DNA from: Heteronotia binoei
Lineage: Eukaryota
Assembly (NCBI RefSeq): GCF_032191835.1
Contig: NC_083243.1
Coordinates: forward strand, 101,742,001 to 101,806,000
Direction of reading: 5' to 3'
DNA: 64,000 bases
The notes under the pieces were generated by a model. It had not been told where the DNA came from. It saw only the letters and a list, made by a program, of their open reading frames with translations, and ran no database searches. Below are positions 1-64,000 of the stretch, piece after piece; position 1 is the first letter of the stretch, and every line of letters starts with the position of its first letter. The translations under genes and the position numbers were made by a program.

Positions 1-149
1 TGATGCCCTCCAGGTCTTGCTTCCTTTCACAAATATTTCAAGCTGTTTTCAGAAGTTTATCTCTTTTCTTCGATGGCTTAATAACAAATTTCTCCGGGAG
101 TACGTTCTGGGAGCGTCTTAACCGATTTGACGCATGCGTGGTTCCCCCC

Positions 150-2270
150 ACTCTGAGCCTGATATGATGGGCCATATACTGCCTTCAGGGCTTCGTAGAA
201 CCCTCTTAAATCACCAGTGTCTGCACACAGCTGGGTTCTCTCTGCAAGCTTGGTCCACCACTCGTTCTGAATGTCTCGAAGCTTGTGCTGGAGGTTGCTA
301 CATGCAGCGCGAAAGATTGCTTTTTTCCCGGGACAGGAGGGCTGAGCAAGATGTGCTTGGTAGGCAGATCTGTTTTTTGCTAGTAATTCTTGGATCTCTT
401 GATTGTTCTCGTCAAACCAATCCTTGTTCTTCCTTGTGGAGAACCCGAGGACTTCTTCAGAGATCAACAGGATGGTAGTTTTTAGGTGTTCCCAGAGTGC
501 TTCTGGAGAAGGGTCTGTGGGGCAAATGGGGTCCTCAATTCTTGACTGGAGTTTTGCCTGGAAGGCAGCTTTAACTTCGGCTGACTGAAGGCTGCCAACA
601 TGAAGCTTCCTCCGAGGGATACCACCTCTCCTGGGTGTGGGTTTAAAGTGAAGACAGAGATTGCAGCGTACAAGGCGATGATCCGTATGACATTCCGCAC
701 TGGGCATTACTCGGGTGTGTAAGACATCTCGAAGGTCTCTCTGGCGCACCAGAATGTAGTCGATAAGGTGCCAGTGCTTGGACCGTGGGTGCATCCAGGT
801 TGTCTTCAGGCTGTTTTTCTGCTGAAAGATAGTGTTGGTGATGGTGAGCTGGTGCTCCGTGCAGAATTCTAGCAGGAGGCGCCCGTTATCATTGCAGTTG
901 CCAATGCCGTGTTTGCCAAGTACTCCTTTCCAGGCTTCCGAGTCTTTACCTACTCTGGCATTGAAGTCGCCAAGGATGATCACTTTGTCCTCTGTAGGGG
1001 TCTTCCATATGAGGTTGCGTAGATCAGCATAGAACTTGTTCTTTTCTGCAGGATCTGCTTGAAGGGTTGGAGCATACACAATGAAGAGTGTTGCATGCTG
1101 CTTGTTTTGAAGTGGGAGGCGCATAGACATGATGCGATCTGAGTGACCTGTTGGCAGGTTTTCGAGTTTGGAGGCAATGGAGTTCCTGACCATGAAGCCA
1201 ACGCCAGAAAGGCGGCTCTCAGCCTTTGACTTACCCGACCAGTAGAGGGTATAGCCAGCACCGTGTTCTTGAAGACTACCTTCCTCAGGGAAACGGACCT
1301 CACTGAGAGCTGCTATGTCCATATTCAACCTGAGAAGTTCATGGGCAACTAGAGCAGAGCGTCGTTCAGGGCGACCACTGTCTACTGTGTCAAGCATGGT
1401 TCTGATGTTCCAACACGCAAGCTTTAGTCTTTGCACACTTTGTGAGGCAGGTGCATGCCTTTTCTTTGTTGTTATTTTTTGACCGCAAGTAAGGATGCCC
1501 GTTGACCGCGGCTAGCCAATTTGGGGGGGGGGGGAGATGAGCTTTGTTTAGGCCACCTTTTCTAGGCCCCTCTCCGTGTGGAGCAAGCAGTGCTGTCCCT
1601 AGATAAGGCTGCTTGGTCGTTCAGGGTGCTGCCGAAAAATGCTTTCGTCTCCGGGTCAGCATCAGGCGACCAATACCCTGAACCTCCTGCATGCAGGATC
1701 GGGACTGCGGCTTCCAGTGGCATCTTCCACCTGCCGTTTCGCCCCTTGCCCATCGCTGCAGGACTTGGTGTGTTGTGGGTTGTGGATGTGGATATGCCCT
1801 TCAGGCCTGCGCAGAGGAATTTTTAGGTGAAGCGCAGTGTGCACAGTACTGGCTCCACCCTTTCACCTTGGGGTCATCTGCCATGGCCCAGTAAGCCGGG
1901 ACGCCAGCAGCAAGTCCTCCAGGTGGTAGGTGTTACATTAACGAGCTCTATCTGCCCGGGTTTGATGTTAGAGTTTTCCTTCTCTTGGCTGGCGAGGTTG
2001 GTGAGCCCAGCCTGCCCATCCGGTTATACCGCCAGACATTCGGTCGCACCATGACGTGGCAAACTCTGTGAGAAACGGGGGGGACCAGCGGGAAGGCGTT
2101 GCCACGGATGCAGTAATGCAGGAGAGGCCATTGCAGTGACCATCTGCCAGGCATAGCCGGACAGTGACCACGCGGCGTTCACTACACCGGGAAAGGAGAG
2201 GCTATGTATTGCGCATACACTTTCCCAGGGGGGGGCAGGTTACCCAAGAGGGAGCCCACCCCTCCCCCCT
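150..2270 (-). mobile_element. RTE-clade LINE, 5' part (5' UTR plus APE endonuclease ORF), broken at about 150
   Basis: ORF 1436 downward begins MQRLKLACWNIRT and carries DIAALSE, GDFNARVG, HLIDY and TDHRLV endonuclease motifs. RTE homology stops after YQAQS. Confidence 0.92.
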
Positions 2271-2274
2271 CCAA

Positions 2275-5200
2275 TTATGAAATTATTGTGAGGTGAATTA
2301 TCTCCAGCTTAATAGATTAATCATTCATATTTGGACAATTTTTCTGCTGTACTTTATTGGAAGGAGAAAAATAATCATTACCTTAATAATAATTTAAATT
2401 GTTTTATTCAACTAAAACAATAACATTATATCATATGTTTGCTTAAACATCCATGTTTGTTAACTGATGTCGTTAAACAAAATATATATATTTTAAAAAA
2501 CTTAAACTGTTAGCCCAGCCTACACATGAAAAACTTAAATACTGTCCTCTTTAGCTCACTCGTCATCTTCATCTTCTTTGTTCATAATCTGGAAAAGAAA
2601 AACAAGCTTTCCTGCTTTGTCAGGTTCCAAATGATTTCTCAATTTAGAATGAATGAATCCAGAGGAAGAGAATATTCTTTCTACACCTGCAGAAGAAGCT
2701 ACTGCTGTTAAAAGTGAAATCATTATTTTAATAGTCTCTAAATTCAAGTGCTTGACTTCCACCAGTTCACTGGTGTGACTTTCTTTAAAACATCTTCAGC
2801 AAACATATATTTCTTGAATGGTTCTCCCTTAGCTCTGAAGTTTATTAAAGTTGGCATTATAGACGTATGATTGCTGGATACCCATGTCATAGCTAACTCC
2901 TCTTCCTCAGCACTTAAGTTTTGACCCTGGTACCCAGGGGTTGTTTTGTAGAAAAATAGGTGGTGGAGCTCATCCAGGGATTGTTATGCAGCTGCACATA
3001 CTATTCAATGGACAAGGAGGTGGAACTCTCAGAAGGATGAGGAGAAACTCTCAGAAAGGTTCAGGAGCTGTGCTCCTGTGAGCTCCCACTGAATCTGAGG
3101 CCTGCTGGCACTGGATATTGACAATATTTGCCAGAAAATGAGCTGAAGACAGTGCTTGTCCCATTTGTTTTTTAATGCTTGTAATTTAATTCTGTCAATG
3201 TGTAGTTCTGTTTTTAAGTGCTCACTCAGTTCCTTCCAAATCTCAAAAGCATCAGCAATAAAACAGCTATTTTTCTGTATTTTGTTTGAAGCTTTAGAAA
3301 TGGGTTTCAGGATGCTCAGCATATGTTCAACATTTCTCTTAAGCCCAATGTTGAGGATTTTGGCCATGACAGTGCCATCTCGATTTTGTTCACAAATTGT
3401 CATCAGAATAGGCCAGTTCTTGATATACTGCTCAAAACAGTCCACCACAGAGTTCCATCTAAAATCATGTGGGAGCATAGCTTGGTTCCACCCATTCTTT
3501 TCAGAGCTGCTGCAGCAAAATGATTGTTACGGAAGTATTTAGCAATATCAACAACATTAGTCTTTATTTCTGGAACACTGAAGTCTTTGGCTAGGAGGTG
3601 CAGCAAATGAGCACTGCAACCATATGTTATTAGCTTTGTATTACCTTCCTGCTTGTCTAAATTTCTTCTCATCTTGGATACATTTGCAGCATTGTCTGTG
3701 ACCAAACTGCGTACTAGAATTTGAATTTTTGTTCACATGTTATTATAGCTTTTGCTGCCACTTCTTGTAAGTATTCTGCTGTGTGTGCATTTCCTGATGT
3801 AACAATTGTTTGTGCAAGGAAAACTTTCCCTTCTTCTGTTGTTATACAAGCACATACAACTGGATCATTGTGGACATTACTCCACCCATCAAGACTTAGG
3901 TTAACAATTTTACCTCCAGAGCTGTTGCACATTGCTCCATTTCTCTATCATACGCAACACCTGCTCTGCTGAGTGGACTGAATCCTGGTCTCAGTGATTG
4001 AACCATATTAGTGAAGTGTGGGTTCTCAGTCAGACGGAAAGAAGTTTGTTGCATAAACTGGGCATTTTTTTCGTCAATTAACTCTTTTTCTAATCTGGTG
4101 GTTTTTATCAAAAACTTATCTCTGGTAGTTTCAGGAGGGAAGGTTTTTTTCTTCTTTTAGGTGATATACTGCGGGTGTCTGATGATGATGTATATGGTGC
4201 AACTGAAACACTATTCTGGATAGATAACTCTGAAACTGTAGAACAGGAGGATGGTGATCTTGAAGGTGGATGGTTTCCAGAACCCTTAGTGTTGATGATA
4301 AATTCCCCTAAACAAAAAAAACATCAATGCTGTTATTTTATTATTTATACAATTTTTGCTTATTGTATTCATTGCCATGCAGCATTGCCCAAAAAGGAAT
4401 ATTTGCTTTTCTTCATAACTATATCAAAATGACAGTAACATGCAGTAATAATAAGAAATATAATTTTGCTCAAACATGACAATTCAAGGCACCCTTTAAG
4501 AATTATGATTAAATAAAATTGTTTACCAACCTGAAGATCCTGCCTGTTCAAACATGTTTCTGTTGCCATCTTTATCATAGCACTTCTCATGATGTTGCCT
4601 CATTCGGACCACCAGGCCTTACATTTCTTCGTTGCAGTGTTTGCATTTTGCACGCATGCCTGCCTTACCAATAGGTAGAGGAACTTCATTCAAATATTCC
4701 CAAACTGGGTCTCTTTTACGGCCTGCTGCCATTATAGGTTTTCTCCTCCAGGGAAAGAATAATGTGATAAACCTCGGGTTATACACACAAAAGATCCAAA
4801 GTCTTGTGGAGTATTCTGCTCAAAAAGTTTCACATTCATTTTTATTGCTTGCTCCTCCCTCCTCACACTTAAGTTCCTTCTTGTGCAGATCTATTCCACT
4901 CCAAGCAATCTTTTTCTATTCATTGAACTTTTTGAAACTTAGCACTTAAGGGGTTGATTCTGTGTACATAGGTTTGTAGAACAATGAGATTAAGGTCTTT
5001 TTCTCAACTCTGTTCATTTTATAACATTTTTGCTGTGTAGAAGAGGCATGTGATCTCTGCAGACACAAATTAACACTTGAGAACTGCAATACCAAGCATC
5101 TGTGTACTGTGATAATATCTTGTAGACAGATTACTGCCCAGTAATCGTACAGAAACTTCTGGAATAGCATGACATTGTGAATGGATTATTAGAATTTATT

Positions 5201-5393
5201 ACCAAAAAATTTAAACATTGCATGTGCTTCAGAATTAAAAACTAATCCTTATTTCATGATGGAATAACCATTGGATGATAATATATTTTCCTCAAAAAGC
5301 ATTTTATTTAAAAATTTTTAAAAATCTGATTTAAATGTTAAAAATACGATTTTTTTTAAAAATCATTGGTTTTTATCCACCCTGTTTAGGAAC
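2275..5393 (-). mobile_element. Decayed autonomous hAT DNA transposon (zf-BED, DUF659-like catalytic core, hAT dimerisation domain)
   Basis: TIR-like end TTTTATCCACCCTG at about 5380-5393. Fragments MAAGRKRDPVWEY...CKHC (BED), LSLDGWSN, VTDNAANV and SSAGVERIFS, with many stops and frameshifts. The other end is cut off by the RTE. Confidence 0.88.
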
Positions 5394-5599
5394 TTTCTGG
5401 GTCAAGCTGAACTTGTACAAAAGAGATGAGTTTCTCTTGAACCAAAAAGGAACTAGTCCACTGGCAATTAATTTCAGAAAGGTGACAGAGCAGCTTTTAA
5501 ACTTATCTGGGGGGGGGGGAGGGAGGAGATGACTGTAGCTGGGGAGCCTCTGGTTCAGGACAAGACAATCCAAAGGGGTGGTTTTGTAAACACTCAGGG

Positions 5600-6430
5600 T
5601 AGTATTGATAGGAGAACTTGGGAGTGAGGGCATGATGGCGACTGAGGGCCATGTGCAGTCACTAAGGGGCCAAGAGAGGCGAGGGTTACTATAGAGGAAA
5701 ACATATTATAGGTGTCTATATGCCAGTGCTAGAAGTCTCCAAGTCAAGATAGGGGAGCTGGAATGCTTGGTGTTCAATGACAATTTACCTATAGTAGGTA
5801 TCTCAGAAACGTGATGGAGTGGGGAAAATCTATGGGATACAATCATTCCCGGGTATAAGCCCTATAGGCAGAACAGGAGAGGTGGTGTTGCATTGTACAT
5901 CAAAAAGGGCATAGAATCAAATTAGTTAGAAAACATCAAGAGAATTAACTTCCCAACAAAAGTAATATGGGTGGAAACAGTGGGGGTGTACTATTACCCA
6001 CCTGATCAAACCCTTGAGGCTGATCTTGAAATGGAGAAGGAAATAAGGGAAATGACTAAAACAGATAATATTATACTGGGAGACTTCAACTACCTTCACA
6101 TTGACTGAGTAAACATGTGCAGAACTCATGCTGTAGAAATGAGATTCCTAGACGTTATAAATGACTGTGCACTGGAACAGTTGTTCACAAAGCCAGCCAG
6201 AGGAGCAGTGATCTTAGACTTGGTTCTGAGTGCATCTCAAGACCTGGTTAGAGATATAGAGGTTGTTACACCAGTTGGGAACAGTGACCACAATGTAAGT
6301 TCAGCATTCAGATCAATGGAAAGTAACCCCTAATGTCCAAATCAGTAACATTTAATTTCAAGAGTGGGAACTTTACAAAACTAAGGGGGATAGTAAAAAA
6401 AGGAAGTTGAAGGGAAACACAGGAGAATCA
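5600..6430 (+). mobile_element. CR1 LINE fragment (endonuclease region), decayed
   Basis: Degenerate CLYA-ARSL, GISE, GDFN and GNSDHN motifs; similar to the CR1 at about 26100-26700. Confidence 0.8.
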
Positions 6431-6619
6431 AATCCCTTAATCATGTTATTATAACAAGGCTCCGTCCCTTCAAATTTTGCTGATTTTGCTACTTATTCTC
6501 TCAACCTATTGGTTACAATATATTGAGGGATACTTTTTGTTTTCATTATGAAAGCTTCAACCTGCACTACTACTTACCATTGTGTTATGAAATATGTTAG
6601 AGGCTGTACCATTACATAA

Positions 6620-7392
6620 TTCATACCAAGTGGATCGACAAGGAGATCGACAACAGGCTGGCAAAGGCAAACCGTGCCTTTGGCCGACTGCACAAAAGAG
6701 TGTGGAGCAACAAGCATCTGAAAAAAGGCACAAAGATCAATGTTTACAAAGCGGTTGTGATGACAACCCTCATCTACGGCTCCGAATCGTGGGTTTTATA
6801 CCGTCATCACCCGCGACTCCTTGAGCGCTTTCATCCGCGCTGCCTTCGCACCATCCTCAACATCCACTGGAGTGACTTTGTGACCAACACTGAAGTTCTC
6901 AAGCGGGCGGAGGTTACCAGCATCGAGGCACTGCTGTTGAAGACGCAGCTGCGCTGGGCAGGGCATATTTCTAGGATGGAAAACCACCGCCTTCCCAAGA
7001 TTGCCCTGTATGGCGAACTCTCCACCGGCCATCGAAATAGAGGGGCACCAAAGAAGAGGTACAAGGACTCCTTGAAGAAATCCCTTGGCACCTGTCGCAT
7101 CAACCATCACCAGTGGTCTGACCTAGCCTCAGATCGCAAAGCATGGAGGCACACCATCCACCAGGCTGTCTCTTCTTTTGAGAACGCACGCATAGCTGGT
7201 CTTGAGGACAAAAGGAGATTGAGGAAGAATCGCACTGCTACAGCACCAACGCTAGATCAGACTTTTCCCTGCAGCCACTGTGGCCGGACCTGCCTGTCCC
7301 ACATTGGTCTTGTCAGCCACCAGCGAGCCTGCAGCAGACGTGGACTATTGCACCCTTCTTAAATCTTCGTTCGCGAAGCCAAACCGAGAGGG
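6620..7392 (+). mobile_element. RTE-clade LINE, 5'-truncated 3' end
   Basis: 220-aa ORF with QLRWAGH, RLPKIALYGEL and a C-terminal C2HC-like knuckle (CSHCGRTC...HQRAC), followed by a short 3' tail. Confidence 0.9.
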
Positions 7393-7704
7393 TTATTGTA
7401 AGTATTTTGATCATGCTTTATGGTGGTTCTGTTTTTTCATTTTCCATTTGGTTTTGGAAAAGTTTTCTATTTGGGCTTCTTTGTATTGTATTTTATGTAG
7501 GTGCTGCATCTTTGATTCCTCTCTTGGACATATTTATCATCTCTTGATAAAGGAAATCGTCAAAGGTGCATATTGAATGCTGTAAACTTAACAGAACTTA
7601 ATACAGGAGATGCAATAGTGTTTATAATCAGTTCACTGTGGAATTTATACACAATTTCTTGGAAGGTTCCTGTGAAGCAAGTGGGATATGAACATATGAT
7701 GCTG

Positions 7705-7830
7705 CCTTATACTGAATCAGACCCTTGGTCCATCAAAGTCAGTATTGTCCACTCAGTCTGGCAGTGGCTCTCCAGGGTCTCAAGCTGAGGTTTTTCATGC
7801 CTATTTGCCTGGACCCTTTTTTTTTTTTGC
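7705..7830 (-). mobile_element. Fragment of a tRNA-derived squamate SINE (CR1-like tail portion)
   Basis: ATACTGAATCAGACCCTTGGTCCATCAAAGTCAG...TTTGCCTGGACCC recognised from memory; subfamily not verified. Confidence 0.55.
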
Positions 7831-8261
7831 CTGGATGAGCTACAAAAGAGGGGAAGGAGCGGTCAGTCAGAGGAAGAGGATGGATGGCAGGGGGGAGGCA
7901 GATCCCTTGTATATTGTGTGACATCTTCAATGTTGGTTCTGTTTCTAGTGGACTTTTGACTGGGCTGGGCGAGCTACGAAAGAGGGGAAGGGGTGGTCAG
8001 TCAGAGGAAGAGGACGGATGACAGGGAGGAGGTGGACCAGGTGAGCTACAAGGAGGGGAAGAAGCGGGTGAGCGGAGGAAGACTATGGACAGCAGGGTGG
8101 AGGCAGGGCAGGCAAGCTATGGAGGAGGGGAAGGGGTGGGAGGACAGAGGAAGAGGCAAAGTAGGGGTTTGTCTAGGGCATGGAGAGGGCCAGTTTGGTG
8201 CCCCCACCCTGCTGGCACCCTAGGCAAATGCCTAGTTTGCCTAGTGGACAAGCCAGCCCTG
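7830..8261. mobile_element. Non-autonomous hAT-type element, one end visible
   Basis: Ends ...GCCTAGTGGACAAGCCAGCCCTG, like the end of the MITE at 53629-53787; purine-rich interior. Confidence 0.5.
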
Positions 8262-9715
8262 TGGAGCAGGAAACCAGCCCGTGAAGCAGTGGGACTTTTG
8301 GATGTCAAAGGAATAAAGAGATTGCTAAAGGAAGAGAGGGAGATGGCAGAGAAACTCAATAACTTTTTGGCTTCTGTGTTTACTGTGTAAAATGTGGGGC
8401 ATTATGAATGCCACAACCCCTGTTTTCAGGACAGGAGTCTGAAGAAGTGAGCCAAATCAAGGTGGCCAGAGATTAAGTTCTACACTGCTGGGAAAATTAA
8501 AAACCAATAAGCCTCCAAGTTCTGATGGCATACACTTGAGAGTTCTTAAGGAAATCAGATGTGAGATAGTTGATCTACTAACCCATATATGTAATCTATC
8601 ACTAAATTCAGCCACTGTACCACAAGACTGGAGAATAGCAAATGTTACACCAATTTTTAAAAGGAGGTCCAGAGAGGAACCAGGACATTGCAGGCCAGTC
8701 AACCTAACATCTGTCCCAGGCAAATTAGTAGAAACTGTAATCAATTATAGAACTCTTAGGTACACAGAGGGACAAAGCCTTCTGAGGGACAATAAGCATG
8801 GCTTCTGTAAAGGGAAGTCCCGTCTCACCAACCTTTTGGAGCTCTTTAAGAAAGGGAACAAGCATGTAGACAACAGTCACCTGGTAGACATTATATATCT
8901 GGAATTTCAAAAGGCTTTTGACAGTGTACCTCATGAAAGATCTGAACACACTGGAAAAGTGGGTTGATGTGAACAAAAGGCAATTCAACAAGGATAAGTG
9001 CAAAGTTTGGCATTTGGATAACAAAGATGAGAAGCAATGCTTCTGGGTAGGTGTGTGTGTGAACAGAATCTTGGGGTATGGGTGGTCTGTAAGCTAACAG
9101 TCTGTGTGATGCAGCAGTCAAAAAAGCTAATGTGATGTATCAACAGAGGCATAACATCCAAATTGCAAGATGTCATAGTCCTGTTGTGCACCACATTGGT
9201 CAGGTTCACTGGGTATACTGTGTACAGTTCTGAAGGCCTCACTTCAAAGGTGATGTGGACAGAATAGAGTGGGTATAGAGAAGAGCGATGACGATGATTA
9301 GGGGCCTGGAGACCAAGTCGTACAAGGAAAGGCTGAAGGACTTGGGAATGTTCAGTCTGCAAAAGAGGAGGTTCAGAGAAATATGGTTGTTCTCTTTTAA
9401 GTATTTGAAAGGCTGTCACTTAGAGGACAGGCAGCGGTTCCTGTTGGCAGTAGAGGATAAGACTCACAATAATGGGATTAAATTATGACCAGAAAGGTAC
9501 TGGTTGGATATTAGGAAACCATTTTTCATAGTGAGAGTAGTTCAGTAGTGGAATCAGTTGCCTAGGGAGGTGGTGAGCTCCCTCTCACTGATACTCTTCA
9601 AGCAACAGCAGGATGCACACATCAGGGATGGTTTAGGTTGATCCTGCACTGAGCAGGGGGTTGGACTAGATGGCCCGTACAGTCCCTTCCAACTTTATGA
9701 TACTATGAATCTGAA
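8262..9715 (+). mobile_element. CR1 LINE, RT region and 3' end, decayed
   Basis: REMAEKLN, RPVNLTSVPGK and DIIYLEFQKAFDSVPH motifs; CR1 3' UTR with a TATGA-type tail. Confidence 0.88.
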
Positions 9716-10534
9716 TATAACCAAAAAATCTCGTACTTTTGGGGTCACAGTACTTAAATGCCAGAGTATTGCTAGATGTTCATTTTGTGCCATGCAAAAT
9801 CACTTTAGGCATCTCATCATTGCCTGTTATATTATTTCATGTTCTAATCAATACTAGATGAGTTGAATTAATCTCACTTGATTCTTTCATCAGAAGTATT
9901 TATTTATATTTAAGGGCTGGCCCAACTAATAGCTAGAAATGTAAAATTACCAGATTCTACCTTGCCAAGATTTTCTTGTCACTGAGAAAGCAAATTAATA
10001 ACTCACTGACTGATGAAAGGCAGTTGATAAAGTTTGCTGTAATGTTTGTCTTTAACTCACTATGTATTCTCTGCAGTTGGGTTCCGAGGGAGCAAGGTCA
10101 TAGGGAGGACTTGCCCAAAATAGCTAAGTTCTCATGCAGGTACTTGTGCACATTGTGAATGTGGTAGAGAACAGGCGGGAATACATAGAGCATCTAAAAA
10201 TAGCATTTGATTCCAGTGTTTGTATAAATATGTGTTTTACGTTTGGTTTTGCTTGTGTCCTTTGCTATGAATAAATGTTCTTAAGTATCAGAGGTAACAA
10301 AGCAAACTCCCTTGAACAAGGAAGTGCTGAAAAATCTGGGTATAATACCAGTGTGTTTTCTCCCTCCTATATCTTCTGTTTTTGACTCATGCTTGAAGGA
10401 CCAAGATTCCAGCAGTCTTTTGACCCACCAAGAAAAATGCATCTGTTCTCCCAATAATGCCTGCATAAAATGGCAAAAAAAACCCACATGGGGATGTCAA
10501 GCCCTTAGCTGTCCCCTGTATGTGTTTGGTGAAC

Positions 10535-11935
10535 ATAAGAGAAGCCATGTTGGATCAGGCCAATGACCGATCCTGTCCAACACTCTGTCACATGTGCCAA
10601 AAAAAACATAGGTGTCATCAGGAGGTCTATCAGTGTGGCCAGGACACTAGAAGACTGTTGCCCCCCCCCCCCAAAGCAAGAATACAGAGCATCATTGCCG
10701 CAGACAGAGAGCTCCATCAATACTCTGTGGCTAATAGCCACTGATGGACCTCTGCTCCATATGTTTTTCCAATCCTCTCTTGAAGCTGTCTATGCTTGCA
10801 GCTGCCACCACCTGGCAGTGAATTCCATGTGTTAAACACCCTTTGGGTAAAAAAGTATTTCCTTTTATCAGTTCTAGCCCAACTGCTCAGCAATTTAATT
10901 GAGTGTCCATAAGTTCTTGTATTGTGAGAAAGGGAGAAAAGGACTTTCTCTACCTTCTCTAGTTCATGCATAATCTTGTAAACCTCTATCATGTCACCCC
11001 TCAGTCAACGTTTCTCTAAGCTAAAGAGCCCCAAATGTTTTAACCTTTCTTCATAGGGAAAGTGTTCCAACACTTTAATCATTCTAGTTGCCCTTTTCTA
11101 CACTTTTTCCAATTTTATAATATCTTTTTTGAGGTGTGGTGACCAGAATTGTACATAGTACTTCAAATGAGGCTGCACTATTGATTATACAGGGGCATTA
11201 TGATACTGGCTGATTTGTTTTCAATTCCCTTCCTAATAATTTCCAGCATAGCGTTGGCCTTTTTTATTGCAGTCGCACACTGTCTCAACGTTTTCAGTGA
11301 GTTATCTACCATGACCCCAAGGTCTCTCTATTGGTCAGTCTCTGCCAGTTCCCACCCCATCAATTTGTATTTATAGTTAGGATTTTTGGCCCCAATGTGC
11401 ATTATTTTGCACTTGGCCACGTTGAACCTCATTTGCCACGTTGAAGCCCACTCGCCCATATCCCTTTGGAGTTCCTCACAATCCTCTCTGGTTCTTACCA
11501 CCATGAACAATTTAGTATCATCCACAAACTTAGCCACTTCACAGCTTACTCCCAACTCCAAATCATTAATGAACAAGTTAAAAAGCACTGGATCCAGTAC
11601 TGAACCCTGCGGCACCGAACTGCTTACCACCTTCCACTGTGAAAATTGCCCATTTATACTCACTCTCTGTTTTCTATTAATTAGCCAGTTTTTGATCCAC
11701 AATAGGACTTGTCCTTTTAGCCCATGTCTCTTGAGCTTACTTAGGAGCCTTTGATGAGGAATTTTATCAAAAGCTTTCTGGAAATCAAGGTAAACAACAT
11801 CTGTTGGGTCTCCTTTGTCCACATGTTTGTTCACCCCCTCAAAGAACTCTGACAGGTTAGTGAGACAAGATCTTCCTTTACAGAACCCATGCAGAGTCTT
11901 CCTTAATAAATTTTGTTCATCAATGTGCCTACTGC
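10535..11935 (-). mobile_element. CR1 LINE, 5'-truncated (RT plus 3' end)
   Basis: YLDFQKAFD, VPQGSVL and FVDDTKL motifs; 3' end AACATAAGAGAAGCCATGTTGGATC shared with the other CR1 copies. Confidence 0.9.
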
Positions 11936-13349
11936 ATTGGTGGCCTGCATTCAGTTTGGTTATGCAAATATGCTGTTATCATTACACCCTCAATCCAAGA
12001 GAAAATTTCAGGAAGGGGCAAGGGATGCAGTTTGTCAGTTGAGTTAACATTGATCTTGGCCGGAGAGACAGCTTTGGCCATGATCAGAGTCTATACCTTC
12101 AATCAGGCAAGGGTGAGAGAACAGGCAAGGGTGCAGCAAGGTCTCCTAATTTTAGGAGTGGATGTTTTAGGGGCACAGGGAACTGCGATAGGAAAGGGGA
12201 GTTTGCCTCAATCTATTCTGCTATCTCCTTTCAGTGTGAAGTTATATTGACCTATGATGGGATGTCCCCATTTAACAACTGGAGTCATTATTCACTCCCA
12301 CAATTTGTCATTCACTTTATCCCATAGCATGCATCATGGCTTTCATCATTATTTCTTGTCATACCATAATTTCTCTCAGTAGTCCCTGAAATTGATTTTT
12401 TCTTTGCTCTACATCTGTGATGATGAAAGTTAATAATTATAGGGTTGTCAAGTATAGAATATCATCATGGTTTGATTATCAATTGACTTGATTCCTTCAA
12501 GTCAACCCTACTGTGTTTTACAAATACAGCTACTTTCAAAAGCTAACACAGCCGCAGAAAAGAGAGCAATAAATGCCTTTTTTAGGAAGATGAGAAGTGA
12601 ATGACAAGGGGAAACCAAGTTGACCTAAGCCAACTGCCCGAGGATATTAAAAGTTGATAAATACAACCAGTTTTGAGACTCCTGTTACAAATCACAAGGT
12701 TATGGAATCCTGAAGAATACCTTTACAAAAAATATTGTCCGAATGTGTTAATTTGCAATTACTACATGCAGCCATTTTACAAAAACACTTGGAAAATTAA
12801 CTTCATTTTCTCCTTTGAACACTTATGTGCATCTGTCCTAACTGAAGTTGTTTTCATGTCCATTAATATGGTTTCATGATACACAAACCATGTTAAGTCC
12901 GCATGTTAAATGGCATTTCTCAGTTTAAAAATTGTCTGAGATAGGATGGATTCCCTTCAGTTCCATCAGTGAGTTCTAAAGAGGTAGCTAGTTATTTCAG
13001 AAACAGGATGCTGAGATAACATGAAACAACTTGATTGGCTATGACTACTTTTTGTCATCTTCAGAGCTGTTGAATACTTCAGAATAGCATTACAAAAATA
13101 CAGAATTTAGAACTGTTAGATTTGAACCACTGAGATTTTATCATGTTAAAGTTAGGTTTCCAGGCTACTATACAAATTAGCCCTAGTTAAGAAATTAGGA
13201 ATGAACTTCAGATTTGCTTGCTCACTCCCCTGTTGTTCATAAATTCTTCTATCTTCATCCATGGTTAGATATCTCTCCTCCAACAATGATAATAAAGTTA
13301 TACCTTTAATACTGAAAATGTAACACCTTTGTAAGAGGTATTGACAGGA

Positions 13350-13770
13350 GTCAGTTAATAGAAAAAGAGGTGGTGGAGCTCATTAGCACAACTCATTTGC
13401 ATATGCCACACACTCCTGACATCACCAGGTGTACTAAATTACATCAGCTCAGCATCTACCTTAAAATGCTTCTTGAATTATAATTGTCATAATAAAACCT
13501 TACTCCCATCAGACTTTTTAAATTATTTTCTCCTATGTGGCAACAGGGGTATGATGAAGATTTCCCATCTGTCTGCTTTATATATTTTGGTTATTTCCCC
13601 ATTTTTTGTGGAGGGAAATATTAGAGTTCAGCAGAATTCTCACAGGGAGTTTGAACAATGGGGCCTAGAAACAAGATTTTTTTTGGGGGGGGGGGGGGTG
13701 AAAAAAAGGGCACAATAAAATTTATAGGTTCCAGAGCTCCGCTTCTGTGAGCTCCTGCCCAAAACGAGGC
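13350..13770. mobile_element. Probable non-autonomous DNA transposon (MITE)
   Basis: Shares ACTCATTTGCATAT-GCCACAC with the MITE at 48156; GAGCTC-containing subterminal repeats; TIRs degenerate. Confidence 0.45.
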
Positions 13771-14901
13771 CATATTTGTAACAACAGTTCTAATGAGGAT
13801 GTGGTCAGAGTATCATCATTTCTTACATATATGAGGCAGCAACTGGAGGAGGAGTCTTCTATTAGGCTCCTATGGTGGTGCATCTCAAGAAGCCTCTCTG
13901 AGTTAAGGCTTCCACCCAGGAGATCTGACTCTGCCACCTCTACAGCTACTAGTGCATGTGTGCTACTGGGGAGGGGTGTCTACAAATCACATCAATAAAT
14001 AAAAAGTGAAGCCCCATTCTTTAGCCATGCAGATCTTTTAAAGATTTCCAGGACAGGGAGGTGGCTCCCTCCTCAACAGTTCTGTGTTATTGTATCACCA
14101 ATCATGCAGAATAAACAGTATTAACTGAGATATTACTGTAGTTAAAACTAACCAGTGTTTGCTTCAAATGCAGATTAGAAGCCAATCCTCGTCAACATTA
14201 ACTATGGCTAATTTCAGCGAGACTTAACTGAAGCCTGTGGCAAAGTCATGTGAGCAGAAGGGGCTGCAGGGCAGTGTGTGTGTGAGCCTGCAGCCTGTTC
14301 CTGATTCCTTAACCCTTGGAATACTGGGATTTAATAGCAAATCAGTTCTATTTGTAATACACATTTACAGTGCAGTACATGAGATACTTATAAAAACTTG
14401 GAATTTACCCATAGTACAGTATCTGAGCCAATATATCTTTGAACCAGCCTTTAAATACTGTACTAAAGTGCCTTGTTAAGGGGAATGTTCACATGTAGGT
14501 CAAAGTTTGTTGCAGATAAATATTATGAGTGGGGGCAGGTACATACACACAATCATCGGCAATAAGCATCTTTCCCTCAGGAAAAGCAAGATGAAACCAG
14601 AAGCAGCATGAAAAAGGGACACTATAATTCTCCATATGAGAGTGCACAAGCCTATTCATTAGAAACAGGAATAATATAAAATACAGTACAAGGGATAGAG
14701 GCAGAATAAAAGCCAACCCTCTGTACACAGCCCTGTCCAATAAAAGCACATTCCATATGATGGCAATGAAAGGGTGATCAAAGAAGCAGCTTTATAAAAG
14801 GGTTTCATGTTAGACAGAAAACATGTCTTTGGCTTTAAGTCCAAGCGTAGCTATAATGACGTCCAGGGACAGTCTTCACACAAATCTATCAAAGCTCTCT
14901 A

Positions 14902-15197
14902 CTACTTTCCCACCAACTTGCTGAAAACATCATAGACCTCTGGCTTTTCCTGCGCAAACTGCTCCACTGTATTTTTCTGCAGCCAGTCAGATGAACGCAT
15001 TTGCTGCTGTAGAAGGCCAATAAGGTCACCAAGGTTACAGCCAGCAGTGGACACTGGTTCTTGGTGATGGGACACAAAGATCACTTCATCTGTGCTGTCT
15101 GCTTTGCCCTCTGAATCAGACTGACAGGACTGGTCTCTCTCTTCATTCAGGAGTTCATGCTCACGTTGTTCTAGGACCTCACAGACCCTTTGCATTC
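14902..15197 (-). CDS. ACCS: Last coding exon (GMQRVCEVL...VFSKLVGK*), with a C-terminal extension
   Basis: CAG acceptor at 15198; phase matches exon 14; ends in tandem TAG TAG stops. Confidence 0.9.
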
Positions 15198-15359
15198 CTG
15201 CAGATTGGGGGTGGGTGGGAAGAGACACATTGGTTGGATCAAAAACTTGATTTATGCAAAAAGGTGAGGTCCTGAAGATAATGAAGATTCATGTGAGACT
15301 GCTAGTACATCACAGCCAAGTGGGTATCTTGTGGTTATACACCTCCTGAGTCCTGATTT

Positions 15360-15485
15360 AAGAACATAAGAGAAGCCATGTTGGATCAGGCCAATGACCC
15401 ATCCAGTCCAACACTGTGTCACACAGTGGCCAAAAAACTCAAGTGCTATCAGGAGGTCCACCAGTTGGGCCAGGACACTAGAAGC
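15360..15485 (-). mobile_element. CR1 3'-end fragment
   Basis: Matches the CR1 3' ends at 10535 and 23762. Confidence 0.75.
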
Positions 15486-16605
15486 CCTCCCACTGTGCTC
15501 CACTTTAATCCCATACTGCAAACCTGATCTGTATATTCTGAGGAATCGTGATACAGTTTTCCTGGGACTGTATCACATGATCAGCTCTCAAAGGAATTCC
15601 AAGGTGATATGAACTGTGATCCCACAGAAGTGCACAACAGGTTTGCAAAAATGGTCACTTCTCAACAGACTGAAACAATCATGCATGCACCTGTTTTGTT
15701 TCAAGACATAAGTGAAATTGAATAAATTCTGGGATAAAAATGAAAAAAAAATTAAGTATATGGGTTGCAGTTTTGGCTGTCAGAGCTGAAAGAGTGTCAC
15801 AACCCAATAGACAACTGATATCCTGAAGAAAAGGTATTACCAGTTCCTACTCAAAAAGGCAGTGAATCCAGCCACCTAAGATTTTAAGCAGAACCCTGCT
15901 GCATTAGGCCAACAGTGCCTCTAATACAGCACCCTGTTTTCCCCACAGCAGAGCAACATTTCCCCCCCATGCACAGCCCCCTGCCCAGTAACTGGTTTAA
16001 AGAGTCATAATGCCTCTTAACTTATGGCCCCCATGGTCTTTAAGGAAAGTGATACAGCTTTTAATTTAGTCATGCTTTCATGACTGAATAAAAAACTATA
16101 TCACTTCACATTTTTGGTCTTTTCTGTGTATTTTCCAGCTCTATGATACCCTTTTCTGAGATGGGGTGACTGAAGCCATACACACTATTCTAACTGCAGT
16201 CACAGCACATATTTATATGAACACATTCAGATACACACACAATCACAAACATGGATTCCCTAAGCAACATTTCACTGCCTGTGGACTCTCAAGGCTTTTA
16301 AAAAAACTAAATGGCACTTTTTCACTTCTGCCAGCTGGTTTGGATGTAAATACAGCCATGCCAGAATTGGCAGGGAAACGGGCGTCCTGGAAATTAGTGG
16401 TACTCACACACTGGCATGTGGCATCCAGCATCTATGTACAACATCCCACTAGGGATTTTATATACCTGATTTTGTTGCCAATTGGGACTGCAAAAAATAA
16501 TAATCCCACTATCAAGCTCCCAGCAAGTCACACTATGCAAAGGTGTTGGGCTTGGGGAATCATCAGTTGTGAAAGGACAAAGTACAAGATAAATACAGCA
16601 CTGAC

Positions 16606-16759
16606 CTAGCTGCAGCCGATGTGTTTTGTCAGCAAAGATGATGCGGAACCAGCCAGGCTCACTACATTCAAAGGCTTTACCACAGGACAGCAGAATCTTG
16701 TTATCCAGGAAGCGTCTCCAGAGCAGCATTTCCTCCTCAAAGGTACGTCTTTTCAGGTA
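16606..16759 (-). CDS. ACCS: Coding exon 14 (YLKRRTFEEEMLLWRRF...EPGWFRIIFADKTHRLQLG)
   Basis: 154 nt; CAG acceptor and GTCAGT donor; GWFR substrate-carboxylate arginine motif. Confidence 0.96.
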
Positions 16760-17762
16760 CTGGAATCAGTTAACAGAACAGTCAACAAATGTAAGGCTAC
16801 TGGGAGAGACTACAGGCATAAGATAATGCCACGGATATATGAGCCACAGAGTTTGCCTGCCAAAAAAATTGGATTAGATTTCAAGGGAGAAAACGAGGAA
16901 GACATTTCACCTTTTTTTTTATGCCCTTGGGATGCCCAAGACCCCAGCAAATCGCAAAGGCTCCTTTTTCTCCACCACCACTACTAGAATGATTAAGAGA
17001 AGATTTTCCTTGGCTCGGCTGACAGGGAAATGCCTAGCATATTGAAGGATATTCATTTTTAACTAATTTATATGCCATGCTGCCACCATGATGCCAAAGG
17101 AAATTTACAATAATAAAAGCTGCATAAAATAATCAAAGCATATAATCTGATTCATATGCTTGAAAAATTAAAATTCAAGAACCATGACACTTTAGAATCC
17201 ATAGTGATGAAGACACTATCCCATGAACAATGAGAAATCAAAAGTCCCAATAAAACTAACTCCTAAGAGATCTTCCAGTATATTTCTGAATAAAAACATA
17301 TATATGTTTGGGATGCTTGCAACTAGATTCAAAGATGTTATTTTGATGGATGAAGACATAAATGCATCCATAGGTATTTTTTTCAAACGTAAGGAAGGAC
17401 TTCGCGATACATTAAGAAACAAAACATCCTTTTCTAGTGAGACACATGGTTAATGTATCTATACCAGCCACAGGAAAGGCTTTCCAAAATCCATTACACC
17501 AAATGCCTAGCCCTTCCTGAGGGCACTGTCATGCTGGATAAGGCTCCAGGCCACAATAAAAGGCTGAAGTGTCAGAAGTTGAAAACTTCCCACTCTTGAT
17601 AGCACAGTGCTGAACTAGATGTAGATTGTATAGACCCATATGTTATAACCCACTATAAGCCTGCCTCAGTGGAGAAGGAAGGTTAGAAATTTAATTAATT
17701 AATTAACAAACTAATACGAATCCTTAGTTTGATCCAGCAGAACTCGCCTTGCAACCACTGAC

Positions 17763-17905
17763 CTTTCGGAAATCAATCCATACAAAGAAGCCTGCGTTGC
17801 GGTTCAGGAAGGGAACCCCAAGGGTCTTGAGCTCATCTGTCACAAAGGTATGGGCAGCTTTCAGTCTGTCATGGTTAGCCCGTAAGTATACCTGGTTGAT
17901 CCAGT
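17763..17905 (-). CDS. ACCS: Coding exon 13 (DWINQVYLRANHDRL...AGFFVWIDFRK)
   Basis: 143 nt; TAG acceptor and GTCAGT donor; GFFxWxD motif. Confidence 0.96.
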
Positions 17906-18559
17906 CTAGCCAAGAAGAAAAGACTCTTATTAATTTCAACATGCACATACATCACTTGATTTGTTGTCCTTACTTGACCTCATGAACAGACTCCATTAAA
18001 AACCACTGTGCTGAAGATAATGTAAGATAATATGAAAGTTCTGCACATGGTATGTGATTTGACTCCTTTCTATATTTCTGTTATCACCAAGTGAAATAGT
18101 CAATGAGTGATGAACATGATTGTACAAATTTATCCAGCAAGAAGAAAATGGTCAGAACTTTCCTATAATTACCTGATGCCATATGCAGGGTATTACAGGT
18201 CTCTCACTCTACTTTTTGGTGGAGTGGGGCATCAGCAACCCATAATCTATAGCCCTAGTAGCCTCAACTGTTTATGATGCTTGCTACATTTACATGTTGT
18301 TAAAAAGTACACTTTAAAACATTTAATTTGTAAAGAGGCCTAATCAGATCCATCTAGGCAAACACCACAAATTCCTTTTGCCTTGTCGCATCTGGACATA
18401 GTTCACACTTAAAAAATAGGGGGGGGGGGGGCTGACAGTTCCTACACAGTATTGTTAGCCAACTCCATGCATCCTAAGGATTGTAGCAGATGAACAACAG
18501 CAGCTTTAGCAGAGAAGATAAAGTAGAATACTGGGGTCCTGTGACACTCTGTGTCTCAC

Positions 18560-18701
18560 CTCTGTCTCGGAGTAGCTGGGCAATTTTGTACTGGACAGGC
18601 CCACAGACCCCATGGAAGTAACACAAGGAACCAATGGCATTGGCAACATCTTGGTTCTCTGTGTATAGGGTTCCAAAACGAATCCCAGAGACAGCAAAGT
18701 C
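18560..18701 (-). CDS. ACCS: Coding exon 12 (DFAVSGIRFGTLYTENQDV...QLLRDR)
   Basis: 142 nt; AAG acceptor and GTGAGA donor; SG-RFG motif. Confidence 0.96.
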
Positions 18702-18842
18702 CTTTAGGGACAAAAAATATGTAATAATCACATCAACACAACACAAACAAACCCTTTGTTCTAATACATTGTGTTGTTCTCTCTCACACATAGCCCTGGC
18801 CTTTGGGTTGATCCCAACGCTGCACGAGAAAACAGTACACAC

Positions 18843-18888
18843 CTTACTAATTCCCCACATCACATGGGTCCTCTGTGGATCAGGTAAT
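18843..18888 (-). CDS. ACCS: Coding exon 11 (LPDPQRTHVMWGISK), containing the PLP Schiff-base lysine
   Basis: 46 nt; CAG acceptor and GTGTGT donor; the last codon AAG is the conserved S-K lysine. Confidence 0.95.
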
Positions 18889-19110
18889 CTGTATGTAAAA
18901 GGGATGCATACAGGGAAGTTAGAAACAAATTGCTGAGACTTCTGGATCATCAAGCCAGCACTCAAACTCTTTAGAGCAGATTACATGTAGTGAAAGGACA
19001 GTGTTGTCCTCATAGCCCACAGACCACACAGTGCAGTTATGTGACACTGCTCTAGGAAGACTTCAAACAACAAAATGCCAAACAAATACAAATAATTTAA
19101 AGGGCAACTA

Positions 19111-19912
19111 CAGGGCTGTAGCCAGGATTTAAAGTTTGGTGGGGCACAGAGACACAATTTTTGTTGGAGGGGGGGGCCAGGGGGCTGCCAATATCCCCCT
19201 CTCCACAGCAGTAACCCTCTCCCATGGCGGCAGACCAGGGTGTTGGGGGAGCTGAGCTGTGGCCGCTCCTCTCCCCTTGGATGTACCTACTCCTCCAGCC
19301 CACCTGGTGCCAAGAAGGGATGTTCCGGTGGCTTTTGTTCAACTCTGCCTGGCCTCAAACAGGACTGACTGGGAAGCAAGCACACAGCAAGCCAAACAAC
19401 TCTCTGGAAGTTGCTCCTCCTCCTGGTGCTGGAAACTCCTCCAGGGCTCCCTACCCCGGGCACCTGGAGCTGGCCAGACGTGGGAAGGCGAGGAGGAAAG
19501 AGAGAGGTGGGTGGGCCAAGCCAGCACCCCGGGTGCAGAGGGGAGGCAGTATGACTTGCTTGCTCCATGCTGGCTTCCTGGGAGGGCAAGAGACCGCCCT
19601 CGCTACAATGGCAGAGCCCTAGAAGCCCTGCATGAAGGTCTTGATGGCAGCGGTGCTGGCCAGGTAGCCCAGGGTGGGCAGGTGGAATGGCTCCCCAGCC
19701 AGGATGGCTGGAGTCAGCAGCCAAGCAAGCCTCCAGAGGGCAGTGGCTGTGGGGCTGACACTGGGCACTTCTCATGTGTGCTCGTTCCCACTGCCACCCT
19801 CTGAGCGCCCCATCCATTCAATGCACAGTCAAATGGTGGGGCTGGGGACCTGGCTTTGATGTTTGAGTGGTGGGGCTCCAAGCTTTTGGGCCCCACTGTG
19901 GCCATGGGCCTC
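19111..19912. mobile_element. Non-autonomous hAT element
   Basis: Starts CAGGGCTGTAGCC; perfect 8-bp TSD GGCAACTA at 19103-19110 and 19913-19920. Confidence 0.8.
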
Positions 19913-20530
19913 GGCAACTATGTCACACTATACCTTTCTATAAGGTGGCCACTCTCACAGTGTGACTTCTGAAGTGACTTGCAGTCCAGTTCTAAACTCT
20001 ATACCCATTTAAGTACCCTGAAATTAAAGGGCTTAGAAAGGTGTAACTCTGCTTGGGATGGCACTGTCAGAATTAAACTATAAAGTGACATTTGGAAGGT
20101 CCAGAACATGCTAATGCAGGAGCACAGGAACTACTGCCTCAAAAAGGCAAAGTGCTGCATTACACCCAGCAAAAAACCCTGCCACCCCTGATCCAGCAGG
20201 GCTTTCTATATTCTAAAAGAGCTATTTGTGCTAGGAAGGTTATTTCTAAATTTCTATCCCAGTCTTCCTTTAAGGAGCTCTAGATGGCATATATTGTGTC
20301 CCACTCACTCCCATTTTATCCTCACAATCACCCTGTAAGGTAGATGTCTGAGAGAGAATGACTGGATCAAGGACAGATTGAGTCTCATGGCTGAGGGGGG
20401 ATACTGTAACTACTTGGTCTCTGTGAAGAGCGCAGTGTATGCAGTTAAGTGTACGCAACGCTCTTCACAGCCCTGTGTAGCATTGGCCATCCTTGTTATC
20501 ATGTAACTGAAGCATTAAAGCTGGCTTTAC

Positions 20531-20620
20531 CTGTCCATTTCCAGCACACTATGAAAAGAGGTGGAATCATCAAAAACCGACAGCATGTAGATCTCATCTA
20601 CAATCACATGTAGTTCATAT
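20531..20620 (-). CDS. ACCS: Coding exon 10 (YELHVIVDEIYMLSVFDDSTSFHSVLEMDR)
   Basis: 90 nt; TAG acceptor and GTAAAG donor; DEIY PLP-binding motif. Confidence 0.95.
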
Positions 20621-22162
20621 CTAAAGTAAAGGAAAATTGAAAAATCTACAATTGGGTAGAAATATATTCTTGATGATGCAGGTTGGATCCCATGGAAAAT
20701 TACCACTAATGGCAGGGGAAGGGAGATTTTTCACCTATTTTCTCTCTCCTGCTGCACAAGTCTCCCCTATCACTGTTCCTGAGGGCCGCCTGCCCCCAGG
20801 AACAGCATTTGTAAAAGTATTTGAGGCTGCAGCAAGAGAAAGAAATCCCTTCAATCAGCAGATTCTTACTGTGGGATCAAAGGCAGGGACATTCAGAGTT
20901 AAAGGTATGTGCTGCCAAAATCCAAAGCTATAGAAGCTATGGTGAAGCTATAGAAGCTCCTACCTAAGTCTTCCAGTCAGTTTTTCATGATTACTGTTTA
21001 TGGGTAAACCTTTTCTACATAGCTGACTACTCTACTCTTACATATAATGCAGCCCTCTGAGAACGAAAGGATGCAAGACTGGTCTAAACCTTACTCAGTA
21101 ATTCCCATTTTTTTCTTACAGAGTATGCAGTCTCAGCTTTGTTAAGCTTAGTGTGATGTCCAGTTTCAGGACAAATTACTTCCAAACTTATTTGGGCATA
21201 ATTTATTGTTTAGGTTATTTAATTCATTTATACCCCCATCATAAGAAGTTGAGAAGGTACCCTTAACCAGTTTATTTTAAAAGAATCAATTATGAAGAAC
21301 AACACAGTAATATACATTTGAATATTTTATTAAACCTGTTTTAGCAACCTACACAAGTGAATTAATTCAGAAGTCACTATACAAATTTCTGCTTACACAC
21401 TTCTCAGCCATTTAGACTATTATACTTCAATATTTTAATATATCTGAAGTGTTAACTGTACTATCTTTAAACAGTAAAAACCTTTATCTAACTCTTTAGA
21501 CTTTATAATTCTACACTCTTCAATCTTTGCTAGTACACTCACTAATATCCCTGCCTGTTTTCCTTCAACTGTCTTCATTTAACTAGCAACATCTTAACTG
21601 TCTCTCCTGAGTATGCTTTCCCAAGATCCTAAAGAAGTCTCCCTGCAGTTAGGAACCTGTCTAACATTCAAGTTCTTTTCTAGCTAATGGTCTCCTGTAA
21701 TTTCAATGTAACAGAACCCATTACTTCAACATATACATATTTAAAATCTTGCATTACAAACACACGTATGCACTAGAACACATCAATCAACTGTGGCTTC
21801 CCAGTGTATCTACACTTAGTAGAAGATGTATATGATACACTTGATCCAGCAAAAATCCTTTTCATATAAAATAAATATGTGTGAAACTGCCATCACTCAT
21901 GGTTTATATCACCCTGCAATCACAGCATAGTTGCCTCTTGCATATCATCCCAGGGATCTGGCCAGCAAACATAAACCCCATGAAGATATGAACAGAGATG
22001 TGCTATGGTATGTTTTCCTAGGTGCAGAAAGTTTTTCTAACACCTTTGCTGCACTGATCAGAATAAATTATTTCTATCAGGAAAAGAAAATACTTTGTGT
22101 CAAGCAGATAACCTAAGATACTTGGACCTCTGGATATCCAAATCATCCCAGGAATGCCATAC

Positions 22163-22263
22163 CTTTTTGCAAATTCCAAATATTCAGTAAGCTCTGAGAG
22201 AGAATAGATGTCCCCCAGGGGATTTTGTGGGTTCAGAAGAACTAAAGCCTTCACTTTCACACC
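22163..22263 (-). CDS. ACCS: Coding exon 9 (GVKVKALVLLNPQNPLGDIYSLSELTEYLEFAKR)
   Basis: 101 nt; TAG acceptor and GTATGG donor; NPxNPLG motif. Confidence 0.96.
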
Positions 22264-23320
22264 CTAGAAAACAAATGGGGCAGTGCTTTAAAAAGAAGCA
22301 AGCTAACAAGCACCAGAGATCACATTTAATTAATTTAAAAACAGTATTTGTATTATTTCATAAGTCTTATTATATGTGAGTTGTTTTGTGATTGATTGAA
22401 TATTTGAGCAATTTTCTGGACAGGCAACTATAAAACGAATTAAAAGGGTTTTTTTTTAAAAAATGAATTATCTGCTTTTGCTTAGCCACTTCATTTTACA
22501 CAAGGACCTGTGGGACTTGGCTAAACTCTCAAAGTCTTTTTCCCTCTGCTATATACCACTATTCCCATAAGCTGCATCACTCAAAGGCCTTCTGGAGAAT
22601 TTTCTTAGGGAAGTGTGCTGTTATACAAAATCAGTAGCTCTGGGCACTGGATCTTTCAAGCAGCAAACGGTCAAAACAGGGTTGAAATCATCTAACCACA
22701 AAAGTATTTCTGAGTTGCTTTATTAAGGTAACCTTTAAAATAAAAATTGTATTTGTCTTCATAAAAAGAGAGGAAGTTATCAATAGATAATTCAGAAAGG
22801 AAAATAATTTTAAGTTCTCTGTTGAGTCCCTGCATGGATAGCATTTGACAGAACTAGTATGTTCAGTCTTAAACAACTTGTGCTGTTGCACTTGTGATCA
22901 GATCCTCCATTAAGTGGTTTAAAACTATGGTGCTGGAGAAAGGGATAAAGCACTCCTTCTTTGTGACTTGAAGAAAGTCAGTGAATGGCATAAAGAAAAG
23001 GACTCTGCCAAAACCTCCATGGCTGTTTCCATTGTGAAGAAGCTTCTGCAGTTGTACCTAGATTCATTCACATGGGAGAAATCTGTGAGTCAATGTGTTG
23101 CTGCTTCAGTACAAAACATGGCCCCTTTCAAAATGGAACAGCAAAATAACAAAACAAAACAGGTCCATTCCCACAACAATTGTATGGCCACAGTATTTTG
23201 ATCCTTTCGAAGTTGTATCCAAAGCTTTTACATTGCATTAAACAACATCCAACAGATCAGCATCCTCACCTAGTGTTTGGACAACTATATCCAAACAACT
23301 GTAGAATAAGCCCAGCTCAC

Positions 23321-23398
23321 CTCTGACTGTGCATCCTGCAAAGCCTTCTTTAGCTTGTCCACAGTAAGCTGGAAGGGATGAATGCTTGCGCCAGATAC
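23321..23398 (-). CDS. ACCS: Coding exon 8 (VSGASIHPFQLTVDKLKKALQDAQSE)
   Basis: 78 nt; CAG acceptor and GTGAGC donor; FQLTV motif. Confidence 0.95.
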
Positions 23399-23759
23399 CT
23401 GAAGCACAATGAATGACAGAAAGAGAAACACTAGACCTTCAGAACAAAAAGAAAAAAGGCCATGTTTGCTGCACAGCACAAGTGGCTCTGGTCCCTTTCA
23501 TTTCATACTACAGAGAACAAGAAGAATAATAATAACCAGGAACTATAATGAACTGAGCAGTCATTCACTCAGATGGGGGGTTCACCTTTTACGGAGGGCT
23601 CAATAGCCATGGTCTCATGGACATAAAAGGAGAGCACACAAGGTTGTCTAGAGTGTCCCTTCAACTTGTCCCTAAAGATATTTCCTTTTCTGGATTATTT
23701 GCTGCCTAGAAAACTGGACTGCTTCAGCACCTAGAGATCTACTGAATGGATAAGTACCA

Positions 23760-26700
23760 TAAAAACATAGGAGAAGCCATGTTGGATCAGGCCAATGGCC
23801 CATCCAGTCTAACACTCTGTGTCACACAGTGGCCAAAAAAAAATTGTTTTTGTATTGTGAGAAAGGGAGAAAAGGACTTCTTTCTCTACTTTCTCCATCC
23901 CATGCATTATCCTGTAAACCTTTATCATGTCACCCCGCAGTCGACGTTTCTCCAAGCTAAAGAGCCCCAAGCGTTTTAACCTTTCTTCATAGGGAAAGTG
24001 TTCCAACCCTTTAATCATTCTAGTTGCCCTTTTCTAGACTTTTTCCAATACTATAATATCCTTTTTAGGAGAGCCAGTTTGGTGTAGTGGTTAAGTGTGT
24101 GGACTCTTATCTGGGAGAACCGGGTTTGATTCCTCACTCCTCCACTTGCACCTGCTGGAATGGCTCTGGCAGAGGTTGTCCTTGAAAGGGCAGCTGCTGT
24201 GAGAGCCCTCTCCAGCCCCACCCACCTCACAGGGTGTCTGTTGTGGGGGAGGAAGGTAAAGGAGATTGTGAGCCGCTCTGAGACTCTTTGGAGTGGAGGG
24301 CGGGATATAAATCCAATATCCTCTTCTTCATCTTCTTTTTGAGGTGCGGTGACCAGAATTGCACGCAGTAATCCAAATGAGACCTCACCATCGATTTATA
24401 CCGGGGCATTATGATACTGGCTGATATGTTTTCAATTCCCTTCCTAATAATTCCCAGCATGGCGTTGGCCTTTTTTATTGCAATCGCACACTGTCTTGAA
24501 ATTTTCAGTGAGTTATCTACCACGACCCCAAGATCTCTCTCTTGGTCAGTCTCTGCCAGTTCTCACCCCATCAACTTGTATTTGTAGCTGGGATTCTTGG
24601 CCCCAATATGCATTACTTTGCACTTGGCCACATTGAACCTCACCTGCCACGCTGACGCCCACTCACCCAGCCTCAACATATCCCTTTGGAGTGCCTCACA
24701 ATCCTCTCTGGTTCTCACCACCCTGAACAATTTAGAGTCATCTGCAAACTTGGCCACTTCACTGCTTACTCCCAACTCCAAATCATTTATGAACAAGTTA
24801 AAGAGCATGGGACCCAGTACTGAGCCCTGTGGCACCCCACTGCTTACCTTCCTCCACTGCAAAGACTGCCCATTTATACTCACTCTCTGCTTCCTATTAA
24901 TTAGCCAGTTTTTGATACACAAGAGGACCTGTCCTTTTACTCCATGACTCTCGAGCTTTATAAGGAGCCTTTGATGAGGAATTATCAAAAGCTTTCTGGA
25001 AGTCAAGGTAAACAACATCTATTGGGTCTTCTTTGTCCACATGTTTGTTCACCCCCTCAAAGAAATGCAACAGGTTAGTGAGGCAGGATCTTCCCTTACA
25101 GAACTCATGCTGAGTCTTCCTCAATAACCCGTGTTCATCAATGTGCCTACTCATTCTGTCCTTGATAACTTTCCCGGTATTGAAGTCAGACTGACTGGCC
25201 TGTAATTTCCCAGATCTCCTCTGGAACCCTTTTTAAAGATGGGGGTGACATTTGCTACCTTCCAGTCCTCAGGAACGGAGGCAGATTTCAATGAAAGATT
25301 ACATATTTTTGTCAGAAGATCCACAAGTTCAACTTTGAGTTCGTTCAGAACTCTTGAATGTATGCCATCCGGACCTGGTGACTTATTAGTTTTTAATTCG
25401 TCTATCAGTTGTAGGACCTCCTCTCTTGTCACCTCAATCTGACTCAGGTTTTTCAACACCCCTTCCAAAATTAGTGGTTCTGGAGCGGGCAAACACTTCT
25501 CGTCTTCCACAGTGAAGACGGAGGCAAAAAATGCATTCAGCTTTTCAGCCATTTCCCTATCCTTCAGTAATCCTTTTACTCCTTGGTCATCCAAGGGCCC
25601 CACTGTCTCCCTGGCTGGTTTCCTGCTTCTAATATATTTGAAGTAATTTTTATTGTTGGTCTTTATGTTTTTTTGTAATATGCTCCTCTCAGTCCCTTTT
25701 TGCCTGCCTGATCACAGTGTTGCATTTGATTTGCCACAGCCTGTGTTCCCTTTTTATTAATCTCACTTGGACTAGCTTTCCACCACTTAAATGAGTCCTT
25801 CTTACCTTTTACAGCTTCCATTACTTTGTTAACCATGCAGGCCTTTTCTTATACCTGTTTGTGCCTTTCCAAACTTGTGGTATGTATTTTATCTGAGCTT
25901 CTAGGATTGTAGTTTTAAATAGCCTCCAAGCTTCCCCAAGGGTTTTGACTGTATTTACCTTTCCTTTCAGTTTCCTCTTCACATGCTTCCTCATCTCAGA
26001 GAATTTACCCCTTTTAAAGTTAAACGTGGTTGTGCCAGTCTTTTGGGGCAACTCTCTATTTATACAAATGGTGAAATCAATAACGTTATGGTCACTGCTC
26101 CCAAGCGGTGCGATCACTTTTACATCTCTCACCAAGTCTTAGGCATTACCCCTGGTAGGTTCAGAGACCATCTGCTCCATAGCACAGTCATTGAGAGCAT
26201 CAAGAAACTCAATCTCTTTCTCTCGACCAGAACACATATTGACCCAATCAATCTGCGGGTAGTTAAAATCACCTATTACGACACAGTTTTTACATTTAGC
26301 CGCTATCTTTAAGCCTTCCATCATATTATAATCGTCCTCTATCTTTTGATTTGGTGGGCAATAACAAACTTCTATAGTTAAATTTCCTTTTGGGCCCTCT
26401 ATTTCAACCCAAAGCATTTCTAGAAGGGAATCTAATTCTCTGACCTCAGTCCTACTGGACTGTATACCCTCTCTGACATACAGAGCCACCCCACCTCCAA
26501 CCCTTCCCTCCCTATCCTTCCGATATAACTTATATCCAGGAATCACCGTGTCCCACTGATTCTCCTCATTCCACCAAGTTTCTGAAATTCCCACAATGTC
26601 TATGTTTTCTCCCAACACTAAACATTCCAACTCACCAATTTTACTTCAAACACTTCTAGCATTTGCATACAAACATCTATAATTTCCCAGGCAAGCTAGG

Positions 26701-27960
26701 CCCGCAACCTTCCTCCTGCCGCTTCGAGACTTTGGCAGACAGTCCATACTGTTTGTCACCATCTCAGTGGACAACTCTGATTCATTACCCAGTAGAAAAG
26801 TAACAGCTAACCCTTCATCTCTTTGAGATGAGTCCTCCCAAACCAGAGACATTTCATCTCCTGTCGGCTTTCCCCCAAGATTTAGTTTAAAAACTGCTCT
26901 GCCACCTTTTTGATTTTAAGCACCAGCAGCCTGGTTCCATCTGGGGACAAGTGGGGACCATCTCTTTTGTACAGCTCCTGCTTGTTCCAGAAAGCATCCC
27001 AGTGCCTAACAAACTTAAACCCTTCCTCCTTACACCATCGTCTCATCCACACATTGAGACTTCTAATTTGTGCCTGCCCTGCACGTGGAAGCGCTTCTGA
27101 GAAGGTCCTGGCCTTAAGTCTTCCGCCTAGCAGCCTAAATTTTTCCTCCAGGCCTCACGACTGCATTTCCCCACATCATTGGTGCCAACATGCACCACAA
27201 CCACTGGCTCCTCCCCAGCACTGTCTATCAGCCTATCTACTACACGCGTAATGTCTGCTACCTTTGCACCAGGCAGGCAAGTCACCATACGGTCAGTACG
27301 CAGTTTTGCCACCCAGCTGTCTATTTGCCCAAGGATCGAATCACCAACTACCAAGACCCCCCCCCCCTCTCTCCCCACCCAGGGATGGTTCCTTGGTGCG
27401 AAAGGATTCCCACTCACCAACTGAAGAAGAGGTCCCTTCTGAGGGCGCATTCCCCTTATCCTCAGCACAGTGCCCTGTTCCCTCTCGACCCTCATGCTCC
27501 CTGGCAGCAATGGGGCTGCCACATTCAGAGCGGGGCTCATATAGTACGTCCCCGAGAGTCTTCCCCAAGTGTCTAATTGACTGTCTCTGCTTCTCCAGGT
27601 CAGTCACCTCAGCCTCAAGGGTACGAACTTGTTCCCTGAGGACCAGGAGCTCCTTGCAGCGAGCACGCACCCAAGACTTCTGTCCTGTGGGCAGATAGTC
27701 ATACATGTGACACTCAGTGCAAAACACTGGAAAGCCCCCACCCCCCTGCTGGCATTCTACCTTTATGATAGCTTTTTTAAAATATACAGTCCCCTTTTAA
27801 GTAGGTACAATCCCTGTTTCAATTCACTATACAGTCCCCTTGTAATATACAATCCCTGTTTCAACTCACTCTACTTAGTTGATTTTTCATTTACCCTCTT
27901 GAGTAACTTGGAACTGGAAGCATTCCAGCTTGAAGCTAGAATAGTTCTACTGACCAGCTC
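23760..27960 (-). mobile_element. Near full-length CR1 LINE (ORF1 zinc finger/coiled coil/SGNH esterase; ORF2 EN-RT), frameshifted
   Basis: ORF1: FCTECHMY, VLVVGDSI and VVHVGTNDV. ORF2: CLYANARS, GISETWW, GDFNYP, YLDFQKAFD and FADDSKL. The 5' boundary is approximate. Confidence 0.92.
24067..24335 (+). mobile_element. tRNA-derived SINE (Squam3-like, L2-type tail) nested in the CR1 3' region
   Basis: A box TGGTGTAGTGG, B-box-like GGTTTGATTCC, tail GAGGGCGGGATATAAAT. The CR1 sequence resumes on both sides. Confidence 0.85.
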
Positions 27961-28269
27961 TTGACATGAACTTCTGTTGTTAGGTATTAGAGTGAATATT
28001 TGCTATTATCTCGACTACTTGACTTTTCTAATTCTCCAGCCCAGCTGTACTATTGCCTCAATAAACGGCCCCCGATTTCATTTTCAGGATTCTCAGGATT
28101 CCTTCCAAGCTTGTTGAGGCACCTCACCACTTTGTCAAAGATCCCTTATAGCCATTTGCATAGGTCACTGCCCAAACCAAGGGCATTACAAAAAATAATG
28201 TTTAGAACCTAAGCCAGTAGCATAGACATGAAAGTTGTCAGAAAAAGGGCTTTCTTCCTTACTATTTGG

Positions 28270-29697
28270 GGGTTCAGAGGTGGCTCGGCGGTGCTGATGT
28301 TGCTAGACCAGTCGGCAGCATTCAACACAGTCCACCATCAGCCTCGCTGACACTGGGATCCAGGAGTTGGCCTTGAAGTGGCTTTCCTCCTTTCTCCAGG
28401 GTTGGGGACAGAGGGTGGCGCTAGGAGAGGAACTGTCCCGACACCCACTTATCTGTGGGGTGCCACAGGGAGCAGTTCTTTCTCCGATGTTATTCAACAT
28501 CTACATGTGCCCCCTCACCCAGATTGCCCAGAAGTATGGGCTGGGTTGTCACCAGTATGCAGATGACACCCAGCTCTGTTGATGGGTAGCCAGTCTGACT
28601 CCACCCCGGAAGATCTGTCTTCAGCACTGCAAGCTATGGCGGGGTGGCTCAGGCTGAGTAGACTGAAATTAAATCCGATAAAGACAGAGGTCCTGTATCT
28701 GAGTTGCCACGGTTCGGGACCAGAGGTCCGCTTATTGACCTTCGATGGAGCGCAGCTCACGCTGGTGCCCAAGGTTAAAAACTTAGGGGTGCTCTTGAAT
28801 CCCTCCAACAATGGAGGCCCAAGAAGCTGCCACTTAGTGCCAAGTCAGCCTTTTACCATTTGCGGATGGCAAGGCAGTTGGTCCCCTTTCTTGAATGCAA
28901 CGACTTGGCAAAAGTCATTGCCATGATCCATGCCACGGTCACCTCGAGACTGGATTACTGTAATGCCCTCTACATGGGGCTTCCCTTGTCCCAAATCCGG
29001 CGACTCCAGCTAGTGCAGAATGCTGCAGCCAGGCTGTTAATGGGAGTTCTTCTACAGGAACACATTCAGCCTGTGCTGAAAGCGCTGCACTGGCTACCGA
29101 TAGTGTACCAGATTCTCTTCAAGGTGCTGATTATTACCTTTAAAGCCCTATATGGCCAGGGTCCTGCATACCTTGGGGACCGCCTTTCCCTGCACATGCC
29201 CCAGCGAGCACTTCGGTCTGGGTCTCAAAACTTCTTAACAGTTCCCAGCATCAGAGAAGTGAGATTCAAATCAACGAGAGCCAGGGCCTTTTCCGTTGCT
29301 GCCCTTAGCTGGTGGAATGAGTTGCTAGAGGAGGTCAGGGCCCTGCAAGAGCTTCCACAGGGCCTGCAAAACAGCACTCTTCCACCATGCATTCTCATGA
29401 TGACAACACCTGCAGCAATGGGATCGGCCCATAAAAACATTACCAACAGTCAACCTCATCACACTACGGTGATCCTAGGACCTCTTAGAATGGTAATCAC
29501 CATTAGAACTTGATTGCTGTCTGAAACCATGATACTAGCACACATAGATGTTTTAGAAATTGGTTTTATGTTTTATGTTTTTATTGTTGTTTTATTTTAT
29601 TTGGTCACACTACTGTGACTGTGTGACCTTTAATTTGTGAGTCGCCATAAGCCTGCCTTCGGTGGGGAGGACGGGATATAAATCAAATAAATAAATA
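28270..29697 (+). mobile_element. L2 LINE, 5'-truncated and decayed
   Basis: GVPQGAVLSP, YADDTQL and LDYCNAL motifs; 3' tail like that of the copy ending near 41330. Confidence 0.88.
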
Positions 29698-29968
29698 CAT
29701 ATTTCAGACTGAATTTGGGTTTGGATTGCAAAGCAGACTATATTCATACTGACATATGCCTACGGTACATGGGTCTTCTTACCACAAATGTTCAGTAAAT
29801 AAACATTTCTGCTAGCATTTTGGTAACCCATCAACAATATGCTCAAGTGCATTGGATTCCAATTACCACCGAGTTTGAAGTTACTACACATGAACTGTCA
29901 TAGGACATTTCACTGATAACATTTATTTAAACAGATGAAATGGGGTAGTATTCCACTTCCCTGCTTAC

Positions 29969-30066
29969 CTGACTGTCTAAATGGGCATAGACCAGCTTGA
30001 CATTCCCGTAGAGAAACACACTGTGAGTGATACCCCCATAGAATGGGGTAGCAATCAGGAAGGCTT
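29969..30066 (-). CDS. ACCS: Coding exon 7 (EAFLIATPFYGGITHSVFLYGNVKLVYAHLDSQ)
   Basis: 98 nt; CAG acceptor and GTAAGC donor; class I/II aminotransferase P-x-Y motif. Confidence 0.95.
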
Positions 30067-32298
30067 CTGAAATGAAACAATAAAGTCAATTATACCACTG
30101 CTGCAGTCTGTCTTTTTGAAATTGATTACTGGGACAATACAACTGAGGCCAGGGTTTCAGTTTAATCTCCCTCTGAATATCTCCAAAAAACCCAAGAGAG
30201 TCTACTTTTCCTCCAAAGATGGTCATTCTGGTGCATGTTTAATGCCAGTTTCACCCCTTGGAGGGCAGCACACACTCTTCAGGTTCTAGATTAATGTAAG
30301 ATTGCAGACTATTTTATATCAATTGAGTACCCTTACCAAATTACCAATATTAAGCAAGGAGGAAGAGAACGCCAGGAGAATCAGGGAAATCCAAAGAGGC
30401 ACCTCAATGAACATATATACCAGTGTGACCCAATCAATATCTCCAGCAGCCAGAATAATAATCAAACTGCCTCCTTCAAGGGCCACTTTGGGCATTCTCC
30501 AGAAAGACTGAGAGAAGAACAGAACTCACACTTCCTCAACCGCTGCTTCCTCATCCCTTTCAGAGTAGTAGAATGTTTATAATCCCACAGGGAGATGAAT
30601 ATTCTATCCCTGCATCAGAGGAGCATCTATTTGATTTGATCCAGAAATTCATCTGAGAAATAGTGTGAATCATTAAATGTTACCCCTTTTGCTACTTCTT
30701 GTAAATATCTAAAATGGTCTAAACTTTATACTGAAGATACAAAGAATTTATAGTTACAAAATCATAAAAATGAAGAAAATTTAAAGATTCAGCAAAGTAC
30801 CTAGATGGGACCATCTACATGATGATGGGAGGGCCATCCATATGGGTTGGATCTTGTGATCCGTGAGTGTAAAGATCACAGTTCTTCCCCATGTTCCTCT
30901 CCCTGCAGCAGACCTTTTTGATCCCAGGAAAGTTTATTCCCAGGGTTAGGGAGCCCATGTGAATGAATAGTCATGCAGGTCAGGAGGCTACCAGTTGGGA
31001 GGGAGAAGGTGGCAAAATCACTTGTCAGCAGAGCTGCACTAACAAAAGAAGGCCAGGCCATTTAACACTTTTCTTCTTCCCAACACTGGCTGTTAGCCCA
31101 CATGCATCCTACAACCCTGGAAATAAACTTTCCCAGTGTCAGAAGGAACTGTGGGGGGAGGAAGCAGGGGAAATATCTATGACCATCAGCATCCTCTGCT
31201 TACAGATACCATGACAGAACCTTTCATCTGCTTCCCCATCTTCCCCAATCAAGTTTCCCCAACAAGAGCGGGGCTGAGAAGTGAAAATGGATCAAGCCAA
31301 ACCAAGCAGCCCCTGCCAGTGCTGCAGGGCTGCTCACAAATTGGTTCTTCAAACAAGCTGGTAGTTGCTTGTTAGCTGATACCAGTTGCTACTGCCAATG
31401 AAGGGCCTGAGTCAATGGCAGAGTTGCTGGGGCTTGGCTCTGTTTTCTCTTGGCTCTGTTTTCTCGTGGTCAGCTGGGGCAGCGGAAACTTCTCTGTAAG
31501 TTAAATGGCCAGTCAACCCATGACTACCATATCTACTAATAAATTTTAACTCCACAAAATTTGCTAGCAGAAATTAAAATGGAATGTTTGTCCTTTCATG
31601 CAGTGCAGCAGTACAGCTATAGTAAACCATGCTTCCTCCAAGCCTGTCTGAATACAATGTCATCCATGTGGTTTTGTCATATCAGTGCATGAAAGGGTCA
31701 ACACAATATACTTCTGTAGGCAGAAAGATCAACTGTGGAGATTTAGCACTATGGAAGGAGGAAAGTGGCTCAGCTGGCCAAAGATATCTTATTACAGCTG
31801 GCTACACAATAGACTAGAGACACTTGTGCAAATCTCTTTTCCATAATATTAAACAGTTGTAAGGATGAGGTTGGTTTGGATCATAAGCTTAGTGCTGAGA
31901 GAAAGTAATTCTGCATGTCCCTCTGTATGGAAAATTGATAAATCAACCACCAGATTATATGGTACTGGGGGGGGGGGCGGCGGGGAGCTCTACTGCAGTT
32001 TAGAACAATTGTGGGAAAGCAAGCTAAAGGTTAAAATCCCTTGCCTCATGCACTACAGTTCTGATCAAATGCCCTCTTCCTCCCCCCAGCTCCCGCTGCT
32101 TTTTAATGTAAAAAATATCTGGAAATCCAATCACAAATTTTCTATGTACCTTACAGGACAACATTCAGATGCGTTCAAGCAGAGTACATGGCAAAAACTA
32201 GCATTAGCAAATTGCTATTCCCCATAAAAGTGATTATGTTATTCCTACTGTACTTCCATCCAAACAATTTTGTTTTAATTGCTCTCATTCACACTTAC

Positions 32299-32365
32299 CC
32301 CCAGGATCACAGAGGACTGTAGCTAAAGCAGAAAACAGAGAGCCACAGCCATTCTGCACAATTAC
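32299..32365 (-). CDS. ACCS: Coding exon 6 (VIVQNGCGSLFSALATVLCDPG)
   Basis: 67 nt; CAG acceptor and GTAAGT donor; PLP phosphate-binding loop region. Confidence 0.95.
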
Positions 32366-33899
32366 CTGCAGAAGAGATTGTGGGACAAATGTTACTCTCT
32401 GTCACAAAAGAGTATTCACCATACAAAACATCTGACACTAAGTATGGAAATCTACTCCCATCCATATCTTCAAAGCACAAATAATTGTTCCACTTATAAA
32501 TTCAAGATGCCAACACCTTGGCAAAAGACAAAGATTTGATTGTGCAAGTGCTATGAATCAAGGTTATGACACAACTGTGGTGAGCCACAGTCTTGAAGAG
32601 AAAGTACCATTGTGAAATCAATTAAGGCTCTTGAACCATCAGAAAGTCAGGAAAAGGTGATATATTCCTTTCAGGGAAGTAGTTAATTAGCATTATTTTA
32701 TTCAGAAATCATCATCTATTATTTTGACATGGTCAAACAAATGTTTCATGACAAGCCAGTCTTTTTTTAAAAAATCCATTTCCTGGCTATCAGTCCAAAA
32801 ATGGTTTAGAGTGAGATTAAATTAAAATTAAAGAATAAACATAAATTAAAATGTATGCTATTTTATGGTTTTATTGTATTTTTACTTCGTAAGTAACCTC
32901 GGGTAGGTGTCTAAAGAGGCAGCACTTAAATTTTGAAATAAAACTAAACAAAGCAAAACCCCCACAAAGTACTATATAAACTGTAATACTTCACCTACCA
33001 TAAAAAAAGAACTGCAGAAGCCCATATAAAGTCTAAGTCCAGTTAATTCATTCATAAGTTAATCAAGAAAATATTATAGGCCAAACTACACATGACTGCC
33101 TCTCACCAAGTTGAGTCTCATTTTTCCCACCTGATTCCCATTCACTTCAGTCACAAAGCATCTGCTGGAAACTAATTTCCCAAGTGCCTTGAGGCCCCAA
33201 TTTGGACTGACTGTGGTGATCAGGATCTTGGTCTCTTTATTATGGTAGAAATGGGCATGCAGGAATCAACAGGTCTGCATATACTCAAAGTTCTATCCTG
33301 GTTTTTACAATAATCTTCCTGGGTTTTAAACTAGACCTGCTGGAGTAGATCTGTGATTAGAATCCTGTACTCCAAATCTGAAGATAACAGAAGGGTCATT
33401 AGGAAAGAAGATGTTAAACCCTTTACTCCAATTAAATAATTAAATGCTTCCTCCAGAGCTGCACACAGGATAGGAGACAGAGCTAGTTGCTGATCCAGGG
33501 GCATAGGTGGGTCAGAATTTCAAATGCTGAAGATACAATGGAGGAAAAGACTAAATACCCCTTGCCCAGCAACCATTCTTCAAAACAGCTCTGTGGCATT
33601 GCTGTATACCTTTAAAAGTATGGGAGATTCTAATCAGGATCTATCAAATTGCCTACTTTATTCTCACCTGAAAGCCCTTAGAGACAGGTAACTATTTCTA
33701 GCTGAATTCATCTTTATCTCCAATGGGGACCCCAAGTGGCTTACATCACTCCCCTCTCCTCCATTTTATTCTCACACCATTGTGATGAGTGGGAATTCAA
33801 ATTAGGGTCTCCCAGATCCTAATCTGACTCTGCACTACGCTGGCTCTCAGTGAATCTGACAGTGAAGGGTTAAAAAGAAAAGAAAAGCAATTGACCTAC

Positions 33900-33969
33900 A
33901 TTTTCCGCTTTCAGAGGTGCAGGTGCCTTGCAGTAATATGTCAAAAATCGAGCTACTTCCTCCCGCAAG
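33900..33969 (-). CDS. ACCS: Coding exon 5 (FLREEVARFLTYYCKAPAPLKAEN)
   Basis: 70 nt; CAG acceptor and GTAGGT donor; phase matches the neighbouring exons. Confidence 0.93.
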
Positions 33970-34636
33970 CTGAAGAACACAAGTAAGTCTTATAGAGCAA
34001 CCATGAAATACATTTCATCGGGCCAACTGACATCACATATTTCACACAGCAGATGCCATAAAATCCACCGTTCCTTTAGATTTTAAACATAAATGCCCCC
34101 TTCAAGTAGCTGAAGCATTATTCCCCTAGCCGAATCCTTTCAGCAGGGAGGGCGGGATATAAATCAAATCAAATAAATAAATTCAGTCCACAGGTATAAT
34201 GGCTGCATTTGAGCAACACTATTTACAGGGTAATCCTAAAAAGAGTTACACCCTTCAAAACACACTGATTTCAATAGACTTGGAAGGGTATAACTCTGCT
34301 TAGGATGGCACTGAGAAATATTTTCAGAATTTCCCCTGTCAAATTCACTCAGTTGTCATATATTTTAAAATAAGAACTGGAATCTTACAAAAGAAATAGG
34401 TCTTTCTGATGATAAATCAACCCAGCTATTCTCTCAGGTATAGCCAAGTGCTCTGTTCCACAGAAAGATCCAATGAGCTGCTGCAAAATAAGAATAAAGC
34501 TTTGGACCGCTTTGCATGCTATTCTTTCCAGTGAATAGATAAATAACTTACATAAGAGAAAGAAAAGAAAGAGGCCATGCTTCCTAATCATGCCATTCAG
34601 GAACAGGACCCTAAATTCAGCCAGCAATGTTTACAG

Positions 34637-35067
34637 CATGGGCGTCAAACTCATTTGTTATGAGGGCCAGATGTGACATAAATGAGACCTTATCGGGCCA
34701 GGCCATATTGGGCAGGGCCATGTGTGTACCTATTTAAGATGAGACAGCAGAGATATAAACTTTATAAAGCACACAGACAAACACAGTTTTAAAAACCTAA
34801 AATAAAACATGCTTAAAACATTAGCACTTGTTGGTCTTAAAGGCGGACCAGGAAGGGGAGGAGCCTCACCCAATAGAATGAAGAGAGGCTTGGCTCAGTA
34901 GCTCTGCTGTGCGATTGAGCAAGCCTTGCAAAGCAAGGTGTTATGCAGAAGAAAGCAAGAGAGACGGAGAAGGAAGCAGATGACAGCCAGTTGCTCAAGG
35001 ACCTGATAGGAGCCTTCTGGGGGGGGGGGTCTGATTTGGCCCTCAGGCTGCATGTTTGACACCCCTG
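34637..35067. mobile_element. hAT (Charlie-like) MITE
   Basis: Ends CATGGGCGTCAAAC and GTTTGACACCCCTG; flanks GTTTACAG and GTCGACAG (6/8 match as TSD). Confidence 0.75.
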
Positions 35068-36355
35068 GTCGACAGGATCTCAGGCAGCATCATTAGGGAA
35101 GTGCTAGGATTGTTCCTTGGAAAGCCAGTTGGACCCATGGTTTGTCTCATGGGCAGCTTCACCTGTTGTTCTTTTTCAGCATATGGTCAATCTTTGCCAT
35201 TTGCCTTTCCATGGTCTTGGCTACCATAACTGTTACATTTTTCCATTTATACAACATTGTAAGACCTTTGTGCAGGTATTTACAGAGTGGCAAGTGGCAA
35301 ACTTGCAAACAATAACATAGTGTGAAGGGATAAGAAGATGACAATAGCAGTGCATAAAAACAAGCATTTGAGATCCAACTGGATTTCACATATTCCTTCA
35401 TCTCATAAGAAAAGGAGGTATGAAGTCTGCTGCACATAAACTAACAGAAATCCACACCCAATATGTCATCCATGTATGTAGCATGATAATTTGAGCATCC
35501 TTAGGTGTCTCTTAGTGCCAAAAAGACAAGAAACTCTCTGAAAACTGTTTCTGCAGTTTCACCATGATAAATAAAAGACATTTAATGGAAATGAAGTGGC
35601 TACATGCTCCATTTTTGTGAAGAGCTGCTACAATTACATTTGAACATACAAATCACACAAAAGCCATTACACACAAGCTACCATGCTCTGTAGTAATTTC
35701 TATAAAAAACATTATTTCTCTAGCCCTGAGAAACCATACAAGGCTGCAAAGTGAACATTTTCTAAAGACATGTTTACATCACCATCATCCCATACAGCTG
35801 GTTTGTTAGTATATATTTGGAATATCTCAGAATCTGATGATCTTTCATTCATATATGAGAAACAGGGGGGAGAACTAGATATGACATCAAGCACGAGCTG
35901 GACTTAAGGTTCCCCTGCCTGACCCAACTCTGTTTGTGTCACAGCTGTTGTTATAAAACAAAATTCCCAAACGTACTAGGTCCTGATTCAGATTTGGACC
36001 ATGGTGTGGGGAAAGAAGGGGCTTCAGCCTCTTGCCACACACTGTTCTCCTGAGTCAAAATATCTTGGAGAAACTATTGTCCTGTTGTGAGCTGCAGAAG
36101 GCAAGTAACAATGCTGCGACTGCTTTGGCTCAGGAAAACAGTGAGGGGGTGGAGGCTAAGCCCCTTCTCCCGCTGAGCAAGGTTCCCAATCTGAATTGGG
36201 CTCCACTTTGCTTGGGAAATTTGTTCTCATATATAATGTGCGGCTGTGACACAGTTGGGTTAAGGGAACCCCAGCACTGACTGACATTAGACGTCATATC
36301 TAGTTTGGCCCATAGACACAAAGGAAAAAGGAATGCAAGAAGAAAGACTACTTAC

Positions 36356-36426
36356 AACATATGCCCTTTCCAGTCAGGATACTGTAGCAGTGGGGGCTCA
36401 ATGACATTCATGTCGCTTTGTGTTAG
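36356..36426 (-). CDS. ACCS: Coding exon 4 (LTQSDMNVIEPPLLQYPDWKGHM)
   Basis: 71 nt; AG acceptor and GTAAGT donor; ACCS QY-DW-GH motif. Not reported by the ORF track. Confidence 0.93.
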
Positions 36427-37349
36427 CTATCAGCAGTGAGAAACAATAAGAATTAGGCTAGACAACACAAACTGTCCTGCAAAGGTAAGACAGAGCACAT
36501 CAACTGTAATACTTCCATTAAAGACCTGCATTCACATCCACAAGCTGGAATACATTCTTCAAATTAACAAAATTTCAAACACATCTGTCTTGATCAGCAA
36601 GGCTTGTCCACCCCCTAATGTAGCCAATCCTTCTGGAGCTTACAGCAGGCCCTATACTAAGAGCCCTGTAAGCTCTTGGAGGATCGGCTACATCAAGGGT
36701 ATGTGGCCTAATATGCAAAGGAGTTCCTTCTACAAAAAAAGCTCTGTCCACCCCTTTCCTTTCATGGGACAGACATTACTGCAGATGGCTTATGCAACAT
36801 TAGCAGAACTTTCTGGGACAGACACAGAAGGAGCCTGCTGCCTCAGTGATCTCTGAGCTTCTCAGAGGAGATGGAGGGTGACCTGTTGCAATCCTGGAAA
36901 TGCTCCCTGACCCCTGAAAGTGATCCATCTCCAGTGGCTGCTGCTTCTGTCCATTGTTGGCTCCTTCACCTCCCTTTTTCGCTTTCAGCTCCAAGAGAAA
37001 CTTAAATCCTATCAGCTACAAATGTTGTGCATGGAAGTGGGCATCAGGGAGTGTAAGGAAAGGAATGGGAAAGGAAGATTTTTAGAAGTTTAAACAGGGA
37101 CATGTAGCATCTAACTGTTAACAACTTAAATGCCTAGAGATATACCATTTTTCTTCCTCTCTGGAAACAATGGAAGCCCAGGAGCCTCCAAAGCAGTAGA
37201 AAAACTGGCCAGTTCATAGTAACGGTGAAATATGAAAGACTTAAGTCAATGTAAGTTTATAAGGGATTATTGTTTAGGAAACCTAACTGCTCTGTGCAAA
37301 CACACAGGAAACAGCAAACAAATAAAACATACACTGAAGTGCAAAGAGC

Positions 37350-40300
37350 TAAAGAACTTAAGAGTATCTGTCCAGCATCAGACACCGACGAGAGGAACCT
37401 ATGCAGGAGACCTGGGAAGTAGCCGGGTGCTCGGACGGAGCGGGGCCCCTGAATGAACTGACTGTCTCTGCATACAGAGCAGGGAGTTTCACTTCGTGGT
37501 GGGGGAGCACGAGGGGGGTTTTGCCTTCCCGCGGGCTCGCCAGGCTACGCAGAAAATCATCGGACGGGACCCTTATCTGTTGGACCCTGCACCTGGAGGC
37601 TACTGGACTTTTACTTGGTACGGCATCCCCCCCCCACACACACCGGCGCTTATCCTCAACACTAACCTCAACTCTAACCTGGCACTCCGCACTTTATCAT
37701 CTCTAATATGCTGCCTTGCATAACATCACCCAGTACCTTATCCCACTTGTTTTACCTTAATTAGACAAGCATATTGCACTCAACAACAGCCTACCTCCAC
37801 CTACTCTGGAACAACTAGCTTAAAACGATAAATTTTTACTAATTAACTCATTTGACTTATTTATTGTGTATATTGGATAGAATTGTATAAATTTTTTTAG
37901 CTAATTAATTTAAAGATGACCAACAGGGTGGGACTATAATTAATTGATTAGGCTACTTGACTTGTATTTTTATCAATTAATATACATAGGAGATTGAGGG
38001 TTGGGGGTATTGGGTTAATTGGACACCAGGTCCTAGTAGGGCGGAGTGGTTTGGGGGGGGGCAGTAGTGTTTGTAGTGCTTAAGGGTGGCTAAGACAGCG
38101 GCTGCCACCAGCGGAGAATGACTGGTCCAGGGATTCCAGTGCTCCTGGGGAGGGGGAGGTATGGCGGTGGGAACAGATGGAGTAAGGGAGGAGGACTGAG
38201 ACAGGATAGTGCTCGATCCTCCTCCAATCTGTGTCCCATCCCAAGGGTGACAAGTAGCAGGGCCAGGTTGAATAACCCGCCTCCGTCATTGGTGCTATGC
38301 AACACCAGGTCCATTAACAACAAGACCTCAGTCCTTCGAGAGTTTTTACTCGAGCAGGACATGGACCTGGCTTGCGTGACTGAAACCTGGAATCGAGAGG
38401 GTGATACAGTAGCCCTCTCACAAACAGCTCCCCCGGGTTATTCAGTCTTCCACCAATCGCGGACTAGTGGGCGGGGGGGAGGAGTGGCATTATTTATACG
38501 AGAGGCTTACTCCTTTAGGGCGCTCCCGGCCCCAAGGATCGAGGGTATTGAATGTGCTGGTCTGGCGTGGGAGGCTGGGGAGGGGTTGGCGATCTGGCTG
38601 GTGTATCGTACGCCTAACGCACCAGCTAGCGCCTTACCGTCCCTGCTCGAGGCGGCGACAGGCTGGGCGCTGGAGCACCCAAGGCTGGTGATCCTGGGTG
38701 ACTTCAACGTCCATGCTGATGACCCGGCCTCCAATCAGGCGACGGACCTAGTGTCTTCCATGGCGACGCTAGGCCTCTCTCAATTTGTTACAACCCCCAC
38801 TCACCAGGCCGGGCACATGTTAGACCTGATCTTTGCGGCCGGGGTTACAGTGGACGATATAACCGCTGAAGCGGTGCCGTGGTCGGACCACTTCGCCTCA
38901 GGGCTCGTGTAGATATGCCATCCCAAACCGGTTTAGGCGACGAGCGTATTATGGCTCGCCCGCAGAGCCAGATGGACCCGGAACGGTTCCAAATGGCTCT
39001 GCGGGATTCCTGGCCCACTGGCGATTCCCTCAATGGCCTGGTTGAGACCTGGAACACTCGGCTCTCTAGGGCCATCGATGAGATCGCTCCTCGACGCCCT
39101 CTACGACCTCGGATTAGGCTGGCCCCGTGGTATACCCCGGAGTTACGCCAGCTGAAACAAGGCCTCAGACGGCTAGAGAGGCAATGGCGGCGTATCCGTG
39201 ACGAAGCGGCTAGAACATCTTATAGGAAGTTTATGAAGTCCTATGAGATGGCAGTCAAGGCAGCAAAGAAAACATACTTTGCGGCCAAGATTGCGTCTGC
39301 AAACTCGCGCCCGGCACAATTATTTAGGGTAATTCGGAATTTCACTATATTGCCACAGGGCAATCCAAAAGCTAAGGAACTGGAGATAGGCTGTGAGGCT
39401 TTCGCGAAATTTTTTGCAGATAAGATCCAGTCGCTCCGCTACGTCTGCCCTGCCAATTTAGACACAGTAAGTGAACTCAAGACCCAATGCATGTCTTCTA
39501 GTTTGATCTTGGATTGCTTTGACCCACTCAGCTTGGAGGAAGTCGACAGAATTCTTGTCACAGCACGCCCAACGACTTGTGATCTGGACCCATGCCCCTC
39601 CTGGCTAATTAAAACTTGCCAGGAGGAGCTAAGATGCCCTATACGGGACATCGTAAATAGATCTCTTTCAGACGGTCTCTTTCCAACACCCCTGAAAGAG
39701 GCAGTGGTCCGCCCTCTCTTGAAAAAGGCTACATCAGACCCGGCCGAATTGGCTCATTATCGGCCGGTCTCAAATTTGCCCTTTTTGGGCAAAATTATAG
39801 AGAGGGCTGTGGCGTTGCAGTTGCAGGATTTTCTGGATGACGCTTCCACCTTAGATCCATACCAGTCCGGCTTCTGCCCGGGCCATGGGACGGAGACAGT
39901 TCTAGTCGCCCTCATGGATGACCTCCGGCGACATCTGGACCGAGGCGGCTCGGCAGTACTGCTGTTGTTAGACCTGTCGGCAGCGTTCGATATGGTCGAC
40001 CACCGGCTGCTGACCCGCCGCCTCGCCGATGCAGGAATTCGGGGGCTAGCCTTACAGTGGCTCTCCTCCTTCCTTGAAGATCAGGGACAAAGGGTGGCGA
40101 TTGGAGGAGAGCTGTCCCAGAGACACCCACTTAACTGTGGGGTGCCTCAGGGGGCAGTTCTCTCCCCGATGTTATTTAACATCTACATGCGCCCCCTTGC
40201 CCAGATTGCCTGGAGGTATGGGCTGGGTTGCTACCAGTACGCTGATGACACCCAGCTTTATCTATTGATGGACGGCCGGACTGACGATGTCCCTATAAAT

Positions 40301-41332
40301 TTGGACCAGGCGCTGCAAGCCGTGGCGGACTGGCTCAGGCTGAGTGGGCTGAAGCTGAATCCAGCGAAGACTGAGGTCCTTTGCGTAGGTTGCGGCTGGC
40401 CGGGAGGGGAGATCTCCCTACCAACCTTTGACGGTGCGTCACTGATTCCAGTGCGCAGGGTCAAGAGTTTGGGAGTGCTACTGGAGCCTTCCTTTACAAT
40501 GGAGGCCCAGATAGCTGCCACTGCTAAATCCGTCTTCTTGCATCTTAGGAGGGCGAGGCAGTTGGCCCCCTTCCTGGAACGTAGAGACCTGGCAACTGTG
40601 ATCCATGCAACGGTCACCTCGAGGCTAGACTACTGTAATGCCCTCTACATGGGGCTGCCCTTATACGAACGCGGAAACTGCAGCTAGTGCAGAATGCAGC
40701 GGCCAGGCTGTTAGTGGGACTGCCTCGGTGGGGACATGTGCAGCCTAGGCTGCGGGACCTGCACTGGCTGCCGATTGTGTACCGAGTTCGCTATAAGGTG
40801 CTGGTTATTACCTTTAAAGCCCTATATAGTCGAGGACCTGCCTACCTCAGGGACCGCCTCTCCCCATATGTCCCTCAGAGAGCATTGAGATCTAGTTCTC
40901 AAAACCTTTTAAAAGTCCCTGGACCAAGAGAGGTTAGATTGAAATCAACAAGGGAGCAAGCCTTCTCAACTATGGCTCCCCAATGGTGGAATCAACTACC
41001 AGAAGAGGTGCGAGCCCTGCGAGACCTAAACCAGTTTCGCAGGGCCTGTAAAACTGCCCTCTTTCAGCTTGCATTAAGATGAAACCCGGGAAATGACATC
41101 TAGCCTTCTTAGTTGAACTGTAGCACTGAAATGTATAATTTACAATGGTTTAACTGTTTATTTAATTTTAACTTAACTTATGAATGTAATTTTATTTGTT
41201 TTAATCACTTAATTGTTTGTTGTAATATTGTATTTATTATCATGGTATATACCGTGTCGTGTTAGCCGCCCTGAGCCTGCCTTTGGCGGGGGAGGGCGGG
41301 ATACAAAAATAAATTTATTATTATTATTATTA
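37350..41332 (+). mobile_element. Near full-length L2 LINE (EN-RT ORF2 with two frame breaks), antisense within an ACCS intron
   Basis: EN 38118-38912 (CNTRSINNK, ETW, GDFN, SDH); RT 38879-40687 (LLDLSAAFD, GVPQG, YADD); C-terminus 40687-41082; (TTA)n tail. The 5' boundary is uncertain. Confidence 0.92.
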
Positions 41333-41524
41333 ATGATCCATCGAGTCCAGCATCCTGCATCACAAAATGGTTAGACAGATGCCCCACGACACAAAGATGC
41401 CTTCACACAGGTTGCCACACAGTACTGGTATTTAGAGCCTTACTACCTTTGATCAAGAAGGGCCCCTTTAATCATTACTTGTTCTCCAAAAACTTGCCTG
41501 TTCTCCATTTAAAGCCAACAAAAC

Positions 41525-41660
41525 TAGTAGCTAGATTCAGGTCAGTAGCTTTGTTGGTCTGAAGAAGCAGAACAAAGTTTGAGTCCAGTGGCACCTTTAA
41601 GACAAAATTTTATTCAAGGTATAAGATTTTGTATGCAAACACGCTTCTTCAGATAAACTA
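41525..41660. mobile_element. Penelope-type terminal-repeat fragment
   Basis: GAGTCCAGTGGCACCTTTAAGAC motif; reverse-complement match to 50455-50510. Family assigned from memory. Confidence 0.5.
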
Positions 41661-41770
41661 GTAACTGTCTATAGTCTTTTAGTTTTATACAGGAAGCAGC
41701 AACAAACTCAATAGTGGCCAGCTCTGCTTAGGAAGGAAGGGGTGCATTCTGCATTTAGAATAACACTTAC

Positions 41771-41830
41771 CCGCTTCGACATCAGATCAAAGCACAGTTT
41801 GTTCTCACTGGTGCCAAAATTAATGATGCC
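41771..41830 (-). CDS. ACCS: Coding exon 3 (GIINFGTSENKLCFDLMSKR)
   Basis: 60 nt; AG acceptor and GTAAGT donor; conserved ACS-family GxxENxL motif. Confidence 0.95.
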
Positions 41831-42707
41831 CTTGAAACAGAGACAAAAAGAAATGTTTAAGAAAAAACCCTGGATCCTTCTGCCATGAAAAGGATCAATA
41901 TACTCCAAGTTACATTAACAAGAGAATTTAAAATCAAATTATTTGCATATATTTGATGTTTAAAAATCCCTTTTCCAAAGTGCTTACTGGATCGACCCAG
42001 CACTTAATATAATCCTTTCATTCATATAGCAAGTGTTATACAACACTCATTTTTGAAGGATTTAATTTTTCAGATGACAATTTTGACATACCACCTAGCA
42101 TGAAATACAGAGTAGTTGTTTATTGCTAGGTAATTACATGAGATGGGCCTCAGTTGTAATTCGCAAGGACCAAATGTTTGTTTCTCAGTCAATTATATTC
42201 CATATCGTTCATGTATAGTCATGTACAGAAGTTTTGTTTTTCAGTGTTGGCATATTAGTTTATATGCATCTTCACATCAGAGGCAACAGCATAGTTTCAT
42301 CATCACCTTTCCACATCATTTACTTACTCATATCACTTTGTTCCTTTTGTACCTGTTCTCCTCCCAATCCTCCTTTTCTTAAGCTTTTGGTTTTTACCAT
42401 GTGCAGCTCAATTATGTTTACTAATCCCACTAAGCTCAATGAGGATTACTCCCAAGTAAGTGTATCATAGTCCAAAATCTCAACTCTTACCTTGAATAGA
42501 AATAAAATCTAAGCATGGGTCACTGTATTTGCTCACATTTTTCTCCTGTTAGCTTTGCTGCTCTGTTTCCTGCATTATCTACCCACAATTTAACAGTTAT
42601 AATGCAAGCTCGTAGGAGTAGGGTTTTTTGCTGGGGGTGGTGGTGGTTATAATAGTACAGTGTCACGGAGTAAATAATCATTTAAAATTTAGAAGACCTT
42701 CACTCAC

Positions 42708-43312
42708 ATTGGGATTTTTGTCTTCATCATACTTGTCAGCATGATAGGCCTTGTATCCTTCTTCTGTGGATCCATGGAAGATGCTTGCAATATTGCCTCG
42801 GAGAGAAAGGTACGGGCTGCTTTGGAAATCACCAATGTTACAGAAACTGTACACATTGGTTGTCCTGTCCAAGGGAGGCTGCCCTAACTGTGTGGTCCTT
42901 ATTTCCTGTTGGCCTCCTGATGTGCCAGAAAAGGCCTGGCTAAAGTCCACTCCTTGGGACAGCACAGTTGTAGAGGGGCCGCTATTGTTCTGTTTTAAGA
43001 TGCTGAGCATCTGAGCAAAGACACTGAACATGCGAAACTCATGCTCCCGTTCCAGTTCAAAGCGCCGCTGCTCCAGCTGTATCCGCCGTTCCTCCACCTC
43101 TAGATCTCGCTGCAATCGTCTTTCTTCCATTTGCAGAAAGCGTTCTTCCATTTCCCGCTGTGCTGTCAAGGTCTTCACCAAGAGTTCATCAAGTGGGTCC
43201 TTCAGCCGTTGGGCTTTCCGTTTCTTCCTCAAGCGGTGCAAGGTAGAAAAACCAGGCCGTGGCCCCAGACTTTGGATCCTGGATGAAGAAGCCATGTTAG
43301 GCTCACTTAAAC
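42708..43312 (-). CDS. ACCS: Coding exon 2: basic NLS-like motif, E/R-rich coiled coil, linker and the start of the ACCS domain (YLSLRG...YDEDKNPN)
   Basis: Acceptor TTATAG after a polypyrimidine tract at 43313; 605-nt open exon; donor AAT|GTGAGT at 42707. The 3' end matches the ACCS N-terminal motif (human YLSSRG...YDEDKNPS). Confidence 0.93.
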
Positions 43313-44294
43313 CTATAAGTAAAAAGAGAAAGGGAAATTACCTATACCAATTTCTTTAGATCCCCATTTTGGCAAAGGCCAAGTTTACATTAAAAGTTAA
43401 CTAGCTTCAGGCCGCCCACAGAATCTCAAGTTTAAGCTCACTTCTAGACAACTACTGAATGTTTCCTTCAGTACTTTGAAAAGTACAATGATGGTTCTGA
43501 GGCTTGGTGAGTGCCACATCCTCTTTTCTTCTCTTAATTTACAGGAGATGGCCGTGGTGTCTCAGGAATGAAGGAAAGGTAATCTTCAAATGCTCAAAGA
43601 CATATTTACTGAAAGCAGACCTTCAGTCACAATTATAAACAATTCCAGATAATGGGTTACAAAGAGCCTCCTTCAAGTTCTAGAGACCTGTAACAAATTC
43701 TGTACTGACTCCAATAAGTACTTGCCAGGGTCAGCCTTACTTAGCTTCTGAGATCAGGCTTGCCTTAATAAATTCTGTTTCTGTGATCTCATGTTGCAAT
43801 CTTCCTTTGAAATTTCTCTATAAGAGAAATGCCATTCTTAGGTCAGCAATAGAATGTCCTAGCAGATTAAAATGTTTTCCAGGGGCTTCTCAGTACTGTG
43901 ATTTCTAATGTCAGATTTATATCCATTTATCCATTTGTCACAGGCCTGTTTGTCCAAGAGGTATATAACTTAGAACACTCCGTGAGAGCTTTAACTAATA
44001 CATATATTGAAAATAAAATTTTAAACCACATTATTTCTCACATATTAATGAATTATTTTACAGTTCATTTGACAATATACAATGTTTTTCTTCATTTGTA
44101 GGACCTCCTGAAGTCCAATGCAGGTGTGATTGCAGTTCCCAAACTGGTGTGGCTGCAACTGGACTGCTGCTTTCATCCACTTTCAGAGAATCCTCCTTCA
44201 GGCAGCTCACCAAGGGACTGGCATGTCACAACATAATTTTTTTCCAGTTAACAATATATTAAATTTCATTTTTTCTAGAGTCTTATTCAAGGTA

Positions 44295-44595
44295 AAAAGG
44301 TAAAGGTAGTCCCCTGTGCAAGCACCAGTCGTTTCCGACTCTATTGTGACGTTGCTTTCACATTTTGACGGCAGACTTTTTATGGGGGGGGTTGCCATTG
44401 CCTTCCCCAGTCATCTACACTTTCCCCCCAGCAAGCTGGGTACTGATTTTACTGACCTCAGAAGGATGGAAGGTTGAGTCAACGTAGAGCAGGCTACCTG
44501 AACCCAGCTTCCACTGGAATCGAACTCAGGTCATGAGCAGGGAGCTCAGACTGCAGTACTGCAGCTTTACCACGCTGCGCCACGGGGCTCTTTAG
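44295..44595 (-). mobile_element. Sauria SINE (Squam1), near full length
   Basis: (ACCTTT)n tail read on the plus strand as AAGGTAAAGGT; 13-bp TSD CTTATTCAAGGTA at 44282-44294 and 44596-44608. Confidence 0.88.
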
Positions 44596-47500
44596 CTTAT
44601 TCAAGGTACTCCCATATATAGTCACTACAATTTCAATTTTGGCACGGCTCAATTTTGGCAATGTTTAAGTTATATACCTTACTCATACCTGTGAGCTCTC
44701 TGGTTTCACATGTTTGTCCAAGAGAGCAGAAATAGGTAAGGGTTAGGCTAAAAACATAAATATAGTCTGAGGGTTTCTTTCTTTTGTATGCAATATACAG
44801 TAAATTATTTAGAAAACCAGAAGAGGAACTAACCCCTTGTGAACTCAGGTTCATATTAAACTGTAACACAACATTCTCGCAGATAATCAGAAGAAGGCTT
44901 CATCTCATCCTTATAATTGTGCCTAAGCTTTATCTAAAGAAAAGCTTTCTTTGTTGATTCAAAACAGCATTGAAAATGCAGTTCATTTCCACATAAATAA
45001 ATGTTTGTCAAAGAACCATCTTGTTTCATGAAGTCTACAGTGCCTCACCCATCACATAAAACAGTTTCTCTCCCACCAACTATTTTCAGTGTTTGCCACC
45101 CAGTCGGTCTGTACTGATCAATATCCCTAAAAAAAAAAAGATGTTGGGGTTTTTTTAATCTCAGTGTCAAAAGTAAGAAAAAAGCCCCTTCACAATATGT
45201 CAAACAATCTTGCTGGAACTTCTTAACATTTTAACAAAGGCTCTGAGTATTCAGATACTCTTCTAGACTTGGGATGAACAAACAGGAAGCTTGCTCTATA
45301 ACAGACTACATGACCTTTACTTCTTGTACACATTCACGTATTTCAATGAAAATACTGTTGAAGCAACAGCAGCTGGAGTATAAAATGAATGTTATTTACT
45401 TACTCTATTACAGATGTCTCTCACTGACCTTGAATTCTAATCCAACATCTTTATGAGATCATAAGCCACTAACCACAAAGTCCAAAAATGACACAAACAA
45501 ATTTCACTTCTGCATTTGTGGTTTTAGACTGTCGTTTCCCTTGCATCATGTGTCTTACATGTAAGGTAATTCTAAGAATGTCGAAATTCTGTGAACAAAG
45601 GTCTGCCTCAAAGCTATTTGCAAGCTCAAAAGAAGGAATGCATTGCTGCATAGTACTTTGAAAGCCCTTCCCCCTGCCCAAAGACATCCAATAAATGCAC
45701 TATGGCTTCAGACCACAATGGGATATTAGTTTATCAAAGAAAAGTCCTTTAACTCCTTGGGAAGAAGGGTGGACAGGAAAGCATAAGACCTCAGAATATG
45801 AGTCAGCATAGTGAATACTGCTTCTGTATAGAAAATGTAGCTTTGAGAAAATTCTGAATGTTCTAGGCAGAAAGCAGCAAGGGAGGTCTTGGAATAAAAA
45901 GATCTGCAGAAGGGTAATATGTCTAATTAGTCCCATTACTTGCTTTCAAAGAGCAAGTGGACATTCCTTGAGAATATACAGGTGCTTGCTAGGAGAGGAA
46001 TAAACTTCTCCCTGACCTCTCATAGAGCTTTTTCTTGACTGAACCAGCAGGCAGAGAGACAATCCTCCTCAGCCCTTCCCCACAAAGAGATGTGAGGCTA
46101 TCAATAGAGTTGTAGCAGCCAAAATCATGAAGTTTTTTGGCACTCAAAGACTAACAGGTTTATTACAGTACAACAATAAATCCCCTGCTTTTCAAGAAGA
46201 CGCAAGAGTTGTTTTTATTTTTTCTGTAACAATTACACCTTTGGAATCTCACCTCACTAGTTTTCTTACTGCCTAGTGCCTTTCTGACAGGGGCTTTAAA
46301 ACTTCATTATGTGCTCCTGAAGCCCATTTGAAGTGTTTGCTTCCAAACTTAAGACATGATGGGACTGCCAGTCACAATTTGTCTTTGGTCCAGTCTATGT
46401 GCCTTTGAGGGCAAAAAAACAAAACAAAACACATAGTCACATTTGAAAGAGGAATAGGCTGTTCCTTACATCCAGCAGAAAAGTCATGTGGAAAACTGGA
46501 CTACACATTTCAGCGGCAGCAGGGATAAGGCAGCACATGCAGACATTATTTTAAATGGCCTTCATGCAACAAAAACAACAGTAGCCCATGCTTAAATGAT
46601 ACAGATAATCAAACAATGGCTGCTTCCTTTCCTGAGGAACACTATGGCCCTATGTGGGATAACTGCTGAAAGTCAGCAGCCAGCAAGCACCAAATTGATT
46701 GATTTTTAGATGCCAGAAAGACTCCTCCTTGTCCTGGTTGCTTCAGGGATACTAATAATCCCCCCCATCTCTTATTTGGAATCTTCTGCAGGTTGCTAGA
46801 GAGCTAACACATATATTTCCTAAGTAAATAAACTCAATATGCCTTGTCATATGTGTTGCTGATCACTCACTTGCGTTCTACAAGTCATAAAAGGAATGTC
46901 TCCTGGGCACACCCTCATGGCTTAAGGCACACGTGGATGGGGGGAGATGAGGACAGGCACTGGTCTGATAATATGGTTTCCTGGTTTCTAGTTTTGAACT
47001 GGACAGTCCAGTATTATCACTTTCGGTCCAGTAAACATTTATATGTCCAGTAATGTCCAGAAAACACTGGACATATAAATGTCCATTATTTTATGATTAA
47101 GTCGGCCTGCAATCAAGTTCTGTGCATGTGCTCTTTCTTTATTCTGGGACTTGATAAAGTGGTGACACTCCCATTTGCTTGTTTTCCATCACAGCCAGTA
47201 AGGTCTGACAAGAATCAGATCCACCCTTCAGCAGCAAGGCAAGACTGAGGAAAGTTGGAAAGACTTTCATGGCCAACCAATTAGCTTCCTGTGTTGGTTC
47301 CACGTGTTTATGGGAGTAGAGGGTAGCAGGATTGAATTTTCTAAAGGAAAGTGAAAAAAGAAACCTTGTGGGGTTCATGCTGGGGGGAGGGGAGGCTGTA
47401 GAATTTGGAGGAAGCAAGTCACGCAGAGGGCAGCATTTGGACAGGGTGCCTACCTGCATTTTATCTTTTGCACAGCTATGCATGCACTTTATTGCTATTA

Positions 47501-48155
47501 AGTAATCTTAAGGTTGCAAGACTATACATCAGTGTGATGTTGTGGTTGGAATCTGGGAGAGCCAGGTTCAATCCCCACTCTGCTCTGGAAACCTGATGAA
47601 CAACTTTGGGCAACTCACCCATTCTCAGCCTAACTGCTTAGGGTCCCCACTGGGGGAAAATTGGGGTATAAATATATTAAAGGAATTAAATAAAACAAAC
47701 CCTTCTGCACACACAAAGCTAGATGTTGGGGAGAAAAGCTCCAGCTTAGTCTTTTCCTTTAAATGCTAGTTTTCCATGCATACCACTTGCAAGATCTCTG
47801 AATAGATGTTATGCTCTCCCAAAGGTCCAATAAAGCTGGGGGGCGGGGTTGAGTGTGAGAGAAATGAAATAGCAGCGGTGGCAAAACATATGCAACACTT
47901 AAACATACATTTACATTTTATTACTTGTCCCACAGAGACCATAATATGATCACGAACTCAGTGGTTTCACTTTATCTCTTGAACATACAGTTGACAAATT
48001 TTTATCAAATGCATCAAATATTTTTGTTGAAACCATCTGCCAACCCTATCAGATACTGAGAAGAAATTAAGGATCATTTCACTCATCAGATGTTCGAGTA
48101 ACTACAGAATGTTCAAGTAAATACAGATACTCTTCTTTGTGAGTATAGAAATATC

Positions 48156-48272
48156 CAGGGCTTTTTTGTAGAAAAAGCCCAGCAGGAACTCATTTGCATA
48201 TTAGGCCACACTTCCTAATGTCAAACCAGCCGGAACTGTGTTCCTGTGCGTTCCTGCTTTTAAAAAGCCCTG
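48156..48272. mobile_element. 117-bp hAT MITE
   Basis: TIRs CAGGGCTTTTT and AAAAAGCCCTG; perfect 8-bp TSD GAAATATC. Confidence 0.9.
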
Positions 48273-48789
48273 GAAATATCATTGAAAACAGAGAATTGCC
48301 CATCCACAAAGACATAGCTGGAGCAAGCTATCCTAACTAAGGTCCTGACACCCAGCAATAAGATCTGCACAAATCCTGCAATCACAAAATTTTAATCTAG
48401 GGAATTAATAGTTGTGAACACGGATGCAATCAGGTCCACCCAATATCCATAATCTGATAAACACCGAGAGTCCCGCAGGATTTGACTTGCCATGAAAAGT
48501 ATGGAAAACAGCTAACAGAATCCGAACAGGCTTTGGCAGTTGAGCAGACCTGTTGCTTAAATGAGGCAAAATATCAGGATCTGAATGCGATTGCGGTGCA
48601 GCCCACCAAACTATTTTCCATCTGTCACAGGAATGTGAGCATTGTGCTTTCCACAGTGATGTGATATAACTCCTTGAACTCTCCTCAGCTGTAACTGAGT
48701 AAACTGAACATTTAGAAATTAGTATTTAGGAGACTGACCAATCAGTATGCATATTCATTGTATCAACTAAGTTACATATTTTATACTAT

Positions 48790-48925
48790 TAGAATCATAA
48801 AATTGGAAGGTACCTCTAGGGTCATCTAGTCCAACCTCCTGCACAATGCAGGAAACTCACAAACAGCTCCCCCTAAATTCACAGGATCTTCATTGCTGTC
48901 AGATGGCCATCTAGCCTCTGTTTAA
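48790..48925 (-). mobile_element. CR1 3'-end fragment
   Basis: TAGAATCATA...GGTCATCTAGTCCAACC, a typical CR1 3' terminus. Confidence 0.7.
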
Positions 48926-50511
48926 ATTATATGCTTCCTGTGTGTAACTCTGCCATCCAATAAATAAATACTACAGAATTGTGTCTATCTAGGAAAATGC
49001 ATCAGGGTCCCACTTAAGAGACATACTCAAGAGTATGTGTTTTTCCACATGCTACTGTAGGCAAAATACTATGTCCAAAGGGCCATTCAGGTGCAGCCTC
49101 AAGAACACAGACATGACTGCAATTGTATGTACACCTACCAGGCAGTTTGGGTTGCAGTTCCACTGTTTCTTTTTGTATAAACTGACCCAGTATTTTTATG
49201 TTGGAACAAACATTCATTTAGGAACAGTTCGCCTTCCCTTTGCTGTGAGGTTTAAGCAAGAATTATAAATCATCTTCAAAAGGGCTTTTAGGTCTGGGAC
49301 CTGTTCCTCTATAAACAAACCTAAATATATATTTGGCCATAATATAACCCCTTCTCCATATATCCATGTTGTCTTGCAAGGGATCTTGTGGCTGGAATTC
49401 TTTAATGATTGCACAGTATTTCTTGGAGAAATATTGCCATGGATCCTATGAATGAGTTTTGTGCAAGCTACTTAGTCTCCACCACAGATCATGCTTCCTT
49501 GTGCTGTTTGCAGAAGGGCCCACTGAAAACCACTTATGTCCATATCTTTATGTCTATACCTTTCCTTTTTAAAAATTGTGCATATTTTTTTTCTTTTTTA
49601 ATAACATTTAACATTTACTGATGGGCCCTGAAAAGGTCCCATACTGAAATATATAGATCCTGTTTAAATCAAGAAGTCATTATCTCTATTGCAGATTTTC
49701 ATAAACTTCATGCTCATTTTTCTCTCTCCACTTATTCTCAGCTAGAGATGATCCCACTCACTCTGTTTGCAGCATTTAACAGTAGTTTGAATAATGAATA
49801 AGCAGTTCTACCTCCTGCCAAAAGAGCTGCAGAAATACCAGATGAAGCAACAGCAGAAACAATCATCCTTTTTTTTGTGATGAGCAGCCAAATTTAGATT
49901 TACAACAAATGTCATTTCATATTTTTCTCACCAAAAGAGAGCCAAAGCAGCTTACCTGGTTCTCCTCTCCTCTGTTTTATCCTTACAACAATATTGAGAG
50001 ATAAGTTAGGCCACGAGTATATGACTGGCCCAAACTCAGCCAGCAAACTCCAATGGCACAGTGGAGATTCATACCTGGAAAATCCTTGGTCCTATCCCAA
50101 CATTCTAACCCCTACACCACACTAGTTTTATTTTCTGATGAATTAAACAAACATAGCATGATAGGGGTGGGAGGGTGGGGTTGGAATCTAATGTGGGCCA
50201 AGAGTTTCTGATTTCAGACTGCTGAATTGCAACTGAACACGAAGCTCAAGACAGTGCATCCACCGGGACTGAATTGAGAGCCAGGTTTCCTGTCTCGTAG
50301 CCAATGCTCATTTTCCCACGCATACTACTTCTACATATCACACGTAATCCAATTGCACCTTCTGTTGTCATTTGCCTGCTAATGTAATTTGGAATCTGAA
50401 ATCACTTCACTTTCCAATATATAGGACAGATGTACTCACATACTAGCTTTACCTGAAGAAGTGAGCAGTGACTAAATTTTGTTGGTCTTTAAGATGCTAC
50501 TGGACTCCTAT

Positions 50512-51226
50512 CAGGGTAATACCCAGGATTTAAAATTTAGTGGGGCACAAAAAGACAATTTGGGGGGGGGGGGGGAGGGCAAAAAACCCACCAGAAAATA
50601 AACCACTTTCTTCAAACCTTTCAAGGCACAGGAATGCTCCACCTCACCTGCCAGAGCTTGGCTCTGCGCACCCACCAAGGGGAGACATGCAAGCCCTGCT
50701 GCCCACTCCTCCCTGCTGCTCTCCAGGGCAATGATGGGCTTTTCTGCACTGGCCACCCTGATGGGAGGGAAGTGGCCCTTAAGCAGGGGGATGGTGGAGG
50801 AGGTGGAAGTCTAGGCCGGGTATTGGCACCACCACAAATGGCAGGCCAGCCAGCCAGCACAGGGTAACTGTAACAAGCTGGGTGGGTGCTGGCCAGGCGA
50901 GCCCCAGAGAAAGCAGGCAAGAGGCAGCAGCTGTCGCTGTGGTGGATATGAACACAGTGCCGCTGGTGGGTGCCAACTTTGTCTTCAAGCAGGAGGCACT
51001 GATGGGGCCTTCCGAGTGGCTGTGCTTCCCTGAGTGCCACCATGTGCACCTCCTGGAGTGCACGAGGAAGGGAGTGCCACCTCAGTCAGCCGGTGAGAGG
51101 TTTGGGGGCAGCTTGCTGGGTGGTGGCAGTGAGTTAGGATGGTAAGTGGTGGGGCCGGGGTCTCTGGTCTCAATGTTTCGGTTATGGGGTCAGAACCCTG
51201 TGGGCCCCATTGTGGCTATGGGCCTG
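50512..51226. mobile_element. Non-autonomous hAT element of the same family as 19111-19912
   Basis: CAGGGTAATACCCAGGATTT...GGCTATGGGCCTG; TSD ACTCCTAT / ACTCTTAT (7/8). Confidence 0.75.
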
Positions 51227-51249
51227 ACTCTTATTCTTTTCTCCTGCTA

Positions 51250-51365
51250 AAGGTAAAGGTAGTCCCCTGTGCAAGCACCAGTCATTTTCAACTCTGGGGT
51301 GATGTTGCTTTCACAACATTTTCACGGCAGACTTTTTACGGGTGGTTTGCCATTGCCTTCCCCAG
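51250..51365 (-). mobile_element. 5'-truncated Sauria SINE
   Basis: Same 3' sequence as the copy at 44295; 12-bp TSD TTTCTCCTGCTA at 51238-51249 and 51366-51377. Confidence 0.85.
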
Positions 51366-51394
51366 TTTCTCCTGCTACAGACAGACTAACTCAT

Positions 51395-51656
51395 ACCGAT
51401 TTTGCATACAGCTTACCCCACGGTCACATTCCTCTTCTCTGCGCAGTGTCCGTCAGATTTCCCACTATCTGCGCCAGGGTTACAGGAAGTGTCGCGGCTT
51501 TCACATAGCAAACGTAAACCGCTTAAACCCAGTTTACATTTGCTACGCAAAAGCCACAGCACGTCCTGTAACTCTGGCGCAGATAGTGGGAAATCCGACG
51601 GACGCTGCACAGAGAAGAGGAACGTGACCGTGGGGTAAGCTGTGTGCGAAATCGGT
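51395..51656. repeat. 262-bp imperfect palindrome (fold-back MITE)
   Basis: Arms of about 125 bp (ACCGATTTTGCATACAGCTTACCCCACGG... and ...CCGTGGGGTAAGCTGTGTGCGAAATCGGT) around a ~12-nt loop. Confidence 0.9.
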
Positions 51657-53628
51657 CATAGTTACCCATCTTGATCTGATTCCTTTCATGTTATGCAATG
51701 CAACTCCCACAATCATCTCGAGGCTGGTGGCCAATGATGAGACTCCACAAACAAGGTACCTTTGCATCCATTGCCAACAGTATGGGGGCAGGGGGTTTCT
51801 TGAGATGACATCGGCCAGTCAGGATGTTCAGATTCCTTTCATGGTTGGTACTGCAACCCCACAATCATCCAGAAGCTGTTGGCCAATTTTTAGGCCCCTA
51901 GCTTTATTTTCCGGTAAGTTATGTGTGCCGTGGACAAATGGACATCTCCTTTTACAAAGAATATAATATAAAGAACATAATAAAATACCTCTAGGCTTAT
52001 TTTGCTTTTGAATCCAGCCTTTTACCGTAAGCTGCTTCAATATCACTGTTGCCTTATCCTTGAATTATAAGTAGTCAGCCAACACATTTTTCCAGAAACT
52101 GACAAAATCTATTTTTCTAGTGCAGATACTAGATGTGGGCTGGTAGAGGACAATACCAGGTGCTGCTGGGCACCTGCTTTCCATATTTGGGCTGAAGAGG
52201 TGAAGTTGAGTGCTACTATGTATGTGCCCTCCCCCCTCTGCTACACTGTGCCCATATTGGCACAGGATGAAGCCAGATCCCCCTGGTCCCCCTCAGTGGC
52301 CACACCTTGCCCCAACTGCCTCTAGACAAGCTAGCTCCTCCTTGCTAGCCACACAGCGCCCTGACTAGCAGGGCAGAGATGGATCCCATCATCTGCACAC
52401 TCCTCCTCCTCCTCAGCTGCACCACACACAGATCAGTGCAGACTGGAGCTGGGGACTTCAGTGCACCTCCTCACTAGCCACACTGCACTCAAGCTGACAG
52501 TGGACAAAGCTGGGCACCTATCATCCCCGTGTTCTTCCTCACTAGCCACACTGTACCTGAACTGCCAGTGCAAAGGGCAATGCTGTGACTATGCTCCACC
52601 TCCTCAGCTGAATTTCACCAGGGCCAGCAAAGGGGAAAGCTCTTCCTTGCCAACTGCATCCAGGCCCATATAGAAGGCCATTGCTGTGCCCACGCCCCTC
52701 CTCATGGACAAGTTCAATACTGGGCTGTTTTAATGAAGAACAAAGCTCTAGGCTGCCTTGTTCCTTCTTGTCAGGCACCCCACATCTAGTCTGGCAGGGA
52801 AAAGTCAGGTACCACTGTGCCCATGCTCCTCCTTCCCCAGCCACCCTACACCAAGGCTGGTATTCAGTTGGGTGCTACAGTATGCACCACAGTATGTACC
52901 ACCACACTCGGATCTGTGCAACATGAAGATGAGAGCCCCCAACTTCCTCCTCAGTGACCACATTGTGTCCCAGTTGCCACTGGGCACAGCTGGCACCAAC
53001 ACACTCCTGCTGGCTGGGCTGTTGAGGTGAAGCTGGGTGCCATGACATCCATGCCCTCCTCAGCTGCACTGTGCCCAGATCAGCACAGAGTGAAGCTGGG
53101 TGCCACTCCTTCCATGCCCCTCCTCCTCAGCTGGTTGCCTTTATGGCAGCACTGCAACTGGGCTGGCACAGGATGAGGTCAGCCAGCAATGTGCTCCTCA
53201 CCAGCAGCACCTAGGCTGTGTTCCAAGCCAGGCAGTGCCAGTGGACTTGGTATACTCTTCCTTGCTGGCCACACTTTGCCTATGCTGGGGAAGCAAAAGT
53301 GGGCATCACTGTTTGTGTACTTCTTGCTGGCCACACAGTGCCCAAACTGCCAGTGGAGGAAGCTGGGTGCTGCCATGCCTATGCTGCTCCATGCTAGCCA
53401 TGGCAGGTCTGGGCTGGCAATACAAAGCTGGGCACTGCCTAGTCTATGCTTCTGCTCCCCAGCTGCATGGCACCCAGGGTGGCACAGGATAAAGCCAGGC
53501 AACCAACTGCTTCTCTTTACTAGCTGCACCCATGCTCCTCCTTGCTAGTTTTACCACGCCCAAATCAGGACAAAGCTGGGCACCATCTAGTTCATCCTTG
53601 TCAGCCACTCTACATTCAGGTTGGTGGG

Positions 53629-53787
53629 CAGGGCTGGCCCTAGACTGTCTGGCACTCTAGGCAAAGCTAATTTCTGGTGCTCCCCCTGATAATGTCACTG
53701 AGTCACATGGGGTGTCCAATTTGATGCCCCCCAGAAGGCAGGCACCTAGGGAATTGCCTAGTCTGCCTAGTGGCAGGGTCGGCCCTG
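53629..53787. mobile_element. hAT MITE
   Basis: TIRs CAGGGCTGGCCCT and AGGGTCGGCCCTG; TSD TTGGTGGG / CTGGTGGG (7/8). Confidence 0.85.
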
Positions 53788-54067
53788 CTGGTGGGACAAA
53801 GCCAGGCTGCACCTCACTCAGATGAGCACAGGGTGAAGCTGGGCCCCTCCATTCCAGCCATGCTCACACCATGCCTGGATAAGCACAAGGTGAAGCTACC
53901 CAGACTGCAGGGTGGAGCAGGGACATCTGGGGCAGGCACTCTTCTGAGACAGCAGTCCACTGGAATTTTGCCCAGATTTAAAAAGAAAAAAAAACCAAAA
54001 TCCATTCCTGGTGGAACCTTTCAGAAGGGCAGAGGAGAGGTTGGCACTTGGGACCAGACAGTCCTAC

Positions 54068-54710
54068 CTGAAGGTGAGACACTGGTCTCAACGGGAATCT
54101 CCACCCTGGAGATGGGAGAGTCATTCTGGGACCTATCCAGAAAGGCCCTTTCTATTTCCGGCTCCTCAGCAGAGCCCACCTGCTGGTAAGGGAGAGAGGG
54201 CAGAGGCTCAGGCGTCAAGCAGTGCTCTTCGGAATCCACCTCCTCGCACTTGATCTCCATCAGCTCTGCGGGCTGAGAATGGCGGAAGGGCATCGCGGAG
54301 GGGTCCAAGTGGTGATGGTAGTTTTCGACCATATTTCCTTGGAGCACTTGTTGAGCCGTCAGGCTGCTGCTGTTGGAGGCGCTGTAAGCCAGGGAAGGTC
54401 GGCTGGCTAGGACCCGATCCATCACGTCGTAAAACTTCCAGGTCCTGCCTCCGCGGGGGGCCTTGTTGTTGTCCTTGATGCGACGGTACTCCAGCTTCAT
54501 TTTCTTGATCTTCTCCCGACACTGGTCGCCGGTCCGGTGGATGCCCTTGTCCCGCAGCACCTCAGCGATCCGGTTGAAGACGTGCTGGTTCCTCAGGCAG
54601 CTCTCCAGCTCCGCCTGCACGGACTCGTCCGCCCACAGGTGCAGCAGCTCCACCACCTCCGGATCTGACCAGTTACTGCCCCGTTCGTACTTCTTGCCTC
54701 GGAAATCCAT
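54068..54710 (-). CDS. ACCS: ACCS-fusion gene coding exon 1: Myb/SANT-like (trihelix, Myb_DNA-bind_4-type) DNA-binding domain plus linker
   Basis: ATG at 54710 in a perfect Kozak context (GCCGCCATGG). Encodes MDFRGKKYERGSNWSDPEVVELLHLW...RTGDQCREKIKKMKLEY...WKFYDVMDRVL, the W/W/C trihelix pattern. Ends at donor CAG|GTAGGA (54068/54067), phase 1, in frame with the acceptor at 43312. That this exon is spliced to ACCS is inferred from frame and splice sites. Confidence 0.85.
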
Positions 54711-55450
54711 GGCGGCCCCTGACCTCTCAGCCCCCCGCCAGGACCAAAGCCGACAGCCGGTCTCCAAGGCAAAAAGGGTCAGTCGGGGGAAAGGAACGGG
54801 AGGGAAGCTACAACCCAGGCAAATAGTGCTTCAAACGCTGCGAGAAAAGCTACTGTGGGCCTGGAACGGGTCTGACCCGGTTTAGTTCGTTTGTGAAGCT
54901 TAGAGCGTTATGCAAAGGGGGCCGTGTTTAGGAAGAGGAGGAGATTGTCCTTTATTCGCCTCCTTCCTCTTTCCTCCGGCTGCGCAGGCCGCGGCGGGAT
55001 TTGGACCGGTTTGGCACGGCTCGGCACGGGTGCTACTCTTCTGCTAAGCAAACTCCCGGGTGAAGAAGGGGGGCAGGGGGAGCAGAGAGAATATGTTCAC
55101 ATCCGGTGCGCCTGCACATGCGTGCTGCCTTTATTCCGGGATAACTTTGGTCCGTGTCAATCACACGCGCCGCTCGCCGAGTTGAGGGAAGCCAGAGCGA
55201 AAGAAAGTGGAGCCCAGCGAATGCCTTTGGGGGCGGGGCAGAGTAGGGCTCCGCCTCCGAAACGGAATCAGTCCTGCCCTGCTTTTGCAATCTCCGTCGG
55301 GAGAGCCTCGAGAGGTTCTAGAGCCGCAGGTGGGCTGAGAAGGCGTTCGCATGGCCAAAAAGAAAAACGCTGCAAGAGCATCAGCGGTGGCAGCAGAGGG
55401 CGGTCGAGCGTTCTTCAGCAGTTTCCATTTTTTATCCCTTGGGCTTTAAA
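54200..55450. promoter_or_regulatory. CpG island / promoter of the Myb-ACCS gene
   Basis: Sharp rise in GC and CpG density in an otherwise CpG-poor region. GC box GGGGCGGGGC at 55230-55239, ETS-like ACATCCGG at 55099-55106, NRF1-like GCGCCTGCAC/GCACATGCGT at about 55108-55122. A candidate acceptor at 54762 would place 51 nt of leader before the ATG. Confidence 0.8.
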
Positions 55451-55798
55451 TTTAACTGTAAAACCTTTGCTGCTTAGGAGTAAACAGTCTTTCTCCCACA
55501 TTAAGTAACATTCAAGCTGCACTGCGCAATCCTACAGACGCTTTCGTCGGAGTAAACTCCTTACTTCTGAGTAGATGTGTTCCCAGCGGCTAGTGGTAGC
55601 CTTCTAGATTTCTGTCAGCATGCACGACAGGGCAGAAGAGAAATATATTTTTGAATTCTCCTCCCAGGCAGAGTTCCCTCCTTCGAAAAAAACAGAAGAC
55701 CTAGCCAGGCCCTGTTAGAGGTCCAGAGTAGCCTAGGCCACTTGTGGATTTTCAGGTCCCCAACTCCCCCCACCCCAAACCCTCCCCGAGTGACATAT

Positions 55799-55951
55799 GA
55801 GAGCCAGTGTGCTGTAGTGGTTAAGAGTGTGGGATTAGCATCTAGGTTCAAATCCCCACTTATTTGATGATAAAACGGAGGAGAGGGAAATTATGTTAGC
55901 TGCTTTGAGACCCTGTTGCAAAGGAAGGCAGGGTACAAATCAATTAAATAA
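55799..55951 (+). mobile_element. Decayed tRNA-derived SINE
   Basis: GAGAGCCAGTGTGCTGTAGTGGTTAAG head and an L2-like tail. Confidence 0.65.
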
Positions 55952-58636
55952 ACTAAAGAAATGAGGCTATAAAAACAAGTTGCAAAACTGATCAAATGCC
56001 AAAGAGCAAGCAAGGGTATCCATGTGAGGCTTAGGCCACAGGACTCACCCACCCTAGACTTTGCACCTCCCAGAGAACTCTCCTTCTGAGGATGCGGGTT
56101 GGTGTGAAAATGTGGTCAAAGGCGTTTGCAGTCACAGCCATGGATAGGTAGTGCCCGCCTGGAGACAGAAGGACAATTCAGAGCCTGCTGCGGAAAGCAG
56201 AGAGCCGGATTCTAGCAGGATAGTCTGCTAACCCATGGCCAAAGCAAAAAGGATGATCGGGCAATTTAAAGAGAACTGTGCATAATGCTTTCGTTTTCTA
56301 AAGGCCCACTTCATTATTTAATGAACGGGGGAGGGGAGATGGCTGTGTCCTGTTCAAGCTGCTAGTCTTTAAGGTTTTCTTGGCCATGGGGGGAGGGTCG
56401 GGGGGGGGAGTAGAAAGCACATGAGGCAAAATCTTTCCCAGTTTGCAGAATGCGAAAATGAGGTTTCTGCTGACATAGAGCTCTTCTTCAGATCTTGAAG
56501 TTCACTTCTTTCGGAACTTTTAAAAATGATGTTATACACCAAAACTGATATTATGAATCTTGGTAAAAAGCCTTGCCCTCTTGACTTCAGGAGCACCTAG
56601 GGGCTTAGACTTGTGTGTTACCGCAAGTTGAATGAAACCAAATAGCACTTTGCCTTTCTCTGTTTTGTTGCAGTTGAACGCTAATTAAAGCATTACAACA
56701 TTATGAGGGTGATCTGGGCACTTGCAGACTTGGTTCCCCTAATCAGTTTCCAGAGGCTGATAGTAAAAAATATGGGGGAAACATGCCTTACCATTGCCAG
56801 TATTCCTCTTCACAATACTCTTAAATTATAACCAATACATACCACACCTTTCTTTTAACAGTAGTGTTATGTTTTTAATGGCTGATAGATATTCAACTGG
56901 TGTAGCTTCCTCTAGCGTGGAAATACCATGATGTGGGAAAAGTCACTGCTTGCCTTTCAATACCAATTAAAGCGGCAGTCTTGCCCCCAAACTATAAAGA
57001 AAGGTTACGACACAAGTCTTTTTGTTGTATCACAGTCTGCGTTCAGCTGAATACTACTCTAAAACAAGTTCTCCCTAGATGGTTAAAGTCCTCCTACCCA
57101 ACACCTTCTAAGCACACGAGAGGTATCAGATTACATTTTGGAATTATATGCTTGCTAAATTGCAGAAAATGTAACTAGAAACTTTTACCATATTTGTAGC
57201 AAATGTGTAAGGCACTTACTTGAGAGCAGATACAGGTTTTTTTGTAGATTTTTCCATCTTTGGCCTTTCAGTTGGGATGAGCTAATGAAAAGACATCTCT
57301 GTAACTGACAGCAGTGTCTCTTCCACTGAAGTAAGGTTGAAGAGAACAACATTCAAGAGGCAGTGCGCTATAGTGTGAAGAGTGTCAGACTAGGTAGGGT
57401 CTGAGTGATCAGAGTTCAGAGATATGCACTCCGCCATGAAGGGCACTGAGTTACTTGGGAGCAGTCATGCACTCAGCCTAACATACCAGATGAGGTTGCA
57501 GTGATTATGTGGAAAAGAGAGCCACGGAACAAACATGCCAGTGAGAGCTGTGTTTACAACATTCCTGGAACAGGAGTTCTTGGAAGAATTAAAGGGAGAA
57601 TGTGACACACAGCTGTTAAACTCAAGCACTAGAACAAGAGTGCAAAGTGTGGCAGCATGAGCAGTGTCAGACAGCTTGCTCATGTCATTTGCTCAGCCTC
57701 TTGGGCTCTCACACTTTCTGCAAAGCATTCACAGCAAGAAGGTTTTATGAGATGTCTTGTTTCTAACAAATGCCTGCCTTTTCAAATTATGTTGTTATAT
57801 TTTTCCACCATACCATGAGCTATGCTCCTAATTATCACAAGGGTACACTCATGAAATAGCTGAAACTCACAGTAAGAAGCATCATCAATGCTTCATTTCG
57901 CACTAGGCTGATCTTCAGAGATATTTAAGACTTTGGGATTCTCATTATAAATAGAAGTTGTTCAGATGTAAATAAGAATATGGTTCTTCTCTTAGTTATA
58001 GCCCAGCAATTAATACTGTACGTTTGGTGGGGATGAGACTGGCCTACTTTCTCTTGCTTTCATATTGTTATTCCACTTCTTAAATTATTCCAAATTATTT
58101 CCGGATTTAGTATATATTCTCTGTGTTGTTCTATTCCTTCTTGATTTGCATAACTCATTATACATACTATACAACCTTTTGTAAAATAAAATCTTGGATC
58201 TTAAGGTCTTGTTTTACCTGTATATCCCCTGTTGTGTGCACAGAAGTTTGTTTTTGAAACAGCATAAATAGGCCCTTGATCTTGTGCCCTGAAATAAACT
58301 TGCCCTTGTCCAATCATAGTACAAGCAGATACACCATCTTATCAGCTGGTGCCTCTGAAGAAGCACAAGTAATAAAGCTTATGACAGTATCATGTGTCAT
58401 GGGTCAGCGGTGGTTTTGGCCAATTATGCATGACTGAATAGAACTCACAGGTATGTTTAGCTTTAAAAATCAGACCCCTGGAATCTGCAGGCACAATGAA
58501 ACATTTTTCTACTAATCTCTACAATTTACAGCTCAATCCAAAGATAAGGGGCGGCCAGCCGCGGCGTAGCTGCCACGCCACTAGTAGACTTCCTGAGGAC
58601 TTCAGCACGCTAGAGTGTGGGGAGGGAAGAGGCGTA

Positions 58637-58762
58637 GCTTACCGTGAGGGAGACGGTTGCCATGGCAATGCCGCTGGTGGAGGCACGCAAGGGAGGTGGA
58701 GGCAGCCGTAGGGGAGGGCCAGCCCACCCCCCCCCCCATTGGCCAGTCCTGGCGCATGCGCC
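58637..58762 (-). promoter_or_regulatory. Second promoter-like motif cluster (NRF1 palindrome, CCAAT, RFX X-box) ending at a GTAAGC donor
   Basis: GGCGCATGCGCC at 58751-58762; ATTGG at 58738-58742; GTTGCCATGGCAAT at 58656-58669; minus-strand ACG|GTAAGC at 58643/58642. Could instead be the interior of a transposon. Confidence 0.35.
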
Positions 58763-60055
58763 GTGGCTCATGACAGAGATGGGGAGAGGTGGCCCCAGAG
58801 AGACTGACAGTCATCCCCAACCCGCCCCAAACAGAGAACGGAGCCAATGATGGGCAGACCATCACAGGCAAAGGAGAGACGTCCCATCAACACGGGGAGG
58901 GAACAGGAGTGAGGTTGGGCACGCGCACACAAGACAGGCCTACACGGGACCATGGAGAAGCCATCCATCCCCTCACACCCTCTCGCTTTCAGAGACTCTG
59001 CCAATGGCAGGCAGACAATCAGAAAATACCAAGTGCAGGAGTTCGCTGTCATAGACAGCAGCTGGAATGTGTATCTGGGAGTGAGCAGCCCAGCAGCAGA
59101 CACCCCCACCCCAAAACCCCTTGTGCTGCCCTGATGCCCCCTGCCATGTGCACGGAACACCTCCCCCGAGGGCCGCAGAACTCAGAGTGCGAGTGCATCA
59201 GCCGCAGAACTCTCAGTCCACTTCATCAGCCCCCCCTTAGTGCCCTCCACACAACAGCCCTGTGGAGTCAGGTAGGCTGTCAGCCTGGGCATGCTGAGGA
59301 ATGGCACTCCCCTCCCCTCTCCAGCCACACGGGGGGCAGTGTGGCAGTTCATGGACCGTTTCCCTTCCCAAACCAAGTCTGCCCGTCCTCCCAGGCATTT
59401 CGTCGGAGAAGCCACTGACCGGGGGGGTGGGGTTGCCCAGGGAACGTGCAGCAGATGCCAAGCAGGGGAGACAACAGAGGGCATAGCTCAGACTTTATTT
59501 TTCCAGAACAGAGTGCAACAGTCACCCTAGGCAACTGGGCAGTCTTGCCATGGGCAGGGCTCCATTCTGAGTGGCAGGCAGAAACAGCTGAGGGAGTGGG
59601 GGGGGGGCGGTGGAGCAGCACATGCGGAAGCCTCTGTGTTGGAGTCCCACCTGCAAAACGGAGACAGAGATCAAGAGCACCTGCAAGGGCGGCGGATGGA
59701 AGAGCAGGCTGCGTTTCAGCAGGGCACTCTCTTAAATGGACAGTCTCTGACCCACCTCCTCGCAACGGGGCAGCTGCCACACACACCCTGTGCCCTGCCA
59801 GGGGTTGGGAATGTGGCAGAGGGCAGACCAAGGGAAGGGAGCAGGTGGCAGCACAAGGGAACGAGGTCAGCAGATGCCCCCTGCCTGAGCCCACTGCCTG
59901 GTTCAAGTGCCAGAGACACTCGCACACTGAGCGGTCGAGAGCGAGGGGAGGGGGAGGCTGGGGGGGAACAGTGGAACTTACCCAGCCTTGGGCTACAGTC
60001 CTCGCATGCAGAGCCTCCGGGAGCCCGGAACCTGTGGAGACCTGGAAATGAGCAG

Positions 60056-60737
60056 TGTCATGACTCGAGCCTCGGGTAGGAGACGGCTGCTGGTGTCCCG
60101 GCAGTCAGCCAGAACTCTTGCAGCCGGCTGAGGTTTTCAGGGAGCAGCACAGGCGTTTATCTTAAACAGTCCAATTAGTCAAAACCATAAATCAGTCCGA
60201 GCCAAGGGATGAGACAGAGAGCGTAAACGCAGGAATGCCAGGGGTTGGGTAGCCAGAGAGAGCAAAGCCGAATGAAGTCAAATTACCAAAGCAAGTCCAC
60301 AGAGCAAAGTCACAGTCCAGAGTTCCGAGGTCCAAGGTTCAAGCCGGGTCAGAAATATGCGGGTTCTCACAGGAGTCAAGAGGGTGCAGAGCGTGGTCAC
60401 GTCCCAGGAGGATCGTTCGTTGCCAGCACAGTTTGCCAAAGGGCCAGGATTGCAGATATACTGTGCTGGCTTGTTAACCCATTAGTATGCCGGGCTTAGA
60501 TCTCTTCTCCCCCGCATGCATGCTTCACTCCTTCTGTTTCTAATCTCCTGCCGTCTCCTTTCACGGAGCCGGCTAACAGGTGGTGGAGATTCAGGAGGGG
60601 ATGAGCTGGGGCCCGCTGTGGCCTGATCAGTTCCAGCTGGCTCCTGCTGCCGGCTTGCCTCCTCAGGACTTACGTCCAGGGCTGTTAAAGGCGCCTGCTC
60701 TGAGCTAGCAGGTGCTGGGTCAGGGGCAGGCATGACA
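60056..60737 (-). repeat. 3' LTR (682 bp) of the Ty3/Gypsy element
   Basis: Terminal inverted repeat TGTCATG...CATGACA; polypurine tract (AGGGGGGGGATAG on the minus strand, 60738-60750) immediately upstream. Confidence 0.88.
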
Positions 60738-63700
60738 CTATCCCCCCCCTCAGGCCCCCCCTCATCCAAACCGCCTGGCTTATCAGGGTAGGCCTCATGG
60801 AATTGCCGGAGCAGGTCAGGGGCATGCAGGTGGGTAGCCGGTTCCCAGGAACGATCTTCGGGGGGGTAGCCCTCCCAGTCCACTAGATACTGGAGCTGCC
60901 CTCGGTGCAGCCGGGAGTCCAGGATCTGATGGACCTCGTATTCCTCCGCATCGTCCACCAAAACCGGTGGTGGAGGAACATCTCGGTTAGGGTCCGGCGC
61001 GGCTGCGGGTTGGAGGAGGGAGCGGTGAAAAACCGGGTGTACCCGGAGGTGGACTGGAAGGCGTAGGCGGAACGCCACAGGGTTGATTTGTGCCTCGATC
61101 GGGAACGGGCCAATGAAGTGCGCAGTTAACTTGGAGAACCGGCCAGGGGTCCGGAGATACCGGGTAGAGAGCCAGACTGAGTCCCCGACCTTGAGGGATG
61201 GTCCTTCTTGGCGATGCCGATCTGCGGCCAGTTTATACGCGTCTTTGGCATGCTGAAGCTGGGCGCGCAGGAGGTCATGAAGCGCATGAAGTTCCTCTAT
61301 CCGGTTGTCTGCTGCGGGGACATCGGCGGAGGGGCCGAGCGGAGGGAAAAATCGGGGGTGCTGTCCGTAGTTGGCCGCAAACGGTGTGCTCTGTGTGGAG
61401 CTATGTACGGCATTGTTGTAGGCGAACTCCGCCAGTGGTAGCAGGGAGGCCCAGTTATCTTGTTGGTAACTGGTGTAACAGCGTAGGTACTGTTCCAGGG
61501 TTGTGTTGGTGCGTTCAGTCTGGCCATCGGTCTGGGGATGCTATGCGGAAGAAAAATGGAGCTCTGTCCCCAGACATTGTTGGAAAGCCTGCCAAAAGCG
61601 GGAGGTAAATTGCGGGCCCCGATCCGAAACAATCTGCTTGGGTAACCCATGTAGGCGAAAAACGTGGGCCAGATATAGCTGGGCGGTTTCTGGTCCCGAC
61701 GGTACTTTGGCGCAGGGGACAAAATGAGCCATCTTGGTGAATAGATCCACCACGACGAAGATGCACGTGTGCCCCTGGGATCGGGGCAGATCCACGAAAA
61801 AGTCCATGGACACAACGTCCCAGGGATCGGAGGGAGTAGGAAGGGGCTGCAGGAGACCGGAGGGCTTGGCAGGTATGTTCTTAGCCCGGCGGCAGACCTC
61901 ACATGAAGCCACGTACCGACTGATGTCCGCTCGGACACGGGCCACCAAAAGTCTCTGGTCAGCAGATGGGCTGTTTTGTGTTGCCCGAAGTGGCCGGCCG
62001 GGGGTGCATCGTGGGTGAGGCGGAGGATGCGGGATCGGAGAGGCCCAGGAGGGACGTATAACTGCTCCCGATGGTAGAGCAGCCCATTCCGGGTGGTCAA
62101 TTCTCCTTCAGTATCTTGCTGTGGTTCCTGCAGGTGCTTTTGGGCCCAGGGGTCTGTAGCCTGACTGGCCTGTATCTCGGCCACCAAGGCTGGTACAGTC
62201 AGGGTGGCGGCAAAGACCGTAGGTGGCAGGATGCTAGCCTCGGGGGCTTCTGTAGCGCTTGGGGTGCCATAATCTGGTCGGCGGGACAGAGCGTCGGCTT
62301 TCGGGTTTGGGGTGTGCGGGATGTATGAGATGGTGAAGTTGAACCGGGAGAAGAACAGGGACCACCGAATTTGTCGTTGGTTCAGCCGGCGGGTGGTCTG
62401 CAGGTGTTCTAAGTTTCAGTGGTCCGTGAATACTTGGACCGGGTGTCTTGCCCCTTCAAGGTGGTGACGCCAAACCTCGAAAGCCACCTTGATGGCCAAG
62501 AGTTCTCTTTCCCATATCGTATAGTTGCGTTCGGCAGTGGAGAGCTGCCGGGAGTAGTACGCGCAGGGCTGCCATGGCTGACTGGGGTCGTCCCGCTGGG
62601 AGAGCACGGCCCCGATGGCCACACTGGAGGCGTCTGCTTCCACCATGAAGGGTAGGCGAGGATCAGGGTATCTCAGGAGGGGACTGGAGGAGAAACGGCG
62701 CTTGAGGTTGCGGAACGCCTGGTCAGCTTCCAGGGTCCATTGGAAAGGTTCCTTGGGATGGAGGAGCCGAGTCAAGGGCTTGGTTAGGTTGGCGTATCCA
62801 GCGATGAACTGCCGGTAGTAGTTGGCAAAGCCCAGGAGGCGCTGGACGTCCTTCCGATTCTGGGGGGCTTGCCACTGAAGGATGGCGTCAACCTTCCTTG
62901 GATCCATCTGAGTCCCTTGGGGAGAGATGATGTGACCCAAGAACTCGACCGACGGGAGATGGAAGGCGCATTTTTCCAGCTTAGCATAAAGGCGGTGAGC
63001 TCTGAGCCGCTGTAGCACCTGTCGTACGTGTTGGACGTGTTCCTGCACGGAGGCGGAGTAGATCAAGATGTCATCCAGGTAAATAATCAGGAACCGGTCC
63101 AGAAGGTAGCGGAACACGTCATTCATGAACCGTTGGAACACGGCAGGGGCATTTGTGAGCCCAAATGGCATGACCAGGTGTTCGTACTGGCCATACCTGG
63201 TACCAAAAGCGGTCTTCCACTCGTCCCCAGCTTTAATACGGACCAAGTTGTAGGCCCCTCGGAGATCGAGCTTGGTGTAAATGGTAGCCCCTTTTACATG
63301 ATCGAGGAGCTCCGGGATCAGTGGAAGCGGGTAACGGTTCCGGATGGTGATTTTGTTGAGTGCCCGGTAGTCATTGCAGAGCCGTAAGTCTCCTGTTTTC
63401 TTTTTCACGAACAGGACAGGCGAGGACAATGGTGAGGTGGATGGTCGAATGAACCCGCGGGCCAAGTTCTTCTCCAAGTACTCCCGTAGGGCAGCCAGCT
63501 CCGGGTCCGCCATGGGGTATAGGCGGCCCGCTGGTAACGGGGCGCCGGGCATCAGGTCAATGGCACAATCGTAGGGCCGATGTGGGGGGAGCTGGTCTGC
63601 CTCCTTTTCGTCAAAGACATCTGCGAACTCCTGGTAGGGAGCGGGTAGTGTGGTGGCGGCCCCCAGGAGAATGGTGGGGAGCGAGGAGCTGGATGGACTA

Positions 63701-64000
63701 TCGGGAGGCACAGGGACCGGACCCGGATGCAGAGTGGATCGTGACGCAGGGGTACTTGGAAATTGCAGGTCTCGTTGTACCCAGTCCACATGAGGGTTGT
63801 GAGCCTGAAGCCAGGACAGGCCTAGGATGACGGGAAATCGTGGCATGCGGGCCAGGTCAAAGGTTCGTTCCTCTTGGTGTTGCTGGACCCATAGGACAAG
63901 TGGTTGAGTCTCGTGAATGACGGGTCCAGAGCGCAGCAGACGCCCGTCTACAGCCTCGACCAGAGTAGGGATCTTCTTTTCCCGGATGGGGATGCCATGC
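60056..64000 (-). mobile_element. Ty3/Gypsy chromovirus-type LTR retrotransposon (end of protease region, RT, RNase H, integrase, chromodomain); continues beyond the window
   Basis: LCNDYRALN, YLDDILI, DASSVAIGAVL, zinc-binding GHFG...CEVC, integrase SMDF/SDRG, and chromodomain [12 protein letters not shown]...YLVDWEGY. Three lesions seen: TGA at 62416-62418, a 1-nt frameshift near 61945, TAG at 61541-61543. Confidence 0.96.

What the first reader, a model, noticed from the sequence alone, without database searches (positions are those of the whole stretch)
14902..54710. Trihelix DNA-binding domain plus coiled coil fused to an ACC-synthase-like PLP enzyme: a candidate metabolite-sensing transcription factor in a vertebrate
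Seen in sequence: 15 exons join through canonical splice sites, in frame, into one 887-aa ORF. Layout: Myb/SANT-like trihelix domain (about aa 11-102), NLS-like RLRKKRKAQR (241-250), coiled coil (about 255-320), ACCS aminotransferase fold (about 382-790), then a C-terminal extension. The Myb exon has a perfect Kozak ATG inside the locus's CpG island, and its phase-1 donor matches the phase of the next acceptor. Established knowledge: human ACCS (about 500 aa) has no DNA-binding domain, lacks ACC synthase activity and has no known physiological role. Bacterial MocR/GabR regulators pair an N-terminal DNA-binding domain with a fold-type-I PLP domain that senses amino-acid ligands. Inference: this protein may be a convergent animal equivalent, a nuclear PLP- or amino-acid-responsive regulator whose DNA-binding module was lost in mammals. 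I recall that some non-mammalian ACCS models are much longer than human, so the architecture may already exist as an automatic annotation. I know of no functional characterisation of it.
Basis: partly seen in the sequence, partly recalled or inferred. Interest (0 to 1): 0.92.

Follow-up and report, generated by a model that had tools for sequence, protein, structure and literature searches.

The report
Gecko ACCS gene with Myb domain
This is an intact squamate (gecko-like) copy of the vertebrate ACCS gene, whose full-length product joins a very conserved Myb/SANT-like DNA-binding domain and a coiled coil to a vitamin-B6 (PLP) enzyme fold; public gene models already show this layout from sharks to marsupials, but I found no paper on what it does.

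Summary
On the minus strand, 15 GT-AG exons (54710 to 14902) join in frame into an 887-aa ORF. It reads PF13837 Myb/SANT-like domain (aa 12-99), basic cluster RLRKKRKAQR, one long helix, ACC-synthase-like PLP fold, then a conserved C-terminal motif.

It is not a new architecture. The same fusion is the standard RefSeq model "ACCS-like protein 1" in cartilaginous fishes, coelacanth, lungfish, ray-finned fishes, amphibians, turtles, crocodilians, birds, squamates, monotremes and marsupials. The model here is 93% identical to the Eublepharis protein. The Myb part was therefore lost at most in placentals, not in mammals as a whole.

The Myb domain is the best conserved part: 91-92% identity between gecko and shark, against 65-67% for the enzyme fold. 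Against a close relative it shows 12 synonymous and 0 non-synonymous changes. cDNA-sized contigs from other species carry the fusion as one ORF.

In this species I did not see the exon 1-to-exon 2 junction directly. RNA contigs hold both exons. One contig joins exon 2 to a different, untranslatable upstream exon, which predicts a 667-aa form without the Myb domain.

The idea of a metabolite-sensing regulator is plausible and untested. All PLP-binding residues are kept, and a catalytic Tyr of plant ACC synthase is an invariant Trp.

The parts
54500..55499 (.). CpG island covering the start of exon 1 and the presumed promoter
   Evidence: GC 0.56-0.60 and CpG o/e 0.78-0.83, against 0.33 for the whole window
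54068..54710 (-). Exon 1 (aa 1-214, ends in phase 1): start codon in gccgccATGg context, Myb/SANT-like domain, acidic/Ser-Pro linker
   Evidence: dN/dS 0.116 against a close relative
54414..54677 (-). Myb_DNA-bind_4 (trihelix-type) domain, aa 12-99
   Evidence: PF13837 E 7.5e-22. 0 non-synonymous and 12 synonymous changes over aa 1-102. 91-92% identical to sharks. The fold is nearest to the GT-1 and Sap1 DNA-binding domains
45404..45524 (-). Alternative upstream exon (the 5' limit is not known; the contig ends at 45524) spliced to the exon 2 acceptor. It ends in TAA TAG, in the frame that continues into exon 2, so it is untranslated leader
   Evidence: RNA contig record 8 of run X2 joins 43310/43312 to 45402/45404; the donor is AGA|GTAAGT
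42708..43312 (-). Exon 2 (aa 215-416): junction residues, NLS-like cluster, coiled coil, linker and the first ACCS-homologous residues, all in one exon
   Evidence: The exon 2-3 joint is seen in RNA
43293..43295 (-). Internal ATG (Met221, aacATGg), the predicted start of a 667-aa Myb-less isoform
   Evidence: The Met is not conserved; it is Val in Eublepharis and turtles
43206..43235 (-). Basic cluster RLRKKRKAQR (aa 241-250), NLS-like
   Evidence: A basic cluster is kept in all orthologues aligned
42990..43196 (-). Long helix / coiled coil, about aa 254-322
   Evidence: Single helix 254-322 in the AlphaFold2 model of orthologue P0258, pLDDT 80-87. 72% identical to sharks
41771..41830 (-). Exon 3 (aa 417-436), carries Glu425 of the SENK motif
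   Evidence: The joint to exon 2 is seen in runs X1 and X21
36356..36426 (-). Exon 4 (aa 437-459), carries Trp455 at the position of the plant ACS catalytic Tyr
33900..33969 (-). Exon 5 (aa 460-483)
32299..32365 (-). Exon 6 (aa 484-505)
29969..30066 (-). Exon 7 (aa 506-538), carries Tyr515
23321..23398 (-). Exon 8 (aa 539-564)
22163..22263 (-). Exon 9 (aa 565-597), carries Asn578 of NPQNPLG
20531..20620 (-). Exon 10 (aa 598-627), carries Asp606 and Tyr609 of VDEIY
18843..18888 (-). Exon 11 (aa 628-643), ends with the PLP Schiff-base lysine Lys643 (AAG at 18845-18843)
18560..18701 (-). Exon 12 (aa 644-690), carries Arg651
17763..17905 (-). Exon 13 (aa 691-738)
16606..16759 (-). Exon 14 (aa 739-789), carries Arg777 of GWFRI
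14902..15197 (-). Exon 15 (aa 790-887 plus the TAG stop)
14905..15033 (-). Conserved C-terminal motif LGDLIGLLQQQMRSSDWLQKNTVEQFAQEKPEVYDVFSKLVGK (aa 845-887), no Pfam family
   Evidence: Conserved from sharks to birds. No Pfam hit. Predicted helical at low confidence

Best explanation
**Shown**
- This is the single-copy ACCS gene of a gecko-like squamate, named "1-aminocyclopropane-1-carboxylate synthase-like protein 1" in RefSeq.
- Its conserved full-length coding form has five parts in order:
  - an N-terminal Myb/SANT-like, trihelix-type domain;
  - a disordered linker with a basic, NLS-like cluster;
  - a helix of about 70 residues, probably a coiled coil;
  - a fold-type-I PLP domain whose closest solved relatives are plant ACC synthases;
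  - a conserved helical motif of 43 aa at the C-terminus.
- The fusion dates at least to the common ancestor of jawed vertebrates. It is kept in every major lineage sampled; no placental protein turned up in the searches.
- The Myb domain is under the strongest constraint of all the parts.
- A second 5' exon, joined to exon 2 in RNA of this species, predicts a 667-aa isoform that starts at Met221 and lacks the Myb domain.

**Inferred mechanism**
- The full-length protein enters the nucleus.
- It dimerises through the aminotransferase fold, which is an obligate dimer in this fold type, and through the coiled coil.
- It binds DNA through two trihelix domains.
- It thereby places a PLP- and amino-acid-binding pocket on chromatin.
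- I favour a regulatory role in which occupancy of the PLP pocket changes the protein's output at its target sites, over a role as a plain metabolic enzyme. Three things point that way. The DNA-binding part is far more constrained than the pocket. The catalytic Tyr of plant ACS is an invariant Trp. The human homologue lacks ACC synthase activity.

The confidence given is for the gene's identity, its architecture and the general "DNA-tethered PLP domain" reading. The specific ligand-sensing step alone I put at about 0.3.
For: **Gene model and domains**
- 15 GT-AG exons give 887 aa.
- PF13837 matches at E 7.5e-22.
- PF00155 and plant ACS 1IAX (E 1.6e-67) match through the Eublepharis orthologue, which is 95% identical to the model in the enzyme fold.

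**Conservation across species**
- The model is collinear with, and 93% identical to, Eublepharis isoform X1 over 887 aa.
- All but three of the 120 proteins listed are PF13837+PF00155 fusions; the three exceptions are short proteins of 405-461 aa carrying PF13837 only. The list runs from chimaera and sharks to monotremes and marsupials.
- The junction residues SPSG|FSEPN are conserved on both sides of the exon 1/2 boundary. Met221 is not conserved, so the 5' end of exon 2 is coding in its own right.
- The coiled coil and the first ACCS residues share one exon.

**Transcripts in other species**
- L004 is a 2829-nt contig with one 852-aa Myb+aminotransferase ORF.
- L001 carries exons 1-4 and 6-15 with no introns.

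**Selection on exon 1**
- Against a 94%-identical relative, the exon 1 CDS differs by 6.4% with no indels. The flanks differ by 15% with indels.
- ω is 0.116 overall. In the Myb domain there are 12 synonymous and 0 non-synonymous changes.
- Gecko-to-shark identity is 91-92% for the Myb domain, 72% for the coil and 65-67% for the enzyme fold.

**Active-site residues**
- Lys643, Asp606, Tyr609, Asn578, Arg651, Arg777 and Glu425 are invariant in 17 taxa. Trp455 is invariant at the plant catalytic Tyr position.

**This species and this genome**
- The genome has a single ACCS locus.
- RNA contigs of the same species hold exon 1 (0.89 and 0.68 of sampled words) and exon 2 (0.61 and 0.68). Intron bins have zero depth.

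**Fold of the Myb domain**
- The top structural matches are the DNA-binding domains of Sap1 and GT-1.
- GT-1 is also the only PDB sequence hit below E 0.01.
Against: - The exon 1-to-exon 2 junction was not observed in RNA of this species.
- The only upstream partner of exon 2 that I could see is a different, non-coding exon. The Myb-less isoform may therefore be the main one in the tissues sampled.
- That exon lies outside any CpG island. It could be an internal "poison" exon between exons 1 and 2. That would truncate the protein after the Myb domain.
- DNA binding, nuclear localisation, PLP binding and any ligand effect are untested.
- The Foldseek matches are weak (E about 0.1).
- All PLP-contact residues are intact, which fits an active enzyme as well as it fits a sensor.
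Confidence: 0.6

Rival explanations
1. The protein is a chromatin-tethered enzyme rather than a sensor. The PLP domain is catalytically active on a still unknown amino-acid-like substrate. The Myb domain, NLS and coiled coil only deliver that activity to the nucleus or to particular loci, and the Myb-less isoform does the same chemistry elsewhere.
For: - All PLP-contact and substrate-carboxylate residues are invariant over more than 400 million years.
- The enzyme fold is itself well conserved, at 65-95% identity.
- An alternative 5' exon gives a form without the targeting module, as is common for dual-localised enzymes.
- From the literature: the title of Koch et al. 2001, cited in PMC2748086, states that the human homologue lacks ACC synthase activity. 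From my memory of that paper, not checked here, the protein binds PLP and turns over L-vinylglycine.
Against: - No physiological substrate is known for any vertebrate ACCS.
- The Tyr needed for plant ACS catalysis is replaced by Trp in all 17 taxa aligned.
- Constraint is strongest on the DNA-binding part, not on the pocket.
Confidence: 0.3
2. The Myb/SANT-like domain does not read DNA sequence. It works like a SANT domain, or like a Harbinger Myb-like protein, as a protein or histone-tail interaction module. ACCS would then be a subunit or cofactor of a chromatin complex rather than a transcription factor in its own right.
For: - PF13837 belongs to the SANT/Myb/trihelix group, whose members bind DNA, proteins or both (PMC9392472).
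- Similarity to solved DNA-binding domains is weak: E 5e-4 by sequence and E about 0.1 by fold.
- The genome holds at least 45 dispersed PF13837 ORFs, which points to a transposon-related family.
Against: - The best sequence and fold matches, GT-1 and Sap1, are sequence-specific DNA binders.
- The putative recognition helix is rich in invariant basic residues: K67, K69, K70, K72, R76, K79.
Confidence: 0.12
3. The fusion is a modelling artefact in this species. Exon 1 would belong to a separate small Myb gene, ending by read-through 15 codons into intron 1 or in the 45404 exon. ACCS would be made only from Met221.
For: - The one RNA contig that crosses the exon 2 acceptor joins it to the non-coding exon at 45404, not to exon 1.
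- Several squamate database models start at Met221, for example Sphaerodactylus, Varanus and Elgaria.
- Some Ensembl-derived entries list the Myb exon alone.
Against: - The phases match, and the residues flanking the junction are conserved.
- Met221 is absent in Eublepharis, turtles, snakes and sharks.
- cDNA contigs and RefSeq isoform X1 models carry the fusion in geckos and in all other major lineages.
- Exon 1 and exon 2 occur in the same RNA runs.
- The X1 contig stops exactly at the acceptor 43312. That is what a branch in the assembly graph would produce, so there is likely more than one upstream partner.
Confidence: 0.05

Closest known systems
RefSeq "1-aminocyclopropane-1-carboxylate synthase-like protein 1" of non-placental vertebrates (e.g. 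Eublepharis macularius isoform X1, 886 aa; Protopterus XP_043938093.1; Astyanax XP_007228200.3 / UniProt W5LE42)
   Same: Same gene. It has the same order of five parts and the same exon 1/2 junction residues. Identity to the Eublepharis protein is 93% over the full length. It is single-copy in this genome.
   Different: Nothing substantive differs. This species has a Met at position 221 and an alternative 5' exon that could give a Myb-less form. All of these models are automatic predictions without functional study.
Human ACCS (PHACS) and ACCSL
   Same: They share a homologous PLP fold with the same motifs: SENK, NPxNPLG, DEIY, SK, GWFR. The human protein lacks ACC synthase activity (Koch et al. 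2001, Gene 272:75, as cited in PMC2748086).
   Different: From my own knowledge, the human proteins are about 500 and 570 aa and have no PF13837 domain. No placental fusion appeared among the hits, whereas monotremes and marsupials have it. I did not compare human sequences here.
Plant ACC synthases (tomato ACS2 1IAX, apple 1B8G/1M7Y, Arabidopsis ACS7 7DLW)
   Same: They are the closest solved structures, E 1.6e-67 to 1e-60 over about 400 residues. The PLP lysine and the Asp, Tyr, Asn and Arg contacts are all conserved.
   Different: The plant enzymes have no DNA-binding domain, coiled coil or C-terminal motif. The active-site Tyr contributed by the partner subunit (apple Y85, tomato Y92) is Trp in all vertebrate sequences aligned.
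Bacterial MocR/GabR/PdxR regulators
   Same: The layout logic is the same: an N-terminal DNA-binding domain, a linker, and a fold-type-I PLP domain that dimerises. This makes the idea of effector-controlled DNA binding reasonable.
   Different: The DNA-binding fold differs (GntR-type winged helix there, Myb/trihelix here). The PLP domain here is of the ACS subfamily, and a coiled coil and a C-terminal motif are added. There is no evidence of common descent and no functional data. This is analogy, not membership.
Trihelix / Myb_DNA-bind_4 proteins (Arabidopsis GT-1; Harbinger Myb-like proteins and their domesticated vertebrate derivatives NAIF1 and the MSANTD genes)
   Same: Same Pfam family. 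The helix pattern H16-26, H29-37, H42-54, H61-80 resembles GT-1, with a basic cluster and a coiled coil following the domain. Domestication events in this family are dated to the base of jawed vertebrates (PMC9392472), which is also the minimum age of this fusion.
   Different: The domain is fused to an enzyme fold. ACCS is not mentioned among the Harbinger-derived genes in that paper. I did not show a transposon origin.

Membership tests
Vertebrate ACCS orthologue group (ACCS-like protein 1) | Fold-type-I PLP domain of the ACC-synthase subfamily | tested here: met
   Exons 2-15 align to ACCS orthologues. The Eublepharis orthologue, 95% identical to the model in the enzyme fold, hits PF00155 at E 6.7e-59 and 1IAX at E 1.6e-67.
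Vertebrate ACCS orthologue group (ACCS-like protein 1) | Full-length collinearity with annotated orthologues, including the N-terminal PF13837 domain and the C-terminal motif | tested here: met
   93% identity over aa 1-887 to Eublepharis isoform X1, and 73% to the monotreme models.
Vertebrate ACCS orthologue group (ACCS-like protein 1) | Single orthologous locus in the genome | tested here: met
   The search of the window's own genome found the aminotransferase exons only at this locus. The first-look filter was stricter than usual, so weak copies could be missed.
Vertebrate ACCS orthologue group (ACCS-like protein 1) | Exon 1 spliced to exon 2 in mRNA of this species | tested here: inconclusive
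   Both exons are present in the same RNA runs. The junction was not displayed, and an alternative exon is joined to exon 2 in run X2.
Myb_DNA-bind_4 / trihelix DNA-binding domains | Match to PF13837 above the gathering score | tested here: met
   78 bits against a cut-off of 27, E 7.5e-22, profile positions 2-88 of 89.
Myb_DNA-bind_4 / trihelix DNA-binding domains | Helical bundle resembling solved trihelix DNA-binding domains | tested here: met
   The AlphaFold2 model has mean pLDDT 74, with blocks of 81-91 over aa 21-80. Foldseek's top hits are the Sap1 and GT-1 DNA-binding domains, probability 0.98-1.00 but E about 0.1, TM 0.5-0.69. GT-1 is also a sequence hit at E 5e-4.
Myb_DNA-bind_4 / trihelix DNA-binding domains | Sequence-specific DNA binding | not testable with these tools
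   Needs SELEX, PBM, EMSA or CUT&RUN.
MocR/GabR-type PLP-dependent transcription regulators | N-terminal GntR-type winged helix-turn-helix domain | tested here: not met
   Pfam finds only PF13837 (plus a sub-threshold MADF match) in the N-terminal part.
MocR/GabR-type PLP-dependent transcription regulators | C-terminal fold-type-I aminotransferase-like domain with the PLP lysine | tested here: met
   PF00155 matches, and Lys643 is invariant.
MocR/GabR-type PLP-dependent transcription regulators | Effector-dependent (PLP or amino-acid) change in DNA binding or transcription | not testable with these tools
Functional ACC synthase (EC 4.4.1.14) | Complete catalytic set, including the Tyr from the partner subunit (apple Y85, tomato Y92) | tested here: not met
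   The DYHG motif of the plant enzymes aligns to DWKG here. Trp455 is invariant in 17 vertebrate sequences; the other catalytic residues are present.

The most novel reading that the evidence does not exclude
Jawed vertebrates ancestrally possess a nuclear regulator in which a PLP/amino-acid-binding pocket of the ACC-synthase family is wired to a trihelix DNA-binding domain. That would make it an animal counterpart, by convergence, of bacterial MocR/GabR regulators, coupling vitamin-B6 or amino-acid (possibly SAM-related) status directly to transcription. It would have been overlooked because placental mammals kept only the enzyme-like part.
Probability: 0.3. Interest if true: 0.8.

Novelty: already known. 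Interest (0 to 1): 0.42.

Why it matters
The gene and its two-domain layout are already in RefSeq and UniProt for well over a hundred species, so this window adds no new kind of object.

What these analyses bring out is a comparative picture that I did not find discussed in any paper:
- The fusion is at least as old as jawed vertebrates.
- Its DNA-binding domain is more than 90% identical between sharks and geckos, which is more constrained than the enzyme fold.
- It is kept in monotremes and marsupials, but did not appear in any placental protein found here.
- The PLP pocket is intact, but one catalytic residue of plant ACS is always Trp.

Human ACCS is an orphan PLP protein. If its ancestral form is a DNA-bound regulator, then zebrafish, Xenopus or chicken would be the right systems in which to learn its function. 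It would also be the first direct PLP-fold transcription regulator that I know of in animals.

Tried and rejected
- **RNA reads (one call allowed).** I laid them on 41600-47500, the exon 2 side, hoping to read the loose ends at 43312. The loose-end table was filled by a SINE at 44296-44593 with word depths of 50,000-70,000, and 180 rows were not shown. The exon 1 junction could be neither seen nor excluded. In hindsight a shorter stretch without the SINE, or the exon 1 side, would have been better.
- **Junction-spanning ORFs from this species in the protein collection.** None was at least 90% identical to the model. The closest exon 1 contigs (P0001, P0003) are unspliced read-throughs from relatives.
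- **FERM-domain neighbour.** A FERM gene lies head-to-head with ACCS in contig L001, but it is not in this window.
- **The expressed element in intron 1.** Rfam and ARAGORN gave nothing on it. I identified it as a SINE only from its sequence and its target-site duplication.
- **Transposon origin of the Myb domain.** I looked at one dispersed PF13837 paralogue locus (L009). Its ORFs of 150 aa or more showed no transposase domain, so this stays open.
- **Literature.** Seven searches found nothing on the Myb-ACCS fusion.
- **Placental sequences.** I did not fetch or compare any. The statement about placentals rests on their absence from the hit lists and on my own knowledge of the human proteins.

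Full report

Yes. The start of the gene lies on the minus strand at 54710, in the context gccgccATGg. Exon 1 translates to a 214-aa stretch that matches Pfam PF13837 (Myb_DNA-bind_4) at aa 12-99, with E 7.5e-22 and 78 bits against a cut-off of 27.

I ran tblastn with a lungfish and a characid orthologue and then inspected every boundary.
- There are 15 exons, and all introns are GT...AG.
- The CDS is 2664 nt, giving 887 aa, with a TAG stop at 14904-14902.
- Exon 1 (54710-54068) ends in phase 1.
- Exon 2 begins at 43312 behind ...ctttttacttatag, and the join creates Gly215 in frame.
- RLRKKRKAQR is at aa 241-250.
- The 1-kb stretch 54500-55499 is a CpG island, with CpG o/e 0.78-0.83 against 0.33 for the window.

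**2. What is it?**

A search of 1.8 billion representative proteins with exon 1 alone returned full-length proteins that carry both PF13837 and PF00155. RefSeq names them "1-aminocyclopropane-1-carboxylate synthase-like protein 1". Examples are lungfish XP_043938093.1 (963 aa) and Astyanax XP_007228200.3 (UniProt W5LE42, 961 aa), with further models in Chanos and Sinocyclocheilus.

A second search used only the Myb part of a marsupial protein and allowed only long candidates. All but three of the 120 proteins it listed are PF13837+PF00155 fusions; the three exceptions are short proteins of 405-461 aa carrying PF13837 only. The lineages covered are:
- chimaera, sharks and rays;
- coelacanth, lungfish, gar, bowfin and many teleosts;
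- frogs, salamanders and caecilians;
- turtles, crocodilians and birds (one bird cluster has 543 member sequences);
- lizards, geckos and snakes;
- platypus, echidna, Tasmanian devil and Dromiciops.

No placental protein was among these hits or the 85 hits.

The model from this window is 93% identical over its whole length to Eublepharis macularius isoform X1 (886 aa). It is 93% identical to Paroedura and 92% to Sphaerodactylus over the parts those models cover. The window therefore most likely comes from a gecko. The window's own genome (2.63 Gb) contains the aminotransferase exons only at this locus.

**3. Is the fusion one transcript?**

In other species, yes.
- Logan contig L004 (2829 nt) holds a single uninterrupted 852-aa ORF with both domains. 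The orthologous genes have 15 exons, so this contig must derive from spliced mRNA.
- Contig L001 (6153 nt) contains exons 1-4 followed directly by exons 6-15. This is a spliced molecule in which the 70-nt exon 5 is skipped.
- An older Anolis model (XP_008122813.1) joins exon 1 to exon 2 at exactly the residues predicted here.

The sequence itself argues the same way:
- The coiled coil and the first ACCS-homologous residues (SPYLSLRGN...YHADKYDEDKNPN) lie in one exon and one frame.
- The residues on both sides of the exon 1/2 boundary, SPSG|FSEPN, are conserved across jawed vertebrates.
- The Met at 221 is not conserved. It is Val in Eublepharis and turtles, Ala in snakes, Leu in the Tasmanian devil and Ile/Leu/Val in cartilaginous fishes.

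The 5' end of exon 2 is thus conserved as coding sequence that needs an upstream exon.

**4. RNA in this species**

- Three metatranscriptome runs hold exon 1 (0.89, 0.68 and 0.44 of sampled words) and exon 2 (0.61, 0.68 and 0.67). Two are labelled with the same species as the raw RNA-seq runs and one with a relative.
- When laid on 41600-47500, the intron bins away from repeats have zero depth. These contigs therefore reflect RNA, not DNA.
- The exon 2-exon 3 joint (42707/41829) is seen in a contig of X1 and in two raw reads of X21.
- In X2, a 739-nt contig joins the exon 2 acceptor to a different upstream exon. That exon ends at 45404, with donor AGA|GTAAGT, and the contig runs on to 45524.
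- That exon ends ...TAA TAG A in the frame that continues into exon 2, and it carries three tiny upstream ORFs. It is therefore leader sequence. The predicted product starts at Met221 (aacATGg, 43295-43293) and has 667 aa: coiled coil plus enzyme fold, without the Myb domain.
- The exon has no CpG island around it. I cannot tell whether it is an alternative first exon or is spliced in after exon 1.
- In X1, a contig stops exactly at 43312. That is what a branch in the assembly graph would produce, but it proves nothing on its own.
- The loose-end table that should have shown what is attached at 43312 was filled by an abundantly expressed SINE.

The direct junction test for this species remains undone.

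**5. Selection**

A 2.7-kb contig from a close relative (L003, 94% aa identity) aligns to 55453-53875.
- The exon 1 CDS differs at 6.4% of sites and has no indels.
- The upstream flank and intron 1 differ at about 15% and do have indels.
- Nei-Gojobori counts give ω = 0.116 for the whole exon and ω = 0.21 for the linker. In the Myb domain (aa 1-102) there are 12 synonymous and 0 non-synonymous differences.
- Across deep time the Myb domain is the most conserved part of the protein, as the table shows.

| Part | Identity, this model vs chimaera/shark |
|---|---|
| Myb domain | 91-92% |
| Coiled coil | 72% |
| PLP fold | 65-67% |
| Linkers | 14-42% |

- A 43-aa C-terminal motif (LGDLIGLLQQQMRSSDWLQKNT.EQFAQE.PEV..VFSKL) is also conserved from sharks to birds and has no Pfam family.

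**6. Anatomy and likely mechanism**

AlphaFold2 on an alignment of 49 orthologues, with Eublepharis as the first sequence, gives:
- a small helical domain at aa 16-102;
- disorder at 103-252;
- one long helix at 254-322, pLDDT 80-87;
- disorder at 323-375;
- a confident aminotransferase fold;
- disorder at 814-844;
- low-confidence C-terminal helices.

The isolated Myb domain (mean pLDDT 74, blocks of 81-91 over aa 21-80) finds as top PDB matches the DNA-binding domains of fission-yeast Sap1 and Arabidopsis GT-1. The probability is 0.98-1.00, but E is about 0.1. GT-1 is also the only sequence hit in the PDB below E 0.01, at E 5e-4.

The enzyme fold is closest to plant ACC synthases (1IAX E 1.6e-67). 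In 17 vertebrate sequences the Schiff-base Lys643, Asp606, Tyr609, Asn578, Arg651, Arg777 and Glu425 are invariant. The Tyr that plant ACS takes from the partner subunit (DYHG) is an invariant Trp455 (DWKG). The human homologue lacks ACC synthase activity (Koch et al. 2001, cited in PMC2748086).

From this I infer a nuclear, dimeric protein that places an intact PLP/amino-acid pocket on DNA or chromatin. Whether the pocket senses or catalyses cannot be decided here. I lean towards a regulatory role because constraint peaks in the DNA-binding part.

**7. Comparison with known systems and novelty**

The object is a member of the annotated ACCS orthologue group, and all the tests I could run are met. 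It is not a MocR/GabR regulator. The defining GntR-type domain is absent, and the resemblance is one of layout only. It also fails one catalytic criterion of true ACC synthases.

The Myb domain belongs to the SANT/Myb/trihelix group, which includes Harbinger Myb-like proteins. Several of these were domesticated at the base of jawed vertebrates (PMC9392472). ACCS is not mentioned in that paper, and I did not establish a transposon origin.

Seven literature searches found nothing on the fusion. The alternative 5' exon seen in RNA agrees with it.

Noticed in passing
window 44296-44593 (intron 1): A SINE of about 300 bp with a tRNA-like head on the minus strand, flanked by a 13-bp target-site duplication CTTATTCAAGGTA. 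It recalls the squamate 'Sauria' SINE (from memory). Its copies are extremely abundant in RNA runs (summed word depth 50,000-70,000) and swamped the loose-end table. Rfam and ARAGORN do not recognise it.
   Followed up: partly
window 45404-45524 (intron 1, minus strand): A previously unlisted exon spliced to the exon 2 acceptor in an RNA contig of run X2. It carries in-frame TAA TAG and three tiny upstream ORFs, and there is no CpG island around it. Its 5' end and its upstream partner are unknown.
   Followed up: partly
window 23800-27800 (intron 7, minus strand): A LINE with endonuclease (PF03372) and reverse transcriptase (PF00078) ORFs, broken into several frames. Further LINE pieces lie at 81-1511 (endonuclease) and 11331-11975 (reverse transcriptase).
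   Followed up: partly
window 60485-63999 (minus strand, runs off the window end): The pol region of a Ty3/gypsy-type LTR retrotransposon: RT, RNase H, integrase zinc-binding domain, Tf2-1-like SH3 domain and a chromodomain, in three long open frames. I described it only.
   Followed up: partly
window 2559-2795 (minus strand): A remnant of a hAT transposase C-terminal dimerisation domain (PF05699, E 1.4e-5). Neighbouring open frames up to about 4156 have no Pfam hit.
   Followed up: partly
G000, many contigs (e.g. C5:113023322-113023609, locus L009 4784-5290): At least 45 dispersed ORFs with a PF13837 domain, 30-40% identical to ACCS exon 1. Many have the same 171-aa open frame, which suggests a repeat family, perhaps Harbinger-related. 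No transposase domain was found in the ORFs of 150 aa or more at the one locus examined.
   Followed up: partly
L001 (Logan contig SRR27537759_550), 764-2596 and 3001-5594: In another sauropsid-like species, the ACCS cDNA lacks the 70-nt exon 5, which shifts the frame. It is assembled head-to-head with a 610-aa FERM-domain gene, suggesting a bidirectional promoter there. That gene is not within this window.
   Followed up: partly
window 36370-36372 (Trp455): The active-site Tyr of plant ACC synthases (apple Y85, tomato Y92) is an invariant Trp in all 17 vertebrate ACCS sequences aligned. This may explain the missing ACC synthase activity.
   Followed up: partly
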